Source of the DNA: an uncultured Actinomycetota bacterium
GTDB lineage: Bacteria; Actinomycetota; Actinomycetes; JACCUZ01
Assembly: GCA_963762865.1 (NCBI GenBank)
Contig: CAVXNC010000001.1
Coordinates: 47,787 to 111,786, forward strand
Length of the DNA: 64,000 nt
Direction of reading: 5' to 3'
Shown: in pieces, positions 1 through 64,000 of the stretch
Numbering within the stretch: position 1 is the first letter of the stretch
Layout: the number at the start of each line of letters is the position of its first letter
Translations under genes and position numbers: made by a program
The notes under the pieces: generated by a model
The model's input: the letters and a program-made list of their open reading frames with translations, nothing else
Databases searched by the model: none
What the model was told of the DNA's origin: nothing

Positions 1-284
1 CGGAATCGGTCGATGATCCCCTTCTGCAGGTCCTCGGCGACGCTGTATCCGGTGAACGTCGCGCCGAACACGACGGTCTGGACGAAGATCCCGGCGATCA
101 GGAACTCCCGGTAGCCGACGCCTGGGACGTCGATCGCGCCGCCGAAGACGTAGGCGAACAGCAGCACGAACATGATCGGCATCATGGTGGTCCAGACCAC
201 CAGGTCCGGCACCCGCTTGATCTTGATCAGGTTGCGCTTGGTGATGACCGACGCGTCGCTGGCGGCCTGGGTGAGGGCGCTCAT
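1..284 (-). CDS. ABC-2 type transporter permease (DrrB-like), N-terminal 94 aa only; gene continues past the window edge
   Basis: The reverse-strand translation starts with ATG at 284..282 and overlaps the upstream ATPase stop as ATGA. The protein begins MSALTQAASDASVITKRNLIKIKRVPDLVVWTTMMPIMFVLLFAYVFGGAI...GYREFLIAGIFVQTVVFGATFTGYSVAEDLQKGIIDRF, matching the conserved N-terminal region of ABC-2 permeases. Confidence 0.7.
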   Translation of the reverse strand, partial: MSALTQAASDASVITKRNLIKIKRVPDLVVWTTMMPIMFVLLFAYVFGGAIDVPGVGYREFLIAGIFVQTVVFGATFTGYSVAEDLQKGIIDRF

Positions 285-1321
285 CGGGCCGCCACCTCCT
301 TCTCCTGCTCGAGATCGACGTCCGGGTCGCTGCTGTCGTCGGTGTCGGTGGTGGTGTCCACGTCCACCGGGCGGCCGGTCAGCGACAGGAAGACGTCGTC
401 CAGGGTCGGCCGGCGCAGGGCGACGTCGTGCAGCGCGATGCCGACCGCGTCGAGCTCGCGCAGCGCGGCGATCAGGGTGCCCGAGCCGCCGTCGACGGGC
501 ACCGTCACGCGACGGGCCCGTCGCTCGACCTTCGGCTCGCCGGCGCCGAGGGGTGCAAGGACGCGGCACGCCTCGTCCAACCTGCCCGCGTCGACCACGA
601 CGAGCTCCAGTCGCTCACCGCCGACCTGTGCCTTGAGCTGGTCGGACGTTCCCTCGGCGATGACCCGGCCGTGGTCGATGACGGCGATCTTGTCGGCGAG
701 GCGGTCGGCCTCCTCGAGGTACTGCGTGGTCAGCAGCAGGGTCGTGCCGTGCCTGACCAGCTGGGCGATGACGTCCCACATCCCGAGGCGGCTGCGCGGG
801 TCGAGCCCGGTCGTCGGCTCGTCGAGGAAGAGCACCGGTGGGCGGGCGACCAGGGCGGCGGCCAGGTCCAGCCGGCGGCGCAGCCCTCCGGAGTAGCCCT
901 TGACGACCCGGTCGCCCGCGTCGACGAGGTCGAAGGTCTCCAGCAGCTCCCTGGCCCGGGTCCGGCTCTCCGACCGGCCCAGGTGGTAGAGCCGGCCGAC
1001 CATGTCGAGGTTCTCGAAGCCGGTCAGGTGCTCGTCGACCGCGGCGTACTGCCCGGACAGCCCGATGATCCGCCGCAACGCCCGCGCATCGGTGACGACG
1101 TCCAGGCCGGACACCGTCGCCCGGCCGGCGTCCGGCTTCATCAGGGTGCTCAGGATGCGCACGCAGGTCGTCTTGCCGGCCCCGTTGGGACCCAGCAGGC
1201 CGAGGATCGTGCCCTCGGGGACCCGCAGGTCGAGCCCGGTCAGTGCATGGACGTCGCCGAAGGACTTGGTCAGTCCCTCGGCCACGATGGCGTCAGTCAT
1301 CTGCTTCTCCCGAGTGGTCAC
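281..1321 (-). CDS. ABC transporter ATP-binding protein (DrrA/daunorubicin-resistance-like)
   Basis: 346-aa ORF. It has Walker A GPNGAGKTT, the ABC signature LSGGLRRRLDLAAAL, and Walker B LLFLDEPTTGLD. It is translationally coupled to the downstream permease. Confidence 0.9.
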   Translation of the reverse strand: MTTREKQMTDAIVAEGLTKSFGDVHALTGLDLRVPEGTILGLLGPNGAGKTTCVRILSTLMKPDAGRATVSGLDVVTDARALRRIIGLSGQYAAVDEHLTGFENLDMVGRLYHLGRSESRTRARELLETFDLVDAGDRVVKGYSGGLRRRLDLAAALVARPPVLFLDEPTTGLDPRSRLGMWDVIAQLVRHGTTLLLTTQYLEEADRLADKIAVIDHGRVIAEGTSDQLKAQVGGERLELVVVDAGRLDEACRVLAPLGAGEPKVERRARRVTVPVDGGSGTLIAALRELDAVGIALHDVALRRPTLDDVFLSLTGRPVDVDTTTDTDDSSDPDVDLEQEKEVAAR

Positions 1322-1408
1322 ACAGCGTCACGCGCATGGGGGTCATCCTCGTCGTGAGGTCTGACAGATCTCGACCCGATTTCTCATCGCCGAGGAGTCT
1401 TCTGGTGT

Positions 1409-1447
1409 AACGCGATACATCGCGTTAAGAACACGATACATCGCGTT
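1409..1447. promoter_or_regulatory. Two tandem palindromic operator-like sites in the promoter region of the ABC efflux operon
   Basis: AACGCGATacATCGCGTT at about 1409-1426 is a perfect 8-bp inverted repeat. AACaCGATacATCGCGTT at about 1430-1447 matches 7 of 8 positions. The centres are 21 bp apart, in a locally AT-richer stretch 90-130 bp upstream of the ATPase start at 1321. Confidence 0.4.
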
Positions 1448-1469
1448 TGGCGTTCGTCAAGTGCCGCCG

Positions 1470-2684
1470 TCAGCCGAACACGAGCGGGTAGCCGGCGGCG
1501 CGCAGCCGGGCGAGCACGTCGTCGCAGTGCTCCTCGCCGCGGGTCTCGAGCTGCAGCCGCACCTCGACCTCGTCGACCCGCAGCCGAGGGTCGGTGCGCA
1601 CGTGCTCCACCTCGAGCACGCTGGCGCCCGCCGCGGCGACCTCGGCGAGCAGCTCGACGAGGGCACCCGGCGAGTCGCTGATGCGGATCCGGAACGACAG
1701 GAACCGCCCGGCGACCGCGAGCCCGTGGCGCAGCACGCGCATCAGCAGCAGCGGGTCGATGTTGCCGCCGGAGAGCACCACGGCAACCGGCGGCTCGAAG
1801 GCCCGCGGGTCGTCCAGCACAGCGGCGACCCCGGCGGCACCGGCCGGCTCGACGACCAGCTTGGCCCGCTCCAGGCAGAGCAGCAGGGCGCGCGATATCG
1901 ACTCCTCGGAGACGGTGAGCACCTCGTCGACGTACTTCTGAACGATCTCGAAGGGCACCGGCCCGGGACAGCCGACCGCGATGCCGTCGGCCATCGTCGA
2001 CATCCGGTCGAGGACCACGGGTTGCCCGGCCGCGAGCGAGGCGGGGAAGGCGGCGGCCCGCTCGGCCTGCACGCCGACCACCCGCACGTCGGGCCGGGTC
2101 GACTTGACCGCGAGCGCGATGCCGGCGAGCAGCCCACCGCCACCGGTGCACACCACGACGGTGCGTACGTCCGGGACCTGCTCGAGGATCTCCAGCCCCA
2201 CCGTGCCCTGCCCGGCCACGATGTCCGGATGGTCGAACGGGTGGACCAGGACGGCTCCGGTCTCCTCCGAGAAGGCCTTCGCCGCCGTCAGGGCATCGTC
2301 CACCGAGTGCCCGTGGAACTGCACCGTGGCGCCGTACGCCTTGGTCGCCTGCACCTTCGGGATCGGCGCGCCCTCCGGCATGAAGACCGTCGACGCGATG
2401 CCGCGCAGCGACGCCGCCAGGGCGACGCCCTGCGCGTGGTTGCCGGCACTGGCCGCGACCACACCGCGCGCCGACTCCTCCGGGGTGAGGCGGGCGATGC
2501 GGGTGTAGGCGCCGCGGATCTTGAAGGAGCCGGCCCGCTGGAGGTTCTCGCACTTGAGCCAGACCGGACCGCCGACCCGTTCCGAGAGCGGTCGCGACCC
2601 CTGGACCGGGGTGTCACGGATGACTCCCTCGAGCAGTGCGCGGGCCGCCTTCACGTCCTCGATCGAGACCGGCAGGGTGGCCAT
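1470..2684 (-). CDS. ilvA: threonine dehydratase / threonine ammonia-lyase (biosynthetic, with C-terminal ACT-like regulatory domain)
   Basis: 404 aa, starting MATLPVSIEDVK. It carries the PLP-lysine motif SFKIRGA and the glycine-rich GGGGL loop, and is full-length for IlvA. It is the 3' part of the long ORF 1470..4565; the upstream part of that ORF is frame noise. Confidence 0.9.
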   Translation of the reverse strand: MATLPVSIEDVKAARALLEGVIRDTPVQGSRPLSERVGGPVWLKCENLQRAGSFKIRGAYTRIARLTPEESARGVVAASAGNHAQGVALAASLRGIASTVFMPEGAPIPKVQATKAYGATVQFHGHSVDDALTAAKAFSEETGAVLVHPFDHPDIVAGQGTVGLEILEQVPDVRTVVVCTGGGGLLAGIALAVKSTRPDVRVVGVQAERAAAFPASLAAGQPVVLDRMSTMADGIAVGCPGPVPFEIVQKYVDEVLTVSEESISRALLLCLERAKLVVEPAGAAGVAAVLDDPRAFEPPVAVVLSGGNIDPLLLMRVLRHGLAVAGRFLSFRIRISDSPGALVELLAEVAAAGASVLEVEHVRTDPRLRVDEVEVRLQLETRGEEHCDDVLARLRAAGYPLVFG

Positions 2685-2689
2685 GCGCG

Positions 2690-3967
2690 TCAGTCTGGCA
2701 GGTCCGGGGCGGCGCTCACGAGGCGGTCGAAGGCGAGCCGGTCGAAGGCGAACAGGGACGCGGCCATGCTGTGCAGGTGGGTGCGTCCCGCGACCGGTCC
2801 GATCTCGCCTGCGGCGAGGAAACCCGCGACGGCCGGCCGGCCCCACGCGGCTCGCACCGCGCTGGCGTCGTGGTCGGACCGGGGGAAGAAGTCGGCGCCG
2901 CGGCCGGTGCAGGAGAAGAGCAGGGCGCCGGCGGGCAGGACGGCGTCGCCCGGATAGGCGCGCAGGAGCACCGAGCGCAGGTCGTCGGCGGCCGTGGCCG
3001 CGTCCCGGACCTGGAACTGCACGGTCCGACCGACCGGGATGACGTCGCCCACCACCAGAGAGCCGCGCGCCGGGTCCGCCCCGACCACACCGCGCACCAG
3101 GAAGCCGCCAGGCGCGTGCTCGTCGGCGTACTCGTCCATCGCGACACCGAGCAGCAGGCCGCCGGTCACCATCGCCTGCTCCTCCGGGGGCAGGGCCGCG
3201 ACGAGTGCCTCCAGCTTGACCGTCGCGGGGACACCGGCGAGCCCGTGCAGCTCGTTCCCCTCCGCGGCCGTCACCGTCATGACCGGCCCCACGGGTCGGC
3301 AGCCGTGGCTGACCAGGGCTGTGGCGGCGTACCGGCCGCCGAAGGTCACCCCGACGGCGCCGCGGTCGTGCACGCGACCGTCGACGAGCAGCCGCGTCGA
3401 GCCCGCGCCGGTGGGCCCGGCGGCGAGCCCGCCGCTGACCGCGAGGCCCGGCAGGACCTCGACCGTCTGCTCGACGAACGAGTCGACCGGGAAGGAGTAC
3501 GGATCGGCCAGCAGCAGCGCAGCGGTGTCGTCCGGCAGCTGCGGAGGCAGACCGAGGACTGCGATCGACTCCGACGTGCGCAGCACCTCCAGGTGGAAGG
3601 ACCGCAGGTGCGCGCCGGGCAGGGCGGCGACCAGGACGCTGACGGCCGAGGCGTGCTCGACCGCCCGGCCGCCGCCGATGACGCCCGGCGCGTTGCAGCC
3701 GACCACGACACGCGCGCCGGTGAGGGTTGCGGCCCGCAGCAGGGCCGCCTCGGCATGGTCGGGGTCCGGCGAGCACGCGAAGATCGCGGCCAGGTCCGGT
3801 GGTGCCCCGCCCAGCGCCGGCAGCGCCGCCGCGACGGCCCGCTCGGCCGCGGCCAGCAGGTCGGCGTCCTCGCCGAGCCCGTCGCCGCACCGCACCTCGC
3901 CGCCGCCCGCTCCCACGCCCGCACCACGCACTCCCCCATCCTGACGACCGAATGTGCGCCGACACAC
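2690..3967 (-). CDS. FIST domain-containing protein (FIST_N + FIST_C sensor-like domains)
   Basis: 425-aa ORF. The N-terminal half (PDLAAIFACSPD...ARVVVGCNAPGVIGGG...SVLVAALPG) and the C-terminal half (GALLFSCTGRG...GFLAAGEIGP) follow the FIST_N/FIST_C consensus patterns. Its stop lies 5 nt from the ilvA start. Which residue is the true start is uncertain. Confidence 0.7.
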   Translation of the reverse strand: MCRRTFGRQDGGVRGAGVGAGGGEVRCGDGLGEDADLLAAAERAVAAALPALGGAPPDLAAIFACSPDPDHAEAALLRAATLTGARVVVGCNAPGVIGGGRAVEHASAVSVLVAALPGAHLRSFHLEVLRTSESIAVLGLPPQLPDDTAALLLADPYSFPVDSFVEQTVEVLPGLAVSGGLAAGPTGAGSTRLLVDGRVHDRGAVGVTFGGRYAATALVSHGCRPVGPVMTVTAAEGNELHGLAGVPATVKLEALVAALPPEEQAMVTGGLLLGVAMDEYADEHAPGGFLVRGVVGADPARGSLVVGDVIPVGRTVQFQVRDAATAADDLRSVLLRAYPGDAVLPAGALLFSCTGRGADFFPRSDHDASAVRAAWGRPAVAGFLAAGEIGPVAGRTHLHSMAASLFAFDRLAFDRLVSAAPDLPD

Positions 3968-4067
3968 CAGTTCGTCGGCGTGTCCGGTGTGTCATCGCAC
4001 AATCGGGGCGCGGGGTGGCCGGAATCGGCTCTGGGTTTCGGCTGCGGCCGGACGTACGGTCGGGACC

Positions 4068-5459
4068 ATGCAGCGACCGAGGACCCTGGGCGAGCTGCGG
4101 GCCTCGGGGCACGCACCGAAGTCCGTCAAGCAGGAGATCCGCGACAACCTGGTGGCCAGCCTGGCCTCCGGCGCGCCGCGCTTCGAGGGCATCGTCGGCT
4201 TCGACGAGACGGTGCTGCCGGCGCTGGAGCGGGCCCTGCTGGCCGGCCACGACCTGGTGCTGCTCGGCGAGCGCGGACAGGGCAAGACCCGGCTGATCCG
4301 CACCCTGGTGTCGCTGCTGGACGAGTGGACGCCGGTGGTCGACGGCTGCGAGATCAACGACCACCCGGAGGCCCCGGTCTGCGCGCGCTGCCGGCGGCTG
4401 CACGCCGAGCTCGGCGACGCACTGCCTGTCGGGTGGCGCCACCGCAGCGAGCGGTACGCCGAGAAGCTGGCCACCCCGGACACCAGCGTGGGTGACCTGA
4501 TCGGCGACATCGACCCGGTCAAGGTCGCCGAGGGCCGCACGCTGGGCGACCCCGAGACGGTGCACTACGGCCTGGTCCCGCGCAGCAACCGCGGCATCTT
4601 CGCGATCAACGAGCTACCCGACCTCGCCGAGCGGATCCAGGTGTCGCTGCTCAACGTCCTGGAGGAGCGCGACATCCAGATCCGCGGCTACAACCTGCGG
4701 CTGCCGCTCGACGTGCTGCTGGTGGCCAGCGCGAACCCCGAGGACTACACGAACCGCGGCCGGATCATCACTCCGCTCAAGGACCGCTTCGGCGCCGAGA
4801 TCCGCACCCACTACCCCGACCTGCTCGAGGACGAGGTCGACGTCATCCGGCAGGAGTCGCACCTGGGCGCGCTGGTGCCGGACTTCCTCCTCGAGGTGGC
4901 CGCGCGTTTCGCCCGCAACGTGCGCGAGTCGTCGTCGGTCGACCAGCGCTCAGGGGTCTCGGCGCGCTTCGGCATCGCAGCCGCCGAGACGGTGGCGGCG
5001 TCCGCGTTGCGCCGGTCGGCACTGACCGGCGAGCGGCCCGCCGTCGCGCGGGTCTGCGACCTGCCCGCGACGGTGGCGACCCTGCGCGGCAAGGTCGAGT
5101 TCGAGGTCGACGAGGAGGGCCGCGAGCTCGAGGTGCTGGCACACCTGCTCCGGCGGTCGACGGTGGAGACCTTCCGCGCGCACCTCGGTGCCTCCGACCT
5201 GCGCCCGCTGATCGAGAAGTTCGACGAGGGCCTGGCCGTGAACAGCGGCGACCTCGTGCCGGGGCGGCGACTGCTGGAGCAGGTCGGTCCGCTCCCCGGG
5301 CTGGCGCACGTGCTCGAGCGGCTGGGCGTCGACGAGGGGGCCGAGACCCCCGAGCTCGCCGCGAGCGGGCTGGAGTTCGCCCTCGAGGGCCTCTTCCTCA
5401 ACCGGCGGATCAGCAAGGACGACAGCACCGACGGCGGCATCCGGTACGAGGCCTCGTGA
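4068..5459 (+). CDS. ChlI/BchI-like AAA+ ATPase (Mg-chelatase-subunit-like, mycobacterial Rv0958-type)
   Basis: 463 aa from MQRPRTLG. It has Walker A GERGQGKT, Walker B VLLVASANPEDY, and LKDRFGAEI, which resembles the ChlI LLDRFG motif. The next gene downstream is a VWA protein. Confidence 0.8.
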   Translation: MQRPRTLGELRASGHAPKSVKQEIRDNLVASLASGAPRFEGIVGFDETVLPALERALLAGHDLVLLGERGQGKTRLIRTLVSLLDEWTPVVDGCEINDHPEAPVCARCRRLHAELGDALPVGWRHRSERYAEKLATPDTSVGDLIGDIDPVKVAEGRTLGDPETVHYGLVPRSNRGIFAINELPDLAERIQVSLLNVLEERDIQIRGYNLRLPLDVLLVASANPEDYTNRGRIITPLKDRFGAEIRTHYPDLLEDEVDVIRQESHLGALVPDFLLEVAARFARNVRESSSVDQRSGVSARFGIAAAETVAASALRRSALTGERPAVARVCDLPATVATLRGKVEFEVDEEGRELEVLAHLLRRSTVETFRAHLGASDLRPLIEKFDEGLAVNSGDLVPGRRLLEQVGPLPGLAHVLERLGVDEGAETPELAASGLEFALEGLFLNRRISKDDSTDGGIRYEAS

Positions 5460-5475
5460 GCCGAGGGGGTCGACG

Positions 5476-7474
5476 ATGACGCGGCCGCGGGGCTACCGGT
5501 ACGGCAGCTGGCACGAGGGGCCAGACCCGCTCGCCCCGCCCTACGACGTGCGGCGCGCCCTGGACCGCCTCGGTGACGACGTGCTCACCGGCTCCACGCC
5601 GCGCGACGCCCTGCGCCGGCTCCTGCGCCAGGGCATGGACGGCGACGGCCCGCGCGGTCTCGACGACATGCTCCGGCGGCTGCGCGAGCAGCGGAAGCGG
5701 CTGCGCGAGAGCGGCCGGCTGGACGGCACCCTGCAGGAGGTGCGCCGCCTGATCGACACCGCGGTCGGGCAGGAGCGGTCGGCGCTCTTCCCGGACCCCT
5801 CCGACGACGCGCGCTTCCGCGAGGCCACCCTCGACGCGCTGCCGTCGGACCCGGCCCGCGCCGTGCGCCAGCTGGACTCCTACGACTGGCGGTCGCCGGA
5901 GGCCGCGCAGACCTTCGAGCAGGTGAAGGACCTGCTGCGCCGCGAGGTGCTCGACACCCAGTTCCGGGGCATGAAGCAGGCTCTCGAGAATCCCGACCCG
6001 GCGGCCATGCAGCGCATCAAGGACATGCTGGCCGGCCTCAACGAGATGCTGGCGGCTGATGCCCGGGGTGAGCACACCCAGGAGCAGTTCGACGAGTTCA
6101 TGGCGGCGTACGGCGACATGTTCCCGGAGGACCCGCGCGACCTCGAGGAGCTGGTCGACCTGCTCGCCCGCCGGGCCGCCGCGGCCGAGCGGATGATGCA
6201 GTCGCTCACGCCGCAGCAGCGCGACGAGCTGGCCGCCCTGATGGCCGGCGCGCTCGAGGACATGGACCTGGCCAGCCAGATGTCCCAGCTCGGCGAGGCG
6301 CTGCGCAGCCGGCGACCGGACCTGGACTGGAGCGGCCGGGAGCGGGTTCGCGGCGAGCAGCCGCTCGGCGCGGGTGACGCGACGAGCGCGGTGCAGGACC
6401 TCGCCGACCTCGAGGAGCTCGAGGCGGCGGTCGGCCAGGACTACCCCGGCGCCAGCCTGGAGGACGTCGACGAGGAGGCGGTGCGCCGCGCGCTCGGCCG
6501 CCGGGCCGCCGACGACCTCAGTGAGCTGCGGCGGCTGGAGCGCGAGCTCGAGGAGCAGGGCTACGTCAACCGGACCGGGCGGCCGGCTGCAGCTGACCGC
6601 GAAGGCGATCCGGCGGCTCGGGCAGACCGCGCTGCGCAAGGTCTTCGCCGACCTGCACGCGACGGCGCGAGGCGGCCATGACGTGAACGACGCCGGCCAG
6701 GCCGGTGAGGTCACCGGCGCGAGTCGCCAGTGGCAGTTCGGCGACGAGCAGCCGCTCGACGTCGTGCGCACTCTCACCAACGCGGTGCGGGCCGGGCGGG
6801 CCTCGATCGGCCCTGACGTCACCCGCCGCGGCATCCGGCTGCGGACAGACGACTTCGAGGTGGCCGAGACCGACCGGCGCACGTCGGCAGCCGTGTGCCT
6901 GCTCGTCGACCTCTCCTACTCGATGGTGCTGCGCGACACCTGGGGCGCGGCGAAGGCGACCGCGCTGGCGCTGCACTCACTGGTCAGCGGGCAGTTCCCG
7001 CAGGACGCGCTCACCATCATCGGCTTCTCGTCGTTCGCCCGGACGCTGTCGGCCACCGAGCTCGCCGAGATGGACGCCGACTACGTGCAGGGCACCAACC
7101 TGCAGCACGCGCTGATCCTCGCCGGCCGCTTCCTCGACGAGCACCCGCAGGCCGAGCCGGTGGTGCTCGTGGTGACCGACGGCGAGCCCACCGCGCACCT
7201 GCTCCCGGGCGGGCAGCCGTGGTTCGCCTGGCCGCCGGAGCCGGAGACGATCGAGCTCACCGTGGCCGAGGTCGACCGGATGACCCGACGCGGCGCGGCA
7301 CTCAACGTCTTCGCCCTCGACGACGACCCGCGGCTGCTCGGTTTCATGCAGGAGCTCGCGCGCCGCAACGGCGGACGGGTCCTGCAGCCCGACCCGCGTC
7401 GCCTCGGGCAGTACGTCGTCAGCGACTACCTCTCGCGACGGTCCGGCGGGCGCCGGGGCCGTCGGGCCGGGTGA
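5476..7474 (+). pseudogene. von Willebrand factor A (VWA) domain protein, Rv0959-like, with an apparent +1 frameshift near 6575-6590
   Basis: The N-terminal ~365 aa are in ORF 5476..6681 and end ...LEEQGYVNRTG. The continuation, ...GGRLQLTAKAIRRLGQTALRKVF...VCLLVDLSYSMV...VVLVVTDGEPT (the VWA MIDAS-type motifs), is in ORF 6374..7474. Total length is 1999 nt, which is 1 mod 3. The shift falls in the run ccgggcggccgg. Confidence 0.65.
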
Positions 7475-8319
7475 CCGCCCCGCGGCTCTTCGGCGTCTCG
7501 GCCCGTGACGTTCCGGTGGTCGCCGTCATCCGCCGCGGACCGAGCAGCTGGTGCCAGCTCGGCCGCTGGACGGTCGGGGCGGAGCCGACGTACGAGCCGG
7601 GCTCCTGGCTGCGGGCGACGGTCTACCCGCAGCGCTGCGCGCTCTCACCGGACGGACGATGGCTGTCCTACTTCGCGCTCGGCGGTCCGGCCAGGTGGGC
7701 CGCCGGCGGCACGTACGTCGCCGTGTCCCGGCTGCCCTGGGCCCGCGCCCTGGCTGCGTGGGGCACCGGCGGCACCTGGACCCTCGGCGCGGAGTTCCGT
7801 GACGACCGGTCGGTGTGGGAGGTCGGTGACCCGGACGAGGGCGATCCCGCTGCCCTCCGGGAGCGCTACGGCTTGGGCTGGGTCCGTCCGGTGACGTACG
7901 CCGCGGAGCGCCGGGCCGGCTGGGTCGAGTCGCCGGCCTCCCCGCCCTACGACCCGGCCGACGTGTGGGAGATCCGCCGCGCCCCGCACATCGTCATGCA
8001 GCGGCCCCGGCCGGCCGGGCAGGAGGTCCTGTCGGTGCGCGGTGCGCTGGCCGCCTACCGCTCCGGCGACGCGCGGCGCTACGGGCCGCCGGACTACCGG
8101 CTCGACGACGAGCCGCTGCCCGGCGTCCAGTGGGCCGACTGGTCCCCCCACGGCGACCTGCTGGTGGCCACGACCGACGGCCGCCTGCAGGTCAGGCGGG
8201 TCGGGCAGGGCGACAAGGGCGGCAGCGGCGGCATCGGCGGCGCGGTCGGCTGGGAGACCGACCTGTCCGGGCTCGCGCCCGACCCGCAGCCGCCGCCTGC
8301 CGACGCCGACCGGTGGTGA
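7471..8319 (+). CDS. hypothetical protein (Trp/Gly-rich, no recognisable domain)
   Basis: The GTG start overlaps the VWA stop as GTGA. The 282-aa product runs VTAPRLFGVSARDVPVVAVIRRG...WLSYFALGGPARWAAGG... Its codon usage is consistent with neighbouring genes. Confidence 0.45.
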   Translation: MTAPRLFGVSARDVPVVAVIRRGPSSWCQLGRWTVGAEPTYEPGSWLRATVYPQRCALSPDGRWLSYFALGGPARWAAGGTYVAVSRLPWARALAAWGTGGTWTLGAEFRDDRSVWEVGDPDEGDPAALRERYGLGWVRPVTYAAERRAGWVESPASPPYDPADVWEIRRAPHIVMQRPRPAGQEVLSVRGALAAYRSGDARRYGPPDYRLDDEPLPGVQWADWSPHGDLLVATTDGRLQVRRVGQGDKGGSGGIGGAVGWETDLSGLAPDPQPPPADADRW

Positions 8320-8658
8320 CGGCCAGAGGTTGACGGCCGGGCCCCGCGCGGAAGCCCTCAGGCCGACGGTCCGACCTGCCGAGTACACTGGTGAGCAGCA
8401 ACCCACCCAGAGGTTGCCCGGAGCACGCCACGTTCGGCGTGCCCGGTCCGTTCACGGCGCAGCGTTGCGCCCAGCACAAAGGGCCCCCGAGGCGGAGCCG
8501 GCTATGGCCGGCCGAGCAGCCGCACCCCACCCGCACGGGTCGGGTTGCCTGGCCGGTGGTCCGGTGGGAGAGGAGACCGTCATGGTCGAGGACGACTACG
8601 GTCCTTGGGACGACTGACCCAGCCGCACGGCTGGTCGGTCCTCCGGGACAGACGACAC

Positions 8659-8692
8659 GACGCCCCGTCCGGCACCTGCCGGGCGGGGCGTC
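8659..8692. terminator. GC-rich stem-loop with nested palindromes between convergent genes; a candidate bidirectional terminator
   Basis: GACGCCCCG-tccggcacctgccggg-CGGGGCGTC forms a 9-bp outer stem. The loop contains a second palindrome, CCGGCAccTGCCGG. There is no U-tract, as is common for terminators in high-GC actinobacteria. Confidence 0.35.
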
Positions 8693-8737
8693 CGTGCGTC
8701 CAGGCCGGCGTTGCCTGGGCGCGCGCGACGGCGCCGC

Positions 8738-9331
8738 TCAGAGACCCGGCAGCGAGATGGTCACCGACGGCAGCGGCGGGAGCGGCAGCGTCGGCCCATG
8801 CGACGGGTCGTCGGTCGGCTCGGTCGGCGCGGTCGGCTCGGTCGACGCCGTGGGCTCGGACGTCGCGCTGACAGTGGGGTCGCCGGTCGGCTGGGAGGTC
8901 GGCTGGGCCGACGAGTCGCCGGTCGACCCGCCCGAGGCGGTGACCGAACCCGATCTCGGCGAGGTCGCAGTGCCGCCGGCCGACCCGCTGCCACCGGCAC
9001 CGGAGCCGACGCCAGCCGCACCGGCAGCGCTGGCAGAGTCGGGCTCGGCGGTGGGGACCGCGCTGGCCTCCGTCGTCGGCTGGGCCGACTCGGGGAAGCT
9101 CAGCAGCGTGGTGCGGCTCGGGCCGTCGGACCCGTGCGAGGTCGCCCCGGCGCTGCTCCCCGGACGACCGGTCCCGTCGCGCAGGGCGGCGCTGGTGAGC
9201 GGCCCGAGCAGGGCCACGGCGGCGACGGTGCCGCCCACGGCGAGCGGGACGGCTGCCTCGGCGGCCCGGGCGGGGCGCCCCCGGCGGCGGTGCCGGCCAC
9301 GGCGGCCGGGCGTTGTGCTGGACACGCGCAT
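8738..9331 (-). CDS. secreted/membrane-anchored low-complexity Ser/Thr/Pro/Gly-rich protein
   Basis: 197 aa from MRVSSTTPGRRGRHRRRGRPARAAEAAVPLAVGGTVAAVALLGPL, an Arg-rich N-terminus followed by a hydrophobic segment. Then comes an STPG-rich region with EPTASTEPTAPTEPTDDP repeats, encoded by degenerate ggtcggctc-type DNA repeats. Several overlapping ORFs exist here in other frames; this one was chosen because of its signal-anchor-like N-terminus. Confidence 0.4.
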   Translation of the reverse strand: MRVSSTTPGRRGRHRRRGRPARAAEAAVPLAVGGTVAAVALLGPLTSAALRDGTGRPGSSAGATSHGSDGPSRTTLLSFPESAQPTTEASAVPTAEPDSASAAGAAGVGSGAGGSGSAGGTATSPRSGSVTASGGSTGDSSAQPTSQPTGDPTVSATSEPTASTEPTAPTEPTDDPSHGPTLPLPPLPSVTISLPGL

Positions 9332-9564
9332 TGCTCCTTCGAGCGCCACCGGACGTACGCCCGCGCTGACCGCGGCCCCCGACGCGCCCCCCGGTGGATG
9401 GGCAGGGAACGGGAGACGACCGTACCGAATCACCGCAAAACGGACAGCACCCGGTGTGTCGGGGACCGTCGCCCCGCCCTCCCAACGACCCCGTGTCCCC
9501 GCAGGTCACGCGGCCCCCCGTCCCCGCCGAGCCCGGTCCGGCCCCCACGAATAGCCTGTGCCCG

Positions 9565-10785
9565 ATGTCACGGTTCTTCGGCTCGTTGCCCCGAGAGGTG
9601 ACGGTGCTCACCGCCGTGGCGTTCGCCGTGGCGGTGGGGTTCGGCGTGGTGGCCCCGGCCATCCCGGTCTTCGCGCGCGACTTCGGGGTGGGCCGGACCG
9701 CGGCCGGGGCCGTCATCTCCGCGTTCGCGTTCATGCGCCTGGTCTCGGCACTGGCCAGCGGCCGTCTGGTCAACCGGGTCGGCGAGCGCGTCGTCCTCGC
9801 GACCGGCATCGGCATCGTGGCGGTCAGCAGCGCGCTCGCGGGCCTCGCGCAGTCCTACACCCAGCTGCTCCTGCTGCGCGGCGTGGGCGGCGTCGGCTCG
9901 GCGATGTTCACGGTGTCGGCCATCTCGCTGCTGCTGCGGGTCGTCGATGCCGACCAGCGCGGCCGGGCAATGAGCATGTGGCAGACCGGTTTCCTCCTCG
10001 GTGCGATCGCCGGCCCGGCGATCGGCGGCCCGCTGACCGACATCTCGCTGCGCGCGCCGTTCTTCGTGTACGCCGCGACGCTGGCCGTCGCGGGCGGGAT
10101 CGGCATGCTCTTCCTCAGCCGCACGTCGCTGCACGACCGGGTCGACGCGACCTCTCCCGAGGACCACACGACGCTCGGTGCCGCCTTGCGCGTCTCCGGC
10201 TACCGGGCCGCCCTCACCGCGAGCCTGGGCAACGGGTGGGCGCTCTACGGCGTGCGGTCCTCGCTCATCCCGCTCTTCGTCACCGAGGGGATCGGCGCGT
10301 CCGGGACGTGGACCGGCATCGGCCTGCTGGTCTCCGCCGCCACGCAGGCCGGCGCGCTCCTGCTGGTCGGCAACTTCACCGACCGGGTCGGCCGCCGCCC
10401 CGGCATGATCGCCGGCGCCGCCCTCGGCATGCTCAGCCTCGGCGCCCTCGCCGTCCACGAGTCGCTGGGCGTCTACGCCGTCTCGATGGCGGTCTTCGGT
10501 GTCGCATCGGCCTTCCTCACGGTGGCCCCGAGCGCAACCGTCGGCGACGTGGTGTCCGGTCGAGGAGGCACGGTGGTGGCCGCCTTCCAGATGGCCGGCG
10601 ACGTGGGCGCCGTCGTGGGGCCGCTGCTCGCCGGCTGGCTGGCCGACAGCTACTCCTTCTCGGCCGCGTGGGGGGTGACCGCCGGCATCATGGCGGCCGC
10701 GCTGGTCATGGCCTTGTTGTCCACCGAGACGCGCCACCGGCCCTCGACGGCATCGCCCGAACCGGCCGCCGGCACCACCGGCTGA
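9565..10785 (+). CDS. MFS transporter
   Basis: 406 aa from MSRFFGSLPREVTVL, with 12 predicted hydrophobic segments. MFS-type motifs are GRLVNRVGERV and GNFTDRVGRRPG (the D-R-x-G-R-R loops). Confidence 0.85.
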   Translation: MSRFFGSLPREVTVLTAVAFAVAVGFGVVAPAIPVFARDFGVGRTAAGAVISAFAFMRLVSALASGRLVNRVGERVVLATGIGIVAVSSALAGLAQSYTQLLLLRGVGGVGSAMFTVSAISLLLRVVDADQRGRAMSMWQTGFLLGAIAGPAIGGPLTDISLRAPFFVYAATLAVAGGIGMLFLSRTSLHDRVDATSPEDHTTLGAALRVSGYRAALTASLGNGWALYGVRSSLIPLFVTEGIGASGTWTGIGLLVSAATQAGALLLVGNFTDRVGRRPGMIAGAALGMLSLGALAVHESLGVYAVSMAVFGVASAFLTVAPSATVGDVVSGRGGTVVAAFQMAGDVGAVVGPLLAGWLADSYSFSAAWGVTAGIMAAALVMALLSTETRHRPSTASPEPAAGTTG

Positions 10786-10795
10786 CCTGCTCCGC

Positions 10796-11629
10796 TCAGG
10801 CAGGCTGCTCCTCGAGGAAGTCGAGGACGACCGCAGCGAAGAGCGGCGAGACGCCGAGGTCGTAGTGGGTCGTGCCGGGGATGATCGCGAGGGCGTGACC
10901 GCCCTTGGGCCGGCCCTCCCCCGTCCACCCGCCGTCGCGCTGCCCGCCGTCGAGGAGCGCGAAGACCTCGACGTAGTGGCTGGGCGGCGCCATGTCGGCG
11001 TCGGCGGCGACGACCAGCGTCGGCACCTGCAGCCCGCGGACCTCCTCGGTGAGGTCGAAGTCGCGCGACATCGACTCGCCGATCTTGTCCAGCAGCCGAG
11101 GGAAGTCCTCGGGCCTCGGGGCCACGCGCTCGTAGAGCTCGTACATCGGTGTCCCCTTCAGGAACTCGGCGGCAGCCGCGTTGACCTGGCCCTGCTGCGC
11201 CAGCATCTCCGGGTAGATCGCATCCCGGCGGATGTTGGCCGAGGCCGACACCAGGCGACCGACCTTGTCGGGGTGGTGGATCGCGGTCATCATCGCCACG
11301 CCGCCGCCGAGGGAGTAGCCGACGACGTCCGGCCTGTCCAAGGCCAGGTGGTCGATCAGAGCGGCGATGTCGTCGGCCATCAGCCGCACGTCGATCGGCC
11401 GGTCGATGTCCGCGGTGCGGCCGTGGCCCTGCAGGTCCACAACGATGACCTGGTGCCGTTCGGACAGCGCGGGGAGCACCGGGCCGAACGTCTCCCCGGA
11501 CATCAGTCCGCCGTGCAGCAGGACCAGCGGGCTGCCGGACCCGTAGGTCGCGACCCACAGGTTGATCCCGTTGACCTCGACGTACCTGCCGGAGCCCTGC
11601 GCGTCGGTCGCCTGGTCGGTGGTGGTCAT
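10796..11629 (-). CDS. alpha/beta hydrolase fold protein
   Basis: 277 aa. It has the HGGLMSGETF oxyanion region, the nucleophile elbow GYSLGG, and C-terminal His/Asp residues. Confidence 0.85.
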   Translation of the reverse strand: MTTTDQATDAQGSGRYVEVNGINLWVATYGSGSPLVLLHGGLMSGETFGPVLPALSERHQVIVVDLQGHGRTADIDRPIDVRLMADDIAALIDHLALDRPDVVGYSLGGGVAMMTAIHHPDKVGRLVSASANIRRDAIYPEMLAQQGQVNAAAAEFLKGTPMYELYERVAPRPEDFPRLLDKIGESMSRDFDLTEEVRGLQVPTLVVAADADMAPPSHYVEVFALLDGGQRDGGWTGEGRPKGGHALAIIPGTTHYDLGVSPLFAAVVLDFLEEQPA

Positions 11630-11692
11630 CCCGTGCTCCTCAGGTCCAGTTGGTTGGTGCGCTGCCCGTCAGACCGTCGGGCCGGGCCGGAC

Positions 11693-13015
11693 TCATCGGT
11701 CGGCGAGCTGCCGCACCAGACGCGCGGCGGTGCCGGGGTGGTCGGCGCTGAGGAGTCCGGCGGCGGCGAGCACGTAGTCGCTGTCGACGACGGTGCGCGC
11801 ACCCTCGGGCACCGGCCAGCCGCCGGCCAGGTCGGCGGTCGCGGGTCGCAGCACCGCGGTGCGTGTCGCGTGGTCGGCATGGCGAAGCACGCCGCCCGAC
11901 CCGACCACCAGCACGACCTCGCGCAGGTCCTTGCCGCCCCGGCCGTGCCGGCGGAGCGCGACGGTCACGGCCAGCTCGGCCAGCCGGGCGTCGACTGCGC
12001 GCTCCGCGTCGTCGGCCGGGAGGAAGCCGGTGTCGCGGGCACGGCGCTCTGCCGACGTACGCAGCGAACGTTCCTCGTCACCGGAGACGAGCCGCTCGGC
12101 GGCGGCCGCATCGACGACACCGACGGCGCTCCACCGCATCCCGAGGTCACCTTCGACGGTGCGGCTGCGCCACATCACCTCGACGACCTCGCGCCGGAGC
12201 ACCGCGTCCTCGCCCTGCGGCGTCACCACCGAGTAGACGTCCGTCGTCGCACCGCCGACGTCGACGACGAGGACGTCACCGACGCCCGGCACGCCGTCCG
12301 CCCCGTCGGCGAGCACCTCGACACCGGAGAGCACGGCGTCCGGCGTCGCCGCGCGGACCAGCGCCGGGAAGTCGGCCCGGCGCGAGAGCCCCTTGCCGCC
12401 GATGACGTGGCGGATGAAGACGTCCCTGATCGCCGCGCGCGCGGGCTGCGGGTCGAGCCGGCCGATGACGGGCAGCACGTTGTCGGTCGCGACGACCGGC
12501 TTCCCGTTGCCGCGCAACAGGTCTGCGAGCTCGTCGCGCAGGTCCACGTTGCCGGCGAGCACGATCGGTACGTCGATCGTGGCGCCGGCGAGCACCCCCG
12601 CGTTGTGCGTCAGCACCTCGGCGTTGCCGCCGTCGGTCCCACCGACGAGCAGGAGTACGTCCGGGTCGGCCGCCTCGACCGCGGAGACGTCGTCGGGGGT
12701 GAGCCGGCCCGACGCGACGTGCACCACGCGCGACCCGGCCGACAGCCCGACCCGGTGGCCCGCCTCGGCTGTCACCTCGCGCTCGTAGCCGACGACGGCC
12801 AGCCGCAGACCGCCCCCGGCGCTGCTGCAGGCGAGCACCTCGACGTCGTCGCCGGCACCGAGCAGCGCCCGGCACTCGTCGACACCGTCCATCACGTCGG
12901 TGCCGATCGTGGTCGGGTGCGACGCCGTGCCGAGCAGCAGGCCGCTGCCGAGCTCGACGTGCGCTGCCTTCGTGAAGGTCGACCCGACGTCGACGCAGAC
13001 GACGGTGCGCGACAC
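11693..13015 (-). CDS. MutL-family (glutamate mutase L-like) protein
   Basis: 440 aa. It has an N-terminal VCVDVGSTFTKAA ASKHA-type ATPase fold motif, typical of MutL/DUF-type proteins. Its start abuts the upstream PLP-enzyme gene. Confidence 0.6.
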   Translation of the reverse strand: MSRTVVCVDVGSTFTKAAHVELGSGLLLGTASHPTTIGTDVMDGVDECRALLGAGDDVEVLACSSAGGGLRLAVVGYEREVTAEAGHRVGLSAGSRVVHVASGRLTPDDVSAVEAADPDVLLLVGGTDGGNAEVLTHNAGVLAGATIDVPIVLAGNVDLRDELADLLRGNGKPVVATDNVLPVIGRLDPQPARAAIRDVFIRHVIGGKGLSRRADFPALVRAATPDAVLSGVEVLADGADGVPGVGDVLVVDVGGATTDVYSVVTPQGEDAVLRREVVEVMWRSRTVEGDLGMRWSAVGVVDAAAAERLVSGDEERSLRTSAERRARDTGFLPADDAERAVDARLAELAVTVALRRHGRGGKDLREVVLVVGSGGVLRHADHATRTAVLRPATADLAGGWPVPEGARTVVDSDYVLAAAGLLSADHPGTAARLVRQLADR

Positions 13016-14152
13016 CTAGCCGAGTGCCCGGGTCAGGTCCTCGACCAGGTCGTCCACCGACTCGATGCCGACCGACAGCCGCACCAGGTCGCCGGGCACC
13101 TCGAGCGGCGACCCCGCTACCGACGCGTGCGTCATCCGGCCAGGGTGCTCGATGAGCGACTCCACGCCGCCGAGGGACTCGCCGAGGATGAACACCTCGG
13201 TGCGCCCGCACACCGCGAGCGCCTCGTCCTCGCCGCCGGCCACCCGGAAGGACACCATCCCGCCGAACGACTTCATCTGCTTCGCGGCGACCTCGTGACC
13301 GGGGTGCTCGGGCAGCCCGGGGTAGTACGTCTCGATGACCTTCGGGTGGTTGGTCAGCACCTCGACGATCCGCTCGGCGTTGGCGCTGTGGCGGTCCATG
13401 CGCACCCCGAGCGTCTTGATGCCACGAAGGACCAGCCAGGAGTCGAAGGGGCCGGCGACGGCGCCCATGGCGTTCTGGTGGTAGGCGACCTGCTCGCCGA
13501 GCTCGTCGTCGCCGAGCACCAACGCCCCACCCACGACGTCGGAGTGGCCGCCCATGTACTTCGTCGTCGAGTGCACGACGGCGTCCGCCCCGAGCGACAG
13601 GGGCTGCTGCAGGTACGGCGACGCGAACGTGTTGTCCACGACGAGGATCGCGCCGGCGTCGTGGGCGAGCTCGGCCACGGCGGCGATGTCGGTGATGCCG
13701 AGCAGCGGGTTCGTCGGGGTCTCGACCCACACGACCTTGGTGGTGCCCGGACGGATGGCCGCGCGGTACGCGTCCACGCTGTCGCCGTCGGAGGGCGTGT
13801 AGTCCAGGCCCCAGCCCTCGAGCACCTTCGCGAAGAGGCGGTAGGTCCCGCCGTACGCATCGCCCGGGATGGCGACGTGGTCCCCCGGCCGGCACACCGA
13901 GCGCAGCAGGGTGTCCTCGGCGGCCAGCCCCGACGCGAAGGCCAACCCGCGCCGTCCACCCTCGATCGCGGCCAGGCACTCCTCGAGCGCGGCGCGCGTC
14001 GGGTTGCCGCTCCGGCTGTACTCGTAGCCGCCACGGAGCCCGCCGACGCCGTCCTGCTTGTACGTCGACACCTGGTAGATCGGCGGGACGACTGCCCCGG
14101 TGGTGGGGTCCGGCTCCTGGCCGGCATGGATCGCGAGGGTCTCGAACTGCAT
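13016..14152 (-). CDS. Cys/Met-metabolism PLP-dependent enzyme (cystathionine gamma-synthase/gamma-lyase family)
   Basis: 378 aa. It carries the signature DAVVHSTTKYMGGHSDVVGG, the PLP-lysine motif, and is full-length for MetB/CGL. Confidence 0.85.
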   Translation of the reverse strand: MQFETLAIHAGQEPDPTTGAVVPPIYQVSTYKQDGVGGLRGGYEYSRSGNPTRAALEECLAAIEGGRRGLAFASGLAAEDTLLRSVCRPGDHVAIPGDAYGGTYRLFAKVLEGWGLDYTPSDGDSVDAYRAAIRPGTTKVVWVETPTNPLLGITDIAAVAELAHDAGAILVVDNTFASPYLQQPLSLGADAVVHSTTKYMGGHSDVVGGALVLGDDELGEQVAYHQNAMGAVAGPFDSWLVLRGIKTLGVRMDRHSANAERIVEVLTNHPKVIETYYPGLPEHPGHEVAAKQMKSFGGMVSFRVAGGEDEALAVCGRTEVFILGESLGGVESLIEHPGRMTHASVAGSPLEVPGDLVRLSVGIESVDDLVEDLTRALG

Positions 14153-14236
14153 GCGCTGAGCGTAGGGGGCGAGTGTGCACCGGGCACGCCCCGGGCGATC
14201 CGGCCGGAGGACGCGGCGGGTGGCAGCATCTCGATC

Positions 14237-15088
14237 ATGACGATCGCAGAGTTCGGTGTCCGCTCCATGTCAGCCGCCCTCCGACGGGTGCTGGTGGTGC
14301 GCCCGACGGGCACCGGCGACTTCGCCGGGGCCGGCTGGCGCGTCCCCGACACGGACGGCTTGCGGGAGGAGCACGAGGGCTTCGTCGAGCTGCTCGACGG
14401 CCTCGGCGTCGAGGTCGTCGTCGCCGACGCACCGGACGGCCTGGTCGACGCCTGCTACGCCTACGACCCGGTGTTCGTCACCGGCGTGGGTGCCGTCGAG
14501 CTGCAGATGCGCAAGCCGGTGAGGCAGCCGGAGCCGGCGTTCCTCGCGGCCGAGGTGGAGAAGGCCGGAGTGCCCGTCGTCGGCCGGCTCACCGGCCCGG
14601 CCACCGCCGACGGCGGCGACCTGTGCTGGCTGGACGAGTCGACGCTGGCGGTGGGTCGCGGCTACCGCACCAACGCCGCTGCGCACGAGCAGCTGCGCGA
14701 GATCCTCGGCCGGGAGGGTGTGACGGTCGAGCGGGCCGACCTGCCGCACCACCTCGGCCCCGACTACGTGATGCACCTGATGAGCGTCGTGTCACCCGTC
14801 GCACCCGACCTGGCCGTCGTCTTCGAGCCGCTCGCGCCGGTGCCCCTGCTCGAGATGCTCGCCGAGCGCGGCTACCGCACCGTCGCGTGCGACCCCGACG
14901 AGCTCGACGCCCAGGGCTGCAACGTGCTCGCCGTCCGGCCCGGCGTGGTCGTCACGGCCGACGGCGCTCCCCGCACCCGGGCCGCGCTCGAGGCCGTCGG
15001 GGTCGAGGTGCACACCTACGCCGCCGCCGAGACCAACAAGGGATCCGGCGGACCGACCTGCCTGACGCGGCCGTTGCTGCGCGCCTAG
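14237..15088 (+). CDS. amidinotransferase/DDAH superfamily protein (dimethylarginine dimethylaminohydrolase-like)
   Basis: 283 aa, ending ...GGPTCLTRPLLRA, with the catalytic Cys near the C-terminus. It is divergent from the PLP-enzyme gene. Confidence 0.7.
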   Translation: MTIAEFGVRSMSAALRRVLVVRPTGTGDFAGAGWRVPDTDGLREEHEGFVELLDGLGVEVVVADAPDGLVDACYAYDPVFVTGVGAVELQMRKPVRQPEPAFLAAEVEKAGVPVVGRLTGPATADGGDLCWLDESTLAVGRGYRTNAAAHEQLREILGREGVTVERADLPHHLGPDYVMHLMSVVSPVAPDLAVVFEPLAPVPLLEMLAERGYRTVACDPDELDAQGCNVLAVRPGVVVTADGAPRTRAALEAVGVEVHTYAAAETNKGSGGPTCLTRPLLRA

Positions 15089-15151
15089 CAGAGCACGCCG
15101 CCGGAATCCCGGTACCGACCCCGTCGTTGGAAAGGGCACAGGAGGTCACAC

Positions 15152-15847
15152 ATGCTCTTCGGCAAGTCCAAGCACGAGCTCGTCACCGCGCAGGACGCCC
15201 TTCCGGGCCGTCAGCAGCGACCCTTCGACATCGCACCGCAGCACGTCGTCCTCGGCACCCCGCTGGAGGGCCCGTGGCCTGAGGGCCACGAGGTCATCAC
15301 CTTCGGCATGGGCTGCTTCTGGGGGGCGGAGCGCATCTTCTGGGAGATTCCCGGCGTCCACGTGACAGCAGCGGGCTACCAGGGCGGGCACACTCCCCAC
15401 CCCACCTACGAGGAGACCTGCACGGCGCAGACCGGGCACACCGAGGCAGTGCTCGTCGTCTACGACCCGGCCGCGGTCGACCTCGAGGTGCTGCTCAAGG
15501 CGTTCTGGGAGAACCACGACCCGACGACGCCCAACCGGCAGGGCTACGACGTCGGCACGCAGTACCGCTCCGCGATCTACCCGACCACCGACTCCCAGCT
15601 GGCCGCCGCGGAGGACTCCCGCTCGCGCTACCAGCAGGCGCTCAAGGAGGCGGGCTTCGGCGAGATCTCGACCGAGATCCGGCCGGCCGCCGAGGCCGGA
15701 CCGTTCTACTACGCCGAGGACTACCACCAGGGCTACCTGGCCAAGAACCCGAGGGGCTACTGCAACCACGGCTTCTGCCAGGTGGCCTACAACCCGGCCG
15801 CGCACGGCCAGGACGCCCCCACCAAGGTCGAGCTGCCCGAGTCCTGA
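15152..15847 (+). CDS. msrA: peptide methionine sulfoxide reductase A
   Basis: 231 aa. It has the active-site motif GMGCFWGAE and an AGGAGG ribosome-binding site 7 nt upstream. Confidence 0.9.
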
Positions 15848-16868
15848 CCGGGTCGTCGCGCACCTCGCAGCGCGCCCGGCTACCGCTTGCCCGCGATCAC
15901 CGGCGTGACATTTTCGGCCTGACGATGTCGGATTGGCCGTTCGACGTTCGTTGACATGGTGACGGCAGACACCGGGTCCGCCCGAGCAAGGGGAGCAGAC
16001 ATGCCCGAGTACCTCATCTACTTCAACCAGCAGTGGGTGGGGGACCACACCGAGGAGTGGTTCCGCGGGCGCGGGCCGCTCGCGAAGGCGGTCGTGGACG
16101 AGATCAAGGCCGCCGGGGAGTACCTCTTCGCCGGGGGCCTGGAGGAGGACGGCCCGGTCTTCAGCGCCGACGCCACGAGCGGCACGCTGACGTTCACCGA
16201 CGGGCCCTTCGTCGAGACCAAGGAGTTCCTGGGCGGTCTGACCGTGGTGGACGTGGCCGACGAGGAGGCTGCCAGGATGTGGGCCGGCAAGATCGCGGAA
16301 GCGTGCGGGTGGCCCCAGGAGGTTCGCCGGTTCGGGCGGCTGCCGGACGTCCCCACCGAGGTCGAGCCGCCCGAGTCCTGACCGGTCGTCGCGCACCTCG
16401 CAGCGCGCCCGGCTACCGCTTGCCCGCGATCACCGGCGTGACATTCTCGGCCTGACGATGTCGGATTGCCCGGTCGACGTTCGTTGACATGGTGACGGCA
16501 GACAGCGGGTCCGCCCGAGCAAGGGAGCAGACATGCCCGAGTACCTCATCTACTTCAACCAGCAGTGGGTGGGTGACCACACCGAGGAGTGGTTCCGCGG
16601 GCGCGGGCCTCTCGCGAAGGCGGTCGTGGACGAGATCAAGGCCGCGGGGGCGTACGTCTTCGCCGGGGGCCTGGAGGAAGAGGACGGGCCGGTCTTCAGC
16701 GCCGACGCCACGAGCGGCACGCTGACGTTCACCGACGGGCCCTTCGTCGAGACCAAGGAGTTCCTGGGCGGTCTGACCGTGGTGGACGTGACCGACGAGC
16801 AGGCTGCCAGGATGTGGGCCGGCAAGATCGCGGAAGCGTGCGGCTGGCCCCAGGAGGTCCGCCGGTTC
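15800..16868. repeat. Tandem segmental duplication of about 533 bp (2 copies, about 99% identical), spanning the msrA 3' end, the intergenic promoter and a yciI-like gene
   Basis: The two copies start at 16001 and 16533 with identical upstream sequence (ccgggtcgtcgcgcacctcgcagcgcgcccggctaccgcttgcccgcgatcaccggcgtgacatt...gacatggtgacggcagaca) and differ by a few SNPs and one 3-nt indel. The junction sits after codon 111 of copy 1 (about 16333). Confidence 0.75.
16001..16381 (+). CDS. YciI-like (YCII-related domain) protein, copy 1, with a chimeric C-terminus
   Basis: 126 aa: MPEYLIYFNQQWVGDHTEEW...DGPFVETKEFLGGLTVVDVADEEAARMWAGKIAEA, a YCII-domain pattern. The last 15 aa (GRLPDVPTEVEPPES) are read from duplicated msrA 3'-end sequence; compare msrA ...[10 protein letters not shown]. 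Confidence 0.75.
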   Translation: MPEYLIYFNQQWVGDHTEEWFRGRGPLAKAVVDEIKAAGEYLFAGGLEEDGPVFSADATSGTLTFTDGPFVETKEFLGGLTVVDVADEEAARMWAGKIAEACGWPQEVRRFGRLPDVPTEVEPPES

Positions 16869-16934
16869 AAGCCAGTCCCGAGATTCAGGGCTGAGTCGGC
16901 TCAGCCGACCTCGGTTACGTCCACCACCTCGTAG
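16533..16934 (+). CDS. YciI-like (YCII-related domain) protein, copy 2, with the presumed original C-terminus
   Basis: 133 aa. It is about 97% identical to copy 1 up to ...EVRRF, then continues KPVPRFRAESAQPTSVTSTTS. Confidence 0.8.
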   Translation: MPEYLIYFNQQWVGDHTEEWFRGRGPLAKAVVDEIKAAGAYVFAGGLEEEDGPVFSADATSGTLTFTDGPFVETKEFLGGLTVVDVTDEQAARMWAGKIAEACGWPQEVRRFKPVPRFRAESAQPTSVTSTTS

Positions 16935-17797
16935 CGCGGCGGGTGCGCCTCGCGCATCGCGTGGCAGGTCAGCAGTCCCGGCCGCTCACCCGCCGTCGCC
17001 AGGACCGTGACGATCAGGTTCCTCGGGTAGTGGCGAAGGCGGACCTGCCACCGGCCGTCGCCGAGGTAGATGGTGCCGGCCGGGGTCAGTGCCTCGATGC
17101 GCATCTCCCCGAGCACACGTCGTGCGTGCGTCGTCGCGGCCTGCGCCGCCGGCGCCGTGGTCGTACGCCCTCGGAGCCGGTCGAGATAGACGTTGCCGGC
17201 CTCGTGGGACTCCACCAGGTCGACGACCTCGCCCGGCTCCACCCGGCCGTAGTACAGGCCGTGCGGCATGGCCAGCACGTTGGCGGCGAACCGGTCGCCG
17301 CCGACGTGCGAGCACTCCCAGGAGCGGCCGGGCCGCACCTTGTCCAGCGCCGCCGCGACCGGCCGGCCCTCGACGGCGCAGCAGGTGTCGTGCCGCCCGT
17401 GCGTGCACACCAGGAAGAACGGTTCCTCGGACCGGGCACCGGAGCTGCCGTCGAGGGGCAGGGTCAGCAGCTCGTCGTCCGTCCCGAAGTCACCCCACCA
17501 GGTCGCTTCCCGGCCCGGTCGTGACGACACGACCGCCCATCGGCGACGGTCCGGCGCCCGGTGCCGACCCGGGCGGCGGACCAGGAGGACCCGGAGACCC
17601 TGGGCGATCGCCCGGCCGGAGACCGCCCGGCCGACGTCGGGGTCGAGACGCGAGCTGGTCAGCGCCTGCCGTCCCCAGCCCCCGGGCTGCTCGAGGAGCA
17701 GGAAACCCGCGGCAGGAGCCGCGGTCCCGGCCATCGAGTCGGCACGCAGCCGGCTGGCCACCGAGCAGCGCAGCGGCGCCTCGTCGGCGACGGTCAC
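16901..17797 (-). CDS. sucrase/ferredoxin-like family protein (thioredoxin-like Fe-S fold)
   Basis: About 298 aa. It has LVCTHGRHDTCCAVEGRP (a C-x-H-x...CC cluster). The GTG start at 17797 overlaps the upstream gene's stop as GTGA; an alternative ATG lies further in. Confidence 0.5.
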   Translation of the reverse strand: MTVADEAPLRCSVASRLRADSMAGTAAPAAGFLLLEQPGGWGRQALTSSRLDPDVGRAVSGRAIAQGLRVLLVRRPGRHRAPDRRRWAVVSSRPGREATWWGDFGTDDELLTLPLDGSSGARSEEPFFLVCTHGRHDTCCAVEGRPVAAALDKVRPGRSWECSHVGGDRFAANVLAMPHGLYYGRVEPGEVVDLVESHEAGNVYLDRLRGRTTTAPAAQAATTHARRVLGEMRIEALTPAGTIYLGDGRWQVRLRHYPRNLIVTVLATAGERPGLLTCHAMREAHPPRYEVVDVTEVG

Positions 17798-19074
17798 CGG
17801 GTGACGTCGACCACGACGACACCCTCGCGCACCAGTCGCCGGGCGCAGGCCATGGCCTCGTCCGCTGTGAGGTCCGGCAGCTCCGCGACGCGCACGGCCG
17901 CGCCGTCCAGGAGGCGCTGCAGCGCCTTGCCCCACGCGCCGGGCAGCCGGACGGTGCGGCCGGACAGCGCCAGCACGAGGTCGCTGTCGCTGCCCTCGTC
18001 GCTGCGCACCAGGTGGTCGAGGTGCTCGCGGACGACGAGCACCGACTCCGTGGAGAGCCGGTCGAGGGCGGCGGCCTGCGCGAGCGGGCCCAGCGGGGCG
18101 GCACGGCGGCTGCCGAGGCTCCGCTCGGCGAGGGCGGTCGACACCTCCGCCGCCGTGATCGAGCGGACGCGGGTGAGCAGCGCCTCGACGGTCGCGTCGA
18201 GGTCCGCCTGGACCTCGGCCGGCTCGGCCAGGTCGATCCCGAGCGGCAGCGAGGTGCGCAGCGCGACGTCGTCGGCCGCCAGGTCCAGCAGCGTCGCCAG
18301 GACGGCGTGCCGGGTCACCGGGTGGATCCCGACGGTGAGGTGGCAGGTGACCCCGCCGAGGGCCACCGCCGAGTGCAGGAAGCCCCGCGGAAGGTAGAGG
18401 GAGTCACCGGGTCGGAGCGCGGTGTCGACGACCGGCGTCTCCTCGGCGCGGGCGGCCACCGCGGCGCGATGGTCCGTCCAGGGTTGGTCGCGAAGCGGCA
18501 GCTCGTGGACGGGCTCGTGCACCCGCCACTGCTTCTCGCCGGCCACCTGGAGCACGAACACGTCATGGACGTCGTAGTGGGCGGCGAACCCCTGCGACTG
18601 GCTCGGGGTGATGTAGGCGTTGACCTGGACCGGGTGACCGAGGTCGGTCATGAGCTGCCCGGCGAAGTCGACCAGCGGCGGCCAGATCCGATGCAGGCCC
18701 TGGAGGACGATGGTGTGCCCGTCGGCGAAGAGCTCGAGCAGGCGGTCGTCGACGACCTGGTCGGAGACCTGCGCACCCGTCCCGCCCGAGCGGGTGTAGC
18801 GGCTCGCCGGCACGACCGAGCCGCCCTTGGCCACCCGGACGAAGGGGGTCCGGAGGCCGCGCCGGGCGACCAGCTCGTCGACCGCCTCGAGCGAGAACAG
18901 GTCCGTGAAGCCGGCGGTCCCCAGGTCGGCCGCCGGCGTCAGCAGCGGCCGCCGGCCCCAGGTCTCGGCCGCGAAGTCGGCAGTGTCGAGGCTGTCGACC
19001 GCCAGCGCGCGCGCCAGGGCGGGGCGCGCGTCACCGCGCGCCCCGACCCCGGCAGTACGACTGTCAGCGGTCAC
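17794..19074 (-). CDS. cupin-4/JmjC-domain protein (ribosomal oxygenase RoxA/YcfD-like)
   Basis: 426 aa. It has the HxD...H Fe(II) triad context AAHYDVHDVFVLQVAGEKQWRV...LHSAVA and a long C-terminal winged-helix-like region. Confidence 0.7.
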   Translation of the reverse strand: MTADSRTAGVGARGDARPALARALAVDSLDTADFAAETWGRRPLLTPAADLGTAGFTDLFSLEAVDELVARRGLRTPFVRVAKGGSVVPASRYTRSGGTGAQVSDQVVDDRLLELFADGHTIVLQGLHRIWPPLVDFAGQLMTDLGHPVQVNAYITPSQSQGFAAHYDVHDVFVLQVAGEKQWRVHEPVHELPLRDQPWTDHRAAVAARAEETPVVDTALRPGDSLYLPRGFLHSAVALGGVTCHLTVGIHPVTRHAVLATLLDLAADDVALRTSLPLGIDLAEPAEVQADLDATVEALLTRVRSITAAEVSTALAERSLGSRRAAPLGPLAQAAALDRLSTESVLVVREHLDHLVRSDEGSDSDLVLALSGRTVRLPGAWGKALQRLLDGAAVRVAELPDLTADEAMACARRLVREGVVVVDVTR

Positions 19075-19083
19075 GCGCAGGGC

Positions 19084-19290
19084 TCAGGCGCCGCTGTCCG
19101 CGCCACCATCGGCACCACTGTCAGCGCCGCCATCGGCACCGCCGTCCGCGCCACCGTCGGCGCCACCATCGGCGCCACCATCGGCACCGCCGTCGGCGCC
19201 ACCATCGGCACCGCCGTCCGAGCCGGTGCCGGCACCTCCGTCAGCGGGGCCGTGCTCCTCAGGGGTCGTGGTCATGTCGTCGTCGAGCAT
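19084..19290 (-). CDS. small acidic repeat protein, (DGGA)n
   Basis: 68 aa: MLDDDMTTTPEEHGPADGGAGTGSDGGADGGADGGADGGADGGADGGADGGADGGADSGADGGADSGA. A GGAGGG ribosome-binding site lies 6 nt upstream of the ATG. The stop is 10 nt upstream of the JmjC gene start. It is encoded by a 12-bp tandem repeat. Confidence 0.35.
   Translation of the reverse strand: MLDDDMTTTPEEHGPADGGAGTGSDGGADGGADGGADGGADGGADGGADGGADGGADSGADGGADSGA
19099..19236. repeat. 12-bp tandem repeat, about 11 units (gccrccatcggc-type), the coding repeat of the (DGGA)n ORF
   Basis: The stretch ...gccaccatcggcaccgccgtcggcgccaccatcggcgccaccatcggcaccgccgtc... has a 12-nt period with no spacers. It is not CRISPR-like. Confidence 0.6.
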
Positions 19291-19380
19291 GCGTTCCCTC
19301 CGTCTCGTCGTGCTGTCGTCCTGCAGGGATGGTGCTGTGATCGTCCTACCCGACGGACCTGGGAGAAACCAGGGCGCCCC

Positions 19381-20751
19381 TCAGCCGGCCGCGAGGAAGC
19401 TGAGCAGGTCCTGGCGGGTGAGCACGCCCGCCGGCTTGCCGTCCTCGTGGACGAGCAGTGCGTCGGACTTCTCGAGCGCTGCGATGGCGGCCGTGACCGG
19501 CTCGCCGGCGCCGACGATCGGCAACGGCTCCGACATGTGCCGCTCCACCGGGTCGGCCAGGTGGGCCCGTCCGCTGAAGAGCGCGTCCAGCAGCTCCTTC
19601 TCGATGACCGACCCGACCACTTCACCTGCTGTCACCGGCGGCTCGGCCTTGACGACGGGCATCTGCGAGACGGCGTACTCGCGCAGGATGTCGATCGCCT
19701 CGCGCACGGTCTCGTACGGGTGGACGTGCACCAGGCTCGGCACGTCCTCGCCCTTGCGCCGCATCACCTCGCCGACCGTCACCCCGCCGGCGGCGTCCTC
19801 GACGAAGCCGTAGTCCGCCATCCAGTCGTCGCTGAAGATCTTGCCGAGGTAGCCACGGCCGCCGTCGGGCAGCAGGACCACGACGACGTCGTCGGCGCTG
19901 GAGCGCTCGGCGACCTTCAGGGCGGCGACGACGGCCATCCCGCAGGAGCCGCCGACCAGCAGCCCCTCCTCGCGGGCCAGCCGCCGGGTCATGACGAAGG
20001 ACTCGCGGTCCGACACGGCCACGATCTCGTCGGCGACGTCCCGGTCGTAGGCGTCCGGCCAGAAGTCCTCGCCGACACCCTCGACGAGGTAGGGACGCCC
20101 GGTGCCGCCGGAGTAGACCGATCCTTCCGGGTCGGCCCCGATGACCTGCACGCGGCCCTCGCTGACCTCCTTGAGGTAGCGCCCGGTGCCGCTGATGGTG
20201 CCGCCCGTGCCGACGCCGGCCACGAAGTGCGTGATCCGGCCGTCGGTCTGCGTCCACAGCTCGGGTCCGGTGGTCTCGTAGTGCGAGCGCGGGTTGTCGG
20301 GGTTGCTGTACTGGTCGGGCTTCCAGGCGCCGTCGATCTCACGGACCAGCCGGTCGCTGACGGAGTAGTACGAGCGCGGGTCCTCGGGCGCCACGGCGGT
20401 GGGACACACCTCGACTCGCGCGCCGTACGCCGTCAGGACGTTGATCTTGTCCTGGGACACCTTGTCGGGCAGCACGAAGACGCACTGGTAGCCACGCCGC
20501 TGGGCGACGAGCGCCAGGCCGACGCCGGTGTTGCCGGAGGTGGGCTCGACGATCGTGCCGCCCGGACGGAGCGCGCCCGACTTCTCGGCGGACTCCACCA
20601 TCCGCAGCGCGATCCGGTCCTTCACCGAGCCGCCGGGGTTGAAGTACTCCACCTTGGCCAGCACGGTGGCCGGCACGTCGGCGGCGACAGAGGACAGCTT
20701 GACCAGCGGGGTGTTGCCGACCAGGTCGACCACCGACTCGTAGTACTGCAT
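19381..20751 (-). CDS. cbs: cystathionine beta-synthase (PLP domain plus C-terminal CBS pair)
   Basis: 456 aa from MQYYESVVDLVGNTPLVKL. It has the PLP-lysine motif NPGGSVKDR, the GTGGTISG loop, and two C-terminal CBS motifs. Confidence 0.85.
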   Translation of the reverse strand: MQYYESVVDLVGNTPLVKLSSVAADVPATVLAKVEYFNPGGSVKDRIALRMVESAEKSGALRPGGTIVEPTSGNTGVGLALVAQRRGYQCVFVLPDKVSQDKINVLTAYGARVEVCPTAVAPEDPRSYYSVSDRLVREIDGAWKPDQYSNPDNPRSHYETTGPELWTQTDGRITHFVAGVGTGGTISGTGRYLKEVSEGRVQVIGADPEGSVYSGGTGRPYLVEGVGEDFWPDAYDRDVADEIVAVSDRESFVMTRRLAREEGLLVGGSCGMAVVAALKVAERSSADDVVVVLLPDGGRGYLGKIFSDDWMADYGFVEDAAGGVTVGEVMRRKGEDVPSLVHVHPYETVREAIDILREYAVSQMPVVKAEPPVTAGEVVGSVIEKELLDALFSGRAHLADPVERHMSEPLPIVGAGEPVTAAIAALEKSDALLVHEDGKPAGVLTRQDLLSFLAAG

Positions 20752-20836
20752 GGCGCGAAGCCTAGGACCAGGCACATCACGCCAGCTCAGCCGCCGCCCT
20801 ACGCTGCCGACGCCCCGGGTCCGCTAGATTCCGACG

Positions 20837-21559
20837 GTGGCCAGCAGCCCTGCCGTGCAGCTCGCGCCCGGCGTGTGGCGCATCGCCACCGCGCCGCGAG
20901 ACCTGGTCAGCTCCTTCGCCTTCGTCGAGGACGACGGGCAGGTCACGCTGGTGGACGCCGGGACCAAGCGGGCGCTGCGCCGGCTGCTCGCCGGCCTGGC
21001 CCACATGAACGTCTCCCCGTCGGACGTCACCAGGATCATCGCCACCCACGCGCACCCCGACCACGTCGGCGGCCTGTCGGCCATGCGCGGCCGCACCGGC
21101 GCGTCGGTCGCCGTGCACGAGCGCGACGCGGCGTACGTCCGCGAGGGCAAGGGACCGGTGCTCGACCGCTCGACGCTCGGCGGCCGTCTGCGACGGCACA
21201 ACTCCGGGAGCACACCGACGCCCGTCGACGCCGAGCTCACCGACGGCGAGGTCCTCGACGTCGCCGGCGGCCTCCGGGTGCTGCACACACCCGGTCACAC
21301 CCCCGGCCACGTGTCGCTGCTGCACGAGCCGACGCGAGTCCTGGTGACCGGGGACTCGATCTGGAACATGCGCGGCCGGATGACCTGGTCGGTGCCGATG
21401 TTCTGCACGGACGCGGCGATGGCCAAGGAGACGGCACACGTCCTGGGCGAGGTCGACTACGAGGTGGCGGCCTTCACCCACGGACCGGAGATCCGGGACG
21501 GCGCGCGCGAGGCAGTGCGAGGCTTCCTGCGGCACAAGCTGGCGGCGGACCGCGCGTGA
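20837..21559 (+). CDS. MBL-fold metallo-hydrolase
   Basis: 240 aa. It has HAHPDHVGG (the HxHxDH motif) and later TPGHTPGH. Confidence 0.8.
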   Translation: MASSPAVQLAPGVWRIATAPRDLVSSFAFVEDDGQVTLVDAGTKRALRRLLAGLAHMNVSPSDVTRIIATHAHPDHVGGLSAMRGRTGASVAVHERDAAYVREGKGPVLDRSTLGGRLRRHNSGSTPTPVDAELTDGEVLDVAGGLRVLHTPGHTPGHVSLLHEPTRVLVTGDSIWNMRGRMTWSVPMFCTDAAMAKETAHVLGEVDYEVAAFTHGPEIRDGAREAVRGFLRHKLAADRA

Positions 21560-22575
21560 CGAAGGCACGGGTGGCGCGCCGGATCGCGATGGCGGCGGCG
21601 TACGGGGGCGGAGGCCTCGGCGTGCTGTCCGCGGGCGCCTTCGGGCTGATCCGCGCAGAGGCAGCGCTGGCGCGGCGCGCGATCGGGGAGCCGACCGGCG
21701 AGCCCCCGTCGGCCGCCGGCCTCTACGGTGCGCACCACGAGGCCGAGCCGATCACGCTGGCCCTGCTGGGCGACTCGAGCGCCGCCGGTCTCGGAGTGGC
21801 CATCCCCCACCAGGCGCCCGGCGCGATGCTGGCCGCGGGGCTCGCGGAGTGTGCCGACCGGCCGGTCCGGCTGGTCTGCCCGGCCGTGGTCGGCGCGAAG
21901 AGCAGCGACCTCGCGGTCCAGGTCGACGCCGTCGCGGAGGACGCCCCGGACGTCGCGGTCATCATGATCGGCGCCAACGACGTCACCCACCGGGTCAAGC
22001 CGCCCACGGCCGTGCGCCACCTCGACCACGCCGTGCGGGCGCTGCGCGAGCTCGGCGCGGAGGTCGTCGTCGGGACCTGTCCCGACCTCGGCACGGTGGA
22101 GCCCGTCGCCCAGCCGCTGCGCTGGATCGCCCGCCGGTCCAGCCGGCAGCTCGCCGCCGCCCAGACCATCGTCGTCGTCGAGGCCGGCGGCCGGACGGTG
22201 TCGCTCGGCGACATCCTCGGCCCGGAGTTCGCGTCGTCGCCGAAGGAGATGTTCGGACCGGACCGCTTCCACCCCTCGCCGGCCGGCTACGCCAGCGCGG
22301 CCGCCGCGCTGCTCCCGTCGGTGTGCGCATCGCTCGACGTCTGGTTCGGCGAGGAGGCCGAGCGGGTGCCGGACCTGACCCGCGGTGAGGGCGTACGCCC
22401 GATCGCCCTGGCCGCCGTCGAGGCAGCCGACGAGCCGGGCACCGAGGTCGCGGGCGCCCAGGTCGGCGGGCGCGACCGGGGGCCGCGCGGCCGCTGGGCC
22501 CTCCTGCGCCATCGCCCCGGCCGCGGCGGGCAGCAGGTCCTGTCCTCCGCGGAGTCGGACGACCCGCTGCGCTAG
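21556..22575 (+). CDS. SGNH/GDSL-family hydrolase (lipase/acylhydrolase-like)
   Basis: The GTG start overlaps the MBL gene stop as GTGA. It has LALLGDSSAAG (the GDS block), IMIGANDV (block III) and DRFHPSPAGY (the DxxH block V). Confidence 0.7.
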   Translation: MTKARVARRIAMAAAYGGGGLGVLSAGAFGLIRAEAALARRAIGEPTGEPPSAAGLYGAHHEAEPITLALLGDSSAAGLGVAIPHQAPGAMLAAGLAECADRPVRLVCPAVVGAKSSDLAVQVDAVAEDAPDVAVIMIGANDVTHRVKPPTAVRHLDHAVRALRELGAEVVVGTCPDLGTVEPVAQPLRWIARRSSRQLAAAQTIVVVEAGGRTVSLGDILGPEFASSPKEMFGPDRFHPSPAGYASAAAALLPSVCASLDVWFGEEAERVPDLTRGEGVRPIALAAVEAADEPGTEVAGAQVGGRDRGPRGRWALLRHRPGRGGQQVLSSAESDDPLR

Positions 22576-22659
22576 CAGGTTGGTTAGACTTGCGTTGTTA
22601 CCGGCCAGTAGGTCCGGGCGGCGAGCGCCCGGCCGGCCCAGGTCTGTCAGGAGGACCTC

Positions 22660-23883
22660 GTGCCCGAGGCAGTCATCGTCGCCACGGCACGCACGCCGAT
22701 CGGGCGCGCGTTCAAGGGATCCCTCAAGGACGTCCGCCCGGACGACCTGGCCACCACGATCGTGCAGGCCGTCCTGGACAAGGTGCCGTCGCTCGACCCG
22801 GCGACGCTGGACGACCTGATGCTCGGCTGTGCGGAGCCGGAGGCCAAGCAGGGCGTCAACATGGCCCGCCGGGTCGCGGTCGCGCTGGGCCACGACTCGC
22901 TGCCCGGCACGACCGTCAACCGGTTCTGCGCCTCGTCGGTGCAGACCTCGCGAATGGCGTTCCACGCCATCAAGGCCGGTGAGGGCCACGCCTTCGTCTC
23001 GGCGGGTGTGGAGTGCGTCTCGCAGTACCCCGCGTTCACCGGCGCCGGCGCCGGTCGCGAGGAGTTCCTCAACCCGCTCTTCGACGAGGCCCGTGCGCGC
23101 ACCGACGCCACCGCGAAGAGCAACCAGGCATGGCACGACCCGCGCACCGACGGGCTGCTCCCCGACGTCTACATCTCGATGGGGCAGACCGCCGAGAACC
23201 TCGCCACGTCGATGGGCATCACCCGTGCCGACCAGGACGAGTTCGGCGTGCGGTCGCAGAACCTCGCCGAGAAGGCCATCGCCGACGGCTTCTTCGAGCG
23301 CGAGATCACCGCGGTGACGACGCCGGACGGCACGGTGGTGTCACGGGACGACGGCCCGCGCGCGGGCGTGACCCTGGACGGCGTCGCCGGCCTGCAGCCG
23401 GTCTTCCGCGAGCTGGGCACCGTCACCGCGGGCAACTGCTGCCCGCTCAACGACGGCGCGGCCGCGGTCGTGATCATGTCGGACACCCGAGCCGCCGAGC
23501 TCGGCATCACCCCGCTGGCCCGGATCGTCTCGACCGGCGTGTCCGGCCTGTCCCCCGAGGTCATGGGCCTCGGCCCGGTCGAGGCCTCGCGGCGGGCGCT
23601 CGCCCTGGCCGGCCTGACCATCGACGACATCGACCTGGTCGAGATCAACGAGGCCTTCGCCGCCCAGGTCATCCCGTCCTACCGCGAGCTCGGCATCGAC
23701 GTCGACCGGCTCAACGTCAACGGCGGCGCCATCGCCCTGGGTCACCCCTTCGGCTCCACCGGCGCACGCATCACCACCACGCTGCTCAACGGCCTGCAGT
23801 CGCGGGACAAGGAGCTCGGGCTGGAGACCATGTGCGTCGGCGGGGGTCAGGGCATGGCAATGGTCGTCCAGCGCCTCAGCTGA
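22660..23883 (+). CDS. fadA: acetyl-CoA C-acetyltransferase (thiolase)
   Basis: 407 aa with a GTG start. The active-site Cys is in NRFCASS. The C-terminus has NVNGGAIALGHPFGSTGARI and CVGGGQG thiolase signatures. An AGGAGG ribosome-binding site lies upstream. Confidence 0.9.
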   Translation: MPEAVIVATARTPIGRAFKGSLKDVRPDDLATTIVQAVLDKVPSLDPATLDDLMLGCAEPEAKQGVNMARRVAVALGHDSLPGTTVNRFCASSVQTSRMAFHAIKAGEGHAFVSAGVECVSQYPAFTGAGAGREEFLNPLFDEARARTDATAKSNQAWHDPRTDGLLPDVYISMGQTAENLATSMGITRADQDEFGVRSQNLAEKAIADGFFEREITAVTTPDGTVVSRDDGPRAGVTLDGVAGLQPVFRELGTVTAGNCCPLNDGAAAVVIMSDTRAAELGITPLARIVSTGVSGLSPEVMGLGPVEASRRALALAGLTIDDIDLVEINEAFAAQVIPSYRELGIDVDRLNVNGGAIALGHPFGSTGARITTTLLNGLQSRDKELGLETMCVGGGQGMAMVVQRLS

Positions 23884-23910
23884 TCCCTGCCCCCGCCAGC
23901 CGGGGTCAGG

Positions 23911-24504
23911 TCAGAGGCGACGGCGTACGTCCGCCAGCGCCCGGCCCGCGTCCCGCACACCCTGCTCCGCCGCGGACGGCAGGCCCGCCACGGCCAGCGC
24001 GGCGAGCAGGTCGTGGCCGGTGACGGCCACCTGGTCACCGACGGCCAGGTCGGGCAGCACGGGCAGGGTGCGGCGCTCGGGGGCTACCGCCCCGGAGCTC
24101 GAGCCGGCCGCCTCGAGGTCCGCGGCCGCGTCGGCCAGCAGCTGGGCGGCGGCCCGCCCGGCCGCGGCCCGGGACGCGTGGTCCGGCCCGCCGTCCGGGG
24201 ACGGACCAGGCGGTGCGGCCAGACGGGTCGCCGACAGGGTCCGCAGCCGCTCGCTGACCCGCCGCACGTCGGCCGCCAGCTCGTCACGGAACGCGGCCAG
24301 GTCCGGCGGGCGCGGGGGCGGCAGCTGGTCCGGCACGCCGGCGAGCGTAGCCGCCGGGGAGTTGGCGACCCGGGGTTGTGGAGCCGCCGGACGTACGGCA
24401 GGCTCGTGACATGGACCGCTGATCGGCACACTGGAGGCGCCAGATGTCCCTGAACCACTCCGAGGCCACGCACCAGCAGCTGCTCGACCGGGTGCCAACG
24501 GCAA
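23911..24504 (-). CDS. hypothetical Ala-rich protein
   Basis: 197-aa ORF with no recognisable domain. It overlaps the 5' end of the divergent DUF4287 gene. Its start is uncertain. Confidence 0.25.
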   Translation of the reverse strand: MPLAPGRAAAGAWPRSGSGTSGASSVPISGPCHEPAVRPAAPQPRVANSPAATLAGVPDQLPPPRPPDLAAFRDELAADVRRVSERLRTLSATRLAAPPGPSPDGGPDHASRAAAGRAAAQLLADAAADLEAAGSSSGAVAPERRTLPVLPDLAVGDQVAVTGHDLLAALAVAGLPSAAEQGVRDAGRALADVRRRL

Positions 24505-24674
24505 CCGGTCGTGACCTCCCCCAGTGGTTCGAGACCCTCGAGAACGGCCCTGGCCTGCTGCGGTTCGAGGAGCGCGTCAACTGGCTGCGCGACGAGCACG
24601 GCATCTCCCACGGACACGCGTCGGCGATCGTGCACGAGCACGACCTGCGGCGCGGCGCCCGGCGGCACGCCTGA
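24444..24674 (+). CDS. DUF4287 domain protein
   Basis: 76 aa. LPQWFETLE...VNWLRDEHGISHGHASAIVHEH matches the DUF4287 pattern (...W...G.GHGHA.A.V). Confidence 0.6.
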   Translation: MSLNHSEATHQQLLDRVPTATGRDLPQWFETLENGPGLLRFEERVNWLRDEHGISHGHASAIVHEHDLRRGARRHA

Positions 24675-25078
24675 CCCCCGAGGCAGCTCGGGACTTCCTG
24701 CGCGCCAACCACCGCGCCGTCCTCGCGACGTTCCGCTCCGACGGCCGCCCGCAGCTCTCCCCGGTCGGTGCCGGCGTCGACGCCGCGGGCCGGGTCATCG
24801 TCTCCACACCCGGGACGACCGCGAAGGCCCGCAACCTGCGGCGGGACCCGCGCGTCAGCGTCTGTGCCTTCAGCGACGGCTTCTACGGCGGCTGGGTCCA
24901 GGTCGAGGGGACCGCGGAGATCGTCGAGCAGCCCGAGTCGGTCGAGCTGCTCGTCGACTACTACCGGCGGCTGGCCGGCGAGCACCCCGACTGGGACGAG
25001 TTCCGGACCGCGATGGTCGACGAGGGCCGTGTCCTGGTCCGCTTCGCTATCGAGCGCTGCTCCGGGCTGCTCGCCTAG
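24524..25078 (+). CDS. PPOX-class (pyridoxamine-5'-phosphate-oxidase-like) probable F420-dependent enzyme; start unresolved
   Basis: The conserved core begins LTPEAARDFLRANHRAVLATFRSDGRPQLSPV...NLRRDPRVSVC at about 24671, immediately after the DUF4287 stop. The only upstream canonical start in frame, ATG 24524, would overlap DUF4287 by 150 nt. Confidence 0.6.
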   Translation: MVRDPRERPWPAAVRGARQLAARRARHLPRTRVGDRARARPAARRPAARLTPEAARDFLRANHRAVLATFRSDGRPQLSPVGAGVDAAGRVIVSTPGTTAKARNLRRDPRVSVCAFSDGFYGGWVQVEGTAEIVEQPESVELLVDYYRRLAGEHPDWDEFRTAMVDEGRVLVRFAIERCSGLLA

Positions 25079-25162
25079 TCGCCGAGGCGGCCGCCGGTAC
25101 GACGACGAAGGCCGCCACCCGGTGCGGGTGACGGCCTTCGTGACGTACGGCGCTGGAGCCGG

Positions 25163-25945
25163 TCAGTCGCCGCGCAGGGCGGCGATCAGCCGCAGGAACT
25201 CGATGTAGAGCCAGACCAGGGTGACGACCAGGCCGAAGGCCGCGAGCCACGAATAGCGCTCGGGGAGTCCGTTCTTGACACCCTGCTCGGCGAAGTCGAA
25301 GTCCAGGATCAGCATGGCCGCAGCGATGGTGATCGCGATCAGGCCGATGAAGATGCCCATCGGTCCGCCGCGGAGGTCGTTGCCGGTGAAGAGCACGACC
25401 CCGAGGTTGACCAGGCTGAAGACCAGGTAGCCGCCGAGGGCGATCAGGACCCCGCGCTGGAACTTCGGGGTGGCGCGCACCCGGCCGCTCTTGTAGGCCC
25501 CCAGCGCCACCGCGAAGACCGCCAGCGTGCCCAGCACCGCCTGGGCGACGATGCCGTCGTAGAAGTCCTCGTAGACCCCGCTGATGCCGCCGACGAAGAG
25601 GCCCTCGAGCGCGGCGTAGCTGAGCATCAGAGCCGGGTTGGTCGACTGCTTGAACGAGATGATCAGAGCGACGACCAGGCCGGCGATCGCACCGCCGAAG
25701 GTGAGCGCGGGGTTCTTCAGGAAGAAGTTCACCGCCGCGAAGGGCACCAGCACGGCGAACATCAGACCGGTCTTGATGACGACGTCGTCCATCGTCATCC
25801 GGCCGGTTTGCACTCCGGTCGCCGTTGGGGCGTTGTACATCTCCTCGAGCGCGCCGGCGGAGGCCGTCGGCGTCTCGTTGAAGGTGGCGTAGCCGCGTCG
25901 TGAGAACGCGTCGCTACGGCCGAAGACCGGATTCCGGCTCTCCAT
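25163..25945 (-). CDS. Bax inhibitor-1/YccA family membrane protein
   Basis: 260 aa from MESRNPVFG, with 7 hydrophobic segments. It shows the BI-1-type layout of an N-terminal soluble region followed by a transmembrane core. Confidence 0.8.
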   Translation of the reverse strand: MESRNPVFGRSDAFSRRGYATFNETPTASAGALEEMYNAPTATGVQTGRMTMDDVVIKTGLMFAVLVPFAAVNFFLKNPALTFGGAIAGLVVALIISFKQSTNPALMLSYAALEGLFVGGISGVYEDFYDGIVAQAVLGTLAVFAVALGAYKSGRVRATPKFQRGVLIALGGYLVFSLVNLGVVLFTGNDLRGGPMGIFIGLIAITIAAAMLILDFDFAEQGVKNGLPERYSWLAAFGLVVTLVWLYIEFLRLIAALRGD

Positions 25946-26080
25946 GAGAAGTCCCTCCAAGGGCTTCTGGCCACGCAGTGGTGGCATGTCTCGTCCGACC
26001 ACCATAACGGCGCGGCGGGCCCGCCCGTTCCCGGAACCCCTGCCCGAGATGCCCGATGTCACCCGATCGCCCGGCACCCG

Positions 26081-26159
26081 TCGCCGGCGCTGGTGCCCCC
26101 GGTGGGAGTCGAACCCACATATGACCCCGCTTTTAAGGCGGGCGCCTCGGCCAGTTGGG
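26081..26159 (-). tRNA. tRNA gene, hand-folded anticodon UAA, with an atypical class-I length
   Basis: The reverse complement is GCCCCTGTAGCCCAACTGGCCGAGGCGCCCGCCTTAAAAGCGGGGTCATATGTGGGTTCGACTCCCACCGGGGGCACCA. It has a 7-bp acceptor stem, a T-arm GTGGG/TTCGACT/CCCAC, and an encoded CCA. The anticodon stem CCCGC/GCGGG holds the loop CTTAAAA, giving UAA. The variable region is only about 7 nt, whereas canonical tRNA-Leu is class II with a long variable arm. Confidence 0.55.
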
Positions 26160-26197
26160 CTACAGGGGCGGCGGGACCGCCACGTCGAGGGTAGTGC

Positions 26198-26731
26198 TCA
26201 GAGGTAGACGCGGCGGGCGTGCAACGCATGCGCGCCGGCAACCCGGTCGAGGAAGAGCAGCCCGTCGAGGTGGTCGACCTCGTGCTGGACTGCGCGCGCC
26301 TCGAACGCGTCGGTCTCCAGGCGTACCGGGGCGCCGCTCCCGGGCGCCATGCCGACCACGACGAGGCGGGTCGCCCGCTTCACGTCGCCGGTGAGGTCCG
26401 GCACCGACAGGCAGCCCTCGCGACCACGCTCCCAGCGGGTCGCCGACTCGACGACCGGGTTGACCAGGACGAGCGTTCCGTGGCTGGTCCGTGCCTTGGG
26501 GTGGCCGGTGACGTCGAGGGAGAACACCCGCGCGCCCACGCCGATCTGGGGTGCCGCCAGGCCGACGCAGCCCGGCGACGACCGCTGGGTCGCGAGCAGG
26601 TCGGCGGCCAGCGTCACCACCTCCGGTGACCTCGGGTCGACCTCGACCGCGGGCCGCCCGAGGCCGGGCGCCGGCGCGCGCACGACCGGCCGGACCCGGC
26701 CCTCCGGGAGCTCCGGGCCGGGGCCGCTCAC
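26198..26731 (-). CDS. def: peptide deformylase
   Basis: It has motif I GLAAPQIG, motif II EGCLS and motif III QHEVDHLDG. Confidence 0.85.
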   Translation of the reverse strand: MSGPGPELPEGRVRPVVRAPAPGLGRPAVEVDPRSPEVVTLAADLLATQRSSPGCVGLAAPQIGVGARVFSLDVTGHPKARTSHGTLVLVNPVVESATRWERGREGCLSVPDLTGDVKRATRLVVVGMAPGSGAPVRLETDAFEARAVQHEVDHLDGLLFLDRVAGAHALHARRVYL

Positions 26732-27246
26732 AGCAGGTCGGGCTCGAGCGGGCGCAGGGACACCTGCACCCCCAGCTCGTCGCCCACTGCCCGCAGCCGG
26801 CCGGTCAGGCCGCCGGCATCCGCGCCGGGCGGCAGGTCGACCTCGGCCACCAGGACGTAGAGGTCGCCGGTGAGGCGCGTCGTGAGGTCGGTGATGTTGC
26901 CGCCCGAGGCGGCCACCTCCGCCGTGACCGCCGACACGATCCCGGGCCGGTCGCCGCCGTGGACCGAGAGCAGGTAGCCGGGCCCGGCCGTGTCCGCGAG
27001 CGCCTCGACGGGGACCTGGCGGACCGTCACCGCCAGGGTCCCGTCGGCGGTGAGCGGCGTGAGCGCAGCCTCCACCTCGGCCGGCGCCGCGTCGGCGGAG
27101 GCGACCAGCACCATCGCGAAGTGCCCCCGGAGGCGGGTCATAGACGAGTCCTCGAGGTTGGCCCCCAGCGCGGCGAGCAGGCCGGTGGCCTCGGCGATGA
27201 TCCCCGGCCGGTCGTGCCCGACGACGGTGACCGCCAGCAGGGCCAC
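26728..27246 (-). CDS. ACT-domain protein (GcvR-like tandem ACT)
   Basis: 172 aa from a GTG start. It has two ACT-like repeats, VTVVGHDRPGIIAEATGLLAALGANL and LSVHGGDRPGIVSAVTAEVAASGGNI. Its ends overlap the flanking genes by 4 nt each. Confidence 0.6.
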   Translation of the reverse strand: MALLAVTVVGHDRPGIIAEATGLLAALGANLEDSSMTRLRGHFAMVLVASADAAPAEVEAALTPLTADGTLAVTVRQVPVEALADTAGPGYLLSVHGGDRPGIVSAVTAEVAASGGNITDLTTRLTGDLYVLVAEVDLPPGADAGGLTGRLRAVGDELGVQVSLRPLEPDLL

Positions 27247-27247
27247 G

Positions 27248-28589
27248 TCAGGTGCCGAGCAGCAGGTCGCGGGTCCGCGGCAGGCCGCTCGCCCCGCCGG
27301 GACCCGGCCGCACCGCCAGGACCTGGTTGACCCCGATCCGGTTGGCCTCGAAGGAGAGCGCCGAGCCGGCCATGTAGAGCTGCCACACCCGCGCACGACC
27401 CTCGGACGTCAGCGCGACCGCCTGGTCCCACGACGACTGCAGGTTGGTGACCCAGCTCCGCAGGGTCAGGGCGTAGTGCTCCCGCAGCGCCTCGACGTCG
27501 CGGACCTCGAACCCCACGTCCTCGAGCACGCCCACCGTCGTCGCCAGGGGCAGCAGCTCGCCGTCGGGGAACACGTAGGCCTCGATGAAGGAGGTGCCGG
27601 CCCGCGAGGGTCCTGGCCGTCGGGAGATCTGGTGGTTGAGCAGCCGGCCACCGGGTGCAAGGAGCCCGTGCAGCCGCCGGGCGTACTCCGCGTAGCCGGC
27701 CTCGCCGACGTGCTCCGCCATCCCGATGCTGGAGATGACGTCGTAGGGGCCGTCGTCGACGTCCCGGTAGTCCTGGACGCGGATCTCGACCCGGTCCGCG
27801 ACCCCGGCACCGGCCAGCCGCTCCCGGGCCAGCGCGGCCTGCGGCTCGGACAGCGTGATGCCGACGCCGCGGATGCCGTAGGTGGTCGCGGCGTGCAGCA
27901 GCATCGAGCCCCACCCGCAGCCGACGTCGAGCATCCGCTTGGAGCTCGCCGTCGACCTTCAGCCCGAGCTTGCGGCAGACCAGGTCGAGCTTGTCGCGCT
28001 GCGCCCCCTCGAGCCCGTCGCCGGGTCCGGACGCGCCTTCCTCGCGCCAGTAGGCGCAGGAGTAGACCATCGACTCCCCGAGCACGAGCCGGTAGAAGTC
28101 GTTGCCGACGTCGTAGTGGTGCGTGACCGACGAGCGGTCGCGGTCCCGGCTGTGGCGTCGCCCGGCGACGACTGCCTCTTCCGGCGGTGGTGCAGGTGCG
28201 CGGCCGATGCCGCCGAGGCGGGCCACGAGTGTGGTCAGCTCGGCCCGCTGCTTGACGGTCAGCGAGCGCGCGTGCGGACGGTCGCCGTCGTCGAGCGGCA
28301 GCGCGCGCAGGATGTCGTAGACGTCGCCCGCGAAGTGCAGGTCGCCACTGATGTACGCCCGGGCCAGGCCCAGCTCGTTGGGCTCGTGCGCCAGTCGCCG
28401 GACCGCGTCCGGCGACTCGACCTCGAGGAGCGGGAAGCTCTCATCACCAGCGGTCGAGCCGTCCCACGCCCGCAGGCGTAGCTGCGGCTGGGTGCCGAGC
28501 ACGAGGGTCAGGATGCGAAGCAGGCTCGCCGCGACCGACGTGCTCTCGCCGGCCCGGCGCTGCCGACCGAGCCCGGTCTGTGTTCTCAC
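27248..28589 (-). pseudogene. cfa: cyclopropane-fatty-acyl-phospholipid synthase (SAM-dependent methyltransferase) with an apparent frameshift near 27935-27950
   Basis: The N-terminal ~215 aa (...HYDVGNDFYRLVLGESMVYSCAYW...KLDLVCRKLGLK) are in ORF 27138..28589. The SAM motif LDVGCGWGS and the rest are in ORF 27248..27934. Length is 1342 nt, which is 1 mod 3. Confidence 0.7.
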
Positions 28590-28607
28590 CCTGCCGTCAC
28601 CTCACCT

Positions 28608-29939
28608 TCACCTGGACGCCTCGCTGAACTCTTCACGTGGCCGTTGCAGTGATCCCAGCGACACGACGTCCCGGCGGAAGAACAATGCCAGGGTCCAGTC
28701 GAGGACGACGCGGATCTTGCGGTTCAGGGTCGGCAGCCGGCTCACGTGGTAGGTCCGGTGCATGAACCATGCGGGCCAGCCGCGCAGCTTGACGCCGTAG
28801 ACCTGGGCCACGCCCTTGTACATCCCGAGGGACGCCACGGAACCGACGTGCTTGTGCGCGTAGGAGTCCGGGGTCCGGCCGCGCAGCACGAGGGCGATGT
28901 TGTCGCCGAGCCTCTTCGCCTGGCGCACCGCGTGCTGGGCACTCGGGCTGCAGATCGCACCCGGCGGACCGGTCAGGTCCGGGACGGCCGCGCCGTCGCC
29001 GGCCGACCAGGCGTCGGCGACGTTCTCGACGCGCAGGTCCGCGTGGCACCTGAGGCGCCCCTTGTCGTCGACGGGCAACCCGGTCGCAGCCAGCATCGGG
29101 TTCGCCTTGACACCTGCCGTCCAGACGACCGTCTCCGCGTCGAACTCCTCGCCGTCGGAGAGAACGATGTGACCACCGACGCAGGACTCCAGCCGCGTCT
29201 CCAGCCGGACGTCGATCTTGCGCTGCCGCAGCTGCTCGACCGTGTACCGACCGAGGTCCTCACCGACCTCGGGCAGGATCCGGTTCGACGCCTCGACGAG
29301 CACGAACCGGATGTCGCCCTTGGACAGGTCGGGGTAGTAGCGGGTCGCGTAGGTCGTCATGTCCTCGAGCTCGCCGAGAGCCTCGATACCGGCGTAGCCG
29401 CCCCCGACGAAGACGAAGGTCAGCAACGCACGGCGCGCGGCGTGGTCGGTCACCGAGGTGGCGATGTCGAGCTTCTCGAGCATCGTGTTGCGCAGCGCGA
29501 TCGCTTCCTCGACCTGCTTGAAGCCGATGCCCAGCTCGGCGAGGCCGGGGATCGGCAGCGTCCGCGCGATGGAGCCGGGTGCCAGCACGACGACCTCGTA
29601 GGACAGGTCGTAGGCCTCGCCGCGGACCGGGTGGATCCGAGCCACCTTGCGGCCGTGGTCGACCGAGTCGACCCGGCCGGTGAGCACCTCGCACTTGTCC
29701 AGGACGCGGCGCAGCGGGACCACCACGTGCCGCGGCTCGACGTTGCCGGCCGCGGCCTCCGGCAGGAAGGGCTGGTAGGTCATGTACGACCGCGGGTCGA
29801 CGACGATGACCTCGACCGTCTTCGCCTTCAGCTCCTTCTTCAACCGCTTCTGCAGACGCAAAGCGGTGTACATCCCGACGTATCCACCACCCACGACCAG
29901 GATCCGGGTGCGCTCCGGAGAGGACGCGGTGTTGACCAT
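28608..29939 (-). CDS. ndh: type II NADH dehydrogenase (NADH:quinone oxidoreductase)
   Basis: 443 aa from MVNTASSPERTRILVVGGGYVGMY. It has two dinucleotide-binding GxGxxG folds, VVGGGYVG and FVGGGYAG. Confidence 0.9.
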   Translation of the reverse strand: MVNTASSPERTRILVVGGGYVGMYTALRLQKRLKKELKAKTVEVIVVDPRSYMTYQPFLPEAAAGNVEPRHVVVPLRRVLDKCEVLTGRVDSVDHGRKVARIHPVRGEAYDLSYEVVVLAPGSIARTLPIPGLAELGIGFKQVEEAIALRNTMLEKLDIATSVTDHAARRALLTFVFVGGGYAGIEALGELEDMTTYATRYYPDLSKGDIRFVLVEASNRILPEVGEDLGRYTVEQLRQRKIDVRLETRLESCVGGHIVLSDGEEFDAETVVWTAGVKANPMLAATGLPVDDKGRLRCHADLRVENVADAWSAGDGAAVPDLTGPPGAICSPSAQHAVRQAKRLGDNIALVLRGRTPDSYAHKHVGSVASLGMYKGVAQVYGVKLRGWPAWFMHRTYHVSRLPTLNRKIRVVLDWTLALFFRRDVVSLGSLQRPREEFSEASR

Positions 29940-29941
29940 GG

Positions 29942-30703
29942 TCAGAGCGTAGAACCGCTCCCGCCTCGATGCTTCGCCAGATCCGCCGAGCGGCCCAGCA
30001 CCTGGTCGAGCATCGGTGCCGTCAGTCGCCCGGTGAAGGTGTTCTGCTGGCTCGGATGGAAGGACCCGAGGACCACCAGGGGGCCGATGCGCACCTCTGC
30101 GCCGTGACCGAACCTGGGCCGCGGCCGGGGCACCGGGAGGCCGAGCTGCTGCAGCGTCGACAGCAGCGACTGCCAGGCGAAGGCGCCGAGCGCGACGGCC
30201 ACCCGGAGACCCGGCAGCACCAGCTCGACCTCCCGGACCATCCACGGCGCGCAGGTGTCGCGCTCGGCCGGCGTCGGCTTGTTGTCCGGCGGCGCGCACC
30301 GGACAGCGGCCAGCATCCGGGTGCCGATCAGGGCCTGGCCGTCACCGACGTGGGTGCTGGTCTCCTGCACCGCGAGGCCGACGCGGTGCAGCGAGGCGAA
30401 GAGCCAGTCGCCGCTGCGGTCGCCGGTGAAGATGCGGCCGGTCCGGTTGCCGCCGTGCGCGGCAGGAGCCAGCCCGACGATGAGAACCGCCGGTTGCTCG
30501 GCACCCCAGCCAGGGATCGGCCGGCCCCAGTAGGTCTCGTCCGCGAAGGCCTTGCGCTTCTCGCTGGCCACCCGCTCGCGCCACTCGACCAGCCGCGGGC
30601 AGGCCCGGCACGCGGACACGGCGTCCTCGAGGTCACCCAGCCGACCGGCTGTGGCGGCGTACGACCGGACCTCGTCAGGACCGGACGCGACGGGCACGCC
30701 CAC
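29942..30703 (-). CDS. uracil-DNA glycosylase, family 4 (Fe-S type)
   Basis: It has the CRACPRL cysteine motif, GLAPAAHGGNRTGR (the GxxPG and GNRTG active-site region), and HPS near the C-terminus. Confidence 0.8.
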   Translation of the reverse strand: MGVPVASGPDEVRSYAATAGRLGDLEDAVSACRACPRLVEWRERVASEKRKAFADETYWGRPIPGWGAEQPAVLIVGLAPAAHGGNRTGRIFTGDRSGDWLFASLHRVGLAVQETSTHVGDGQALIGTRMLAAVRCAPPDNKPTPAERDTCAPWMVREVELVLPGLRVAVALGAFAWQSLLSTLQQLGLPVPRPRPRFGHGAEVRIGPLVVLGSFHPSQQNTFTGRLTAPMLDQVLGRSADLAKHRGGSGSTL

Positions 30704-30719
30704 ACGCGACCCCGGCCGG

Positions 30720-31403
30720 CTAGAGCCGGGACTTGAGCAGGTCGATCGTGCGCCGCCAGGCCTGCTGGCTGTGGTCGGCGTCGTGCACCTCGGGCCGCTG
30801 GTCGTTGAAGAACGCGTGGTGCGAGCCGGGGTAGTCGTAGACCTCGACGTCGCCGCCGGCCTCCTGGATGCCCTTGACGGCGGCCTGTACGCCGTCGGCG
30901 CGGGACGTCCCGTCCTCCTCCGACGCGTGGATCATCGCGGACTTGTTGGCGTAGCTGCCCCACGTCGGCGACATCTTCTCCCAGGGCACCGCCGGGTAGA
31001 AGCCGACGGCGACCTTGACCTCGTCGGCGAGCGCACCGCTCCACAGGGCCAGCGAGCCACCCATGCAGAACCCGACCGTTCCGACGCCGTTGCCGGTGGT
31101 CTCGCCGCGGCTGTCGAGGTACTGGGCGGCACCTTGGATGTCCTTGGCGGCGCGGTCCATCGCCAGGCCCATCAGCAGGCGCTGCGCCTCGTCGGGCTCG
31201 TCGGTCTTGGCGCCGTGGAAGAAGTCCGGCGCGAGGGCGACGAAGCCCTCGGCGGCGAAGCGGTCGGCCACGTCCTTGACGTGGTCGACGAGGCCCCACC
31301 ACTCCTGGACCACGATGACGCCCGGGCCGCTCCCGGAGTCCGGCACGGCCAGGTAGCCGTCGCAGCTGTCACCGTTGCTCGGAAAGGTCACCATCTCGCC
31401 CAC
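30720..31403 (-). CDS. dienelactone hydrolase family protein
   Basis: 227 aa. It has GYLAVP...GPGVIVVQEWWGL, the nucleophile motif GFCMGG, and a C-terminal His. Confidence 0.8.
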   Translation of the reverse strand: MGEMVTFPSNGDSCDGYLAVPDSGSGPGVIVVQEWWGLVDHVKDVADRFAAEGFVALAPDFFHGAKTDEPDEAQRLLMGLAMDRAAKDIQGAAQYLDSRGETTGNGVGTVGFCMGGSLALWSGALADEVKVAVGFYPAVPWEKMSPTWGSYANKSAMIHASEEDGTSRADGVQAAVKGIQEAGGDVEVYDYPGSHHAFFNDQRPEVHDADHSQQAWRRTIDLLKSRL

Positions 31404-31629
31404 GGGCGGGCCTCCTCGTCGTCGCGCGGCCCGTCGACGCGGCGGGCACTGTCCGACCCTTCCACGCGGTGGCCCGGGCTACACCACGGGGTCAGCGCTT
31501 CCTGGTGCCTGAGGTCGTGGGCGACGGCGTGGGTGACTCGACGCGCGACGGCGGCTGGGGCCTCGACACCGACCAGCGGCGGCGCGTCCCCTGGCGCGGT
31601 CGAGCCGGCGCGTCCTACGGTGCTCGGCC

Positions 31630-32607
31630 GTGAGCCGAGTGCAGACGAGGGCCTTCGAGGCGGGCGACTCCGAGGCCGCGGGGGTGCTGCTCGGGGAGCG
31701 GCACGCTGCGCTGCGTCGGGCCGAGCCGCTCTTCGACCCGAAGTTCGAGGAGCCAGCCGTCGCGCGCGCCGAGGTCGAGGCGCTGCTTGCGGACGGGGCC
31801 ACCGGGGCCGTCGCCCTCGAGGGCGGCGAGGTGACCGGCTACCTGCTCGGCCGGCACCGGGAGAACCAGCCCGGCTGGGGCGCCAACCTGTGGGTCGAGG
31901 CCGCCGGGCACGCGGTTCGCGACGCCGAGACGATCCGCGACCTCTTTGCCGAGGCCGCACCGTCCTGGGTGGAGCGCGGCTGGGACGCCCACTACGCGCT
32001 GGTGCCGGCGCACGACTCGGCTCTCGTGGACTCGTGGTTCCGGCTGGGCTTCGGCCAGTCGCACGTCCACGGCATCCGCGAGGTGCCGGCCGAGCCGTGG
32101 CAGCCCCCGGCGCACCTCGTGGTGCGGGGGCCGCGCCGCGAGGACGTCCGGGCCCTCGCCGAGCTGGACGTCGCGCTGCCTGACCACCAGCTGCTGGCCC
32201 CCACCTTCGCGGCGGGCGAGGCCTTCACGGTGGAGGAGGCCATGGCCGAGTGGGAGGAGTCCTTCGACTCCGGCGAGGACGACGGCTACCACCACGTCGT
32301 CGTCGAGCACGAGGGCCGGGTCGTCGGCGCCGCGACCGCGTGCGCCCTCGTGAAGTCGCCCGGGCACCAGGGCCTGACCCGGCCGCCGCATGCCGGTTTC
32401 CTCGGCTACGCCTCGGTCTTCCCGGACGCCCGCGGGCTCGGTGCCGGTCGCGCTCTCGGCGAGGCGACCCTGGACTGGATGCGGGAGGCCGGCTTCACCA
32501 GCGCAGTCAGCGACTGGCGGGCGACGAACCTGCTGTCGTCGCGGGCCTGGACCGCGCTCGGCTACCGGCCGTCCTTCTACCGGCTGCACCGCCGCATCGG
32601 CCACTGA
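31630..32607 (+). CDS. GNAT-family N-acetyltransferase (two-domain)
   Basis: 325 aa. It has two acetyltransferase-like halves, with RGLGAGRAL in the second, CoA-binding, half. Confidence 0.65.
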   Translation: MSRVQTRAFEAGDSEAAGVLLGERHAALRRAEPLFDPKFEEPAVARAEVEALLADGATGAVALEGGEVTGYLLGRHRENQPGWGANLWVEAAGHAVRDAETIRDLFAEAAPSWVERGWDAHYALVPAHDSALVDSWFRLGFGQSHVHGIREVPAEPWQPPAHLVVRGPRREDVRALAELDVALPDHQLLAPTFAAGEAFTVEEAMAEWEESFDSGEDDGYHHVVVEHEGRVVGAATACALVKSPGHQGLTRPPHAGFLGYASVFPDARGLGAGRALGEATLDWMREAGFTSAVSDWRATNLLSSRAWTALGYRPSFYRLHRRIGH

Positions 32608-32611
32608 CCGC

Positions 32612-33247
32612 TCAGATGCCGAACCACGGACGGCAGGCGTCAACACCCTCGACCGAGATGCCGGCGCCCCCGCCGCTGGCAGCCCAGTCGTCCGCCGTCA
32701 TGCGCAGGTGGACCAGCGTGTCGACACCGTCACCGCGCGCCAGGAAGGACTCACCGTTCGGCCGGTAGCCGAGCGACCGCGAGACGCCGAGCGACGCGTA
32801 GTTGTCGTGCCACGCCGAGGTGATCGCGGCCCGGGCACCGAGATGGTCGAACGCGAGGCTCAGCACCGCGCGGCGCATGGCCTTGCCGATGCCAGTGCCG
32901 CGTACCTCGGGTACCAGCCAGGACGACGTGTCGACGGTGCGCAGCGTCGGGAAGTCGTTGCCCTCGAGCTCCTGCAGCCCGATCAGGTCTCCGTCGCGAC
33001 GCGCCGCCAGGTGGAACCGCCACGCGTGCGGGCTCCACGTGCCGTACGACCGCCAGTACTCCATGTGCACCACGACGGCCCGGTGCACGCCCTCCGGGAT
33101 GTCGAACCTTGTCGCGTGCGGGTTGAGCTCCACATCGGCCGGCATCACCCGAACCACCTCGGCGAGGTCGGCCTCGACCAGCGGCCGGAGCTCGAGGTCG
33201 CCGGTCGTGATCTGCAGGTCCAGCAGCGGCCAGTGCGAGTTCGGCAC
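32612..33247 (-). CDS. GNAT-family N-acetyltransferase (RimJ/RimL-like)
   Basis: 211 aa, with the CoA-binding loop VRGTGIGKAM. Confidence 0.75.
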   Translation of the reverse strand: MPNSHWPLLDLQITTGDLELRPLVEADLAEVVRVMPADVELNPHATRFDIPEGVHRAVVVHMEYWRSYGTWSPHAWRFHLAARRDGDLIGLQELEGNDFPTLRTVDTSSWLVPEVRGTGIGKAMRRAVLSLAFDHLGARAAITSAWHDNYASLGVSRSLGYRPNGESFLARGDGVDTLVHLRMTADDWAASGGGAGISVEGVDACRPWFGI

Positions 33248-33251
33248 CTAC

Positions 33252-34187
33252 CTACCGTCCCACGGCCAGGCTGAAGGCGATGCCGTCGAGGATGTCGTGC
33301 TCGGAGACCAGGACCTCGTCGACCGGCACGTTCTCGAGGACGACGGCGAGCACCAGGGCGCCGGCGCCGATCACGTCCACCCGTCCCGGGTGCATGAACG
33401 GCAGCGCCGCCCGCTGGTCATGGGTCATCGCGAGCAGCGTGCGCGCCACGTCGTGCACGTCGGCGGCGGAGATGCGGGAGTGGTGGATCCGCTCCGGGTC
33501 GTACGCCGCCAGGCCGAGCGCCATGGCCGCCACCGTGGTGACCGAGCCGGCCAGGCCGACGAGGGTGCGCGCCTCGGCCAGCGGGACGGTCCGGGCGGCA
33601 TCCCGCACGGCCTCCTCCACGTCGGCGCGCGCAGCGGCCACCTGCCCGGCGGTCGGCGGGTCGTCGTGCAGGTGCCGCTCGGTCATCCGCACGCAGCCGA
33701 CGTCGACCGAGCGCGCTGCCGTCACGTCGCGATCGCCGAGCACCAGCTCGGTCGACCCGCCGCCGATGTCGACGACCAGGAAGGGCGTCGCGGCGTCGCC
33801 GCCGAGCAGCTCGCGGGTCGCGCCGGCGAACGACAGCCATGCCTCCTCGTCACCGGTGACGACCTCCGGCTCGACACCGAGCCGCTCCCGCACGCCGGCG
33901 ACGAAGTCGTCGCGGTTCTCGACGTCGCGCGACGCGGACGTGGCCACGAAGCGCACCCGCTCGGCACCGGCCGCTCGGATCACCTCGGCGTAGGCGTCGC
34001 AGGCCGTGAAGGTCCGCTCCAGGGCGGCGGGCGACAGCCGCCCGGTGCGGTCCACGCCTTCACCCAGCCGGACGATCTCCATCCGCCGGTCGACCTCGCG
34101 CAACGGAGCTCCCTCGGCCTCGTCCACGTCGGCGACAAGCAGCCGGATCGAGTTGGTGCCGCAGTCGACCGCCGCGACCCGCGTCAC
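33252..34187 (-). CDS. ppx: Ppx/GppA-family exopolyphosphatase
   Basis: 311 aa from a GTG start. It has AAVDCGTNSIRLLVA and VVDIGGGSTE (the ASKHA phosphate-binding loops). Its gene-order position matches mycobacterial Rv1026. Confidence 0.85.
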   Translation of the reverse strand: MTRVAAVDCGTNSIRLLVADVDEAEGAPLREVDRRMEIVRLGEGVDRTGRLSPAALERTFTACDAYAEVIRAAGAERVRFVATSASRDVENRDDFVAGVRERLGVEPEVVTGDEEAWLSFAGATRELLGGDAATPFLVVDIGGGSTELVLGDRDVTAARSVDVGCVRMTERHLHDDPPTAGQVAAARADVEEAVRDAARTVPLAEARTLVGLAGSVTTVAAMALGLAAYDPERIHHSRISAADVHDVARTLLAMTHDQRAALPFMHPGRVDVIGAGALVLAVVLENVPVDEVLVSEHDILDGIAFSLAVGR

Positions 34188-34717
34188 ACCTCGCCCCCGG
34201 CGGCTGCTCGGACACAGGATCCCGACCGCCACCACTCGGGCAAGGCAGCCAGTGCCTCGTCACCGAGCGGGTTCGCGCCCGGACCTTCGGCGAGCGAGTG
34301 CGCGACGAGCACGTGCAGGCACTTGACCCGGTCGGGCATCCCGCCCGCGGTCACGCCGGCGATCTCGGGCACCACCTCGACCGACTCCCGCGCGGCGAGA
34401 TAGCCCTCGTGTGCCGAGCGGTACGCAGCCGCCAGGTCGGCGTCGGTCGCGAGCCGCTCGGTCATCTCGCGCATCATCCCGCCGGCCTCGAGGGTCCCGA
34501 TCGCGCCGGCCGCCTTGGGACAGGTCAGGTAGTAGAGGGTCGGGAAGGGCGTGCCGTCGGGCAGCCGCGGGTCGGTCTCGACCACGTCCGGCGCGCCGCA
34601 TGGGCAGCGATGGGCTACCCGTCGCACACCACGCGGATCACGGCCGAGCTGCTCGCCGACAGCAGCGAGGTCGGCGACTGTGGGGCTCGACCGGTCCGCA
34701 CCCGCGGGGTCGGTCAC
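34184..34717 (-). CDS. DUF501 domain protein
   Basis: 177 aa. It has LYYLTCPKAAGAIGTLEAGG...VKCLHVLVAHSLA. Its gene-order position matches Rv1025. Confidence 0.7.
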   Translation of the reverse strand: MTDPAGADRSSPTVADLAAVGEQLGRDPRGVRRVAHRCPCGAPDVVETDPRLPDGTPFPTLYYLTCPKAAGAIGTLEAGGMMREMTERLATDADLAAAYRSAHEGYLAARESVEVVPEIAGVTAGGMPDRVKCLHVLVAHSLAEGPGANPLGDEALAALPEWWRSGSCVRAAAGGEV

Positions 34718-34718
34718 G

Positions 34719-35174
34719 TCACTCCTTGCCGGCTGCCTCGACGCTGTGCCAGAGGTCGGTGAACCACGGCTTGCGGTCGACCTCCGCGGGCAGCTCGCGC
34801 ACGACGCCGTCGGGGGGCGGCGCCTCGTCGGCACCGAGGACGACGTACGACGTCTCCCCCGGCATCACGTAGTGCAGCCGCTCCCGCGCCTGGGCCTCGA
34901 CGTAGGCCGGGTCGTTCCACCGGGCCCGCGACTTCTCCAGGGCCGCGACCCGCTTCTCCTGCTGGCTGACCTCGGCGCGCAGGTGCCCGATGTCGCTGCG
35001 CTGCGACAGGTACTCACGCAGCGGGTAGGCCAGCGAGATCGCCAGCAGGCACACGACCAGCGCGAGCATCGCCGCCCGGCCCGTGAGGTTGGGCCGGTCG
35101 CGCGGCGCCTCGCCCTCCTCGGACGGGGGCCCGGCGTGAGCGCCCCGAAGGGTCGGGGGTCGGCGGGACGGCAC
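34719..35174 (-). CDS. septum-formation initiator (FtsB/DivIC-like) membrane protein
   Basis: About 151 aa. It has a single transmembrane helix AAMLALVVCLLAISLAY, then a coiled-coil RAEVSQQEKRVAALEK. Its position matches Rv1024, just downstream of eno. Confidence 0.6.
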   Translation of the reverse strand: MPSRRPPTLRGAHAGPPSEEGEAPRDRPNLTGRAAMLALVVCLLAISLAYPLREYLSQRSDIGHLRAEVSQQEKRVAALEKSRARWNDPAYVEAQARERLHYVMPGETSYVVLGADEAPPPDGVVRELPAEVDRKPWFTDLWHSVEAAGKE

Positions 35175-35188
35175 CGGTCGGCGCGCCC

Positions 35189-36529
<1,341 letters not shown>

Positions 36530-36610
36530 CTACCGGCGCGGCCGCGTGACCAGCCGCAACGCCCACCAGGCGGGAGAGTCCCACCGGCAACCTGCGGGGT
36601 GTCGCCGGCG

Positions 36611-38275
36611 TCAGACCCCCAGCAGGGTGCGCAGGTGCCGCGGCGCCGGCGAGCCGTGGGCCAGCATCTCGTCGTGGCGCTCGCGCATCGACGACCCCGG
36701 ACGGGCGGTCGCCAGGTCGCGGGCCAGGTCCCGCACCTCGACGTAGCCGACGAAGTAGGTCGAGAGCTGAGCGCTGGTCAGCTGCGCCCTGCGCCACTTC
36801 CCGGCCGCCTCGCCGTCCTCCTGGTGCCCGCGCTCCATCATCAGCCGCATCGCCTCGTCCTCGGTCATGCCGTGGGCGTGGACGCGGGCGTCGAGGATGG
36901 CGTTGATGGTCATCCGCAGCTGCATCTTGAGCTGCTGCATCCGCAGCGCGTCCGAGAGCCCCTCGGCGGCCCGGTAGCCCGAGTCGACCATCACCTCCTC
37001 GGCGTAGACTGCCCAGCCCTCGACGAACGAGCCGCTCCACAGTGCCTTGCGCACCTGCACCGGCGCCGAGTAGCGCGCATTGTGCGCGAGCTGCTGCACG
37101 TGGCCGGGCATCGCCTCGTGCACCGTCAGGTTCTGCAGCATGTGCGCGTTGTACTCGCGGAAGAACGACGCGACCCGGTCGGGCGACCAGTCGGACGGTG
37201 TCGGTGACACCGCGAAGTAGGTCGGGAGCTGGGTGCTCTCGAGCGGCCCCGGCGGGTTGCAGTAGGCGACTGCCACGCCGCGGTGGATCTCGGGCATCAC
37301 GATGATCTCGACCGGGTCGTCGTGCACGGTCACCAGATCGTTGGCCCGGACGAACTCCGTCGTCTGCGCGAGCGCGCCCTCGCAGAGCCCGACGATCGTG
37401 TCGTCGTCGACCGACCCGTCGCGGGCCAGCGCATCCAGGACGCGGCGGACCCGGCCCTCCACCTGGGGGTCGTCGTCCAGCCGCGCGGCGGTCTCGGCGA
37501 TCTGCTCCTCGATCGAGGCGAGCTCCGCCTCGGCGCGCGCCAGGACCGCGTCGGCGTCCGAGGCGGTGTCCAGGGTCAACGCCAGCTTGCGGGCGTAGGC
37601 AGCGGCCCCGAGACGCGGGTCGCGGTCTGCCGTGTCCAGCGCCGCCCGGAGCCAGTCGAGATGGCTGTCGATCGCGGCCAGTGCGCTCTCCCTGGCCGGC
37701 TCCACCTCGGCGCGGAGGCCGGGCTCCTCCCCCATGGCGCGCTCGAGCTCGGTCGCGAGCAGCGTGCGGGTGCCGGTGAACTGGCCGATCGCGGTCTCGA
37801 CGTGCACGCGCGGCATGCCGTCCAGGGACGCCCGCGCGGTCTCCAGGGCGCCGGGCACGGCTGCCAGCCGGCCGGCCACCGACCGCAGCCGGTCGCCGAG
37901 CGGCGCGAAGTCGCGCGCCAGCAGGGTGTAGACCGCGGTGCCCGGGTTGGCGCTCAGCGGGTCCCACTCGTGCTCGCGCAGCTCCTCGAGCTCGAAGCGG
38001 CGCAGCTCGAGGGCGTTGACCAGGATGGCTGCGTCGACCTGCTCGGCCGGGCTCAACGAGCCGCCGGCCACCCCGCGCAGGTCGGCCAGCCGACGGCCCA
38101 CCCACCGTGCCTCGTCATCGAGCGCGGACTCGCTTCGGTCGCCGAGCCGGTCGTCGTAGCGGTGGTCGCCGAGCACCGTGGCAGCCTCGGGGTGCCGTTC
38201 CAGCAGCTCGTCGAGCACCTGCCCGGCGAGGGCGGTGAACGTGTCGCTCGGTCCGGTGGGTGTCACGTCGCTCAC
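36611..38275 (-). CDS. DUF885-family protein (putative metallopeptidase-like)
   Basis: 554 aa. It has the HEAMPGHVQQ (HExxH-like) motif characteristic of DUF885. Confidence 0.7.
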   Translation of the reverse strand: MSDVTPTGPSDTFTALAGQVLDELLERHPEAATVLGDHRYDDRLGDRSESALDDEARWVGRRLADLRGVAGGSLSPAEQVDAAILVNALELRRFELEELREHEWDPLSANPGTAVYTLLARDFAPLGDRLRSVAGRLAAVPGALETARASLDGMPRVHVETAIGQFTGTRTLLATELERAMGEEPGLRAEVEPARESALAAIDSHLDWLRAALDTADRDPRLGAAAYARKLALTLDTASDADAVLARAEAELASIEEQIAETAARLDDDPQVEGRVRRVLDALARDGSVDDDTIVGLCEGALAQTTEFVRANDLVTVHDDPVEIIVMPEIHRGVAVAYCNPPGPLESTQLPTYFAVSPTPSDWSPDRVASFFREYNAHMLQNLTVHEAMPGHVQQLAHNARYSAPVQVRKALWSGSFVEGWAVYAEEVMVDSGYRAAEGLSDALRMQQLKMQLRMTINAILDARVHAHGMTEDEAMRLMMERGHQEDGEAAGKWRRAQLTSAQLSTYFVGYVEVRDLARDLATARPGSSMRERHDEMLAHGSPAPRHLRTLLGV

Positions 38276-38308
38276 CCCCGCGACCCTATGCCCGCGGCCC
38301 TGCCGGGA

Positions 38309-39298
38309 TCACGCCTCTGCTGCGCGCACCCGGTCGGCGTAGCGGCGGGCAGCCGCCCGCAGCTCGGCCTCGGCGTCCAGGCCGGCGACCTGCGCCTCGG
38401 CCACCGCGAGCATCAGCCGGGAGCCGAGCCCGTCGTCGTCCGCGGGGTCCACCTCGACGCCGTGCGAGGCGGCGCGGTGCATCAGCTTGGCCGCCAGCGC
38501 CAGCGCGGGGAGAGCAGGCGGCACGCCCTCGACCGCGGACCCGCGACCCTTCTCCGCGGCCTTGCGGGCGTGCCAGGTCGCCTCGACGTCCGCGGCCGTC
38601 TCGACCGCTCCGGCACCGTCGCCATCCCCGGTGACCGCGAAGACGTGCGGGTGGCGGCGCACCAGCTTGGCGACGATGTCGCCCGCCACGTCGTCGACCG
38701 ACCACGGGTCGGCCGGGTCCTCCTGGGCGATGCGTGAGTGGAAGACGACCTGCAGCAGCAGGTCGCCGAGCTCCTCGCGGAGGTGCTCGCGGTCTCCGGT
38801 CTCGATCGCCTCGAGGGTCTCGTAGGTCTCCTCGAGCAGGTACGTCGTCAGCGACTCGTGCGTCTGCTCCGCGTCCCACGGGCAACCGCCCGGCGACCGC
38901 AGCCGGTCCATGGTCGCGACCAGATCCAGCAGCGCGGCGCCGGGCAGGTCGTAAGACCCGGGCAGCATCTCGAGCGCGACGGGCACCCCGCTCTCGGCGA
39001 GCTCACCGAGCGCCCGTCCCAGGTCCGGGTCCCCGTGGTGACCGACGAGCCACACGGCTGTGCCGTCGGCCGCTGCCGCTAGCAGCCGGCCGGCCAGGGC
39101 GCGTGCGTCGGCGGCGCTCTCCGGACGTACGGCCACGTCCTGCTCGGCGAGGTAGGGCACCAGCGGATGACCCGGGTCGGCGAGCACCTGGTCGGCGGCG
39201 AGCAGCTCACGCCACGCCTGGCCGGAGAGCAGCCCGGTGGCTACCCGAGGGGACGTCGAGAGCAGGACCAGCCGGCCCGTCACGGCCGGCCCGCTCAC
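38309..39298 (-). CDS. mazG: nucleoside triphosphate pyrophosphohydrolase MazG
   Basis: It has an N-terminal methylase-like region, then the MazG EExxE motifs LLEETYETLEAIE and LREELGDLLLQVVFH. Confidence 0.8.
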   Translation of the reverse strand: MSGPAVTGRLVLLSTSPRVATGLLSGQAWRELLAADQVLADPGHPLVPYLAEQDVAVRPESAADARALAGRLLAAAADGTAVWLVGHHGDPDLGRALGELAESGVPVALEMLPGSYDLPGAALLDLVATMDRLRSPGGCPWDAEQTHESLTTYLLEETYETLEAIETGDREHLREELGDLLLQVVFHSRIAQEDPADPWSVDDVAGDIVAKLVRRHPHVFAVTGDGDGAGAVETAADVEATWHARKAAEKGRGSAVEGVPPALPALALAAKLMHRAASHGVEVDPADDDGLGSRLMLAVAEAQVAGLDAEAELRAAARRYADRVRAAEA

Positions 39299-39957
39299 GC
39301 GCCGGACTTCTTCAGCTCCGCCGCTGTCTTGGAGAGCCCGCCGCTCACGAGGGGAGTGATCCCCGACGTCGGGTCCCACTCGCCGTAGCGCGGGTTGATC
39401 TCGATGTCGAGGGAGTCGCCGGCTTCGGACAGCTGGTTCTGGACCTCCTCGAGGACCTGCTGCGACTCGGGCTCGGCGGTGTTGAGCGGGCCGCCGCCGA
39501 TCTTCTCCGCGATCGCGTTGAAGAGCAGCCGGTCCTTGACCCAGTCCTCGACGTCATCGGGCGGCAGCACCGTCGGCTGGTCCTGGCTGTTGGCGAGGGT
39601 GCGCACCAGGCCGCGGCGACCGTTGAAGCTCTCGAAGAGGTTGTCCCGCTCGGCGGCGATGCGACCGGGGCGGACGTGCACGTCGTTCTGCCGGGCCACC
39701 TCCTCGAGGACCTCCGTGATGACGATCCGCTGCAGGATCGCGACCTGAGCGGCTCCGGCGTCGGCACCGGGCACGATCTTCAGGTAGTCGCGGGTGTCCT
39801 GCTGGAGCTCGTCGACCGTCGTCACGTTGCCGTTGACGACGGCGGCCGCGCCGAGCCTGGAGTCGCCGCCGCAGCCGGCGAGGCCGAGGGTGGCGACCAG
39901 CACCAGAGCCGACGTCCCGAGGACGCGGCGGACCCGGCGGTGTCCGGTAGTCGTCAT
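39295..39957 (-). CDS. lipoprotein with a SurA-N-like chaperone domain
   Basis: 220 aa. It has a signal peptide plus lipobox LGLAGC, then AAVVNGNVTTVDELQ. Confidence 0.7.
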   Translation of the reverse strand: MTTTGHRRVRRVLGTSALVLVATLGLAGCGGDSRLGAAAVVNGNVTTVDELQQDTRDYLKIVPGADAGAAQVAILQRIVITEVLEEVARQNDVHVRPGRIAAERDNLFESFNGRRGLVRTLANSQDQPTVLPPDDVEDWVKDRLLFNAIAEKIGGGPLNTAEPESQQVLEEVQNQLSEAGDSLDIEINPRYGEWDPTSGITPLVSGGLSKTAAELKKSGA

Positions 39958-39962
39958 TGCGG

Positions 39963-42900
39963 TCAGGCGTCCTTCGCAGTCGTCGCGGCGGCCGGCAGGT
40001 CCAGCAGCACCGCATCCACCAGGTCCCGGCACCAGTGGAGGAGCTCCACGTCGGCCAGCGGCCGACCACCGACCCGGGCGGTCGACGGTCTCGGCACCAG
40101 GATCGTACGGACCGCGGGCTTCAGGACGGTACCCGGGTAGAGGCGCTGCAGCCGCAGCTGCTGGCTCTCCCGCAGCTCGACCGGCGAGAACCGCACGTTG
40201 CGGCCGGCGACAGCGACCTCCCCCAGGCCGGCGCGGCGCGCCAGGCTCCGGAACCGCGCGACCTCGAGCAGGTTGAGCACCGGCACGGGGAGCTCGCCGT
40301 AGCGGTCCTCGAGCTCGGCGCGGATCGCGTCGAGGTCGTCGTCGGAGGCGACCGCGGCGATCTTGCGGTATGCCTCCAGTCGCAGCCGCTCGCCGGGGAC
40401 GTACTCGTGCGGCAGGTGGGCGTCGACCGGGAGCTCGACCTTGACGTCCCGCAGTGCCTCCTGGCCCTCGCCCTTGAAGTCCGCGACGGCCTCGCCCACC
40501 AGCCGCACGTACAGGTCGAAGCCGACGGCCGCGATGTGCCCGGACTGCTCGCCGCCGAGCAGGTTGCCGGCGCCGCGGATCTCCAGGTCCTTCATGGCGA
40601 TCCACATGCCGGAGCCCAGGTCGCTGTGGGCCGCCATGGTCGCGAGCCGGTCGTGGGCCGTCTCGGTCAGCGGCTTCTCGGGCGGGTAGAGCAGATAGGC
40701 GTACGCCCTCTCGCGGCTGCGGCCGACCCGGCCGCGGAGCTGGTGCAGCTGCGAGAGACCCATGACGTCGGCACGCTCGAGGATCAGCGTGTTGGCGTTG
40801 GAGATGTCCAGCCCGCTCTCCACGATCGTGGTGCAGACCAGGACGTCGAAGCGCTTCTCCCAGAAGTCCAGGACGACCTGCTCGAGCGCGTGCTCGTTCA
40901 TCTGGCCGTGCGCGGTGGCCACGCGCGCCTCGGGCACCAGGTCACGCAGCCGTGCGGCGGCCCGGTCGATCGACTCGACCCGGTTGTGGATGAAGAAGAT
41001 CTGACCCTCGCGCAGCAGCTCGCGACGTACCGCCGCGGCGATCTGCTTCTCGTCGTAGGGACCGACGAACGTCAGGACGGGGTGCCGCTCCTCCGGCGGC
41101 GTGAGGATCGTCGACATCTCGCGGATGCCGGTCACCGCCATCTCCAGCGTCCGCGGGATCGGCGTCGCCGACATCGTGAGGACGTCGACGTTGGTGCGCA
41201 GGTGCTTCAGCTGCTCCTTGTGCTCGACGCCGAAGCGCTGCTCCTCGTCGACGATGACCAGGCCGAGGTCCTTGAACTGCACCTCGGCCGAGAGCAGACG
41301 GTGCGTGCCGATGACGATGTCGACAGACCCGTCGATCAGCCCCGCCTTGACCTGGTTGGCCTCCTTGTCGCTCTGGAAGCGCGACAGGGCTCTCACGTTG
41401 ACCGGGAAGCTGGCGTAGCGCTCGGCGAAGGTCGACAGGTGCTGGTTGACCAGCAGCGTCGTCGGCACGAGCACGGCGACCTGCTTGCCGTCCTGCACCG
41501 CCTTGAAGGCGGCCCGCACGGCGATCTCGGTCTTGCCGTAGCCCACGTCGCCGCAGACGATCCGGTCCATCGGGACGGTCTTCTCCATGTCTCCCTTGAC
41601 CTCGTCGATCGCGCCGAGCTGGTCGGGCGTCTCGTGGTAGGGGAAGGCGTCCTCCAGCTCGCGCTGCCACGGGGTGTCCGGGCTGAACGCGAAACCCGGC
41701 GCCGAGGTGCGCGCGGCGTAGAGCCGGATCAGCTCGGCCGCGATCTCCTTGACGGCCTTGCGCGCGCGGCCCTTGGCCTTCTGCCAGTCGGCTCCGCCGA
41801 GGCGGTGCAGGGACGGCTGCTCGCCACCGACGTAGCGGGTCACCTGGTCGAGCTGGTCGGTCGGCACGAAGAGCCGGTCGCCGGGCTGACCGCGCTTGGA
41901 GGGGGCGTACTCGATGACGAGGTACTCGCGGGTGGCCTCCTGCACGGTCCGCTGCACCATCTCGACGTAGCGGCCCACGCCGTGCTGCTCGTGGACGATG
42001 TAGTCGCCCGCCTGCAGCTGCAGCGGGTCCACGGTGTCGCGGCGGCGGCTGGGCATCCGTCGCATGCCCTTGGTCGACGGGCCGGCCTGACCCATCAGGT
42101 CGGTCTCGGTGAGCACCGCCAGCCGCAGCGTCTCGCTGACGAAGCCGCGCGGCAGGCACGCGCAGGCGACGTGCACGACGTGGGCGTCCGGGACCGCGTC
42201 CAGCGACTCGTCGAGCCGCGCGGCGATGTCCTCGCCGGCCAGCACCTCGGTGATCCGCTGCGCCGAGCCGTGACCCTCGGTCAGCACCGCCACCCGGTAG
42301 CCCTCGCCCAGCCAGCCCTTGATGTCGGCCAGGGCGCGTGCGGTGTCACCGCGGTAGCCCTCCACGCCCTGGGCCGCGACGAGCGAGGTCTCCTCGTCGT
42401 CGGCGGCCTCGTCGGCGGCGAACGGGCTCATCGACCACCAGGGCATCCCGAGCCCGCTCGCGCTGGCGCGCACGTCGGCGAGGCTGCGGTAGGCGGCTGC
42501 GCCGAGGTCGATCGGGGTGGCTGCGCCCGCCGCGGCGTTGGCCCAGGAGGCCTCGAGGAACTCCTTGCTGGTGTCGACCAGGTCGTGCGAGCGGGTGCGG
42601 ACCCGCTCGGGGTCCTGGACGACCACGACGGTGCCGGCCGGCATGGTGTCGAGCAGCAGCGCCATGTCGTCGACGAGGACCGGCGCGAGTGACTCCATGC
42701 CCTCGACGGCGATCCCCTCGGCGAGCTGGCCCAGGACGTCGGCCAGCCCGGGGATGCGCGCGGCCAGCTCGGCCGCCCGCTCGCGCACCTCGTCGGTCAG
42801 CAGGAGCTCCCGGCAGGGCGGCGCCCACAGCCCGCCCTGGGCCACCTCGAGCGACCGCTGGTCGGAGACCTTGAACCAGCGGACCTCCTCGACGGTGTCG

Positions 42901-43529
42901 CCCCACAGCTCGACGCGCAGCGGGTGCTCGTCGGTCGGGGGGAAGACGTCGACGATCCCGCCACGGACGGCGAACTCGCCGCGACGCTCCACGAGGTCGA
43001 CGCGGGTGTAGGCAGCCGCGGCCAGTCGCTCGACGAGGTCGTCCAGGTCGACCTCGTCACCGGCCCGCAGAGCCACCGGCGCCAGGTCACCGAGACCGGC
43101 GACCATCGGCTGCAGCAGGGCGCGCACCGGCGCGACGACCACCTGCACCCGGCCGTGCTCGACGTCGCCGGCATCGGGGTGCGCCAGCCGGCGCAGGACG
43201 GCGAGCCGCCGGCCGACCGTGTCGCTGCGCGGGCTGAGCCGCTCGTGCGGCAGCGTCTCCCAGGCCGGGAAGTCGACGACGGCGTCCCCCGGCAGCAGGT
43301 CGCGCAGCGCGGTCGCCAGCTCCTCGGCCTCCCGGCCGGTCGCCGTGACGGCCAGCACCGGACGGCCGGCGCGGCCGGCGACCGCCGCCAGGGCGAAGGG
43401 CCGGACTCCGGGCGGTGCCGTCAGGTCGAGGTCGGCCCGGGCGCCGCTGCGGGCAGCCTCCAGGGCGGCCCGCAGCGCCGGGTCTCCACCGTCCTCGACG
43501 AGGACGTCGAGCAGGCCGGTCAGGCTCAC
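39963..43529 (-). CDS. mfd: transcription-repair coupling factor
   Basis: 1188 aa. Walker [10 protein letters not shown] is in the superfamily-2 helicase core. The DEEQRFG, TRCD and RNAP-interaction regions are present and the protein is full-length. Confidence 0.95.
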
Positions 43530-43723
43530 GGGTTCTCCTGGTGCAGGCGTGCGGGGTGTCGGGCCGGGTGTGCGGGCAACGCAAGCAACCCCGGACCGCG
43601 AGGCGGGCGGGGGTGCCGTGGTGCTCCGGTCAGCCTACGTCCGGCCACCGACCAGCTCCGCCGACGCCGTCCGCGGCCCCGGTGCCGGGCACCAACCACC
43701 ACCTCGGACGGGTCAAGACAGGG

Positions 43724-44914
43724 GTGCTGTCGCGTCGATGGAACAGGGTGCACCTTTCCTCCTCGGCCCGCGCCGCGCTGTCCGCCGTGACGAGCGTGCT
43801 GCTGGCGACAGTGGTCGTGGCAACGGCCAGCGCCCCGGCGGACGCCCGGGCACCTCGAGGGGGTGGCAAGTCGCACAAGCCGACGGCGAGTGCCACCGCG
43901 AGTCCGACGGCCAGCTCGTCGCCGAGCCCCAGCCCCACGGCCAGCCCGACGTCGTCCGACACCGCGACGCCAACTGCCTCAGCACCGACCAGCCCGGCCC
44001 CGAGCGGGAGGGTGACCGCCTGCGGCCGGGCCCTCTGCCTGGACGGGAGGGTGTGGCGCCTGCACGCCGCCTCGGTGCTCGGCGCGCTGGACCGACCGAG
44101 GGACACGGTGACGCTGGCCGTGCAGGCCCGGCTGAACACGGTCCGCGTCACGGACTGGCTCGACACGTCGGGAAGTCCGGCGACGGCGGCGTACGACGAG
44201 ACCCGCTGGCGGCGTCTGGACGCGCTGGTGGCTGCGGCCGGCGACGGCGGCCTGCACGTGGTGCTCGACCTGTCGACCTACCGCAACCTGCTGGCGCGCA
44301 ACGGCATCAACCCCTACACCTACGACTGGGCGCCCTTCCTCACCTGGGTGGCGGGCCGGACCAACACGGTGAGCGGTGTGCGCTACGGCACGGACCCGAC
44401 CATCGCCCTGGTGAGCTTCGCCGGCGAGGTGGAGCCGCCCAACGGGTCTGACAACACTCTCGGTGTGACGACGACCCAGGTCACGACCTTCTTCGACAAG
44501 GTCTTCAGGCTGTGGGGCACGCTCAGTCCCGGGACGCTGCGGAGCACCGGCGGGCTGCTGCAGCTGGACTGGGGCTCCGGCGTCGACTGGAAGGCGATCA
44601 TGGCACTGCCCGGCAGCGACGTGTGCGCCATCCACACCTACTCCGACGCGGACCGCCTGGTCACCCTGCCGGCGGTGAGCACGTACTGCGGCGCCCTGGG
44701 CCGGCCGTGGATCGACGAGGAGTTCGGCTTCGAGCTGGGGATGGGCGACGCCGCGCGGGCCACGGCGATGACGGACACCTACCGCCGGGTGGCCGCCGCG
44801 GACGGCGCCGGGGCAGGGATCTGGAACCTCGGCTTCCAGGTCACCAGCCCCACCTACGACGTCAACACGGCCACCCCGTTGGCCTTCGACGCCGTTCGCA
44901 CGGCCGCTCCCTGA
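43724..44914 (+). CDS. secreted glycoside hydrolase, GH5-like (cellulase/mannanase-type TIM barrel), with an STP-rich linker
   Basis: The GTG start gives a signal peptide ...LLATVVVATASAPADA, then a PTASATASPTASSSPSPSPTASPTSS linker. Candidate catalytic motifs are FAGEVEPPNG (acid/base, NEP-like) and PWIDEEFGFELG (nucleophile, TEfG-like). It is convergent with the glycosyltransferase operon. Confidence 0.5.
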   Translation: MLSRRWNRVHLSSSARAALSAVTSVLLATVVVATASAPADARAPRGGGKSHKPTASATASPTASSSPSPSPTASPTSSDTATPTASAPTSPAPSGRVTACGRALCLDGRVWRLHAASVLGALDRPRDTVTLAVQARLNTVRVTDWLDTSGSPATAAYDETRWRRLDALVAAAGDGGLHVVLDLSTYRNLLARNGINPYTYDWAPFLTWVAGRTNTVSGVRYGTDPTIALVSFAGEVEPPNGSDNTLGVTTTQVTTFFDKVFRLWGTLSPGTLRSTGGLLQLDWGSGVDWKAIMALPGSDVCAIHTYSDADRLVTLPAVSTYCGALGRPWIDEEFGFELGMGDAARATAMTDTYRRVAAADGAGAGIWNLGFQVTSPTYDVNTATPLAFDAVRTAAP

Positions 44915-44918
44915 CTCC

Positions 44919-46615
44919 TCAGCGCCGCGACGTGGTCCTCGGCGTGACCCGGTAGAGCCGCCAGTCCCGGCCTTCCACGACAGGGTTGCGGAACTCCTTG
45001 ACGAGGGTCGCGATGCCGGCGCCGTCGGCGTAGAGGGACGGATGGGCGACGGTGAGCGCGTCGTAGCCGGCCTGCGCCGACACCAGCAGGTAGCGGACCC
45101 GGCCGAGCCGCGGGTCGGCGAGCAGCTTGGGGAAGTCCCGGTCCGGCGTGATCACGAACTGCCGGGCGTGGTCCGAGGCCAGGAAGATCTCGAAGCCGGA
45201 GGCCAGATCCATCAGGACGCTGCCCTCCGGCAGGTGGCGGGCGTCCAGGTATGCGGCGACCCTGCGGTCCGTGCCTGCCCACCCCAGCCGGCTGGTCGGT
45301 TCGTCGCGACCTTCGAGGCTGGCCAGCACGCTGCCGCCCTGCGGCACGTCTTCTGGGGCGAGCCGGGCGTCGGAGACCGCCCGCGGGACGGTCACCCACG
45401 GGGGCACCGCCACCGCGAGGACGGCGAGCGTGGCCGCGACGGGAGCGAGCAGCCGCAGCAGGCGACGACCGCGCAGTGGCCCTGGCAGCCCCTGGGCCAG
45501 GTGCCCGGCAGCGAGGACGCCGAGCGGGACGACGTAGACCTGGAACCGCAGCCAGCCGAAGGTCTGCCCGCTCAGGGCCAGGCCGGCAGAGATCGCCACG
45601 GTGCCACCGAGCACTGCCAGTGCGGCCGCGAAGCGGATGTCACGTCGGACCAGCGCGAGCAGCACCGCTGCCACGACGAGCGCCCAGGCGACCGGCTGCA
45701 AGGCCGCCATCTGGTCCAGCACCGGCGGCAGCGCACCTTCCCCGCCGTACATCGTCCGCTGGGCGGAGTTGCCGTACTGCGAGCTGAGCTGCTCGAAGGG
45801 GTGCCCCACGACGACGAAGCTGGTGACGGCGAACAGCACAGCCCCTACGACGGCCGGCAGCGCGACCACCAGCACATCGCACACCGCCGCATCGACACGG
45901 GCCCGCCGACGACCCGCCGTGCGGACGGCCGTGACGGTCGCGACGAGCAAGGTCGCTCCCGCGACCGCACCGACCGCCTCGTAGCGCGTGAGGTACGCGA
46001 GCGCGAGGGCGAGCCCGGCGTGGGCAAGGTCCGTCGAGTGGTCGTGGCGCAGCCACCGGGCGAGCGATTTGGTCGCAGCGAGAAGCCACAGGAGGAGCAG
46101 CGCCTCGGTCATGCCGTTGGCGCCGTACAGCAGCACGATAGGGGTGGGCCGCGAACGAGACCACCAGACCCCAACGCGCGGCCCTGGCCCACACCCAGGT
46201 CCTGGAGGTAGCCGCGGACGACGACCGCTCCGGCCGCCGCAGCCACCGCGCTCTGCAGGCTGATGACGAGGCCGGTTTCCATGATCCCCGGGACGACCCG
46301 CCCGACCAGCACGAGAGGCAGCAGCAGCAGCGACGGCAGGGGGCTCCACACGAAACCCAGGGCGGCGAGCTTGGGGTCCCGGCCGTCGAGGACCGCCTTG
46401 GCGTTGGCGACCCGGGAGACGCTGTCACCCATCAGCGAGTCGAATCCCACGACCAGCACGAGCGCGAGGACGAGCTCGACGGTGAGGACGGTCGCGAAGA
46501 CCACCCACGGCTCCGTCCACCTTCGGCGACGGTGCTCCGCACCGGTGGTGCCGACAGGGCCCCGGTCGGGGACCTCCGCCTGGGGGGTCCTCGTCGGCAG
46601 CTGGAGCAGGGTCAT
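44919..46615 (-). pseudogene. polytopic membrane protein, putative GT-C-type glycosyltransferase, with apparent frameshift(s) near 46130-46170
   Basis: The N-terminal ~150 aa (MTLLQLP...FATVLTVELVLALVLVVGFDSLMGDSVSRVANAKAVLDGRDPKLAALGF...) are in ORF 46109..47515. The rest (...IVLLYGANGMTEALLLLWLL..., many transmembrane segments plus a ~200-aa C-terminal soluble domain) is in ORF 44919..46349. A third frame bridges the two for about 15 codons. The ATG overlaps the GT2 stop as ATGA. Length is 1697 nt, which is 2 mod 3. Confidence 0.5.
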
Positions 46616-48087
46616 CGCCGCTCCGCGGGGCTGGCGTGGTCGAGACCGTGCACCGTCTTCTCCCAGAACGACGGCGCCGTGACCATCTGCACCGCGGCCT
46701 TCGCCGCGGCCGCCGACATCAGCACCCAGTAGGCGGGCAGCAGCAGCAGGCTCCTGGCCAGCGATGCCCGACCGCACTCGCGGGCCGCGAGCAGCGAGCA
46801 GTAGACCGAGCCGGTGAGCCCGCCCAGCCAGACGAGCATCTCGAGGTGGTAGAGCGGGCTCGGGAAGATGGCTGCCAGCTGCGACGAGCCGGAGAGCAGG
46901 TAGAACAGGCTCAGCGTCCACAGCACCGGGTTCAGCAGCGCGAGCAGCGGCGTCCCGCCGACGAAGAGCAGGAAGCCGGCCGTCCCCCGCGGGCCGAGCT
47001 CGTCGACCAGACGACGGGGGTCGCGGGTGTGCACCAGCAGGGTCTGCAGATAGCCCTTGTACCAGCGACTGCGCTGCTTGACCCAGTTGACGACGTCGCT
47101 GTTCGCCTCCTCCAGCGTCACGCTGTCGAGCACCCGCACCCCGAAGCCCGCGCGGGCCAGCCGCACGCCGAGATCCGCGTCCTCGGTCACGTTGTACGGG
47201 TCCCAGGCGCCGATGCGCTCGAGCACCTTGCGGCGGATGTGGTTGGACGTGCCCCCCAACGGGATCGGGTGGCCGGCCCGGACGAGCCCGGGCAGCCAGA
47301 ACCGGAACCACACGTCGTACTCGTTGGTGAACCAGCGGGTGAGCAGGTTCTGCTCGGCGTTGTGGTAGGCCAGCCGGGCCTGCAGGCAGGCCACGTGCGG
47401 CGGCAGCCTGCTGAAGGCGACGGCGGCGCGGCGCAGCTGCAGCGGGTCCGGCCGGTCCTCCGCGTCGTAGATCGTCACCAGCGAGCCGCGGGCGCACATC
47501 AGGCCGACGTTGCACGCCTTGGGTTTGGTCCGTGGCTCGCGGACGGCGATGCCGACGGGCGTGACGTAGGGCGGCAGGTCCAGGTCGACGAGAGCTTCGA
47601 ACGTCTCCTCGTCGTCGTCCTCGACGAGGAGAAGCACCTCGAGACGGTTTCGTGGGTAACTGATGCGGTCGATCTCCTCGAGCACCCGGCCGACCATCGT
47701 GGGCTCGCGGTAGACCGGCACGAGCACCGTGTAGACGGGCAGGTTGCGTCGAGGGAAGCCGCGCGCTTCAGCGTCACTGACCGACTCCATCTCGACGCTG
47801 CGCAACGAGCCGGTGAAGAGCACGACTCGGTGCCACAGCACCGCGGCGTGGGCGGCGGTCACGAGTGCCACCAGCACGGTCGCGGTGGCGAGCGGCACGA
47901 CGGCGAAGCCGATGAACAGGACAAGGCCGACGCAGACGACCGTCAGACGCTGCACGCGCGACCAGCCGCGCTGCGCGGACAGGCCGGGATTCCTGCGGTC
48001 GAGCGACTCGCTGGCCAGCTCGGCGATCGCATCCGGCGACAGCGAGCGGACTCCCCGGACCCGGGCCCGCGCCGGCGAGAGCCTCAC
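46612..48087 (-). CDS. processive family-2 glycosyltransferase (cellulose/chitin/hyaluronan-synthase-like)
   Basis: 491 aa. It has 2 N-terminal transmembrane helices, a GT-A catalytic domain with the DAED and QRSRWYKG (QxxRW) motifs, and about 4 C-terminal transmembrane helices. Confidence 0.8.
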   Translation of the reverse strand: MRLSPARARVRGVRSLSPDAIAELASESLDRRNPGLSAQRGWSRVQRLTVVCVGLVLFIGFAVVPLATATVLVALVTAAHAAVLWHRVVLFTGSLRSVEMESVSDAEARGFPRRNLPVYTVLVPVYREPTMVGRVLEEIDRISYPRNRLEVLLLVEDDDEETFEALVDLDLPPYVTPVGIAVREPRTKPKACNVGLMCARGSLVTIYDAEDRPDPLQLRRAAVAFSRLPPHVACLQARLAYHNAEQNLLTRWFTNEYDVWFRFWLPGLVRAGHPIPLGGTSNHIRRKVLERIGAWDPYNVTEDADLGVRLARAGFGVRVLDSVTLEEANSDVVNWVKQRSRWYKGYLQTLLVHTRDPRRLVDELGPRGTAGFLLFVGGTPLLALLNPVLWTLSLFYLLSGSSQLAAIFPSPLYHLEMLVWLGGLTGSVYCSLLAARECGRASLARSLLLLPAYWVLMSAAAAKAAVQMVTAPSFWEKTVHGLDHASPAERR

Positions 48088-48854
48088 GGACCGTCCGCCC
48101 GGAGCCGGACCACGCCGTCGCTGCTGACGGAACGGCTGTCCTGCAGGGTGACGAGCCCGCGACCTACCGTCGTCAGCAGCCGACCGACTGCCGCGACGCG
48201 GTCTCCGGTCGTGGCGTTGTGCGTCACGACCGACTTCACGACAGGTGAAGGGACACCGCCGGACGAGTCGAGCACCGGCACGACGCGCTGTCGGGTGTCG
48301 ACCATCAGCAGGACCACGCGCTCGTACTCGGTGCGACCGTCGGCACTGGTGACCGGGCGTTCCCAGTGCAGTGCCGTCCAGTCCCTGCCGTCACGCGGGT
48401 CGAAGTACGAGAGCAGTGTGCCGCGGACGGCCGGGCTGAGCCGTACCTCGCGGGACGAGCGGACGTCGAAGCCGTGGAACGAGTAACACGCCTCGATGCT
48501 GTAGGTCCTCATCCGCAGCAGGCTCGGCGTGGTGACGACGTCCGTCAGGATCGAGGCGGACTGCCGGTCCCCGAGCAGCTCGCCGCTGATGGTGCCTGGC
48601 GACAGCGAGAGCAGACTGCGATGCCACGTGGACGCCGACCCGAAGTACTGGGTTGCCCACGGGATGGAGCCGAGCGCTGCAGTCGAGAAGCCGGGCAGAG
48701 CCACCGGCTGGTCCGCGTACGACGCGACGTCGGCGCCACCAACGGGGTCGCCGAGCCCGGCAACAGCTGCCAGCCTGCTGTTCGCTCCCGCGCCGACGAC
48801 GACTCCCACGACCAGCACAGCTGCCCCTAAGACGGGCACCGGTCGCCGTGCCAC
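48084..48854 (-). CDS. exosortase-associated EpsI-like periplasmic protein (putative)
   Basis: 256 aa. It has an N-terminal transmembrane/signal segment RRPVPVLGAAVLVVGVVVGA, then a beta-rich soluble domain. It sits between the exosortase and the GT2 gene and overlaps both by 4 nt. Confidence 0.4.
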   Translation of the reverse strand: MARRPVPVLGAAVLVVGVVVGAGANSRLAAVAGLGDPVGGADVASYADQPVALPGFSTAALGSIPWATQYFGSASTWHRSLLSLSPGTISGELLGDRQSASILTDVVTTPSLLRMRTYSIEACYSFHGFDVRSSREVRLSPAVRGTLLSYFDPRDGRDWTALHWERPVTSADGRTEYERVVLLMVDTRQRVVPVLDSSGGVPSPVVKSVVTHNATTGDRVAAVGRLLTTVGRGLVTLQDSRSVSSDGVVRLRADGP

Positions 48855-49836
48855 CTGGCGCCGGGTGGCTGCAGGCGTCGCCGGCTCGCGCCGGCCGGCG
48901 AATGCGAGGCCGAAGTCTTCGCAGCCGCCAGAGCATCACCGCGATCCCGATGTTGCTGAGCACCAGCCCGAGCACTGGGTGCAGGACCTCCATGGCCGCT
49001 GCGAGTCCCCACTGCCCGGCGACGAGGAAGAGCACCAGGACCCGCAGCAGGTTCAGCATCCAGGCGAGCGCGGTACCGCAGATCAGCCAGCAGAGCTTCC
49101 GCCTGGCCGGCCCCTGGGTGAGGCCCATCAGCAGGGACCCGACCACCAGGTAGCTCACCGTGCCGTTGAGACCGGCACAGGCGCTCGCGACGCTGAGCCG
49201 GATCGCCTCCCCGCCGTGGTCCACGGTGAACAGCGAGCCGTCCGAACCGGCGGCCTGCTGGGCGAGCCCCAGCGGCGCGGCCAGTGCGGCGACCGCGGAG
49301 GTCGTGGCCGTGGCCACCTGGTCCTGGACCAGGGAGAGCAACCGGGACCAGGGCATCGGCCAGGCGAGGAACAGCATTGCGAGCCCGAAGCGGACACGCC
49401 ACATGGTCCGCACCCCGAGAAGGACCGCCGTCGCGCCGGCCGCGAAGAGCGGCAGCAGCAGGAGATCGAGACGCAGCAGCCAGAAGGTGTCCCCGAGCCG
49501 GTGCTGCAGGACCAGCTGGCCGACGAGGGACACGGCGATCAGCGGGCCGCCGACGATCAGGTCCAGCTGACGGTCCTCGATGTCCGGCTCGTGCACGCGT
49601 CGCCGGGCGCGGACGGCTGCGATGACCACCGCCCCGCCCGGGACCAGCCCGAGGTAGGCGAGCGGCGAGTCGATGAGCAGGGCCTCGCCGAGCTGGCGGA
49701 GCGTGACGTGGAAGGCCACGACGCAGGCGAGGACCACAGCGGCTCCGAGAGCCGCCGGTCGCCAGGCCGGCTCGTCGCGCGCGGGCGTCCCGACAGCACC
49801 AGCTGTCGGGACGCCCGCTCCCTGGGGGGGACTCAC
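48855..49836 (-). CDS. exosortase-family transpeptidase; the 3' end is unresolved because the ORF continues to 48391 in a frame overlapping the EpsI-like gene
   Basis: The N-terminal 308 codons (49836..48912) are polytopic. They carry the conserved Cys in VASACAGLNG, the Arg in LNLLRVLVLF and the Asn in LSNIGIAV, which is the exosortase/archaeosortase triad context. Beyond ...MLWRLRRL the frame is Arg-rich noise. This is either an exosortase-EpsI fusion with an indel, or an overlapping stop. Confidence 0.6.
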
Positions 49837-49854
49837 TGGTCGCGGAACCCCTCG

Positions 49855-50461
49855 TCAGGCTGCGAGGGCCGGACCACCGCTGGCGCGGCGGCGCCAGAGG
49901 AAGAACCCGAGCGGCGACGAGAGCTCCCGAGACCGGAAGCAGGATCGCGATGGACGCCTCGGGAATGACCGGCGGCGACGAGATGTCGACGCACAGGATG
50001 TTGCTCTTGTCGGTGAAGCCGACCGCTGAGGCATCCGTTCCGGACACTGCTGCCCGGTCGCACACCGTGTCGTCCGGGCTCGCCTCGACGGTGAAGGTCG
50101 TCGTCCCCGACGAGCCGGTCCCGTCCGCGGTGAAGTCGACGTCCTTCTCGTCCGAGCCGACGAGCGTCTCGCCGTTGTAGGCGCCGTTGCCGTCGGAGTC
50201 GATCCAGATGCAGTCGCGGAGGCGGTACGAGCCGGGCGCCCGGTCGACGTAGACGGAGTACGTGAGCGTGTAGGTCCCGTCACCGTTGTCGACCAGGCTG
50301 ACAAGACTCTTGTCGGCCAGGTTCTCCTCGCCGGCCTGGCCGGACAGGACGCCGGCGCAGGACGTGGTGGAGTCCTCGGCGCTGGCGGGTCCCGCCAGCA
50401 GGGTGGCGCTGCCCAGGACCGTGGCAAGCACGGCCAGCAGCGCGATGAGCAGTCGTCTCAT
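49855..50461 (-). CDS. secreted PEP-CTERM-like exosortase cargo protein (signal peptide plus C-terminal PEA-TM-RRR sorting signal); the C-terminus needs a 1-nt frame change
   Basis: It has the signal peptide MRRLLIALLAVLATVLGSATLLAGPASA and a ~170-aa Thr/Gly/Asp-rich domain with 4 Cys. It then reads ...SSPPVIPEASIAILLPVSGALVAA. The adjacent frame supplies ...LGFFLWRRRASGGPALAA followed by a stop at 49855. Length is 607 nt, which is 1 mod 3. Confidence 0.5.
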
Positions 50462-50593
50462 CGAACCTCCTCAGTGTCGGCCGCGCCGGTGACTCGCAGC
50501 TATCGACCTGCAGCGACCACTTCGCGGTGTGTGTGACGGACTGTCCGCCGTGAGGAGGCGCGCGGACCATGCCCTGTTGGTACTGCCGGGACC

Positions 50594-50608
50594 AGTACGT
50601 ACTAGTAC
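50594..50608. promoter_or_regulatory. overlapping perfect palindromes AGTACGTACT / GTACTAGTAC in the AT-richer divergent intergenic region
   Basis: The sequence ccAGTACGTACTAGTACgaa lies 135-150 bp upstream of the cargo gene on the minus strand and about 160 bp upstream of the response-regulator gene on the plus strand. Confidence 0.3.
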
Positions 50609-50763
50609 GAACAACAACAGCCCGTCGTGACCGTTAGACGGATAGTGAAAGTTCGCATCTGTCCTGGTCAGGGCGGCTTTCTCGGGTGACACTGACGCAA
50701 CGCGTTCGGGTCAGGCATCGGCCCACGGGTACCAACGGGGGCCCATGGGGGGGTAAACCGAGC

Positions 50764-51382
50764 ATGAGACGCGCGACCGTCCGCTGTGTCGTCGCGGACG
50801 CTTCGCCGCTGGTCGTCGCCGGCCTGCGCACCGTCTTGGTCGAGCACGGGTTCGGCACGCCGGTCGCCGAGGCCGATCAGCCGCGACGCGCCGTCGAGGT
50901 GACCCGTCGGGTCAAGCCCGACATCCTCCTGTGCGGTCTCGGCCCGCTCGCCGCCACGTTCAGCATCGCCGAGCAGGTCGCCCCGGTCCCGGTCCTGGCG
51001 CTTGTCTGGACCTGCACCCGGTCGCGAGGCAGCGGAGGCCATCACCGCCGGAATCGGCGGACTGGCGCTCAAGGGCGCGCCGGTGCAGCACCTCGGTACG
51101 GCGATCGCCGCAGTGATGGGCGGAGCAACGCCTGTCCCACGGGCGGCGAGCTACGAGGCACCCGTCGAGCTCCGCGGCGTGCAGCGCCTCACGAGTCGCG
51201 AGGCCGCCGTCGTCGAGCTGGTGTCCAGCGGCCTGAGCAACACCCAGATCGCCGGCCGGCTGGGCATCGCGCCGCAGACCGTCAAGAACCACCTCCGCTC
51301 CGCGATGGGCAAGCTCGGCGCCCACAGCAGGGTCGAGGTGTGTCTCTGGACGGGCAAGCGGCCGGCCATGGAGCTCGCCTGA
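50764..51382 (+). pseudogene. NarL/LuxR-family response regulator (REC plus HTH) with an apparent frameshift near 50995-51005
   Basis: REC N-terminus MRRATVRCVVADASPLVVAGLRTVLVEHGF...DILLCGLGPLA...PVPVLAL is in ORF 50686..51390. REC C-terminus plus the LuxR HTH (...AITAGIGGLALKGAP...LTSREAAVVELVSSGLSNTQIAGRLGIAPQTVKNHLRSAMGKLGA) is in ORF 51002..51382. Length is 619 nt, which is 1 mod 3. Confidence 0.65.
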
Positions 51383-51453
51383 CAGCCTGATCAACCATCT
51401 CGGATCGCGGGCGAAACGCGTCGGGCCGGACGTGAGCGACCTATCGTCGAGCC

Positions 51454-54240
51454 GTGGTGGGTGTCGACGAGCAGGCTGCGTCTCGCGGGAGCGAGCAAGC
51501 AGCGTTGCGCGAGAGCGAGCAGGCGGCGTTGCGCGCCGACGTGCGCCGCCTCGGCAACCTGCTCGGCGAGAGCCTGGTGCGCCAGGAGGGTCCCGAGCTC
51601 CTGGCGCTCGTCGAGGAGGTCCGGCACCTCAGCCGTGGCGACGTACCGGCTGGCGCGCAGCAGGGGGCAGGCCGTGGCGACCTGGCCGCACTCCTGGAGG
51701 GGGTCGACACCGCGACCGCGGCGCTGCTGGTGCGGGCGTTCGGGACCTACTTCCACCTGGCCAACGTGACCGAGCAGGTCCACCGGGCCCGGGCCATGCG
51801 CGACGAGCGGCGACTCAAGGGCGGCTGGCTGGCGCAGACCGCCGAACGCGTCCGCGCGGCCGGACTGCCCGCCGACGAGGTGGCCGACCTGGTGGCCCGC
51901 CTCGCCGTGCGGCCGGTCTTCACGGCGCACCCGACCGAGGCGGCCCGCCGGTCGATCCTGTCGAAGCGGCGGCGGGTCGCCGAGCTGCTCGACGCTCCCG
52001 ACGACCCGCGGATCGACCGGCGGCTCGCCGAGGTCATCGACCTGCTCTGGCAGACCGCCGAGCTCCGCCTCGACCGGCCCGAGCCGCTCGACGAGGCGCG
52101 CAACGCCGCCTACTACCTCGACGAGCTGATGCTGCACACCGTCGGCGACGTGCTCGAGGACCTGGCCGACGAGCTGACCGGCCTCGGTGTGGACCTGCCG
52201 GCGACCGCGCGGCCGCTGCGCTTCGGCAGCTGGATAGGCGGCGACCGCGACGGCAACCCCAACGTCACACCCGACGTGACCCGTGACGTCCTGGTCCTGC
52301 AGCACGGCCACGCCATCCGCGACCTCCAGCAGGTCGTGACCGAGCTCCTCGAGGACCTGTCGTCGTCGCAGCGCATGATCGGCGCGAGCGACGCGCTGGT
52401 GGCCAGCATCGAGGCGGACCTGGCCGCGCTCCCCGAGCTGGACCCGAGGGTGCGCCGGATCAACGCGGACGAGCCCTACCGGCTCAAGGGCCGCTGCATC
52501 GGGCTGAAGCTGGAGAACACCCGGGTGCGCATCGCGGCCGGCGCCGAGCACCGGCCGGGTCGCGACTACCTCGGCAGCGAGTCACTCCTCGACGACCTGC
52601 TGGTGATGCGCGACTCGCTGGCCGAGCACAAGGGCCAGCTGCCGGCGACCGGCCGCCTGGACCGGGTGATCCGCGTGGTCGCCGCCTTCGGCCTGCACCT
52701 TGCCACCCTCGATGTCCGCGAGCACGCCGACGCGCACCACCACGCGCTGGCGCAGCTCTTCGACCGGCTCGGCGAGCTGTCGTGGCGCTACGCCGACCTG
52801 CCGCGCGGCGACCGCTTCGCGCTGCTCGGCCGCGAGCTCGCCAGCCGGCGTCCGCTGGGCTCCGGACCGGCGCAGCTCGACGACGCCGGTGCCCGCACGC
52901 TCGAGGTCTTCACGACCGTGCGCGACGCGATGGACACCTTCGGGCCGGAGGTGTGCGAGAGCTACATCGTGTCGATGACCCGGGGCGCCGACGACGTGCT
53001 GGCCGCGGTGGTCCTGGCGCGCGAGGCCGGGCTCGTCGACGTGCACCGCGACGTCGCGCACATCGGCTTCGTGCCGCTGCTGGAGACGGTCGGGGAGCTG
53101 CGGGAGGCCGGCCGGGTGCTCGACGAGCTGCTCTCCGACCCGTCCTACCGGCGGCTGGTGGCCGCGCGGGGCGACGTGCAGGAGGTGATGCTCGGCTACT
53201 CCGACTCCAACAAGGAGGCCGGGATCACGACGTCCCAGTGGGAGATCCACCGGGCCCAGCGACAGCTGCGCGACGTGGCCGGGTCCCACGGCGTACGCCT
53301 GCGCCTCTTCCACGGCCGAGGCGGGACGATCGGCCGCGGCGGCGGGCCGACGCACGACGCGATCCTCGCCCAGCCGTGGGGCACCCTCGACGGCGAGCTC
53401 AAGGTGACCGAGCAGGGCGAGGTGATCTCGGACAAGTACTCGCTGCCGGCGCTCGCCCGCGAGAACCTCGAGCTGACGCTCGCGGCCACCCTCGAGGCGA
53501 CGCTGCTGCACCGCGAGCCACGGACGACCGGAGACGCGCTCCGGCGCTACGACGACGTCATGGACAGCCTGTCGTCGGCGGCGCAGGACGCCTACCGCGG
53601 GCTGGTGGAGCACCCCGACCTGCCGGCCTACTTCGTGCAGTCGACCCCGGTGGAGCTGCTGACCGACCTCAACATCGGGTCGCGCCCGTCGCGCCGGCCG
53701 GACAGCGGGACCGGGCTGTCCGGCCTGCGGGCGATCCCGTGGGTCTTCGGCTGGACCCAGTCCCGCCAGGTGGTGCCGGGGTGGTTCGGTGTCGGGTCCG
53801 GCCTGGCCGCCGTCCGCGCTGCCGGGCTCGGCGACACCCTCGACGAGATGTACGACGGCTGGCACTTCTTCCGGACGTTCCTGTCCAACGTCTCGATGAC
53901 CCTGGCCAAGACCGACCTGCGCATCGCCGGCCACTACGTCGACACCCTGGTCGACCCGGACCTGCGGCACGTGTTCGACCTGGTGCGCCAGGAGCACGAC
54001 GTGACGATCCGCGAGGTGCTCGCCGTGACCCGCGAGGGCTCGCTGCTCGGGTCCAACCCTCTGCTGGCGCGGACCCTCCAGGTCCGCGACGCCTACCTGG
54101 ACCCGATCAGCTACCTGCAGGTGTCCCTGCTGCGCCGCTGGCGAGCCGGCGCCGCGACGGCGGAGCCGGACCCGCGGGTGCGCCAGGCCCTGCTGCTGAC
54201 CGTCAACGGCATCGCCGCCGGCCTCCGCAACACCGGCTGA
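51454..54240 (+). CDS. ppc: phosphoenolpyruvate carboxylase
   Basis: 928 aa. It has the VFTAHPTE motif, the Gly-rich [14 protein letters not shown] loop, and the canonical C-terminus ...GLRNTG. It is intact. Confidence 0.95.
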
Positions 54241-54266
54241 CGCCGACGGCGGCGTGAACGCACGCG

Positions 54267-54563
54267 TCAGCCGGTGAGCACCGGGGTGGCGGGCAGTCCC
54301 AGCGGCCGCTCGGCGAACGCCTGCGCGTCGGCCACCGGGTAGCAGAGGTTCTCGCTGGAGTCTCCGAGGGTGGTGTCGACCCAGTCCTGGACGGCCTGGA
54401 CGGAGTCCGACTCCCAGAGACACGTCACCTTCGACTGGTCCTGGCTCGGGTAGAACTGCAGGACCTGCACACCTGCCGGGGCACCGTCCCCCGAGATGAG
54501 CCGCTGCCCGCGCTGGAACGCGGTGTCCGGGTTCTTGATCTGGTGCTGCACGACGACGTACAT
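54267..54563 (-). CDS. small hypothetical protein (about 98 aa, possibly an ABM/Dabb-like alpha+beta fold)
   Basis: A perfect AGGAGG ribosome-binding site lies 8 nt upstream of the ATG. The local GC is lower than that of the surroundings. It lies downstream of the large LuxR regulator on the same strand. Confidence 0.5.
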   Translation of the reverse strand: MYVVVQHQIKNPDTAFQRGQRLISGDGAPAGVQVLQFYPSQDQSKVTCLWESDSVQAVQDWVDTTLGDSSENLCYPVADAQAFAERPLGLPATPVLTG

Positions 54564-54702
54564 GGCTCGGCCTCCTGTTGCGACGAATGGTGCGACGAAA
54601 GGGTGCTTCGCACGCTAGGTGGGTCACCGAGGTCGACGCCTCGCTCGGATCAACCATCTTCGCCGGCTGCCGATGGTGCCTCCTGACCACACGGCGCCGG
54701 GG

Positions 54703-56355
54703 TCAGACCAGGTGGTGCTCGTAGGCGAAGGCACCGGCGGCGGTCCGCGACTGAACGCCCACCTTGGCGAAGATGTTCTGAAGGTGCCGGGCCACGGTGT
54801 GCTCGCTCAGGACGAGCGCCGCCGCGATCTCCCGGTTGCTCTTCCCGGTGGCGACGAGACGGAGCACCTCGCACTCGCGGGGGCTGAGACCGTGCACCCG
54901 GGGAGCCGCCCGCGGGGGAAGGAGGGCGGCCACTTCGGCGAGGTCGGTCTGCGCGCCCAGACCGGCGAAGACCTCCGTCGCGGCTTCCAGCTCGAGCGCC
55001 GCCGTGTCGTCGTCACCGACGAGACTGCAGGCCCGGCCGATCAGCCATCGACACCGCGCCGCGTCGTACGGTGCCTCGAGCTGCTGCCAGGCGGTCAGCG
55101 CACGGCGGAGCTCGACGAGCGATGTCGTGAGGTCTCCCTCGGCAAGTGCGAGTGCGCCCCGCGCCTGCCACGACATCGCGTCGATCGCCTCGCTCGCCTG
55201 CCGGCCGGCGATCTCCGCCAGCTCGCGGCAGCCGCCTGCTGCGGCGTCGATGTCGCCCACCGCCAGCATGATCTCCACGTAGGCCGGCAGCAGTGACACC
55301 CGCGGCAGTCCGCGGGACGCCTCGGCCACGGCACGGCGGATGGTCGCGGCGGCCGAGTCCGATCTCCCCTGGGCGAGGCGCACCTTGGCCAGGCCGGGCT
55401 GCGGTTCGCGCCCTAGGGCGCTCGCCGTCCGGTACGACGCCTCCGCGAGCTCGAGCTCACCTCGAAGTCGGTGCACCTCCCCCTCGAGGTAGGCCGCGTC
55501 ACCACCGGCCCGCTGGTTCAAGGCCCCTCGCCGCAGCTCGTCGCCGAGCAGTCGCAGCTCCACGAGCGCGTCGTCCCAGGCTCCGCCGAACGTCATGATC
55601 TCGGCTCGGTGCACCAGGCAGACGCCCGTGTGGGCCACCATGTCGGGCTGCCGAGCGCACCACCGTGTCAGAGCGGTGGTCCACTCCCGCACTCGGCGCA
55701 GCTCGTAGACGCTCCGGCAGAACGCGATCGTGTTGCAGTAGACGATCCCCGCGACGATCGGTGATGTCTCTCCGGACGTGACCGACACCATCGTCTCGTC
55801 GATGAGCCGCGTCCCCTCGGCCGACCGGCCCAACCGGACCAGGGCGTGGCCCTGTTCCATCATGCCGATGGCGACCAGGTCGCGGTCGCCGAACCGCTCG
55901 CCGATGTCGAGCACCTCTGTCGCCACGGCGAGCGAGCCCTGTGCGTCACCCTTGACCAGGTGCTCGAGCATCTCCGAGATCTTCACGTAGCCGCGCTCGA
56001 CGACGTCGCCTTGCTCGCGGTCCATCCACCGCTGGGCTCGCGCGAACCAGCCGGAGGCCGGGCCCAGCTGTCCGCGAAAGAGCCAGCTGTGCCCGATCCA
56101 GAAGGCACACCTGACCGCCGGCAGGTGCTCCCCGACCTCGAGGTAGGCGCGATAGGCACCTTCGAGGGCAGTCACGTAGTCGTCGTCATGCCCGAGCATG
56201 TAGGCCGCGCGCCCGAGCAGCTCGAGGTCGGAAGCCCCGAGGGGGGTCTCCTCGTGCGCCGCGGTCAGTGCCTCGTAGGCATCCCGCCAGGCGGCCTCGC
56301 GGAAGGAACGGCGCCCGCGCGCCAGGTCTGGGACGGCAGCCACGGACCCTCCCAT
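54703..56355 (-). CDS. LuxR-family transcriptional regulator with TPR-like helical repeats (MalT C-terminal-like, no ATPase domain)
   Basis: 550 aa. The C-terminal [47 protein letters not shown] is preceded by about 450 aa of alpha-helical repeats. Confidence 0.8.
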
Positions 56356-56412
56356 CGCCGAGGACGCACTCGGCCAGCGGGAACCGACGCGGCCATCATG
56401 GCACCGGGGTGG

Positions 56413-57000
56413 TCAGGTGTTGAAGGTGTTCTGGGCCCGCTCGAGACCCTGGGTGACCAGCGCCTCGACGGCGTCGGCGGCCCGGTCGACCTCGTAGTCC
56501 AGCTCCTTGCGCTCCGCGCCGCTGAAGTCGCGCAGCACGAAGGTCGCCGGGTCCATCCGGCCTGGCGGGCGGCCGATGCCGATGCGCACCCGGTTGAACT
56601 CCCCGGACCCGAGCGAGCGGCGGATCGCCTTCAGCCCGTTGTGACCGTTGTCGCCGCCCCCGAGCTTGAGCCGCAGCCCGTTGAACGGCAGGTCCAGCTC
56701 GTCGTGGACGACGACCATCCGGTCGAGGGGCACCTTGAAGAAGTCGAGGAGCGCCGAGACCGGGCCGCCGGAGTCGTTCATGTAGGACCGCGGCTTGGCG
56801 AGTACCACCCGCGAGCCGCCGAGGCGGCCCTCGACGATCTCGGCGCGCGTCTTGTGGGCCTTGAAGCGCCCCGACATGCGGCCGGCCAGCAGGTCGACGA
56901 CCTGGAAGCCGACGTTGTGCCGGTTGCCGGCGTAGGCCGGGCCGGGGTTGCCGAGGCCGACGACCAGCCAGGCGCCGGTGTCGGAGGCGTCGTCCTGACC
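56413..57000 (-). CDS. pth: peptidyl-tRNA hydrolase; no canonical in-frame start found
   Basis: ...[42 protein letters not shown]...[12 protein letters not shown]...RIGIGRPPG is continuous. No ATG or GTG occurs in frame between the rplY stop (57045) and the LVVGLGNPG motif; only CTG codons do. Confidence 0.75.
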
Positions 57001-57044
57001 GCCCGCCGGCGCGCTGGCGCGCGACCGGCGGGGACGCAGCAGGC

Positions 57045-57761
57045 TCAGCTGTCGGCCTTGTCGCCCTCGGCCGACGCGCCCTCGGCACCCTCGGCGGACT
57101 CGCCCTCGCCACCAGCGCCCTCGGCGGCAGCCTCGGCCTCGGCGGCCTGCTCCTCCTCGGTGGGCTCGTGGACGATGCCGACCTCGGCCTCGGCCTCGGC
57201 GAGCTCGGCCTCGAGCTGCTCGGCGGTCGGGGCGGCGGTCACGTTGATGACCAGCGCGTTCGGGTCGGTCACCAGGGTGACGCCGGACGGCAGCGAGACG
57301 TCCTTGGCGTGGATCTGGTCACCGACGCCCAGGCCGTCGACCGAGACGTCGACGCCGGTCGGGATGTTGGTGGCCTCGGCCTCGACCGACAGGGTCGTGG
57401 TGTCGAGGTTGACCAGCGTCTCGGGAACGGCGTCACCGATGACGTGGATCGCGATCTCGACCGTGACCTTCTCACCGCGACGGACCACGACGAGGTCGAC
57501 GTGCTCGAGGAAGCCCTTGATCGGGTCGCGCTGGACGTCCTTGGGGAGAGCGAGCTGGTCCTTGCCCTCGATGTCGAGGGTGAGCAGCACGTTGGCGGTC
57601 TTGAGGGCGAGCATCAGCTCGTGGCCAGGCAGCGAGATGTGCCGCGGCTCCGTGCCGTGCCCGTAGAGGACGGCCGGGACCTTGTCGTCCCGGCGGATGC
57701 GGCGGGCGGCGCCCTTGCCGAACTCGGTGCGCGACTCGGCGACGATACGGACCTCGGACAC
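57045..57761 (-). CDS. rplY: 50S ribosomal protein L25 / general stress protein Ctc
   Basis: 238 aa. It has [36 protein letters not shown] and an acidic Ala/Glu-rich C-terminal tail. Confidence 0.9.
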
Positions 57762-57858
57762 GGCGACTGACTCCTCGGGACGGCTTCGGGTGCTGCGGTG
57801 GTCGGCGCACGGCGGGGCGGCTCGAGACCACCGCGTCGATCACGGAGGCCTGTGGCCA

Positions 57859-57887
57859 CTGTCAGGACAGGTTCCCTGTCGGGACAG
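57859..57887. promoter_or_regulatory. two adjacent 12-bp palindromes CTGTCagGACAG and CTGTCggGACAG in the prs-rplY intergenic region
   Basis: The sequence ccaCTGTCAGGACAGgttccCTGTCGGGACAGcgg lies about 100 bp upstream of the rplY start and about 150 bp downstream of the prs stop. It may be an operator or small terminator hairpins. Confidence 0.3.
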
Positions 57888-58035
57888 CGGTCCGGGCTTC
57901 CCTCGCCGGGCAACTGCGGCAGTCTAGCCGCGCTCGCGGGCCGGGCCCAAACCGGTGGTACGTCCGGCTGCTGGGTCGCTCGTCACACCGTGTTCAGCAG
58001 CTGGTCGACCGGCCTTCCGGCGCCGGCGCCCTTGG

Positions 58036-59016
58036 TCAGCTGTGGCCGTCGAACAGGCTGGTGACCGAGCCGTCGTCGAACACCTCGCGGATGCCGCGGG
58101 CGATGAGCGGCGCGATCGAGAGGACGGTCAGCTTGTCGAAGCGCTGCTCCTCGTTGATCGGCAGCGTGTCGGTGACGACGATCTCGCTGATCCGGGAGTT
58201 CTTCAGCCGGTCGACGGCCGGGTCGGAGAGGACGGCGTGCGTCGCGGCCACGATCACGTCGGCGGCGCCGGCCTCGAAGAGCGCCTCGGCCGCCTTGGTG
58301 ATCGTGCCGCCGGTGTCGATCATGTCGTCCTGCAGGATGCAGGTCTTGCCGGCGACCTCACCGACGACCCGGTTGGCCTTGGCCTCGTTCGGCACCAGCG
58401 GGTCGCGGGTCTTGTGGATGAACGCGATCGGCGCGCCGCCGAGGGTCTCCGACCAGCGCTCGGCGAGCCGCAGGCGTCCCGAGTCGGGGGAGACCACGGC
58501 GACGTTCTTGCGGTCGACCCGCCGGTTGACGTGCGACGCGAGCAGCGGCAGCGCGAAGAGGTGGTCGACCGGGCCGTCGAAGAAGCCCTGGATCTGCGCG
58601 GTGTGCAGGTCGACCGCCATCAGCCGGTCGGCACCGGCCGCCTTGAAGAAGTCGGCCATCAGGCGCGCGCTGATCGGCTCGCGGCCACGATGCTTCTTGT
58701 CCTGCCGGGCGTACCCGTAGAACGGGGTGACCACGGTGATGCGCTTCGCCGACGCGCGCTTGAGCGCGTCGGTCATGATGAACTGCTCCATCAGCCACTT
58801 GTTCAGCGGGAACGGGTGGCTCTGGATGACGAAGGCGTCGCAGCCGCGGACCGACTCCTTGTAGCGGACGAAGATCTCGCCGTTGGCGAAGTCGTAGGCA
58901 GTCGTCGGTGTCAGCTCGATGCCGAGCTCCTCCGCCACCGCCTCGGCGAGCTCGGGGTGAGCCCGGCCGGAGAAGAGCATCAGCTTCTTCTCCCCCGTGG
59001 TCTTGATGAAGCTCAT
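58036..59016 (-). CDS. prs: ribose-phosphate pyrophosphokinase
   Basis: 326 aa. It has the PRPP-binding loop DLHTAQIQGFFDGPVDHL and the ...VATHAVL motif. Confidence 0.95.
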   Translation of the reverse strand: MSFIKTTGEKKLMLFSGRAHPELAEAVAEELGIELTPTTAYDFANGEIFVRYKESVRGCDAFVIQSHPFPLNKWLMEQFIMTDALKRASAKRITVVTPFYGYARQDKKHRGREPISARLMADFFKAAGADRLMAVDLHTAQIQGFFDGPVDHLFALPLLASHVNRRVDRKNVAVVSPDSGRLRLAERWSETLGGAPIAFIHKTRDPLVPNEAKANRVVGEVAGKTCILQDDMIDTGGTITKAAEALFEAGAADVIVAATHAVLSDPAVDRLKNSRISEIVVTDTLPINEEQRFDKLTVLSIAPLIARGIREVFDDGSVTSLFDGHS

Positions 59017-60485
59017 GCGCCCGACCCCTTCTTGTCACCCGCGCGTGGATCCGCTGCCGCGGCCTCGGCAGCGGCCTGTGCCGCCTGAGCTGTGCGTGTG
59101 CCTGCCCGCCGGCGGGCAACCCAGCCCGCGACGTTGCGCTGCGTGCCCCGGGCGACCGCCAGCTCGCCCGGGCCGACCCGGTCGGTCACCGTGGAACCGG
59201 CCGCGACGTAGGAGCCGTCGGCGATCTCCAGGGGCGCGACGAGGACCGAGTCGCTGCCGACGAAGGAGTGCCGCCCGACCGTGGTGGCGCTCTTGGTGAC
59301 CCCGTCGTAGTTGGCGAAGATCGTGCCGGCGCCGATGTTGGTGCCCTCGCCGATCGTCGCGTCCCCGACGTAGGACAGGTGCGGCACCTTGGCGTCGTCG
59401 CCGACGTCGGCCGCCTTCATCTCGACGAAGCCGCCCGCCTTGGCCCCGCGCCCCAGCCGGGTGCCCGGGCGCAGGTAGGTGTAGGGCCCGACGGTCGCGT
59501 CCGGTCCGACCACGGCGCCGTACGACGTCGTGTTGACGACCTCCGCGCCCGCACCCACCTGCGTGTCGACGAGCAGGCAGTTGGGTCCGACCTTGGCGCC
59601 GCCGGCGATGTGGGTGGTGCCGCGCAACAGGGTGTTGGGCTCGAGGACCGCGTCGGGCTCGACCGTGACGTCGGCATCGACCCAGGTGGTCGCGGGGTCG
59701 ACGACGGCGACACCGGCGCGCATCAGCCGCTCCACCGTGCGGCGGTTCAGCTCGCGATGCAGGGCAGCCAGCTGCACCCGGTCGTTGGCGCCCTCGACGG
59801 CCCAGGTGTCGGCAACGGGGAGGGCACCGACGCGACGGCTGTCGGCGACCGCGTGCGCCACCACGTCGGTGAGGTAGAGCTCACCCTGCGCGTTGTCGGT
59901 GTCGAGCCGGGCGAGGCAGGCGCGCAGTGTCTCTGCGCCGAACGCGTAGACGCCGGAGTTGACCTCGCGGACCGCGGCCTGCTCCTCGGTGGCGTCCTTC
60001 TGCTCGACAACGGCGACGACCGCGGCGTCGTCGCCGCGCAGGACGCGGCCGTAGCCGGACGGGTCGTCGAGGTACGCCGTGAGGATGGTGACGTCGTTGC
60101 CCTGGACTTCGTGGGCGTCGAGCAGCCCCTGCAGCACGTCGGCGGTCAGCAGCGGTACGTCGCCATACGTGACCACGACGGTGCCGTCGAGGGGCGGGAG
60201 CGCCGCGAGCGCGACCTGGGTCGCGTGGCCCGTGCCGAGCTGGTCCTCCTGGACGACGGCGGCGGCCTTCGGGGCGACCTCGGCCAGGTGAGCCATGACC
60301 TCTTCGCGTCCGTGGCCGACCACGACGACCAGGTGGTCGGGGTCGAGGGCTCCGGCAGCGGCGACCGCGTGGTGGACCAGGGTCCGCCCGCCAACGGCGT
60401 GGAGCACCTTCGGGATCGACGACTTCATCCGCGTGCCCTCACCGGCGGCGAGGACGACCACGGCGGCCGGTCGGTCGGGGCTCAC
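59013..60485 (-). CDS. glmU: bifunctional UDP-N-acetylglucosamine pyrophosphorylase / glucosamine-1-phosphate N-acetyltransferase
   Basis: 490 aa. The N-terminus LAAGEGTRMKS is the nucleotidyltransferase motif. The C-terminus has left-handed beta-helix hexapeptide repeats. It overlaps the prs start by 4 nt. Confidence 0.95.
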   Translation of the reverse strand: MSPDRPAAVVVLAAGEGTRMKSSIPKVLHAVGGRTLVHHAVAAAGALDPDHLVVVVGHGREEVMAHLAEVAPKAAAVVQEDQLGTGHATQVALAALPPLDGTVVVTYGDVPLLTADVLQGLLDAHEVQGNDVTILTAYLDDPSGYGRVLRGDDAAVVAVVEQKDATEEQAAVREVNSGVYAFGAETLRACLARLDTDNAQGELYLTDVVAHAVADSRRVGALPVADTWAVEGANDRVQLAALHRELNRRTVERLMRAGVAVVDPATTWVDADVTVEPDAVLEPNTLLRGTTHIAGGAKVGPNCLLVDTQVGAGAEVVNTTSYGAVVGPDATVGPYTYLRPGTRLGRGAKAGGFVEMKAADVGDDAKVPHLSYVGDATIGEGTNIGAGTIFANYDGVTKSATTVGRHSFVGSDSVLVAPLEIADGSYVAAGSTVTDRVGPGELAVARGTQRNVAGWVARRRAGTRTAQAAQAAAEAAAADPRAGDKKGSGA

Positions 60486-60583
60486 GCGCGGAGCGCTCCT
60501 CGGCGAGGCGGCGGACGGGACGTCTTGCGGTCCGAGGATACCCGCCGTTCAGGACCCGGATCCCCAGGCGTCGAACCCACAAG

Positions 60584-60655
60584 CTCCCGGGAGAGGACTC
60601 GAACCCCTATCTGACTGGACCAAAACCAGCTGTGTTGCCGTTACACCACCCGGGA
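60584..60655 (-). tRNA. tRNA-Gln (anticodon TTG)
   Basis: The reverse complement is TCCCGGGTGGTGTAACGGCAACACAGCTGGTTTTGGTCCAGTCAGATAGGGGTTCGAGTCCTCTCCCGGGAG. It has a 7-bp acceptor stem, the anticodon loop TTTTGGT, the T-loop GGTTCGAGTCC, and no encoded CCA. Confidence 0.8.
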
Positions 60656-60863
60656 CGGATCGCTCAGGCTAGACGGTACGGATCTGCGGGTCGGGTGCGT
60701 GCCTTCCGGATCCGTTGCAGTTCACGGTGTTCCTGACCGGACGACGACACGTCGATCCGGAAGGGACGCACCGCCCGCCCCGGCCGGCGCGACGGTTCGA
60801 CCGGTTACGGGTCCGTAGGTTACCTTCGCGTAGGTACGAGGAACCGAGCCGGAAGGCCGCCGA

Positions 60864-61808
60864 ATGACCGCACCCGTGACCGACCGACCCACCCCCGACC
60901 TGCCCGCGGGCACGCTCGGCGGCGAGCGCAAGGGGCTGCTCGAGCAGGTGGCGCTGATCGCCTTCGTCGCCGTGCCGTTCGTGGCGATCCTGCTGGCGCT
61001 CCCGGTCGCCTGGGGCGGCTGGCTCGGCTGGTCGGACGTGGTGCTGTCCTTCGTCTTCTACGCCGTCGCGGGCCACGGCATCACGGTCGGCTTCCACCGC
61101 TACCTGACCCACGGGTCGTTCAAGGCCAAGCGGCCGCTGCGGGTCGGTCTCGCCGTCGCGGGCAGCCTGGCCATCGAGGGGCCGGCGATCCGGTGGGTCG
61201 CCGACCACCGCAAGCACCACAAGTTCTCCGACAAGGAGGGCGACCCGCACTCGCCGTGGCGCTACGGCGAGACGGTGCCCGCGCTGGTCAAGGGCCTCTG
61301 GTACGCCCACATGGGCTGGCTCTTCGACGTCGAGCAGACCCCTGCCCGGCAGTACGCCCCCGACCTGCTGGCCGACAAGGACATCGTCAAGGTCAGCCGG
61401 GCCTTCCCCGCCCTCGCACTCGCCTCGCTCGCTCTCCCGCCCGTGCTCGGCGGCCTGATGACCTGGTCCTGGCACGGTGCCCTGACCGCGTTCTTCTGGG
61501 CGAGCCTGGTCCGCGTCGGCCTGCTGCACCACGTCACCTGGTCGATCAACTCGATCTGCCACGCCATGGGCGAGCGACCGTTCGAGAGCCGCGACCGCGC
61601 AGGCAACGTCTGGTGGCTGGCCGTGCTGTCCATGGGCGAGTCGTGGCACAACCTGCACCACGCCGACCCGACGTGCGCGCGCACCGGCGTGCTGCGTGGC
61701 CAGGTCGACTCCGGCGCCCGGGTCATCCAGCTCTTCGAGGCGTGCGGCTGGGCGTACGACGTCCGGTGGCCCAAGCAGGAGCGACTCGACGCCCGACGGG
61801 CCGCCTGA
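60864..61808 (+). CDS. acyl-CoA (stearoyl) delta-9 desaturase, DesA3-like
   Basis: 314 aa. It has the three His boxes HRYLTH, HRKHH and HNLHH, plus transmembrane segments. Confidence 0.9.
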   Translation: MTAPVTDRPTPDLPAGTLGGERKGLLEQVALIAFVAVPFVAILLALPVAWGGWLGWSDVVLSFVFYAVAGHGITVGFHRYLTHGSFKAKRPLRVGLAVAGSLAIEGPAIRWVADHRKHHKFSDKEGDPHSPWRYGETVPALVKGLWYAHMGWLFDVEQTPARQYAPDLLADKDIVKVSRAFPALALASLALPPVLGGLMTWSWHGALTAFFWASLVRVGLLHHVTWSINSICHAMGERPFESRDRAGNVWWLAVLSMGESWHNLHHADPTCARTGVLRGQVDSGARVIQLFEACGWAYDVRWPKQERLDARRAA

Positions 61809-62491
61809 TGGCGACGACGGGGGACGCTCGCGGCACCCTGCCCGAGCAGGGCAAGCCGCGCCGCGACGGCCGGGCCGTCCGGATGACCGGCAAGGAGCGG
61901 CGCGAGCAGCTGCTCGACATCGGCCGCTCGCTCTTCGCCCAGAAGGGCTTCGACGCCACGTCCGTCGAGGAGATCGCGCAGAAGGCCGGCGTCTCCAAGC
62001 CGGTCGTCTACGAGCACTTCGGCGGCAAGGAGGGCCTCTACGCAGTCGTGGTCGACCGCGAGATGCGTGCCCTGCTCGACTCGATCACCGGTGCCCTCAC
62101 CAGCCAGGGCCACCCGCGCGAGCTGCTCGAGCACGCGGCCTTCGCGCTCCTCGACTACGTCGAGTCGTCGACCGACGGCTTCCGGATCCTGGTGCGCGAC
62201 TCGCCGGTGGCCCAGTCGACCGGCACCTTCGCCTCGCTGATCAGCGACGCCGCGACCCAGGTCGAGCACATCATGGTCAGCCAGTTCAAGATGCGCGGCT
62301 TCGAGCCGAAGTTCGCCCCGATGTACGCCCAGATGCTGGTCGGCATGGTCGCCCTCACCGGGCAGTGGTGGCTCGATGCCCGCAACCCCAAGAAGGCCGA
62401 CGTGGCAGCGCACCTGGTCAACCTCGCGTGGAACGGGCTCTCCGGCCTCGAGGCGAAGCCGGAGCTGCGGGACACCTCCGAGGGCCGCTAG
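61808..62491 (+). CDS. TetR/AcrR-family transcriptional regulator
   Basis: 227 aa. The N-terminal HTH is RREQLLDIGRSLFAQKGFDATSVEEIAQKAGVSKPVVYEHF. Its ATG overlaps the desaturase stop as ATGA. Confidence 0.85.
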   Translation: MATTGDARGTLPEQGKPRRDGRAVRMTGKERREQLLDIGRSLFAQKGFDATSVEEIAQKAGVSKPVVYEHFGGKEGLYAVVVDREMRALLDSITGALTSQGHPRELLEHAAFALLDYVESSTDGFRILVRDSPVAQSTGTFASLISDAATQVEHIMVSQFKMRGFEPKFAPMYAQMLVGMVALTGQWWLDARNPKKADVAAHLVNLAWNGLSGLEAKPELRDTSEGR

Positions 62492-62871
62492 CGGGTCGGC
62501 GGCCCGGCGACCGGCTCGAGCAGCTCGACCCGGTTGCCGACGGGGTCGGTGACGTAGCACCGGCGGTAGCCCGGGAAGTCGCCGTCCCACTCCACCGCGA
62601 TCCCGCCTGCGGCGAGCCGGGCCACCAGTCCGTCGAGGTCATCGACGAGGAGCCCCGGGTGCGCCTTGCGCGCCGGACGGAAGTCCTCCTCGACCCCCAG
62701 GTGGATCTCGACGCCGGCCGACCGGAACCACACCCCGCCGCGGGCGGCGAGGACCGGCGGCTTGGCCACCTCGGGGACGCCCAGCAGGTCGTCGTAGAAC
62801 GCGCGGAGCACGTCCTCCGACCCGCCCGGCGCCGCGAGCTGCACGTGGTGCAACCCGGTCACCGGGCTCAC
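62488..62871 (-). CDS. VOC/glyoxalase-family protein
   Basis: About 127 aa from a GTG start. It has LHHVQLAAP...VEIHLG...YVTDPVGNRVEL, the betaalphabetabetabeta module motifs. Confidence 0.65.
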   Translation of the reverse strand: MSPVTGLHHVQLAAPGGSEDVLRAFYDDLLGVPEVAKPPVLAARGGVWFRSAGVEIHLGVEEDFRPARKAHPGLLVDDLDGLVARLAAGGIAVEWDGDFPGYRRCYVTDPVGNRVELLEPVAGPPTR

Positions 62872-63647
62872 GGCTCGCCCCGACGGGCCACGGCGAAGAT
62901 CCGGCGGTACGGGAGCACGGTGCCCCACGGACGCTCCGGGTAGGCGGGCGCGACCAGGGCGCGGTACTCGGCCACGAAGTCGGCGCGCTCCGCGTCGTCC
63001 AGCGCACCGAGCACCGGCCGGAGCCCGGTGCCGCTGATCCAGCGAACAACTGCGTCCGGACCCTTCAGCACCTGCAGGTAGGTCGTCTCCCACACGTCGG
63101 CCGTGCAGCCGAGGCCGACCAGGGTCTCCAGGTAGACCGCCGGGTCCTCCGACGACGGCTGCTCGATCTCGAGGCCGGCCAGCCGTTCACGCCAGCACGG
63201 CGCGGCGCGCAGCTCGGCGATCGCGGTGTGGCTGCGCTCCCCGAAGTTGCCGGGCACCTGGAAGGCGAGCCAGCCACCCGGTCGCACCGCCGACACGAGC
63301 CGCTCCAGCAGGTCCAGGTGACCCGGCACCCACTGCAGGGTGGCGTTGCTCAGCAGCACGTCGACCGGCTCCTCCGGGGACCAGTCACGCAGGTCCCCGA
63401 CCCGGAAGCGCAGCCGGTCGGTCTCTCCGTCGGAGGTCGCCCGCTCGACCATCTCCGGCGAGGAGTCGATGCCCTCGACCGCCGCATCGGGCCAGCGGCG
63501 GGACAGCAGCCGGGTCAGGTTGCCCGGCCCGCAGCCCAGGTCGACCACCCGGCGCGGCGCCTCGGCCGGGACCCTGGCCACCAGGTCGACGAACGCCCGA
63601 CCGCGCTCGTCGCCGAACTGCAGGTACTCACCCGGGTCCCAGTGCAT
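62868..63647 (-). CDS. tam: trans-aconitate 2-methyltransferase (SAM-dependent, Tam)
   Basis: 259 aa from MHWDPGEYLQFGDERGRAFVDLV. It has the SAM motif VVDLGCGPGNLT. Confidence 0.85.
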   Translation of the reverse strand: MHWDPGEYLQFGDERGRAFVDLVARVPAEAPRRVVDLGCGPGNLTRLLSRRWPDAAVEGIDSSPEMVERATSDGETDRLRFRVGDLRDWSPEEPVDVLLSNATLQWVPGHLDLLERLVSAVRPGGWLAFQVPGNFGERSHTAIAELRAAPCWRERLAGLEIEQPSSEDPAVYLETLVGLGCTADVWETTYLQVLKGPDAVVRWISGTGLRPVLGALDDAERADFVAEYRALVAPAYPERPWGTVLPYRRIFAVARRGEP

Positions 63648-63668
63648 GCCGCTCACCTCGTCGATCCC

Positions 63669-63714
63669 GCGCCGATGTCTTGATGTCGAGATATCTTGGC
63701 GACGTACAATCTTG
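63669..63714. promoter_or_regulatory. paired MarR-type palindromic operator boxes in the tam/marR divergent promoter
   Basis: TCTTGAtgTCgAGA at about 63669-63682 and the perfect palindrome TCTTGAtgTCAAGA at about 63701-63714 are spaced 32 bp apart. The region is AT-richer. A GAGGAGG ribosome-binding site precedes the GTG start of marR. Confidence 0.45.
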
Positions 63715-63776
63715 ATGTCAAGAATCTTTGCATGGATACTCGACGCATCCCGTGAGCTGACGCGAGGAGGTCGGGG

Positions 63777-64000
63777 CGTGCAGGACGAGGTGGACCGGCT
63801 GGTCGCCGCGTGGGCCCGCGAGCGCCCGGACCTCGACGTGCGGCCGCTCGAGGTCCTCAGCCGGGTGACACGGCTCGCGCGGCACCTCGACCGCGCGCGG
63901 CGCACCGCCTTCGCCGCGCACGGGCTGGAGACCTGGGAGTTCGACGTGCTGGCCGCGTTGCGCCGCGAGGGCAAGCCCTACGTGCTCTCCCCCGGCCAGC
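63777..64000 (+). CDS. MarR-family transcriptional regulator (N-terminal 74 aa; 3' end truncated by the window edge)
   Basis: VQDEVDRLVAAWARERPDLDVRPLEVLSRVTRLARHLDRARRTAFAAHGLETWEFDVLAALRREG is the MarR wing-helix N-terminal pattern. Confidence 0.7.

Follow-up and report, generated by a model that had tools for sequence, protein, structure and literature searches.

Frame breaks in six genes of the window

The DNA analysed here is a window of 64,000 nucleotides from a 153,694-bp contig of an uncultured actinomycete, and six of its genes change reading frame before their product is complete. Alignment of the window DNA with relatives located seven single extra bases in these six genes. They are given below in window coordinates, together with the one gene of the exosortase module that is unbroken, and the extra base is set in brackets within its context.

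5476..7474, plus strand: VWA / Rv0959-like protein gene, 665 aa after repair; extra G at 6577, ACC[G]GGCGG
27248..28589, minus strand: cyclopropane-fatty-acyl-phospholipid (CFA) synthase gene, 446 aa after repair; extra base at 27946, on the gene strand GGCG[A]GCTCC
44919..46615, minus strand: GT-C / PMT_2-like membrane glycosyltransferase gene, 564 aa after repair; extra bases at 46185, GCC[A]GGG, and 46136, ATC[G]TGC
46612..48087, minus strand: GT2 glycosyltransferase, 491 aa; the sole unbroken gene of the module
48084..49737, minus strand: exosortase fused to an EpsI-like domain, 550 aa after repair; extra base at 48916, GAAG[A]CTTC
49855..50461, minus strand: secreted cargo protein, 201 aa after repair; extra base at 49911, GCCG[C]TCGG, within the C-terminal sorting tag
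50764..51382, plus strand: NarL/LuxR-type regulator with a degenerate receiver domain, 205 aa after repair; extra G at 51026, TCGC[G]AGG

Removal of exactly these seven bases yields open reading frames of 665, 446, 564, 550, 201 and 205 aa without internal stops. Five of the six have the same length as in relatives; the exception is the VWA protein, which in its closest relative, contig L094, has 668 residues, the difference of three residues being due to in-frame indels. The two extra bases of the GT-C gene are only 49 nt apart. The GT2 gene served as an internal control.

A sequence-only reading had proposed five of these frame changes, and GC3 frame plots together with homology confirm that in all five genes successive parts of the protein sit in different frames. 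Its arithmetic on gene lengths modulo three was likewise correct: each gene has a single extra base, except the GT-C gene with its two. The positions it assigned were accurate in part: the bases at 6577 and 27946 fall within its intervals (6575-6590 and 27935-27950), and at the GT-C gene 46136 lies inside 46130-46170 and 46185 is 15 nt outside. For the cargo and the regulator the breaks are real but were misplaced, at 49885-49900 instead of 49911 and at 50995-51005 instead of 51026, the latter about 20 nt off. What had been recorded as an oddity, an exosortase frame running without a stop into the EpsI-like gene, proved to be a further break in a sixth gene, at 48916, as the exosortase and EpsI parts form one fused open reading frame in 42 of 44 orthologous loci.

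Comparison with relatives and sister assemblies

Base 6577 of the VWA gene is absent from two short-read relatives, L094 (95% nucleotide identity) and L095, and after repair the protein matches a 668-aa protein at 97% identity along its whole length. The family comprises thousands of single-chain homologues of about 660 aa in actinomycetes. In the CFA synthase the Pfam CMAS domain is split, with positions 1-61 in one frame and 66-273 in another, while the six 446-aa members of its 90% cluster have ...LGLQVDGGSKRMLDVGCGWG, and base 27946 is missing from the long contig L083. The unbroken 564-aa GT-C protein of L085 spans three frames of the window in a tblastn search, the positions of the two sites being taken from DNA alignments, whereas the adjacent GT2 protein is encoded in one frame with 97.6% amino acid identity to L085.

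L085 also carries the exosortase-EpsI protein as an open reading frame of 550 aa, and base 48916 is absent both there and in L084. The exosortase matches Pfam Exosortase_EpsH (PF09721), and among NCBIfam models its match is limited to the generic signature TIGR04178. The cargo ends in a sorting tag of the form VIPEAS-helix-RRR that contains position 49911; its 201-aa relatives P0043 and P0044 end in ...GALVAVGFFLWRRRASGGPALAA, the extra base is absent from L085 and L084, and cargo-like tags are present in 36 of 80 distant loci. In the NarL-like regulator Pfam places the GerE HTH in the second frame. The 205-aa regulator of L085 spans two window frames, base 51026 is absent from L085 and L084, and after repair the protein can be aligned with NarL-family models over its entire length. 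Two further candidates were discarded: an apparent two-frame arrangement at YciI is a gene duplication, and what looked like base 46185 in L084 was, on close reading, a different local error of that contig.

None of the seven bases occurs in any relative, be it the short-read contigs L085, L094 and L095, the long contigs L083 and L084, or the members of the 446-aa and 201-aa clusters. A search of about 15 billion proteins placed each of the truncated products VWA_a, CFA_b and cargo_a on one contig only, and the protein of the unbroken neighbour prs is found on other contigs as well. A scan of JGI metagenomes for both versions of the cargo site, carrying the extra base or lacking it, gave no match and found no sequence of this lineage.

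Sister assemblies of the same population are far more heavily affected. In the Flye-style ENA contigs contig_62819 and contig_63561 the prs, rplY, ppc, mfd, eno and thiolase genes are fragmented. Measured against the window, these two sister long contigs, L083 and L084, contain 118 insertions of one base, of which 76% lie outside homopolymers. Those errors of L084 that could be checked against two agreeing sequences resemble the ones in the window, for example TCCGCG[C]TCGAGG. Note that the sister contigs also have deletions, with a ratio of insertions to deletions of about 2.5:1 overall and about 1:1 in the verified subset.

Indel spectrum and selection

All seven events are insertions, without a single deletion, and every break requires the same +1 shift; their density is about one per 10 kb. 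Six of the seven neither duplicate an adjacent base nor extend a homopolymer, the VWA site at 6577 (GG to GGG) being the only event of the homopolymer type. We found no motif common to the seven contexts and no slippery run in them. This speaks against one part of an earlier suggestion, according to which consensus errors would be tied to a specific sequence context such as GC homopolymers or GGCGG-type runs, even though the error reading as such is supported. What the sites do have in common is a type of error that is abundant in the sister long-contig assemblies of the same population and, for five of the seven, their location in the exosortase island.

As the window lineage is diverged by about 3%, a plain count of substitutions is uninformative on decay, and we used the split into nonsynonymous and synonymous changes (N/S) instead. 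The N/S of window-specific changes comes to 21/53 in the segments downstream of the breaks and to 28/72 in the upstream segments plus GT2 (Fisher p = 1), against a neutral expectation of about 2.5. The GT2 gene by itself gives 8/20, and the VWA gene 6/23 with 2/13 downstream of its break. Apart from the frame breaks, no stop codons were found in the broken genes. Selection thus looks unrelaxed after the breaks, with the proviso that this test rules out old decay only and would not register an inactivation so recent that neutral divergence has stayed below about 0.5%.

Clustering in the exosortase island

Five of the seven sites lie inside 4.9 kb of the exosortase island (P = 0.003), where they strike four of the five genes of one functional operon, and the flanking ppc and mfd genes are unbroken. 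The mismatch between lineages is 0.5-4% in the island against 14-18% in the adjoining 5' end of ppc, and the island has a history of its own. The module is patchily distributed, with hosts in Actinomycetota and Chloroflexota; a close homologue was not found in species-representative genomes, the best match having 58% identity.

In its composition the island resembles exosortase / PEP-CTERM systems, in which EpsH/XrtA is accompanied by EpsI, glycosyltransferases and a LuxR-type regulator such as EpsA: here too we find an exosortase-family protein, an EpsI-like domain, GT2 and GT-C proteins and a LuxR-type regulator. The cargo C-terminus, consisting of a PE-x motif, a hydrophobic helix and an arginine cluster, is likewise similar to PEP-CTERM, although the island tag reads (I/V/T)PE(A/V)(P/S) in place of PEP. 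The exosortase scores far below the cutoff for all named Xrt subfamilies and, unlike in those systems, is fused to EpsI.

The sequence-only reading had emphasised a different pattern, namely frame breaks in accessory genes next to intact housekeeping genes. The long housekeeping genes are indeed unbroken, but as a statistical contrast this is weak. Core genes make up about 23 kb of the 64 kb. With seven independent events the probability that none of them strikes a core gene is about 0.04; it rises to about 0.26 when the five clustered ones are treated as a single locus. The expectation that random indels would have hit the housekeeping genes it named fares no better, with about 1.7 events expected there and a probability of about 0.15 for none. 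At least 25 clearly accessory genes of the window are unbroken, and the family of the broken VWA gene is very widely conserved. The genuine non-randomness is spatial.

Origin of the extra bases

We consider it likely, with a probability of roughly 0.8, that the seven breaks are single-base insertion errors in a metagenome-assembled consensus and do not reflect pseudogenisation; in the organism itself, an uncultured actinomycete of high GC content, all six genes are most likely unbroken. The source was, we infer, an assembly of the long-read type. Residual indels of such assemblies, which the IDEEL test quantifies and tools such as proovframe aim to correct, share with the window their single-base size, their density, their restriction to one assembly, the splitting of genes into two frames, the restoration of the frame by removal of one base and the much worse state of sister assemblies of the same population. 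In line with this reading, indels in long-read consensus sequences are stated to yield frameshifted gene calls, worst in low-coverage bins (PMC9262707). The window differs in that only one of its seven sites lies in a homopolymer, that all are insertions and that they cluster in one island.

Several of these differences count against consensus error. Published nanopore consensus errors are mostly homopolymer indels (PMC9262707), unlike those of the window. Because deletions occur in the sister contigs too, seven insertions out of seven are only moderately likely under their error profile (P about 0.01 to 0.1). The substitutions of the window look biological, and their low N/S argues that consensus quality in the island is not poor overall. 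Finally, a cluster that matches one operon in four of its five genes is also expected from the decay of a dead operon.

For the clustering we propose that local consensus quality is poorer in the island, which would explain why five errors pile up there. The exosortase island may be strain-variable and recombining, and this variation could lower local read depth or haplotype purity and lead to a worse consensus than in the core genome. On this view the clustering would be caused by local coverage or strain mixture. Reference-guided frameshift correction that spares well-known genes does not account for the pattern, as genes without a Pfam family are unbroken and the VWA gene, with its thousands of homologues, is broken.

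The foremost alternative, which we regard as improbable, is a genuine and very recent pseudogenisation in which the exosortase/EPS module has been inactivated in this population and is starting to collect frameshifts, with the CFA synthase and the VWA protein lost independently. Decay of operons by pseudogenisation is known from recently host-restricted bacteria such as Mycobacterium leprae, and there is a likeness in that several genes of one accessory and patchily distributed unit are broken beside unbroken housekeeping neighbours, and in that the breaks stand in the deposited record. Relaxed selection, stops, deletions and slippage-type events are nevertheless missing from the picture: a nonsynonymous excess is absent even from segments that would no longer be translated. 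A natural indel spectrum would be marked by slippage in repeats and by deletions no rarer than insertions, and Mira, Ochman and Moran reportedly found in 2001 that bacterial pseudogenes are biased toward deletion. Seven insertions without a deletion, six of them not of the slippage type and two only 49 nt apart in one gene, run contrary to this. The wide conservation of the VWA family and the restriction of the lesions, truncated products included, to a single assembly also speak against decay. The earlier proposal that accessory functions are being pseudogenised is thus unsupported.

Somewhat less probable still is a mixture, in which one or two breaks are real, for instance a founding lesion of the module, and the others are consensus errors. 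Nothing sets individual sites apart, and the VWA site, as the sole homopolymer-type event, could differ in origin. Against this, all seven are alike in direction, size and confinement to one contig, and none has independent support. Programmed +1 recoding, by ribosomal frameshifting or transcriptional slippage, would give full-length proteins from the sequence as written and fits the uniform direction of the shift, but it is effectively refuted by close relatives, which lack the sites: orthologues as near as 94-97% need no extra base to read these proteins in a single frame. The sites also have no common motif and no slippery run.

If consensus error is the right reading, the result matters mainly as quality control. 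Taken at face value, the breaks would lead an annotator to report six pseudogenes and a "decaying exosortase module" in this contig, although all six genes probably work, and the exosortase-EpsI fusion would go unseen. Residual assembly errors can cluster in a strain-variable accessory island, outside homopolymers, and mimic selective gene decay. Error and decay can be told apart by a simple comparison of lineage-specific synonymous and nonsynonymous changes on the two sides of each break, and of the indel spectrum with the one seen in sister assemblies. Were the insertions real after all, a wild actinomycete population would just have silenced its exosortase island, CFA synthase and a conserved VWA protein by a burst of non-slippage +1 insertions, which we think unlikely and which would imply an unusual, locally insertion-prone mutational process.

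Start codons of pth and PPOX

The starts of pth and PPOX, for which the sequence-only reading had found no canonical codon, are not lesions. Each gene has an in-frame CTG that overlaps the upstream stop as CTGA, and both probably use this CTG as their start. In pth the CTGA arrangement is identical in the short-read relative L081.

Seven inserted bases in six genes

Because the G+C content of the window is 70-76%, spurious long ORFs occur in all six frames. True coding frames were therefore picked by third-position GC frame plots and a frame-segmentation model, and each suggested break was then checked by homology. An uncultured actinomycete from soil is indicated both by the gene order (glmU-prs-rplY-pth ... 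mfd ... eno) and by the top-ranking relatives with a name, which are Motilibacter, Sporichthyaceae and Nocardioidaceae-labelled MAGs. Lesions were located by DNA alignment of the window with related contigs.

Related contigs
L085: MEGAHIT-style short-read contig, 94.4% identity to window 52735-44595
L094, L095: short-read contigs spanning the VWA gene
L081: short-read contig spanning prs-pth
L086: short-read contig spanning window 6.8-24.7 kb
L083, L084: two Flye-style long contigs

The five genes for which the sequence-only reading had proposed frame changes are all truly broken, as evidenced by frame plots, homology and DNA alignment, and their exact positions can now be given. A break in the exosortase-EpsI fusion is added to these, and in total the alignments reveal seven window-specific single-base insertions.

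Window-specific insertions (position, gene, plus-strand context with the extra base in brackets)
6577, VWA, GGACC[G]GGCGG
27946, CFA synthase, GGAGC[T]CGCCG
46136, GT-C, CAGCA[C]GATAG
46185, GT-C, GGCCC[T]GGCCC
48916, exosortase-EpsI, CGAAG[T]CTTCG
49911, cargo, CCCGA[G]CGGCG
51026, NarL-like regulator, GTCGC[G]AGGCA

In the CFA synthase, positions 1-61 of Pfam CMAS match in one frame and 66-273 in another, and the exosortase and EpsI-like domains form a single ORF in 42 of 44 orthologous loci. Note that the two exceptions, L019 and L039, are MAG contigs of long-read style (names of the form contig_N), and for this reason a frameshift artefact of similar type is probable in both. Once just these seven bases are deleted, each gene reads as one ORF (665, 446, 564, 550, 201 and 205 aa), identical in length to that of relatives in five of the six genes; the repaired VWA protein is 3 aa below the 668 aa of L094, owing to in-frame indels. 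Exact-sequence look-up retrieved full-length close relatives (446-aa CFA synthases, 201-aa cargo proteins), and in L085 the module is wholly intact (regulator 205 aa, cargo 201, exosortase-EpsI fusion 550, GT2 491, GT-C 564). The same look-up found the shortened products VWA_a (401 aa), CFA_b (228 aa) and cargo_a (544 aa) in a public protein collection, each on one contig only (153,694 bp; NCBI and ENA), so that the breaks belong to the deposited record and not just to this copy.

Consensus error or decay

We consider the seven insertions to be artefacts, with a probability of about 0.8. Genuine pseudogenisation, one of two explanations offered earlier, is not supported, as the insertion spectrum, uniqueness, selection and sister assemblies all favour error; of the other, systematic consensus errors in specific contexts, the error part is supported, but the sites share no common sequence context. 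Natural one-base indels mostly arise by slippage in runs, and bacterial pseudogenes typically show a deletional bias. Here all seven events are insertions. In six of them the added base differs from both its neighbours, and the two in GT-C are separated by only 49 nt. None of the extra bases was found in any relative or other assembly compared, by DNA alignment or exact look-up.

The best argument for a real, very recent decay of the exosortase operon is that the break cluster coincides with this one operon: five of the seven sites fall inside 4.9 kb (P = 0.003), a 25- to 30-fold density over the rest of the window. The solid non-random signal is spatial. The housekeeping genes named as spared in the sequence-only reading (~15 kb) would escape with P ~ 0.15, and core genes, which make up ~23 kb of the 64 kb, with P ~ 0.04 for seven independent hits or P ~ 0.26 if the five clustered hits count as one locus. 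Many plainly accessory genes are intact (ABC ATPase, FIST, GNATs, DLH, DUF885, LuxR-TPR, desaturase, TetR, MFS, JmjC and others). Proteins of short-read relatives follow one window frame for 19/19 genes in 6.8-24.7 kb and 5/5 in 56.0-59.6 kb, and all other window genes with a Pfam family match its profile essentially end to end. In the former segment two YciI-family paralogues stand in tandem (16001-16348 and 16533-16901), with a single gene in L086.

Long-standing decay is excluded by the substitutions assigned to the window in three-way comparison, a test that does not cover a very recent event. Nonsynonymous to synonymous counts in broken genes are strongly synonymous-biased (2/11, 3/17, 17/41 and 19/36; 8/20 in the intact GT2). 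With real shifts, translation would not reach the segments 3' of the breaks, but the counts there are 21/53 versus 28/72 upstream and in GT2 (Fisher p = 1; neutral ratio ~2.5); for VWA they are 6/23, with 2/13 past the break.

Consensus error is seen in the sister assemblies. In L083 and L084 the prs, rplY, ppc, mfd, eno and thiolase genes are in fragments, and, compared with the window, the two contigs hold 118 one-base insertions, of which 76% are outside homopolymers; those L084 errors that could be verified by two agreeing sequences closely resemble the window's insertions. Long-read consensus indels are known to produce frameshifted gene calls, with low-coverage bins faring worst, but are ascribed mostly to homopolymers (PMC9262707), unlike the insertions found here. 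The breaks are of low interest as biology and modestly useful as a cautionary example.

The exosortase island

Read from its genes, the island at 44919-51382 is a coherent exosortase system, comprising a LuxR-type regulator with a degenerate receiver, cargo, exosortase-EpsI fusion, GT2 and GT-C. The module is patchy, and no species-representative genome holds a homologue above 58% identity. Mismatch between lineages is 0.5-4% in the island versus 14-18% at the adjoining ppc 5' end, and judged by these values the two have separate histories. Metagenome coverage of such a strain-variable island would be lower or mixed, and this could degrade the consensus locally and may account for the clustering of the breaks.

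In NCBIfam the exosortase falls outside the named Xrt subfamilies and matches the generic signature TIGR04178 alone. ORFs with (T/I/V)PE(A/V)P, a hydrophobic helix and RRRR in this order at the C-terminus occur in 36 of 80 distant loci, from Acidimicrobiales, Chloroflexi and Mycolicibacterium, and the island may represent an undescribed exosortase subfamily with its sorting signal. The NarL-like regulator (50764-51382) has ADAS where an acidic pair is usual and LCGL in place of the motif with the phospho-acceptor Asp, and Pfam Response_reg does not match. As the protein is conserved intact (205 aa) in L084 and L085, it is probably phosphorylation-independent.

The first 1.2 kb of ppc is unusually divergent, with N/S near 1, in contrast to the neighbouring island. 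Near its 5' end 8 codons (24 nt; 51512-51535) are duplicated in tandem, imperfectly and in frame. This duplication is absent from L084 and L085 and is the sole further indel in the 8.1 kb common to the window and L085.

Starts of pth and PPOX

Two genes lack ATG, GTG or TTG before the conserved N-terminus:
57049-56413, minus strand, pth
24671-25078, plus strand, PNPOx-family gene (PPOX)

These starts had been taken to point the same way as the frameshifts, but they are no lesions: each gene has an in-frame CTG just before the conserved N-terminus. As this codon overlaps the TGA stop of the preceding gene as CTGA in both cases (rplY to pth, DUF4287 to PPOX), the arrangement suggests translationally coupled initiation at CTG. 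The pth overlap is the same in the short-read relative L081, where the gene caller fell back on an internal ATG (154 aa).

Follow-up and report, generated by a model that had tools for sequence, protein, structure and literature searches.

The window analysed here is the whole 64-kb stretch of DNA. Beside msrA it carries a head-to-tail direct repeat with a period of 532-535 nt in the assembled contig, so that about 530-534 bp, comprising the end of msrA, a 153-bp regulatory spacer and a YciI domain, are present twice. The features of the locus are listed below.

15152..15847, + strand: msrA, complete, 231 aa (PF01625, 199.9 bits); repeat unit 1 takes in its last 37-41 nt as its left end
15807..16333, + strand: the part of repeat unit 1 that can be aligned, from the msrA 3' end through the intergenic region to codon 111 of YciI copy 1
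15926..15951, + strand: conserved promoter-like motif of copy 1, TGTCGG-N13-CGTTCGT, lying about 75 nt ahead of its ATG
15966..15987, + strand: leader hairpin GGCAGAC-loop-GTCCGCC between the copy 1 motif and the RBS, with a twin at about 16499-16520
16001..16381, + strand: YciI/DGPF copy 1, 126 aa (PF03795, 39.8 bits); core 1-111, G-type tail GRLPDV(P), then (P)TEVEPPES from the msrA relic
16334..16354, + strand: copy 1 tail segment GGGCGGCTGCCGGACGTCCCC, resembling native G-type tails in a nucleotide tail comparison
16342..16868, + strand: the part of repeat unit 2 that can be aligned, from the msrA 3' relic through the intergenic copy to codon 112 of YciI copy 2
16345..16381, + strand: msrA 3' relic (93% over 41 nt), with a stop copied from msrA at 16379-16381
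16459..16484, + strand: second copy of the motif, upstream of copy 2, with intact conserved blocks and 2 differences in the spacer
16533..16934, + strand: YciI/DGPF copy 2, 133 aa (PF03795, 39.5 bits); core 1-112, K-type tail KPVPRFRAESAQPTSVTSTTS
16869..16934, + strand: copy 2 tail, overlapping the convergent gene by 34 nt
16901..17797, - strand: Suc_Fer-like convergent gene (PF06999), 298 aa when counted from the start that aligns with relatives; right-hand unique flank

Both YciI proteins score above the PF03795 cut-off of 24 and contain FTDGPFVETKE (the D-G-P-F motif), which is nearly invariant in the family. The full MsrA catalytic domain (PF01625) is present only in the copy at 15152-15847, and msrA homologues of 85-97% identity end in ...DAPT[KR]VELPE[SA]. 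The relic at 16345-16381 is not a gene: it consists of the last 12 codons only, without a start codon or the catalytic domain. It matches the lineage's own specific msrA tail up to the junction, and its homology runs unbroken into the intergenic copy. We also considered whether the 3' end of the Suc_Fer-like gene had been imported along with the copy 2 tail, and rejected this idea, since the C-terminus ..DVTEVG is shared with the outgroup L084 and the 3' end is therefore native.

Structure and divergence of the repeat

Within each unit, 37-41 nt from the end of msrA are followed by the entire intergenic region (153 nt) and by codons 1-111/112 of YciI; nothing, or the junction only, separates the two units. 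Of the 530 columns in their gapped alignment, 507 match, 17 hold substitutions and 6 hold gaps, which fall into 4 events. Identity is 95.7% with gaps and 96.8% without, a similarity far above chance. (TRF, whose limit is 500, is blind to a 533-nt period.) The original prediction had described a recent tandem duplication of about 533 bp at about 99% identity, with open reading frames starting at 16001 and 16533 and with a duplicated promoter-like intergenic region. The repeat, both starts and the presence of the entire spacer in both units were borne out, while the identity proved to be lower. At 96-97% identity and a synonymous divergence of 0.097 (about 0.10) between the coding parts of the two copies, the event is not very recent. 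The YciI duplication is real but ordinary, and it is older and more mosaic than had been held. Its coding parts (7 synonymous and 4 non-synonymous changes; omega 0.16, P=0.005) are under purifying selection.

The divergence is even, at about 3% across the msrA relic, the spacer and the coding part. The spacer is more conserved than the synonymous sites (4/153 vs 7/77, P=0.046). Altogether 21 differences are spread evenly over the units with no tract structure (the spacing was checked by hand), and a longest clean stretch of 103 nt is within what 21 events in 527 nt would be expected to leave. Two single-base indels are located in G runs and the Glu48 indel lies in a slippage-prone GAG/GAA triplet run; copy 1 has 2-3 private substitutions and copy 2 has 5. 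The msrA-derived tails had been thought to have diverged more than the body of the repeat, which was taken as a hint of copy homogenisation. The apparent excess is not significant (3/41 vs 14/483, Fisher P=0.14; 2/31, P=0.25, when the GTC codon is taken as native YciI tail), and neither this comparison nor the distribution of the differences, with its lack of tracts, points to homogenisation.

The chimeric end of copy 1

The upstream copy has a chimeric end: it terminates, in the msrA frame, at a copy of the msrA TGA. The terminal peptides reported earlier are correct (copy 1 ...PTEVEPPES, copy 2 KPVPRFRAESAQPTSVTSTTS, msrA ...PTKVELPES). It had also been proposed that copy 1 runs from codon 111 straight into the end of msrA. 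The frame and the stop are as described, but the junction is probably not at codon 111: homology between the units ceases after codon 111/112, yet the next 18 nt match native YciI tails. These 18 nt are identical at 15/18 positions to the native tail of L048 and at 13/18 to each of L040, L082 and L003, compared with 8/18 for copy 2, and the tail segment has no match to the sequence upstream in msrA. Protein tails of homologues include GRLPETR, GRMPDVSDEV.., GRMPDAE and KPLPDVPQ.

A 10-nt sequence, GGACG(C/T)CCCC, is read directly both in msrA at 15811-15820 (GGACGCCCCC) and at 16345-16354 (GGACGTCCCC). The two occurrences differ by 1 mismatch and are codon-aligned in both genes (Asp-Ala/Val-Pro); homologue tails have GAC GTC CCG (L003) and GAC GCC (L048). 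Since the first 6-7 tail residues, GRLPDV(P), look native, the true junction probably lies within this microhomology, at 16345-16354, and about 8 residues would have been borrowed, judging from a pre-event YciI tail reconstructed from homologues.

The YCII-related family is characterised by a ferredoxin-like beta-alpha-beta fold of about 100 residues. An AF2 model of YciI, of low confidence (mean pLDDT 60, pTM 0.56), has the order E-H-E-E-E-E-H-E, with residues 107-110 as the last strand and a pLDDT below 50 for residues 114-126. Some family members have a tail of 0 residues and others one of more than 20. The borrowed end is predicted to lie past the last beta-strand, in a region that is hypervariable and probably disordered, and is therefore most likely neutral.

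Chimeras of the same kind were sought among homologues. Proteins of 128 residues with the tails GRMPDVSDEVATASTEA were rejected as analogous msrA chimeras: their loci, L089 and L090, are single-copy and have no msrA directly upstream, so these tails are native. The chimeric tail of copy 1 was found in no protein among the 5.8 billion searched with copy 1, and exact-sequence look-ups of copy 1 (two starts), copy 2 and msrA returned no record.

The tail of copy 2

Copy 2 had been assumed to keep the ancestral tail. This view was not upheld: the contigs of the three closest relatives carry G-type tails like that of copy 1, and the copy 2 tail has 21 residues instead of the usual 6-8 (the modal family length is 119-120 aa) and extends 34 nt into the convergent gene. 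An alternative frame ends in ..CAG GGC TGA at 16892-16894, and a 1-nt shift, e.g. by a base restored in the C run at 16877-16879, would yield the canonical KPVPEIQG* and a protein of 120 aa. The gene of one relative (L088/P0060) likewise reads through into its neighbour.

Two family-wide haplotypes

The two copies differ in a set of characters that recur together across the family. The copy 1 haplotype (G-tail/111-codon) combines a G-type tail with E40 and L42 and lacks the additional Glu at codon 48; that of copy 2 (K-tail/112-codon) combines a K-type tail with A40 and V42 and includes this Glu. Among 185 homologues, core length is tightly coupled to tail type (58/8/7/109, P=1e-30). Part of this linkage may stem not from common descent but from a structural coupling between Lys113 and the extra Glu. 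Immediately after a 527-nt stretch of 97% identity, the tails of the two copies differ at 10/18 nt. As the two classes are strongly linked across the family, a second allele would have had to enter by recombination, when the array formed or later. The earlier picture of the locus as a snapshot of gene birth by tandem duplication holds for the two YciI genes and the chimeric end. It is not supported with regard to a plain duplication, since subsequent drift does not account for the two haplotypes.

Upstream motif and leader hairpin

Both YciI genes have their own motif, leader hairpin and RBS. The motif, searched for as the regular expression TGTCG-N14-CGTTCGT, occurs at an equal distance in 74 of 87 family loci, with a near match in most of the others; there are 2 matches in the 64-kb window vs 0.08 expected. 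It may match the ECF42 promoter consensus. Across 44 loci, 84% of cells in the leader hairpin pair, vs at most 49% with the partner slid, and both-sided change was seen in 6 of 7 pairs; 0/500 shuffles reached the observed values. RNAalifold did not recover the hairpin on the upstream alignment, whereas the count made on the named helix did support it. No Rfam match was obtained in 15700-17000 at E up to 1, and scans for sigma-70 promoters and intrinsic terminators found nothing. Since each gene has its own motif, hairpin and RBS, both copies are expected to be expressed under the same regulator, which is probably an ECF-type sigma factor.

Distribution of the array

In the closest relatives found, three contigs from independent samples with msrA 90-92% identical, there is one yciI copy each, in the order DDAH-msrA-yciI-SucFer(-)-JmjC(-). 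This provides the comparison with a single-copy msrA-yciI arrangement that had been called for. These relatives have a G-type gene that ends at a stop of its own and follows a different spacer. Their single copy indicates that the array is lineage-specific. Compared with the G-type relatives L081-L083, both units are about 90-91% identical, unit 1 being no nearer than unit 2. A tree of 82 family members places copies 1 and 2 closest to each other.

Another metagenome-assembled genome (L026) contains an msrA-G-msrA'-K array in which the copies are 88% identical and the promoter region is far more similar. This array is independent and older, and has the same G-then-K order as that of the window. 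Both types also occur in Micromonospora sp. NPDC005299, as L014 (K) and L020 (G). The YciI/DGPF family is 80-95% identical across actinobacterial orders and is conserved more than the adjacent msrA.

A scan of the genome collection with the YciI core gave no near-identical genome among the matches listed, and no genome with the single-copy parental state at more than 95% identity was found. A metagenome scan with the lineage-specific spacer pattern revealed no second instance of the array; it retrieved two contigs only, L086, which is about 85% identical and ends before yciI, and L087, which is the same contig as L082.

Origin of the array

We consider it moderately probable, from the assembled sequence, that this lineage-specific array arose by an illegitimate join at a microhomology which brought two alleles together. 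The variable 3' tail of a YciI gene would have been joined to the 3' end of the upstream msrA within the 10-nt GGACG(C/T)CCCC, such that copy 1 would have kept the start of its native G-type tail, GRLPDV, followed by about 8 msrA-relic codons up to the msrA stop. The second allele could have been acquired in two ways. The chromosome may have been joined with incoming DNA of a close relative carrying the other allele, by homology-facilitated illegitimate recombination or by unequal exchange between diverged molecules. Alternatively, a plain duplication may have come first, with much of one copy later replaced by the other allele. An even divergence of about 3% across the unit is expected if the whole unit came from a second allele. 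Both proposed mechanisms are documented in bacteria (PMC3240628, PMC8639346, bioRxiv 10.64898/2026.02.28.708716).

The simplest single event would be a plain, recent intragenomic tandem duplication, with all differences between the copies arising later as point mutations and small indels. The position of the copies as nearest to each other in the 82-member tree agrees with this, as do the even, tract-free spread of the differences, the private substitutions in both copies and the placement of the Glu48 indel in a GAG/GAA run prone to slippage. One copy would, however, have had to gain E40, L42, the loss of Glu48 and a G-tail by chance while the other has the K-set, and the change to tails differing at 10/18 nt directly after 527 nt of 97% identity would have to be explained; nor do 96-97% identity and a dS of about 0.10 suit a recent event. 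We therefore regard such an origin as unlikely.

It is similarly unlikely, in our judgement, that the copies are an old pair of G and K paralogues kept about 97% alike by repeated gene conversion, with type-specific patches preserved by selection or by lack of homology. That the two types behave as long-lived classes, both of them present in the Micromonospora strain, that the promoter region of the L026 array is far more alike than its 88% identical copies, and that the spacer has changed less than synonymous sites would all fit such concerted evolution, of which tufA/tufB are an example among duplicated bacterial genes. Like gene-conversion pairs, the copies have high identity, silent sites included, and few fixed differences. 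In contrast to such pairs, they display no conversion tracts (the longest gap of 103 nt being ordinary), the relatives have no pair, and the left edge of the array is lineage-specific. Moreover, the single G-type gene of the relatives, with its own stop and different spacer, is not derivable from this array by simple unequal crossing-over, and conversion would hardly maintain a homology edge at which the relic equals the lineage's own msrA tail up to the junction.

We give somewhat less credence still to the idea that the G-type and K-type proteins are functionally distinct partners, and that selection repeatedly assembles and keeps msrA-G-K arrays. The same G-then-K order here and in L026, and the presence of a promoter and leader hairpin at each copy, are the basis for it; if true, the proteins might form e.g. 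a heteromer, or provide two specificities under one ECF-type promoter.

An assembly artefact, in which G-type and K-type strains were strung into a false tandem or a repeat was wrongly expanded, would be in keeping with the absence of the source genome from the public collections searched, the metagenomic derivation of all the relatives, the allele-like divergence of about 3% and the two single-base indels in G runs, but is very improbable, because the junction of a YciI tail with the msrA end would exist in no single-copy genome, the 10 nt that the joined parts have in common are too few for an assembler, whether graph- or overlap-based, to connect them, expansion yields identical copies rather than 17 substitutions, and the flanking genes are intact, as are the two open reading frames and the two motifs.

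Relation to known systems

The proposed joining of two alleles at a microhomology has much in common with short-homology, RecA-independent tandem duplication: the units are head-to-tail, the junction probably lies in a short repeat, an open reading frame has acquired a new end and the relatives are single-copy. In contrast to duplications of that type, the units of the window are not near-identical and carry different family haplotypes, so that a plain intramolecular event does not have full explanatory power. Homology-facilitated illegitimate recombination, which involves one homologous end and one microhomology end (PMC3240628), would in one step set a donor allele beside the resident one, with a microhomology join and even divergence. 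It is known mainly from naturally transformable species and E. coli conjugation, not from the lineage of the window. At this locus allele-like divergence and a probable microhomology junction are present; no donor, anchor crossover or context of competence or conjugation is visible.

As in chimeric open reading frames at the join points of duplications, the upstream copy has lost its own 3' end and ends in the frame of its neighbour. This differs from the gene fusions described as new genes, as about 8-12 residues were borrowed here, replacing a hypervariable and probably disordered tail. Copy 1 has gained no domain and thus gives no sign of a new function. The locus is a clean natural case of how a short microhomology can duplicate a promoter-plus-gene module and re-terminate one copy in the frame of its neighbour. 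It also indicates that seemingly young bacterial duplicates can be two recombined alleles, which affects their dating and the reading of dN/dS. To a specialist in genome evolution neither point would be surprising. The mechanism is of a known kind.

A conserved YCII-domain protein adjoins ECF42 genes (reviewed in PMC8999054). The proteins described here are like these ECF42-associated YCII/DGPF proteins in having the Pfam YCII domain, the T-D-G-P-F motif and a conserved, ECF-like bipartite motif upstream. Unlike at ECF42 loci, YciI of the window adjoins msrA and not a sigma factor gene, and no ECF42 sigma factor gene is present within about 5 kb, the neighbours being cgl, DDAH, msrA, Suc_Fer-like, JmjC and CBS. 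With its unusual conservation, fixed promoter-like motif and leader hairpin, the YciI/DGPF family might be worth a study of its own.

Structure of the array

Our analysis confirmed that the tandem array at the msrA 3' end is genuine; one of its ORFs has a chimeric end, and its mechanism is of a known kind. Two units are repeated head-to-tail with a start-to-start spacing of 532-535 nt (direct reading of 15000-17600, and a repeat finder). Each spans the last 37-41 nt of msrA, the entire 153-nt spacer and a YCII-domain gene up to codon 111/112. The genes involved are:

15152-15847, + strand: msrA (PF01625 match)
16001-16381, + strand: YciI copy 1, ORF of 126 aa (PF03795)
16533-16934, + strand: YciI copy 2, ORF of 133 aa (PF03795)

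Both copies score about 40 bits against PF03795 (cut-off 24). In a gapped local alignment, 15807-16333 matches 16342-16868 over 530 columns, of which 507 are identical and 17 are substitutions; the other 6 are gap columns, from four events of 1, 1, 1 and 3 nt. The identity of the units is 95.7% with gaps and 96.8% without, lower than the approximately 99% given in the original prediction, whose anatomy of the array was essentially right. Copy 1 ends ...EVRRF-GRLPDVPTEVEPPES, and its terminator is a copy of the TGA of msrA, reached in the frame of msrA. Direct reading confirmed the predicted ends of copy 1 and msrA (...PTKVELPES in the latter), as well as the shared frame.

The msrA stop is followed in both units by approximately 47 nt (15848-15895, also 16382-16428; CCGGGTCGTCGCGCACCTCGCAGCGCGCCCGGCTACCGCTTGCCCGC) which are missing from the closest relatives found (contigs L081-L083). 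Since it is present in both units, this insertion is older than the array.

Two family haplotypes and the chimeric end

The tails of the family fall into two classes, starting with either G-[RSQ]-x-P (G-type) or K-P-x-P (K-type). Among 185 homologues the former is linked to a core of 111 codons (GGL-EED), and the latter to one of 112 codons (GGLEEED); the counts are 58/8/7/109 (Fisher P=1e-30). Copy 1 has E40, L42, a G tail and no extra Glu; copy 2 shows A40 and V42, contains the additional Glu and ends in a K tail. In the DNA, the states of copy 1 at codons 40, 42 and 48 are either over-represented at G-type loci or restricted to them, and those of copy 2 are K-type; the eight remaining coding differences are private to one copy (2-3 in copy 1, 5 in copy 2). 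Directly downstream of msrA we found 10 G-type and 10 K-type loci, and some genomes contain both classes together.

Unit homology stops past ...CGG TTC (codon 111/112). The original prediction placed the junction exactly at codon 111, which has to be moved, because the tail bases beyond this codon match native G-type tails. Copy 1 continues GGG CGG CTG CCG GAC GTC CCC ACC GAG.... At this position the close relatives have GGG CGG CAG CAT CCC... (L082) and GGG TCG CAA... (L081), and other family members GGG CGG ATG CCC GAC GCC (L048) and GGG TCG ATG CCC GAC CTC CCG (L040); the tail DNA of a further member, L003, reads ...ATG CCA GAC GTC CCG. Native protein tails of homologues include GRLPETR, GRMPDAE, GRMPDVSDEV... 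and KPLPDVPQ. The first 18 tail bases of copy 1 agree with L048 at 15 positions and with copy 2 at 8, and the agreement with the 11 bases preceding the homology in msrA is 4/11. GRLPDV(P) is thus most simply a G-type tail of native origin. At its start the msrA segment in the duplication reads GGACG(C/T)CCCC (15811-15820 vs 16345-16354), and the join probably lies within this 10-nt microhomology (Asp-Ala/Val-Pro), whose frame is the same in both genes, which would explain why the fusion is in frame. The part taken from msrA amounts to only about (P)TEVEPPES. The GCC/GTC difference, one of three mismatches initially counted in the msrA-derived piece, may be no mutation at all, and the excess divergence claimed for this piece is not significant (P=0.14 or 0.25).

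Origin of the array

Judged from the sequences, recombination with a second allele would be required to account for the two copies. Divergence is even, at approximately 3%, over the msrA relic (the duplicated msrA 3' end), the spacer and the coding part. The array may have arisen in one step, by a join between two diverged molecules (through homology-facilitated illegitimate recombination or through unequal exchange with related DNA from outside), or in two, by duplication and then partial replacement of one copy. The one-step origin fits slightly better, since the two-step route needs two unrelated divergences to coincide by chance. Less likely is an old pair kept alike by gene conversion: L081-L083 each have just one G-type gene, whose stop and spacer are its own and which unequal crossing-over could not derive from the array, the relic agrees with the msrA tail of this very lineage up to the homology edge, and the differences between the units show no tract structure. 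The plain duplication originally proposed does not account for copies holding distinct family haplotypes, since random change would have to rebuild one of these by chance. It is highly improbable that the array is an assembly artefact, as 21 differences separate the copies, single-copy genomes sharing only 10 bases could not yield the junction sequence, and every ORF and motif is intact.

The copies differ by 7 synonymous and 4 non-synonymous changes (dS 0.097, dN 0.016, omega 0.16), and so few non-synonymous changes have a probability of 0.005 under neutrality. Should the units once have been alleles of separate genomes, the constraint may be older than the array, so the low omega is no proof that the two copies are both being maintained today. 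In comparison, dS to L081 is 0.46 for msrA and 0.26-0.28 for yciI, where extreme GC3 probably keeps the value close to its ceiling. With a dS of 0.097 and 96-97% identity, the units diverge like deep within-species or sister-species alleles, and the predicted "recent" date holds only in a relative sense.

Duplicated upstream elements

A bipartite motif, TGTCG-N14-CGTTCGT, is found approximately 75 nt before the ATG in 74 of 87 loci from several actinobacterial orders (regex match), whatever the upstream gene, and most remaining loci have a near match. Between it and the RBS lies a 7-bp hairpin (consensus GGCGGAC-loop-GTCCGCC).

15926-15951, + strand: bipartite motif, unit 1 (regex)
16459-16484, + strand: bipartite motif, unit 2 (regex)
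~15966-15987 and ~16499-16520, + strand: leader hairpin (columns 66-87 of the upstream-region alignment A4)

The window contains exactly two motif matches, one per unit (0.08 expected). The two substitutions between the units in the motif region are both in the non-conserved spacer, which suggests that both copies should be transcribed alike. Pairing occurs in 84% of the hairpin cells, vs 49% or less for slid controls. In 6 of the 7 pairs both partners have changed somewhere in the alignment, other genomes show compensatory changes, and each window hairpin has one A-C stem mismatch. Rfam has no family for this hairpin, and neither a sigma-70-type promoter nor an intrinsic terminator was predicted. 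The motif looks like an ECF sigma promoter. These YciI proteins also contain the DGPF motif, after which the ECF42-associated family is named. A conserved YCII-domain protein adjoins ECF42 sigma genes (review, PMC8999054). By this analogy ECF42 is a candidate regulator.

C-terminal tails

The tail of copy 2 has 21 residues (family mode 6-8), and at the 3' ends the gene shares 34 nt with the convergent Suc_Fer-like gene (16901-16934). In the relatives, 27-50 nt separate the two stop codons. An alternative frame contains ...CAG GGC TGA at 16892-16894, and one restored base, e.g. in the C run 16877-16879, would yield KPVPEIQG* and the canonical 120 residues, with a tail resembling KPMPEVQR, KPRREAQG and others. 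Speaking against a simple error, the actual frame starts KPVPR (cf. KPVPRRDAQA in L009), and a remoter relative (P0060/L088) also reads through into the antisense of the last Suc_Fer codons. The claim that this tail is ancestral was too firm and needs correction: the nearest relatives are G-type, and remoter ones with the same right-hand neighbour (L088, L025) are K-type.

Family conservation ends at ...EVRRF, tails varying from 0 to more than 20 residues. In a weak AF2 model of copy 1 (mean pLDDT 60) the last strand occupies residues 107-110 and pLDDT is below 50 for 114-126. The residues borrowed from msrA replace an unconstrained tail and are probably neutral; nothing points to a new function.

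Distribution and related loci

Exact-match look-ups did not recover the source genome. A search with msrA identified relatives at 90-92% protein identity in three samples (L081, L082 and L083). All three have the gene order DDAH - msrA - one 120-residue YciI - Suc_Fer-like(-) - JmjC(-) - ... - CBS(-), which is that of the window except for the single YciI. In 85% relatives (L084, L085) different genes occupy the yciI slot. A metagenome scan for the lineage-specific spacer pattern revealed no additional yciI-carrying relatives, and the chimeric end of copy 1 had 0 matches among 5.8 billion proteins. Together, these data indicate that the array is derived and, so far, confined to this genome.

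Among approximately 90 loci, a recent array was found only in L026, an unrelated MAG with an msrA 58% identical to that of the window (L057 has older, more divergent paralogues). Its 503-nt tandem repeat (5861-6363 and 6362-6866, 88%) starts within the msrA end, 43 nt before the stop, and ends 6 nt past the first YciI stop, which leaves its two copies complete. The different junctions and non-homologous msrA tail point to a separate event. The order is again G/111 first, K/112 second. This shared order raises the idea that G-type and K-type proteins are functionally distinct partners, selection repeatedly assembling msrA-G-K arrays; we consider this unlikely, and two cases establish no rule. 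The L026 array is independent of that in the window and older (88%), and its promoter region is far more alike between the copies than are the coding parts.

In comparisons across distant genera (L001-L080 vs window 16001-16868), identity in the YciI core is 80-95% for protein and 88-94% for DNA, against only 51-60% in the adjoining msrA. The window's copies are closer to L005, an unrelated MAG (94% DNA identity), than to the syntenic L081-L083 (90-91%), which suggests that yciI is exchanged between lineages.

In L084 and L085 (5694-6876; msrA identity 85%), a DUF2203 gene and a MarR regulator replace yciI between msrA and the Suc_Fer-like gene. Over its last 6-9 residues the Suc_Fer-like protein reads EIRQLP in L081-L083 and DVTEVG in the window (16901-16930), L084 and L088, so the segment comprising the yciI tail, spacer and Suc_Fer end was remodelled in the L081-L083 lineage. 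Finally, the stretch between the JmjC and CBS genes of the window contains a 12/24/48-nt tandem repeat (19087-19246; ~3-9 copies, 77-83% match). Its translation gives GGAD or PSAP-type repeats, according to the strand and frame read, and the relatives have a small ORF of 73-79 residues there.

Follow-up and report, generated by a model that had tools for sequence, protein, structure and literature searches.

A small acidic Asp-Gly-Gly-Ala repeat protein encoded with a ROX-type JmjC oxygenase in an actinobacterial three-gene module, and its possible role as the enzyme's substrate

The window, a stretch of 64,000 nucleotides from an uncultured Actinomycetota bacterium, carries on its minus strand a very short gene for an acidic repeat protein, followed by genes for a JmjC oxygenase and for a thioredoxin-like, ferredoxin-type protein. 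The features of this locus, in the direction of reading, are:

19346 to 19370, minus strand: promoter-like motif GGTTTC-N13-GGGTAG, of the SigF/SigB general-stress type (GTTT-N14-GGGTA), from an alignment of 14 intergenic regions
19296 to 19301, minus strand: Shine-Dalgarno site GGAGGG, 5 nt 5' of the small ORF's ATG, by direct reading
19084 to 19290, minus strand: gene of the small acidic repeat protein (68 codons and a stop), the first in the putative operon, by direct reading
19219 to 19290, minus strand: N-terminal segment without repeat, MLDDDMTTTPEEHGPADGGAGTGS, from amino-acid conservation across families and classes
19087 to 19242, minus strand: coding tandem repeat, 13 units of 12 nt (12 D-G/S-G-A, one G-T-G-S), from Tandem Repeats Finder and translation
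17794 to 19074, minus strand: ROX-type JmjC Fe(II)/2-oxoglutarate oxygenase, 426 aa, GTG start, from Pfam, PDB profile search and AlphaFold2
17797 to 18084, minus strand: C-terminal part of the oxygenase ORF
16901 to 17797, minus strand: Suc_Fer-like (PF06999) thioredoxin-like ferredoxin-type gene, GTG start, from Pfam (5.2e-19)

The small ORF runs from an ATG at 19290 to a TGA at 19084-19086, and its product is MLDDDMTTTPEEHGPADGGAGTGS followed by 11 D(G/S)GA units. The first segment holds both the family motif M-(A/S/G)-L-(D/N/E/S)-D-D-D-(M/I)-T-T and the module E-H-G-P-A-D-G-G-A. A preliminary description, which did not name the strand, had proposed this 68-codon frame with its GGAGGG site; both are present and the translation is identical to the one quoted there, while two distances had to be corrected: the site lies 5 nt rather than 6 from the ATG, and the stop, indeed close to the oxygenase gene, lies 9 nt rather than 10 from its GTG. 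The product is also genuinely the very acidic, low-complexity micro-protein that had been claimed, with a pI of 4.05, a net charge of about -17 and no Lys, Arg, Cys or aromatic residues.

The oxygenase GTG (19074) has no Shine-Dalgarno site of its own, and its assignment as the start is supported by a relative, L085, which has an ATG at the same place. The Suc_Fer-like GTG in turn overlaps the oxygenase stop (GTGA), so that translation appears coupled from the 9-nt gap through to the third gene. The small ORF and the oxygenase gene share a frame in the window (216 nt apart) but not in other loci, and stop-codon read-through is thus not a conserved feature. Four long proteins that looked like natural fusions of repeat and oxygenase (P0049, P0170, P0189 and P0214) were rejected, as the repeat in them is read in other frames or by hopping between frames; we take them to be frame errors or over-extended gene calls.

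Tandem Repeats Finder reports the array with 9.2 copies at period 12 (19100-19209), 5.8 at period 24 and 3.3 at period 48 (19087-19246, score 194), the matches amounting to 77-83%. The score of 194 is the highest in the window, the runner-up reaching 87, and with all frames checked this is the sole (DxGx)n-coding site there. The 12-nt unit had been recognised correctly in the preliminary description, its count of about 11 units less so, since 13 lie in register. Relatives whose oxygenases are 97%, 83% and 82% identical to that of the window have 8, 9 and 11 units, all in frame (against 11 in the window), and locus L002 has 19; the N-termini and Shine-Dalgarno sites of the close relatives are near-identical despite the differing number of units. 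Copy number thus does vary, as the preliminary description had suggested, and the frame is never broken in the variants seen. Repeat slippage would cause an in-frame drift of copy number, altering valency with no on/off switching.

There are 21 deviations from the consensus unit, and 19 of these affect the third codon position in the DGGA frame. Synonymous differences within the array outnumber non-synonymous ones by 105 to 18 in this frame and by 83 to 16 in the antisense APPS frame, and the test prefers the DGGA frame over four other frames; because APPS shares the wobble positions of DGGA, it cannot by itself separate those two strands. The strand of the small gene is instead assigned from its start, Shine-Dalgarno site, stop and synteny. 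The (APPS)n frame, set aside in the preliminary description, belongs in the window to an antisense ORF (18827 to 19813) that crosses two real genes. GC3 is 0.70 in the small ORF and 0.95 in the neighbouring genes, a deficit that alone would speak against coding but that recurs in 66 of 67 orthologous loci; it is due to the glycine codons, with GGT raised (31% vs 15%) and GGG lowered (7% vs 20%). Annotation often misses the gene or picks the wrong frame; its GC3 is atypical, and two other frames are open. Gene callers do report the ORF in several relatives.

The homolog scan detected 593 oxygenase loci, from which 80 species-level genomes with the oxygenase were kept. A co-oriented (A-D-G-G)n ORF lies just upstream of the oxygenase gene in all 77 loci that have upstream sequence, and ends near the oxygenase start: its stop mostly lies in the range from 41 nt before to 19 nt beyond the estimated start, with gaps of 130-400 nt in some Kribbella loci. 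Conversely, small-protein homologs found by sequence alone adjoin a JmjC_2 gene on its upstream side in 3/3 informative cases, in differing genomic surroundings, and a Suc_Fer-like gene comes next in both contigs that reach past the oxygenase gene. The pairing of ORF and JmjC gene first seen in the window is thus conserved in relatives.

An ATG is used by 69 of the 74 small ORFs with an assigned start, and at least 61 of these 74 have GGAG, GAGG or AGGA 4-17 nt 5' of it. Most begin M-A/S-L-D-D-D-D-M-T-T, a motif replaced by M-x-D-E-x-R-E-E-H-G in Thermoleophilia members and by M-S-E-T-E-P-E-G-P-A in Kineosporia members. The string DGGADGGA is found in 67/67 full-length members analysed; these are 66-225 aa long, and two close metagenome relatives have 57 and 60 aa. 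The family spans Actinomycetes and Thermoleophilia, with members in Kribbella, Actinokineospora, Amycolatopsis, Blastococcus, Geodermatophilus, Klenkia, Cryptosporangium, Kineosporia, Jatrophihabitans, Allobranchiibius, Gaiella and other Thermoleophilia, and one locus carries two tandem paralogous small genes. These comparisons argue that the small ORF is a genuine protein-coding gene and not a chance ORF.

The oxygenase matches Pfam JmjC_2 (PF08007, JmjC_2/Cupin_8) with an E-value of 1.5e-27 and 96 bits, against a gathering cutoff of 22, and in the PDB profile search it finds NO66 (3e-25), MINA53 (1e-21) and YcfD (1e-7). Residues H166, D168, H234 and K181 do not vary among 25 oxygenase sequences, and in the alignment they fall on HYD, K and H of NO66, so that the HxD...H Fe(II) triad and the 2-oxoglutarate-binding lysine are retained. 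Its AlphaFold2 model (pLDDT 80) matches NO66, MINA53 and YcfD over about 420-460 alignment columns with TM-scores of 0.45-0.64, and displays the full ROX architecture of JmjC domain, helical dimerisation domain and C-terminal winged helix; the C-terminal domain has the RRE (RiPP recognition element) fold. The enzyme thus has the same three domains, triad and lysine as the known ROX proteins (E. coli YcfD/RoxA, human NO66 and MINA53), of whose structures NO66 and MINA53 are the nearest; in contrast to the present locus, no dedicated upstream gene for a small acidic repeat protein, nor a Suc_Fer-like partner, has been described for known ROX genes. The oxygenase is itself acidic (pI 5.45, net charge -13).

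A Suc_Fer-like homolog directly follows the oxygenase gene in 75 of 80 loci, and it does so too in the Amycolatopsis and metagenome loci that were looked up separately. The protein is basic (pI 8.9), has the motifs C-x8-C(C) and H-V-G-G-D, and belongs to the Pfam family (PF06999) of the Apd1/Aim32-type thioredoxin-like [2Fe-2S] ferredoxins, its redox role being putative. No fourth conserved gene was found in the 80 loci, the next-commonest neighbour occurring in at most 19, nor any protease or exporter within the conserved module. The flanks vary by lineage (molybdopterin oxidoreductase in 19 loci, UbiE, MqnC-like, MsrA, catalase), a cystathionine beta-synthase gene is a neighbour only in the window's clade, and the module sits in the core chromosome. 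Judged by this conserved gene order, the small protein, the ROX-type JmjC oxygenase and the Suc_Fer-like protein are encoded by a conserved three-gene operon.

The promoter-like motif lies in a 90-nt spacer, right after the cystathionine beta-synthase stop, and forms a conserved block in the 14 aligned intergenic regions. In 32 of 78 loci (41%) a relaxed form of it precedes the small ORF by 55-135 nt, where 0.34 would be expected from the background, an enrichment of about 90-fold. General-stress promoters of this kind are served by SigF in mycobacteria and by SigB in Streptomyces and Bacillus, and by sequence match the window's GTTT-N14-GGGTA fits the M. smegmatis SigF consensus GTTT-N(14-19)-GGGTA (PMC4694148). 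The operon is thus probably transcribed from its own SigF/SigB-type stress promoter. Within the 78 loci scanned, Kribbella and several further lineages showed no such motif; there a variant such as GTTTAG-N14-GCGCAC may substitute. Scans of 18800-19700 with Rfam, and for simple sigma-70 promoters and terminators, gave nothing significant.

The small protein is probably a dedicated substrate or partner of the oxygenase. As the best joint explanation, to which we give a probability of about 50%, we propose that it is a real gene product of a three-gene stress operon and is hydroxylated by the oxygenase. The RRE-fold C-terminal domain of the enzyme would bind the conserved N-terminus (M-A-L-D-D-D-D-M-T-T ... 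G-P-A-D-G-G-A), so that the MLDDDMTTTPEEHGPADGGAGTGS segment would act as the leader-like recognition part and the repeat of 12-nt units as the core-like part that is modified. The flexible repeat would next enter the JmjC active site, where repeat residues would be hydroxylated, with C3 of aspartate as the likeliest target, since no functional side chain other than that of Asp is shared by all family members. The ferredoxin-like protein may keep the catalytic iron reduced or deliver electrons, and the product would be a disordered, hydroxy-Asp-rich protein fit to chelate Fe, Ca or Mg during stress.

It is the Suc_Fer-like gene, the RRE-like fold, the N-terminal motif and the SigF/SigB-type motif together, none of them noted in the preliminary description, that make this enzyme-substrate, RiPP-like reading likelier. 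RRE-like domains are fused to PF08007 JmjC proteins, and bacterial homologs occur in RiPP-like contexts (Bregman et al. 2025, PMC12710340). A distant paralog of the oxygenase (29-33% identity) lies on two Streptomyces plasmids with genes for an S9 peptidase and an ABC or MFS transporter nearby; on the S. clavuligerus plasmid an annotated acidic 48-aa ORF is directly upstream of it, on the other just an unannotated 22-aa candidate ORF. As in RRE-dependent RiPP pathways, where an enzyme with a PqqD-like recognition element acts on a precursor made of leader and core, a short precursor-like gene adjoins the enzyme gene and is co-oriented with it (77/77 informative loci). A conserved N-terminal motif, different in Thermoleophilia and Kineosporia, precedes variable repeats, a layout that may correspond to leader and core. 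Unlike those pathways, the module lacks a protease and an exporter and is part of the core chromosome, which sets it apart from a classical RiPP cluster; in place of a RiPP core there are 6-21 copies of one tetrapeptide in a protein of 57-225 aa, and the product may stay inside the cell as a protein instead of being secreted as a natural product.

Several observations weigh against the proposal. Characterised ROX enzymes share the same C-terminal domain, which makes the RRE-like fold unspecific as evidence for leader binding. The known ROX targets are His and Arg of basic ribosomal proteins, whereas many family members have no such residues: His is absent from 23 of 67, and Lys and Arg from 28 of 67, so the known target residues are not conserved. 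Simple electrostatics disfavour binding of the small protein (about -17) to the likewise acidic oxygenase (-13), the basic partner being the Suc_Fer-like protein. The replacement of the motif in Thermoleophilia and Kineosporia, and the detection of the promoter motif in only 41% of loci, also count against it. For the proposed C3 hydroxylation of Asp within repeats there is precedent among 2OG oxygenases that beta-hydroxylate Asp or Asn, namely FIH (ankyrin repeats), AspH (EGF domains) and CinX (cinnamycin). These enzymes belong to other subfamilies than the oxygenase (the model matches FIH in Foldseek with E 1e-8 and a TM-score of about 0.34, and NO66 with 5e-24), aspartate as the target here is our proposal, and we know of no precedent for Asp hydroxylation by a ROX enzyme. 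The most specific version of the proposal, a stress-induced intracellular (3-hydroxy-Asp-Gly-Gly-Ala)n chelator made by a ROX-family enzyme with RRE-like recognition and served by a dedicated thioredoxin-like ferredoxin, is in our estimation unlikely. An RTX/beta-roll calcium-binding repeat (GGxGxDxUx) was rejected because the period here is 4 residues and not 9, hydrophobic positions are absent, and nine family members gave no match to Pfam HemolysinCabind.

The main competitor to the substrate proposal, somewhat unlikely in our view, is the idea of the preliminary description that the small protein is a partner: a disordered polyanion that stays unmodified and either buffers or donates metal (Fe(II), Mg, Ca), acts as a chaperone, or inhibits or regulates the oxygenase or the ferredoxin-like protein, the true target of the oxygenase lying elsewhere, for example in a ribosomal protein as for YcfD, NO66 and MINA53. 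The gene linkage is accounted for equally well, ROX enzymes with known ribosomal substrates have the same C-terminal domain, and the extreme negative charge with its many Asp carboxylates, the basic Suc_Fer-like protein and the oxidative-stress flanks of several lineages (MsrA, catalase, molybdopterin oxidoreductase) all fit. A mere partner leaves unexplained the two-part layout of a conserved N-terminus with a variable number of identical units, which resembles leader/core precursors, the fact that distant paralogs in RiPP-like clusters repeatedly have a small acidic ORF upstream, and the strict A-D-G-G register, since for metal buffering any acidic sequence would do.

It is quite improbable that the ORF acts in cis, its translation rather than its product setting oxygenase expression by termination and reinitiation. 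Nascent chains with D/E-rich N-termini destabilise translating ribosomes (intrinsic ribosome destabilisation), and the acidic N-terminus and Gly/Asp-rich nascent chain could modulate ribosome progress here; the 9-nt gap, the oxygenase GTG with no Shine-Dalgarno site and the usual closeness of the small-ORF stop to the oxygenase start are all in keeping with this. Nevertheless, the ORF is long and variable (57-225 aa), its repeat register is conserved at the amino-acid level across two classes, one locus has tandem paralogous small genes, and the wide gaps in some Kribbella loci mean that coupling is not universal. The scans of 18800-19700 showed neither alternative RNA structures nor a terminator or Rfam element, and on these grounds, together with the length of the ORF and the mere 9 nt to the oxygenase start, an attenuator or leader-peptide uORF was rejected.

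Finally, a contingency locus or merely unstable repeat DNA, with the ORF incidental or antisense (APPS)n the real frame, is hardly credible and is essentially refuted by the comparative data: copy number does differ between close relatives and the synonymous pattern leaves the two strands unseparated, but the sense frame, which in every case has the orientation of the oxygenase gene, shows a conserved ATG, Shine-Dalgarno site and N-terminal motif and ends where the oxygenase begins, and the phase-variable element once suggested, like any simple sequence repeat switch, founders on a 12-nt unit inside the ORF whose observed changes all keep the frame and whose synonymously scrambled copies are merely 77-83% identical.

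Neither the small-protein family nor the operon has been described previously. No family was assigned to the window ORF or to 14 homologs by Pfam and NCBIfam, which gave only weak low-complexity matches, far under the cutoffs, to staphylococcal Ser-Asp repeat adhesins; the Pfam null covers nine members, with an E-value limit of 0.01 for the window ORF and of 1 for eight homologs. A full-text literature search found the string DGGADGGA in no paper, which bears out the earlier impression that no family with this repeat is described. Searches of the literature on JmjC/RiPP, YcfD/actinobacteria, PF06999 and ribosomal oxygenases found no description of the small protein-oxygenase pair, nor any report pairing a Suc_Fer-like protein with a JmjC enzyme, and Iyer et al. 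2010 (PMC2938197) do not mention the pair. Amycolatopsis homologs are called 'BatC protein' in UniProt and hypothetical at NCBI; we regard the name as unsupported, as our literature search on it found no paper apparently concerning this family. A search across 1.84 billion representative proteins gave just 69 matches. Furthermore, the window protein has no Lys or Arg and is therefore invisible to standard tryptic proteomics, so its absence from proteome data is no evidence against expression.

A gene often lost to annotation is found beside the oxygenase in every informative genome examined, and with it a large actinobacterial branch of the ribosomal-oxygenase family, so far uncharacterised, gains a concrete candidate for its substrate. 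A polyanionic repeat protein has not previously been described together with a thioredoxin-like ferredoxin and a JmjC enzyme bearing an RRE-like domain, nor have the three been placed under a putative stress-type promoter; the system has culturable hosts in Amycolatopsis, Kribbella, Geodermatophilus and Blastococcus. If the most specific version of the proposal is true, the product would be a new ribosomally synthesised, enzymatically hydroxylated polymer, a chelator of high capacity and a protein-sized relative of the hydroxy-aspartate siderophores, and the origin of the ROX fold would lie in an enzyme that modifies peptide precursors.

The small acidic gene is the first of three co-oriented genes on the minus strand, listed here 5′ to 3′ with their flanking elements (window coordinates).

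19381..20775, minus: cystathionine beta-synthase gene (TIGR01137, 1e-197), upstream of the small ORF
19346-19370, minus: conserved block CTGGTTTC-N13-GGGTAGGACG, directly past the stop of the cystathionine beta-synthase gene
19296-19301, minus: Shine-Dalgarno sequence GGAGGG, 5 nt 5′ of the small-ORF ATG
19084..19290, minus: small ORF by ORF reading, ATG at 19290, TGA at 19084-19086
19074, minus: GTG start of the oxygenase gene, 9 nt beyond the small-ORF stop
17794..19074, minus: oxygenase gene, 426 aa (Pfam JmjC_2, E 1.5e-27; also Cupin_8)
17794..17797, minus: GTGA overlap of the oxygenase stop with the GTG start of the Suc_Fer-like gene, read from the window sequence
16901..17797, minus: Suc_Fer-like (ferredoxin-like) gene

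In the small protein, MLDDDMTTTPEEHGPADGGAGTGS precedes eleven D(G/S)GA units; its pI is 4.05 and its net charge about −17, and it contains neither Lys nor Arg. Its coding array has periods of 12, 24 and 48 nt with 77–83% matches and a top score of 194, outscoring every other Tandem Repeats Finder array in the window, and no second (DxGx)n-coding site is found elsewhere in the window. The preliminary description had the ORF, the repeat and the neighbours right, but left the minus strand unstated and gave spacings off by one nucleotide; it also rightly set aside the antisense (APPS)n reading, an ORF that crosses both neighbouring genes. Departures from the unit consensus fall at codon position 3 in 19 of 21 cases; the antisense frame shares these sites, so the strand call rests on the start, the Shine-Dalgarno sequence, the stop and synteny. 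Two other features of the window may be recorded: an 1828-codon open frame (17089..22575, plus), which runs antisense to the real genes or in a different frame from them and which we reject as a typical artefact of 73% GC DNA, and a second coding-type repeat of period 9/18 nt (8806-8867) in a putative ORF (8738..9433, minus), whose translation includes ...SEPTASTEPTAPTEPTDDPS..., Pro/Thr-rich and linker-like.

Homologs were aligned with the oxygenase (6442 proteins match at E ≤ 1e-10), and in a locus scan with one genome per species, 80 loci were kept from 593 stretches encoding an oxygenase relative; upstream sequence is absent at three, leaving 77 informative loci. At all 77, a stop-free D-G-G-A-rich stretch lies directly 5′ of the oxygenase gene on the same strand, so that the ORF-plus-JmjC pairing raised in the preliminary description is present throughout. 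A start could be assigned in 74 loci, being ATG in 69, and at least 61 of these 74 carry GGAG, GAGG or AGGA 4–17 nt 5′ of it; measured from the estimated oxygenase start, the stop is in most cases found somewhere from 41 nt before it to 19 nt past it. In one relative, ATG takes the place of the window's GTG at the oxygenase start. Most members begin M-(A/S/G)-(L/F)-(D/N/E/S)-D-D-D-(M/I)-(T/V/N)-T, and those of Thermoleophilia and Kineosporia have variant N-termini running directly into (E)(H)G-P-A-D-G-G-A. Three close metagenomic relatives (oxygenase identity 97%, 83% and 82%) have 8, 9 and 11 repeat units, in frame in each case, and their N-termini and Shine-Dalgarno regions are nearly identical; repeat number thus differs among relatives, as had been proposed for comparison, and the frame is kept, although the gene caller took the wrong one for the small gene in one of the three. 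The low GC3 of the small ORF (0.70 vs about 0.95 in its neighbours) speaks against coding, but it recurs at 66 of 67 loci, because GGT glycine codons are commoner and GGG rarer, and is thus a property of the family, not a sign of non-coding DNA. The comparative data settle the question: the small ORF is almost certainly a real gene.

The 67 full-length members analysed are 66–225 aa long (median 100) with 6–21 DGGA units; the proteins of two close metagenome relatives, of 57 and 60 aa, fall below this range. The composition is 40% G, 18% A, 17% D and 7% S, with Cys and hydrophobic residues practically missing, His absent in 23 members, and Lys and Arg absent in 28. DGGADGGA occurs in all 67, and 961 of the approximately 1350 Asp residues are followed by Gly. 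No Pfam or NCBIfam model matches the small protein, and the repeat string appears in no paper of the literature searched. A word-indexed search gave 21 homologs, and searching 1.84 billion representatives with a profile yielded only 69 matches; predicted protein sets capture this family very poorly. Gene-caller errors help account for this: the repeat is frequently misread in another frame, as VALTVALT.. or VARTAVPM.., the oxygenase gene is extended 5′ across the repeat, or frame-hopping “fusions” are created (examples of such errors are L086, 2638-2859, and database proteins P0049, P0170, P0189 and P0214). The 69-aa Amycolatopsis proteins among the 21 homologs (e.g., A0A229S6R3 and R4SXH8, in the cluster of protein P0126) are “BatC protein” in UniProt, a label behind which we found no evidence, and hypothetical at NCBI.

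The Suc_Fer-like gene (PF06999) lies directly 3′ of the oxygenase gene at 75 of 80 loci, the cystathionine beta-synthase gene is found 5′ of the trio only in the window's clade, and the remaining neighbours vary with lineage, none being common to more than 19 of the 80 loci. Reciprocally, small-protein homologs found by sequence alone sit 5′ of JmjC_2 in 3/3 informative cases, and the Suc_Fer-like gene follows in both cases whose contig reaches past the oxygenase gene: Amycolatopsis, with an adjacent catalase gene, and a metagenome contig that carries both genes downstream. In the third case, the homolog belongs to a variant subfamily, recognisable by a D-P-T-T-E-x-D-E-D-x-R-F-A tail; it stands in tandem with a canonical copy 5′ of the oxygenase gene, and the contig stops inside that gene. 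The conserved unit is therefore the three genes, and their close or overlapping stop–start junctions, here the GTGA overlap and the 9-nt gap, suggest translational coupling of the three cistrons. Metagenome contig L089 has two tandem small acidic genes 5′ of its JmjC gene (2960-3163 and 3284-3538), of which one is a variant whose C-terminal tail reads D-P-T-T-E-V-D-E-D-P-R-F-A, the other canonical (A-D-G-G)n. MsrA occurs downstream of the trio at two loci (L081, L083), a catalase upstream at L087, and a molybdopterin oxidoreductase domain is encoded divergently upstream at 19 (e.g., locus L012, 1945-2562).

The oxygenase is ROX-type and predicted to be catalytically intact, H166, D168, H234 and K181 being invariant in the homolog alignment. 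By sequence, NO66 (3e-25) and MINA53 (1e-21) are the solved structures closest to it, YcfD being farther (1e-7), and its AlphaFold2 model (pLDDT 80) matches all three across about 420–460 alignment columns, with a predicted peptide-recognition fold in the C-terminal domain. This agrees with the description of RiPP recognition element (RRE)-like folds fused to PF08007 JmjC domains, with bacterial homologs in RiPP-like contexts (Bregman et al. 2025, PMC12710340). Distant paralogs (29–33% identity) lie on two Streptomyces plasmids, on both of which an S9 peptidase and an ABC or MFS transporter are encoded close by. In S. clavuligerus (NZ_CP065235.1; L091, 4832-8179) an annotated 48-aa acidic, Asp/Pro-rich ORF, MDDKKTSLEPDEIEVIPPVSTPDFVIADNDPSDPPIAIADPDPFDPVI, is directly 5′ of the paralog, and in Streptomyces sp. 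NBC_00503 (L090) only an unannotated 22-aa candidate, MSDIEFVDTAADLVASYYLGIQ. Such an arrangement resembles an uncharacterised cluster of RiPP type.

In an alignment of the intergenic regions, the block CTGGTTTC-N13-GGGTAGGACG stood out as conserved; it matches the M. smegmatis SigF consensus GTTT-N(14-19)-GGGTA, with variants GGGCA and GGGAA (PMC4694148). A relaxed motif lies 55–135 nt 5′ of the small ORF at 32 of 78 loci (0.34 expected), in the window's clade, Gaiella and other Thermoleophilia, Jatrophihabitans-like genomes and Mycobacteriales MAGs; because the upstream genes differ among these lineages, we assign the motif to the small gene. As a sequence match, this SigF-type motif suggests stress or stationary-phase expression. 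The trio's position beside oxidative-damage repair or detoxification genes in several unrelated lineages fits this, and could be coincidence.

The first product of the trio is a polyanionic repeat protein, and we tentatively propose, with a probability of about 0.45–0.5, that it is a dedicated substrate hydroxylated by the oxygenase. Under this model the oxygenase would recognise the N-terminal segment and modify the A-D-G-G units, with Asp the likely target, as the only functional residue conserved in every member. We go no higher because the conserved module contains neither protease nor exporter, characterised ROX enzymes target His/Arg of ribosomal proteins and share this C-terminal fold, the oxygenase is itself acidic (pI 5.45) and the ferredoxin-like protein basic (pI 8.9), and the N-terminal motif does not occur in every member. 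The leading alternative, in which the small protein is a partner that is not modified and binds metal or has a regulatory role, we consider rather unlikely. Improbable is a purely cis-acting leader ORF, which would fit the 9-nt coupling to the oxygenase start but is at odds with the ORF's length, its conservation and the tandem paralogs. ON/OFF phase variation, suggested in the preliminary description, is ruled out by the 12-nt unit.

The oxygenase family and the concept of RRE-bearing JmjC enzymes are already known. None of the database models or papers searched covers the small-protein family, the strict pairing of this family with the ROX enzyme and the Suc_Fer-like gene, or the putative stress-type promoter. 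That the gene set is real and widespread is well supported, and we place the system among those in which a ribosomal peptide or protein is the dedicated partner of an enzyme.

Follow-up and report, generated by a model that had tools for sequence, protein, structure and literature searches.

An unusual-looking yet essentially ordinary short-armed tRNA-Leu(UAA) between def and BaxI in an actinobacterial genome

How can a tRNA gene carry the leucine anticodon UAA without the long variable arm of a class II leucine tRNA, and what would its product do in a genome that hardly uses the codon UUA? The question is raised by a gene in a 64,000-nucleotide stretch of DNA from an uncultured Actinomycetota bacterium, the whole of which is referred to here as the window. 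A first reading of this DNA, made from the sequence only, had started from the premise that bacterial tRNA-Leu is class II and had therefore considered the gene to be either a tRNA of unusual identity or a degenerate one. For Actinomycetota this premise is too strong, as a type I tRNALeu is known from this phylum (PMC6614811). The window tRNA is unusual-looking, yet essentially ordinary, namely a member of the actinobacterial type I tRNALeu with the anticodon UAA and a 7-nt variable loop. It is a conserved and structurally constrained gene that combines a leucine anticodon with a scaffold used for leucine only. Judged by comparative sequence analysis, it is very probably a functional tRNA-Leu(UAA) built on a short-variable-arm scaffold, here termed S-type, that is common in Actinomycetota. 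The apparent anomaly is thereby explained away: leucine tRNAs lacking the long arm are normal in many actinobacteria, and the tRNA-Leu calls of annotation pipelines are right.

Two tRNAs are called in the window by ARAGORN, one of which is tRNA-Leu(taa) (Table 1). The same gene matches the Rfam family RF00005 over the full length of the model (positions 1-71, not truncated) with 54.3 bits and an E-value of 6.7e-9, compared to a gathering score of 29 and to 55.7 bits for the tRNA-Gln of the window. Neither program gives another isotype or a pseudogene flag. Read on the minus strand, the gene consists of GCCCCUG UA GCC CAACUGGCCGA GGC G CCCGC CUUAAAA GCGGG GUCAUAU GUGGG UUCGACU CCCAC CGGGGGC A CCA in this order, i. 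e. a 7-bp acceptor stem (GCCCCUG/CGGGGGC, including one U-G pair) followed by U8 and A9, the D arm, the anticodon stem CCCGC/GCGGG with its loop, the variable region, the T arm GUGGG-UUCGACU-CCCAC, the discriminator A73 and an encoded CCA. Most of these features had been picked out in the sequence-only reading, and its acceptor stem, CCA, T arm, anticodon stem and loop, anticodon UAA, short variable region of about 7 nt and class-II-style D loop are all recovered by the two programs. Its coordinates (26081-26159, given without a strand) have to be shifted by 10 nt to 26091-26169 of the minus strand.

The D arm of the window tRNA shows the geometry of class II tRNAs with a 3-bp stem and an enlarged loop; C13-A22 is flagged as unpaired by Rfam, and the loop CAACUGGCCGA contains A14 and G18G19. 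The leucine anticodon is placed in a canonical 7-nt loop with U33 and a purine at position 37. ARAGORN and the Rfam alignment delimit the same variable region of 7 nt, whose last base, U48, is able to pair with A15. Class II variable arms comprise more than 10 nt and form a stem-loop, while the variable region of the window tRNA has 7 nt and no stem. The elements linked to recognition by LeuRS are all present, comprising U8-A14, G18G19, U54-A58, U55C56, A73 and nucleotide 48, and no G3:U70 pair is found. When the sequence is folded on its own by MFE, the 3' strand of the D stem pairs with GUC of the variable region and no D arm is formed, with a weak z-score of -1.69. This alternative pairing is regarded as a caveat only, because the cloverleaf is backed by covariation (see below).

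Table 1. Coordinates of the tRNA gene, its structural parts, the adjacent genes and the candidate TTA codon within the window.
Feature	Position	Strand	Basis or remark
tRNA-Leu(UAA)	26091..26169	minus	79 nt including CCA; ARAGORN, Rfam RF00005
tRNA body, 76 nt	26094-26169	minus	Rfam match; genomic CCA at 26091-26093
Anticodon UAA	26133..26135	minus	direct reading; position 35 in ARAGORN
Anticodon loop CUUAAAA, 7 nt, U33 and A37	26131-26137	minus	
Variable region GUCAUAU, 7 nt, stemless	26119..26125	minus	ARAGORN and Rfam alignment insert
D arm, 3-bp stem GCC/GGC and 11-nt loop CAACUGGCCGA	26144..26160	minus	ARAGORN
Peptide deformylase (def), upstream neighbour	26198..26731	minus	PF01327, E 4.8e-37; called gene in L001
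BaxI_1/YccA-family membrane protein, downstream neighbour	25163..25945	minus	PF12811, E 1.1e-80
ACT-domain protein	26728..27246	minus	Pfam ACT_6; gene call in L001; conserved in relatives
Sole candidate in-frame TTA	48828..48830	minus	codon 9 of ORF 48084-48854

The neighbourhood of the gene is conserved as well. Its adjacency to a peptide deformylase gene (PF01327), which had been noted from the sequence, is real, and the stop codon of def is located 28 nt ahead of tRNA position 1. Because of this short distance on the same strand, the tRNA is probably transcribed together with def or just after it. Beyond the ACT gene, genes for a CMAS-type methyltransferase and NDH-2 follow farther upstream, and the entire block NDH2-(CMAS)-ACT-def-tRNA-BaxI is kept in relatives. 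One of the loci compared below (L001) carries an identical tRNA gene, a JGI metagenome contig (L120) is near-identical to the window, and the exact BaxI protein of the window also occurs on the 112-kb ENA metagenome contig ERZ25039547:contig_63561. The proteins closest to this BaxI belong to MAGs of uncultured 'Actinomycetes bacterium' and of Sporichthyaceae. A scan for consensus promoters and terminators around the tRNA returned none, which is uninformative at 73% GC.

The site between def and BaxI, in the following referred to as the slot, was compared across 88 loci that were assembled by exact-protein look-ups and by searching species-representative genomes for matches to a BaxI alignment (80 loci), and ARAGORN was run on all of them. 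A tRNA-Leu(UAA) is found upstream of the BaxI homologue in 60 of these 88 loci, mostly at a distance of 30-250 nt, and the slot is therefore conserved across Actinomycetota. The 60 tRNAs divide into two scaffolds, with 39 being S-type (short-armed) and 21 being class II tRNAs of the bldA type, here termed L-type. S-type genes follow the pattern GCCCCnn UA GCC CAAn(n)GGCnGA GGC, with a variable region of 4-8 nt and the T stem GUGGG/CCCAC. L-type genes are characterized by GCCCGGn UG GYG GAA..GCAGA CRC, a T stem GCSGG and a variable arm of 13-14 nt with a 3-4-bp stem. The D stem has 3 bp in every tRNA-Leu(UAA) of either type, and the D loop measures 10-11 nt in the S-type and 9-11 nt in the L-type. 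The S-type occupies the slot in the window, in its nearest relatives (BaxI 83-90% identical), in several relatives at 71-74%, in Motilibacter deserti and Arthrobacter sp. H14, as well as in every acI/Nanopelagicales slot locus with a tRNA called by ARAGORN. The AT content of acI/Nanopelagicales genomes is comparatively high, and UUA should be a codon in routine use there. The L-type is present in MAGs with BaxI proteins that are 73-78% identical to that of the window, in a Sporichthyaceae MAG, and in Kitasatospora and Peterkaempfera; the class II genes at the slot are 83-84 nt long in the related MAGs and 84-85 nt in Kitasatospora spp. and Peterkaempfera. In the one Streptomyces locus that was sampled (L038), no tRNA lies within 2.5 kb of the BaxI homologue.

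A second part of the question concerns the codon. The window has a GC content of 72.8%, and a stringent census of its 39 ORFs with coding-type GC3 yielded no TTA and 25 TTG in 14,656 codons; a relaxed census of 42 ORFs yielded one TTA and 46 TTG in 16,153 codons. UUA is as rare in the window as in Streptomyces, with S. coelicolor harboring 145 TTA codons genome-wide (PMC6614811). These counts (0-1 TTA per ~16,000 codons) agree with the rarity of UUA that had been presumed for this DNA. The only candidate TTA is part of the signal-peptide-like N-terminus of an uncharacterised ORF (48084-48854) without a Pfam match, and its coding status hinges on the start codon.

A tRNA for such a rare codon calls to mind bldA of Streptomyces, which shares with the window tRNA the anticodon UAA, the loop CUUAAAA, the very rare cognate codon and a GC-rich actinomycete as host. 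bldA-type tRNAs differ from the window tRNA by a variable arm of 13-17 nt with a 3-5-bp stem, by a D loop of 9 nt in which only one G is present at 18/19, and by other acceptor, D and T stems, and their identity to it is only ~56%. The connection to bldA that had been drawn from the sequence holds in the comparison of loci, in which the class II tRNA-Leu(UAA) of Kitasatospora and Peterkaempfera is of the bldA type and shares the slot upstream of BaxI. Conceivably, the window tRNA could itself play a bldA-like regulatory role, in which its abundance would gate the translation of a few TTA-containing genes. This would be in line with the common slot, with the Streptomyces-scale rarity of TTA and with the occurrence of the single candidate TTA in a predicted secreted or membrane protein. 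However, without a CAA isoacceptor the tRNA may also have to serve TTG, which occurs 25-46 times in 15-16 thousand codons, and would then fulfil a housekeeping task; the need to read UUG depends on the presence of such an isoacceptor. On balance, a regulatory role appears possible, though rather unlikely. That this slot can hold a class I-like as well as a class II decoder of UUA is of relevance to the evolution of bldA-type regulation.

The presence of 83-84-nt class II genes at the slot of related MAGs had at first suggested that the window gene arose through a local deletion of the variable arm, a reading that was rejected once two distinct scaffolds were recognized. In this scenario, the window tRNA would have originated in situ, within its own clade, from the class II bldA-type tRNA-Leu(UAA) of the slot by loss of the variable stem. 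The shared slot, anticodon loop and D-arm geometry as well as the class II gene in near relatives (BaxI 74-78% identical) would fit, and truncation of the arm on a class II scaffold does occur, as exemplified by a plasmid gene of Streptomyces sp. NBC_00829 that combines L-type stems with a variable region of only 6 nt. Yet, S- and L-type differ throughout and not just in the arm: the acceptor diverges at positions 5-7 and the T stem at base 50, and bases 9, 13 and 26 differ as do the D stem and the entire anticodon stem. Compared to S-type genes, the window tRNA reaches an identity of 89-97% within its own clade and still of 75-82% in other orders, whereas its identity to the L-type genes that near relatives carry at this slot is just 56-63%, and that to the Kitasatospora gene 56%. 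The latter values are close to background, given an identity of 55% between the tRNA-Leu and the tRNA-Gln of the window and of 50-55% to tRNA-Lys and tRNA-Gln. High identity to the S-type and background-level identity to the L-type therefore mark the window tRNA as a member of an old short-armed family rather than a recently truncated class II tRNA. As the outgroup Motilibacter is likewise S-type, an origin by deletion within this clade is quite improbable.

Membership in an old short-armed family leads to the question which amino acid such tRNAs carry. The most instructive precedent is provided by S. coelicolor, which contains four class II tRNALeu genes, including bldA (UAA), and additionally a single natural tRNALeu of type I, with the anticodon CAA and a variable loop of 5 nt (PMC6614811). 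The single LeuRS of this organism (ScoLeuRS) leucylates type I and class II tRNALeu alike (Fan et al., NAR 2019, PMC6614811). Recognition of tRNALeu by LeuRS is independent of the anticodon; the identity element shared by both tRNA types is U8-A14, A73 is dispensable, and good charging needs at least 5 nucleotides in the variable loop including nucleotide 48 (PMC6614811). Moreover, ScotRNALeu(UAA) retains its accepting activity when all five base pairs of the variable stem are removed and 7 nt are left, and a type I tRNALeu with its anticodon changed from CAA to UAA is described there as rescuing a bldA mutant in vivo (ref. 38 in PMC6614811). Human mitochondrial type I tRNALeu(UUR) is not charged by ScoLeuRS (PMC6614811).

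The type I tRNALeu(CAA) of S. coelicolor resembles the window tRNA in its short stemless loop, in its actinomycete origin and in the co-occurrence of class II tRNALeu in the phylum; with 7 nt, the stemless loop of the window tRNA lies within the length of at least 5 nt seen for actinobacterial type I tRNALeu. The two differ in the anticodon, which is CAA in S. coelicolor and UAA in the window, and in the variable region, which is the 5-nt ACAGC with C48 in the former and the 7-nt GUCAUAU with U48 in the latter. With 7-8 nt, the variable region in the window clade exceeds the 5 nt that the S. coelicolor type I tRNA shares with most S-type genes; the variants tested by Fan et al. include no insertions into a type I loop (PMC6614811). 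Natural variable loops of 6-8 nt could be used to probe how LeuRS measures the length of the loop. The S. coelicolor type I tRNALeu may well be homologous to the S-type family, an assignment that rests on the similarity of ACAGC to the xCAGU loop and on S-type CAA genes found elsewhere. Our literature search retrieved no paper on naturally occurring genes for a type I tRNALeu(UAA) or on their spread. The window tRNA and its relatives extend the sole biochemically studied bacterial type I tRNALeu, the CAA-bearing one from S. coelicolor, to natural UAA isoacceptors.

Two further groups of leucine tRNAs help to place the window gene. Canonical bacterial class II tRNALeu, such as that of E. coli, has in common with it a D stem of 3 bp and a large D loop as well as A14, A15-U48, G18G19 and A73, and differs by the long variable arm that is absent in the window tRNA. 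Mitochondrial type I tRNALeu(UUR) shares the short variable loop and the UAA-type anticodon for UUR codons; these tRNAs are organellar, structurally relaxed and served by their own LeuRS, and no evolutionary link is implied.

The use of the S-type scaffold beyond the slot was followed by searching annotated plasmids and phages with S-type sequences as BLAST queries, which gave a small and BLAST-biased sample. With the anticodon CAA, the scaffold was encountered in Tsukamurella tyrosinosolvens, where it adjoins an integrase, and in the Streptomyces phage Wofford, whose gene is annotated as tRNA-Leu(caa) and has the 7-nt variable region GUCUUAU. A CAG version is present on a Mycolicibacterium alvei plasmid, and UAG versions annotated as tRNA-Leu occur in Gordonia phages. 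S-type genes with UAA were found in chromosomal records of Nocardia farcinica and Nonomuraea gerenzanensis as well as on a 1.35-Mb replicon of Arthrobacter. In this small, BLAST-biased sample, the anticodons on the S-type scaffold (UAA, CAA, CAG and UAG) are all leucine anticodons. The same search against plasmids and phages retrieved no Streptomyces chromosomal S-type CAA gene.

Anomalous tRNA/aaRS pairs are known in Streptomyces, and a leucine anticodon on class I geometry is atypical in bacteria. Both points could be taken in favour of a switched identity, in which a class I tRNA of another isotype would have acquired the anticodon UAA and insert an amino acid other than leucine at UUA. The identity elements argue differently: the D arm is of the class II type as in bona fide tRNA-Leu, U8-A14, A15-U48, G18G19 and A73 are present, and a G3:U70 pair is missing. 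The scaffold has been met with leucine anticodons only, and the relationship to tRNA-Lys that had been put forward for comparison comes down to the 50-55% identity also seen with tRNA-Gln, i. e. background. Since, in addition, leucine is attached to a natural type I tRNALeu by ScoLeuRS (PMC6614811), a switched identity is highly improbable, and the suggestion of an unusual identity loses its ground.

It remains to be considered whether the gene is under selection at all. An alignment of 23 S-type sequences (A2) was analyzed for covariation in comparison to 500 shuffles and to controls with slid partners. In the cloverleaf, 99.6% of the cells are paired and 15 of the 20 pairs have changed on both sides; values this high are not attained in any of the 500 shuffles, and pairing falls to 38-53% when the partners are slid. 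The invariant positions comprise U8, A14, A15, G18 and G19, the core of the T loop (UUCGA) and, at the end of the variable region, a U that is the partner of A15. The loop CUUAAAA is present in all 17 aligned S-type rows with a UAA anticodon and also in the other S-type UAA genes found. A metagenome scan with a clade-specific sequence returned 21 JGI contigs, all 21 of which carry the gene in the def–tRNA–BaxI slot. Substitutions in these relatives are confined to loops or are compensatory, as illustrated by the anticodon-stem variants CCCGC/GCGGG, CUCGC/GCGGG and CUCGU/ACGAG. The variable regions of the JGI and sister lineages are GUCAUCU, GUCAUAU, GUCAUGU, GUCACAU, GUCAUAGU, GACAUGGU and (U)CCAGU.

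The least credible alternative is a degenerate pseudogene, i. e. a nonfunctional class II tRNA-Leu without its arm that is tolerated as UUA is almost unused: the near-absence of TTA could weaken selection on a UUA reader, the length of the variable region varies within the clade (5-8 nt) and the MFE fold departs from a clean cloverleaf, but all four stems are fully paired with an Rfam score near that of tRNA-Gln, the gene is kept at the same site in every sampled relative with changes that are loop-bound or compensatory, and the same scaffold serves as tRNA-Leu(UAA) in acI/Nanopelagicales slot loci. A gene that dozens of species have kept, with stem changes that compensate each other, does not fit the description as degenerate that had been offered for it.

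For a functional tRNA-Leu(UAA), the following scheme can be proposed. The window tRNA would be charged with leucine by the single bacterial-type LeuRS of the organism, which presumably reads neither the anticodon nor a long arm and would instead rely on U8-A14, the D/T elbow and at least 5 variable nucleotides, of which 7 are available here. Leucylation is to be expected by analogy, because the 7-nt loop, U8-A14, G18G19 and U48 fit the results of Fan et al. The charged tRNA would then decode the very rare UUA and possibly also UUG through wobble of U34. A run of A36-A37-A38 is the usual determinant for MiaA, which introduces i6A37, and with this run in place the modification of the window tRNA is likely.

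How the two scaffolds came to alternate at a single slot was approached by trees of the flanking proteins, calculated from up to 1,948 columns with 300 bootstraps. Their backbone is weak (35-67%), and their lineages are approximately genus-level apart. The window clade is entirely S-type and receives 97% support. A second clade with 100% support unites three L-type loci (L007, L022 and L016) with three S-type loci (L015, L018 and L020). Given this mixed clade and the S-type outgroup Motilibacter, at least two replacements between S and L would be required on this weak-backbone tree. In nucleotide alignments, S- and L-type loci are homologous both in the 3' end of def and in the leader of BaxI, and only the tRNA and ~40 nt upstream of it differ.

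We consider the proposition evenly balanced that the alternation reflects at least two in-place replacements of the tRNA plus ~40 nt within one family-level clade of soil MAGs, alongside a type I tRNALeu that is widespread with all main leucine anticodons. If true, the latter would mean that type I tRNALeu spans actinobacteria and their phages and plasmids and is not, in contrast to the picture given by the literature, a peculiarity of the Streptomyces CAA gene. The alternation would in turn imply short-tract allelic replacement or gene conversion of the tRNA gene, or else a long-lived polymorphism of two alleles. A tandem ancestor with both types or a donor copy elsewhere was also considered and set aside: none of the 88 loci holds both S and L, and no donor or second S-type copy was found off the slot, with 21 of 21 metagenome matches located at the slot, although the short contigs make this weak evidence. 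The most economical reading is a short-tract allelic replacement between lineages or a differential loss from an unseen ancestral state. As a clean natural case of tRNA gene replacement that is open to study in many available genomes, the S/L alternation at this one locus is the aspect most worth following up. The flanks are 78-85% identical whatever the type of the tRNA between them, whereas the identity of the tRNA itself amounts to 93-96% among loci of one type and to 62-72% between the two types.

At the slot between the peptide deformylase gene def and the gene of the BaxI_1/YccA-family membrane protein (BaxI), the tRNA-Leu(UAA) upstream of BaxI varies among related MAGs: it is built either on the class II, bldA-type scaffold (L-type) or on the short-armed scaffold (S-type) to which the gene in the window belongs. 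Both types occur inside a single clade of the flanking genes, supported by 100% bootstrap, and the stretch exchanged between S and L loci comprises only the tRNA and about 40 nt.

Features and loci considered here (L-numbers denote fetched loci of other genomes, contigs or plasmids)
Feature	Location	Strand	Remark
L-type tRNA-Leu(UAA) upstream of BaxI	L004-L008, L012-L014, L016, L022, L027		
S-type tRNA-Leu(UAA) upstream of BaxI	window, L003, L009-L011, L015, L017-L021, L023		
tRNA–BaxI spacer	window about 25946-26090		
tRNA-Leu(UAA)	L092:151-227		Streptomyces sp. NBC_00829 linear plasmid NZ_CP108868.1
S-type tRNA-Leu-like gene	L096:121-198		Mycobacterium riyadhense plasmid Mriy_45176_p1
tRNA cluster	L090:53-225		Mycolicibacterium alvei plasmid pJCM12272
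NDH-2	window 28614-30626	-	equivalent L001:5320-7332 (source contig)
Open frame	window 17089-22575	+	1,828 aa
ORF with the window's only candidate TTA codon	window 48084-48854	-	
tRNA-Gln(UUG), second window tRNA	window 60583-60655	-	Rfam 55.7 bits

Among the six relatives whose BaxI leaders were aligned (L007, L015, L016, L018, L020 and L022), this leader is conserved. A block reading 'gggaac…ttcgttacNctg' is shared, and a GC hairpin (CCCGCGAC…CGCGGG) lies directly 5' of the BaxI GGAGG-ATG. These elements could represent a promoter, a 5'-UTR element or a terminator of the tRNA.

tRNA-Leu genes are also carried by actinobacterial plasmids. In the Streptomyces gene the acceptor, D and T stems are bldA-like (L-type), but the variable region measures just 6 nt (UCCCCU); it looks like a plasmid-borne bldA-like tRNA, a class II scaffold whose arm was apparently truncated independently. 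The M. riyadhense gene, labelled 'tRNA-??? caaa' by ARAGORN, has an anticodon loop of 8 nt (UUCAAAAA) and may be either damaged or a frameshift-type tRNA. The M. alvei plasmid combines both scaffolds in a single cluster, in which an 87-nt class II tRNA-Leu(CAA) adjoins a 75-nt S-type tRNA-Leu(CAG); after these comes an odd tRNA-Lys(UUU). Compared with S. coelicolor, which has one type I tRNALeu(CAA) besides its class II tRNALeu genes, the assignments of scaffold and anticodon are reversed here. Outside the Actinomycetota, short-variable-arm tRNA-Leu genes were seen on pRUMAL01 of Ruminococcus albus 7 (L099; CAA and UAA in tandem) and on plasmid delta of Nostoc PCC 7120 (L100; CAA, within a tRNA array).

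Elsewhere in the window, NDH-2 as delimited by the gene caller in the source contig has 670 aa and joins an N-terminal uracil-DNA-glycosylase (UDG) match (PF03167) to Pyr_redox_2/NDH2_C. Since UDG and NDH-2 are two separate neighbouring genes in relatives (L006), this product may reflect a fusion or a missed stop/start. The long plus-strand frame overlaps several called genes of opposite orientation, the source contig having several shorter minus-strand genes in this region, and is most likely a spurious ORF as typical for DNA of 73% GC. The candidate TTA (48830-48828) is codon 9 of an ORF for an uncharacterised protein whose N-terminus resembles a signal peptide and for which a Pfam search gave no match. 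The tRNA-Gln(UUG) is a canonical class I gene.
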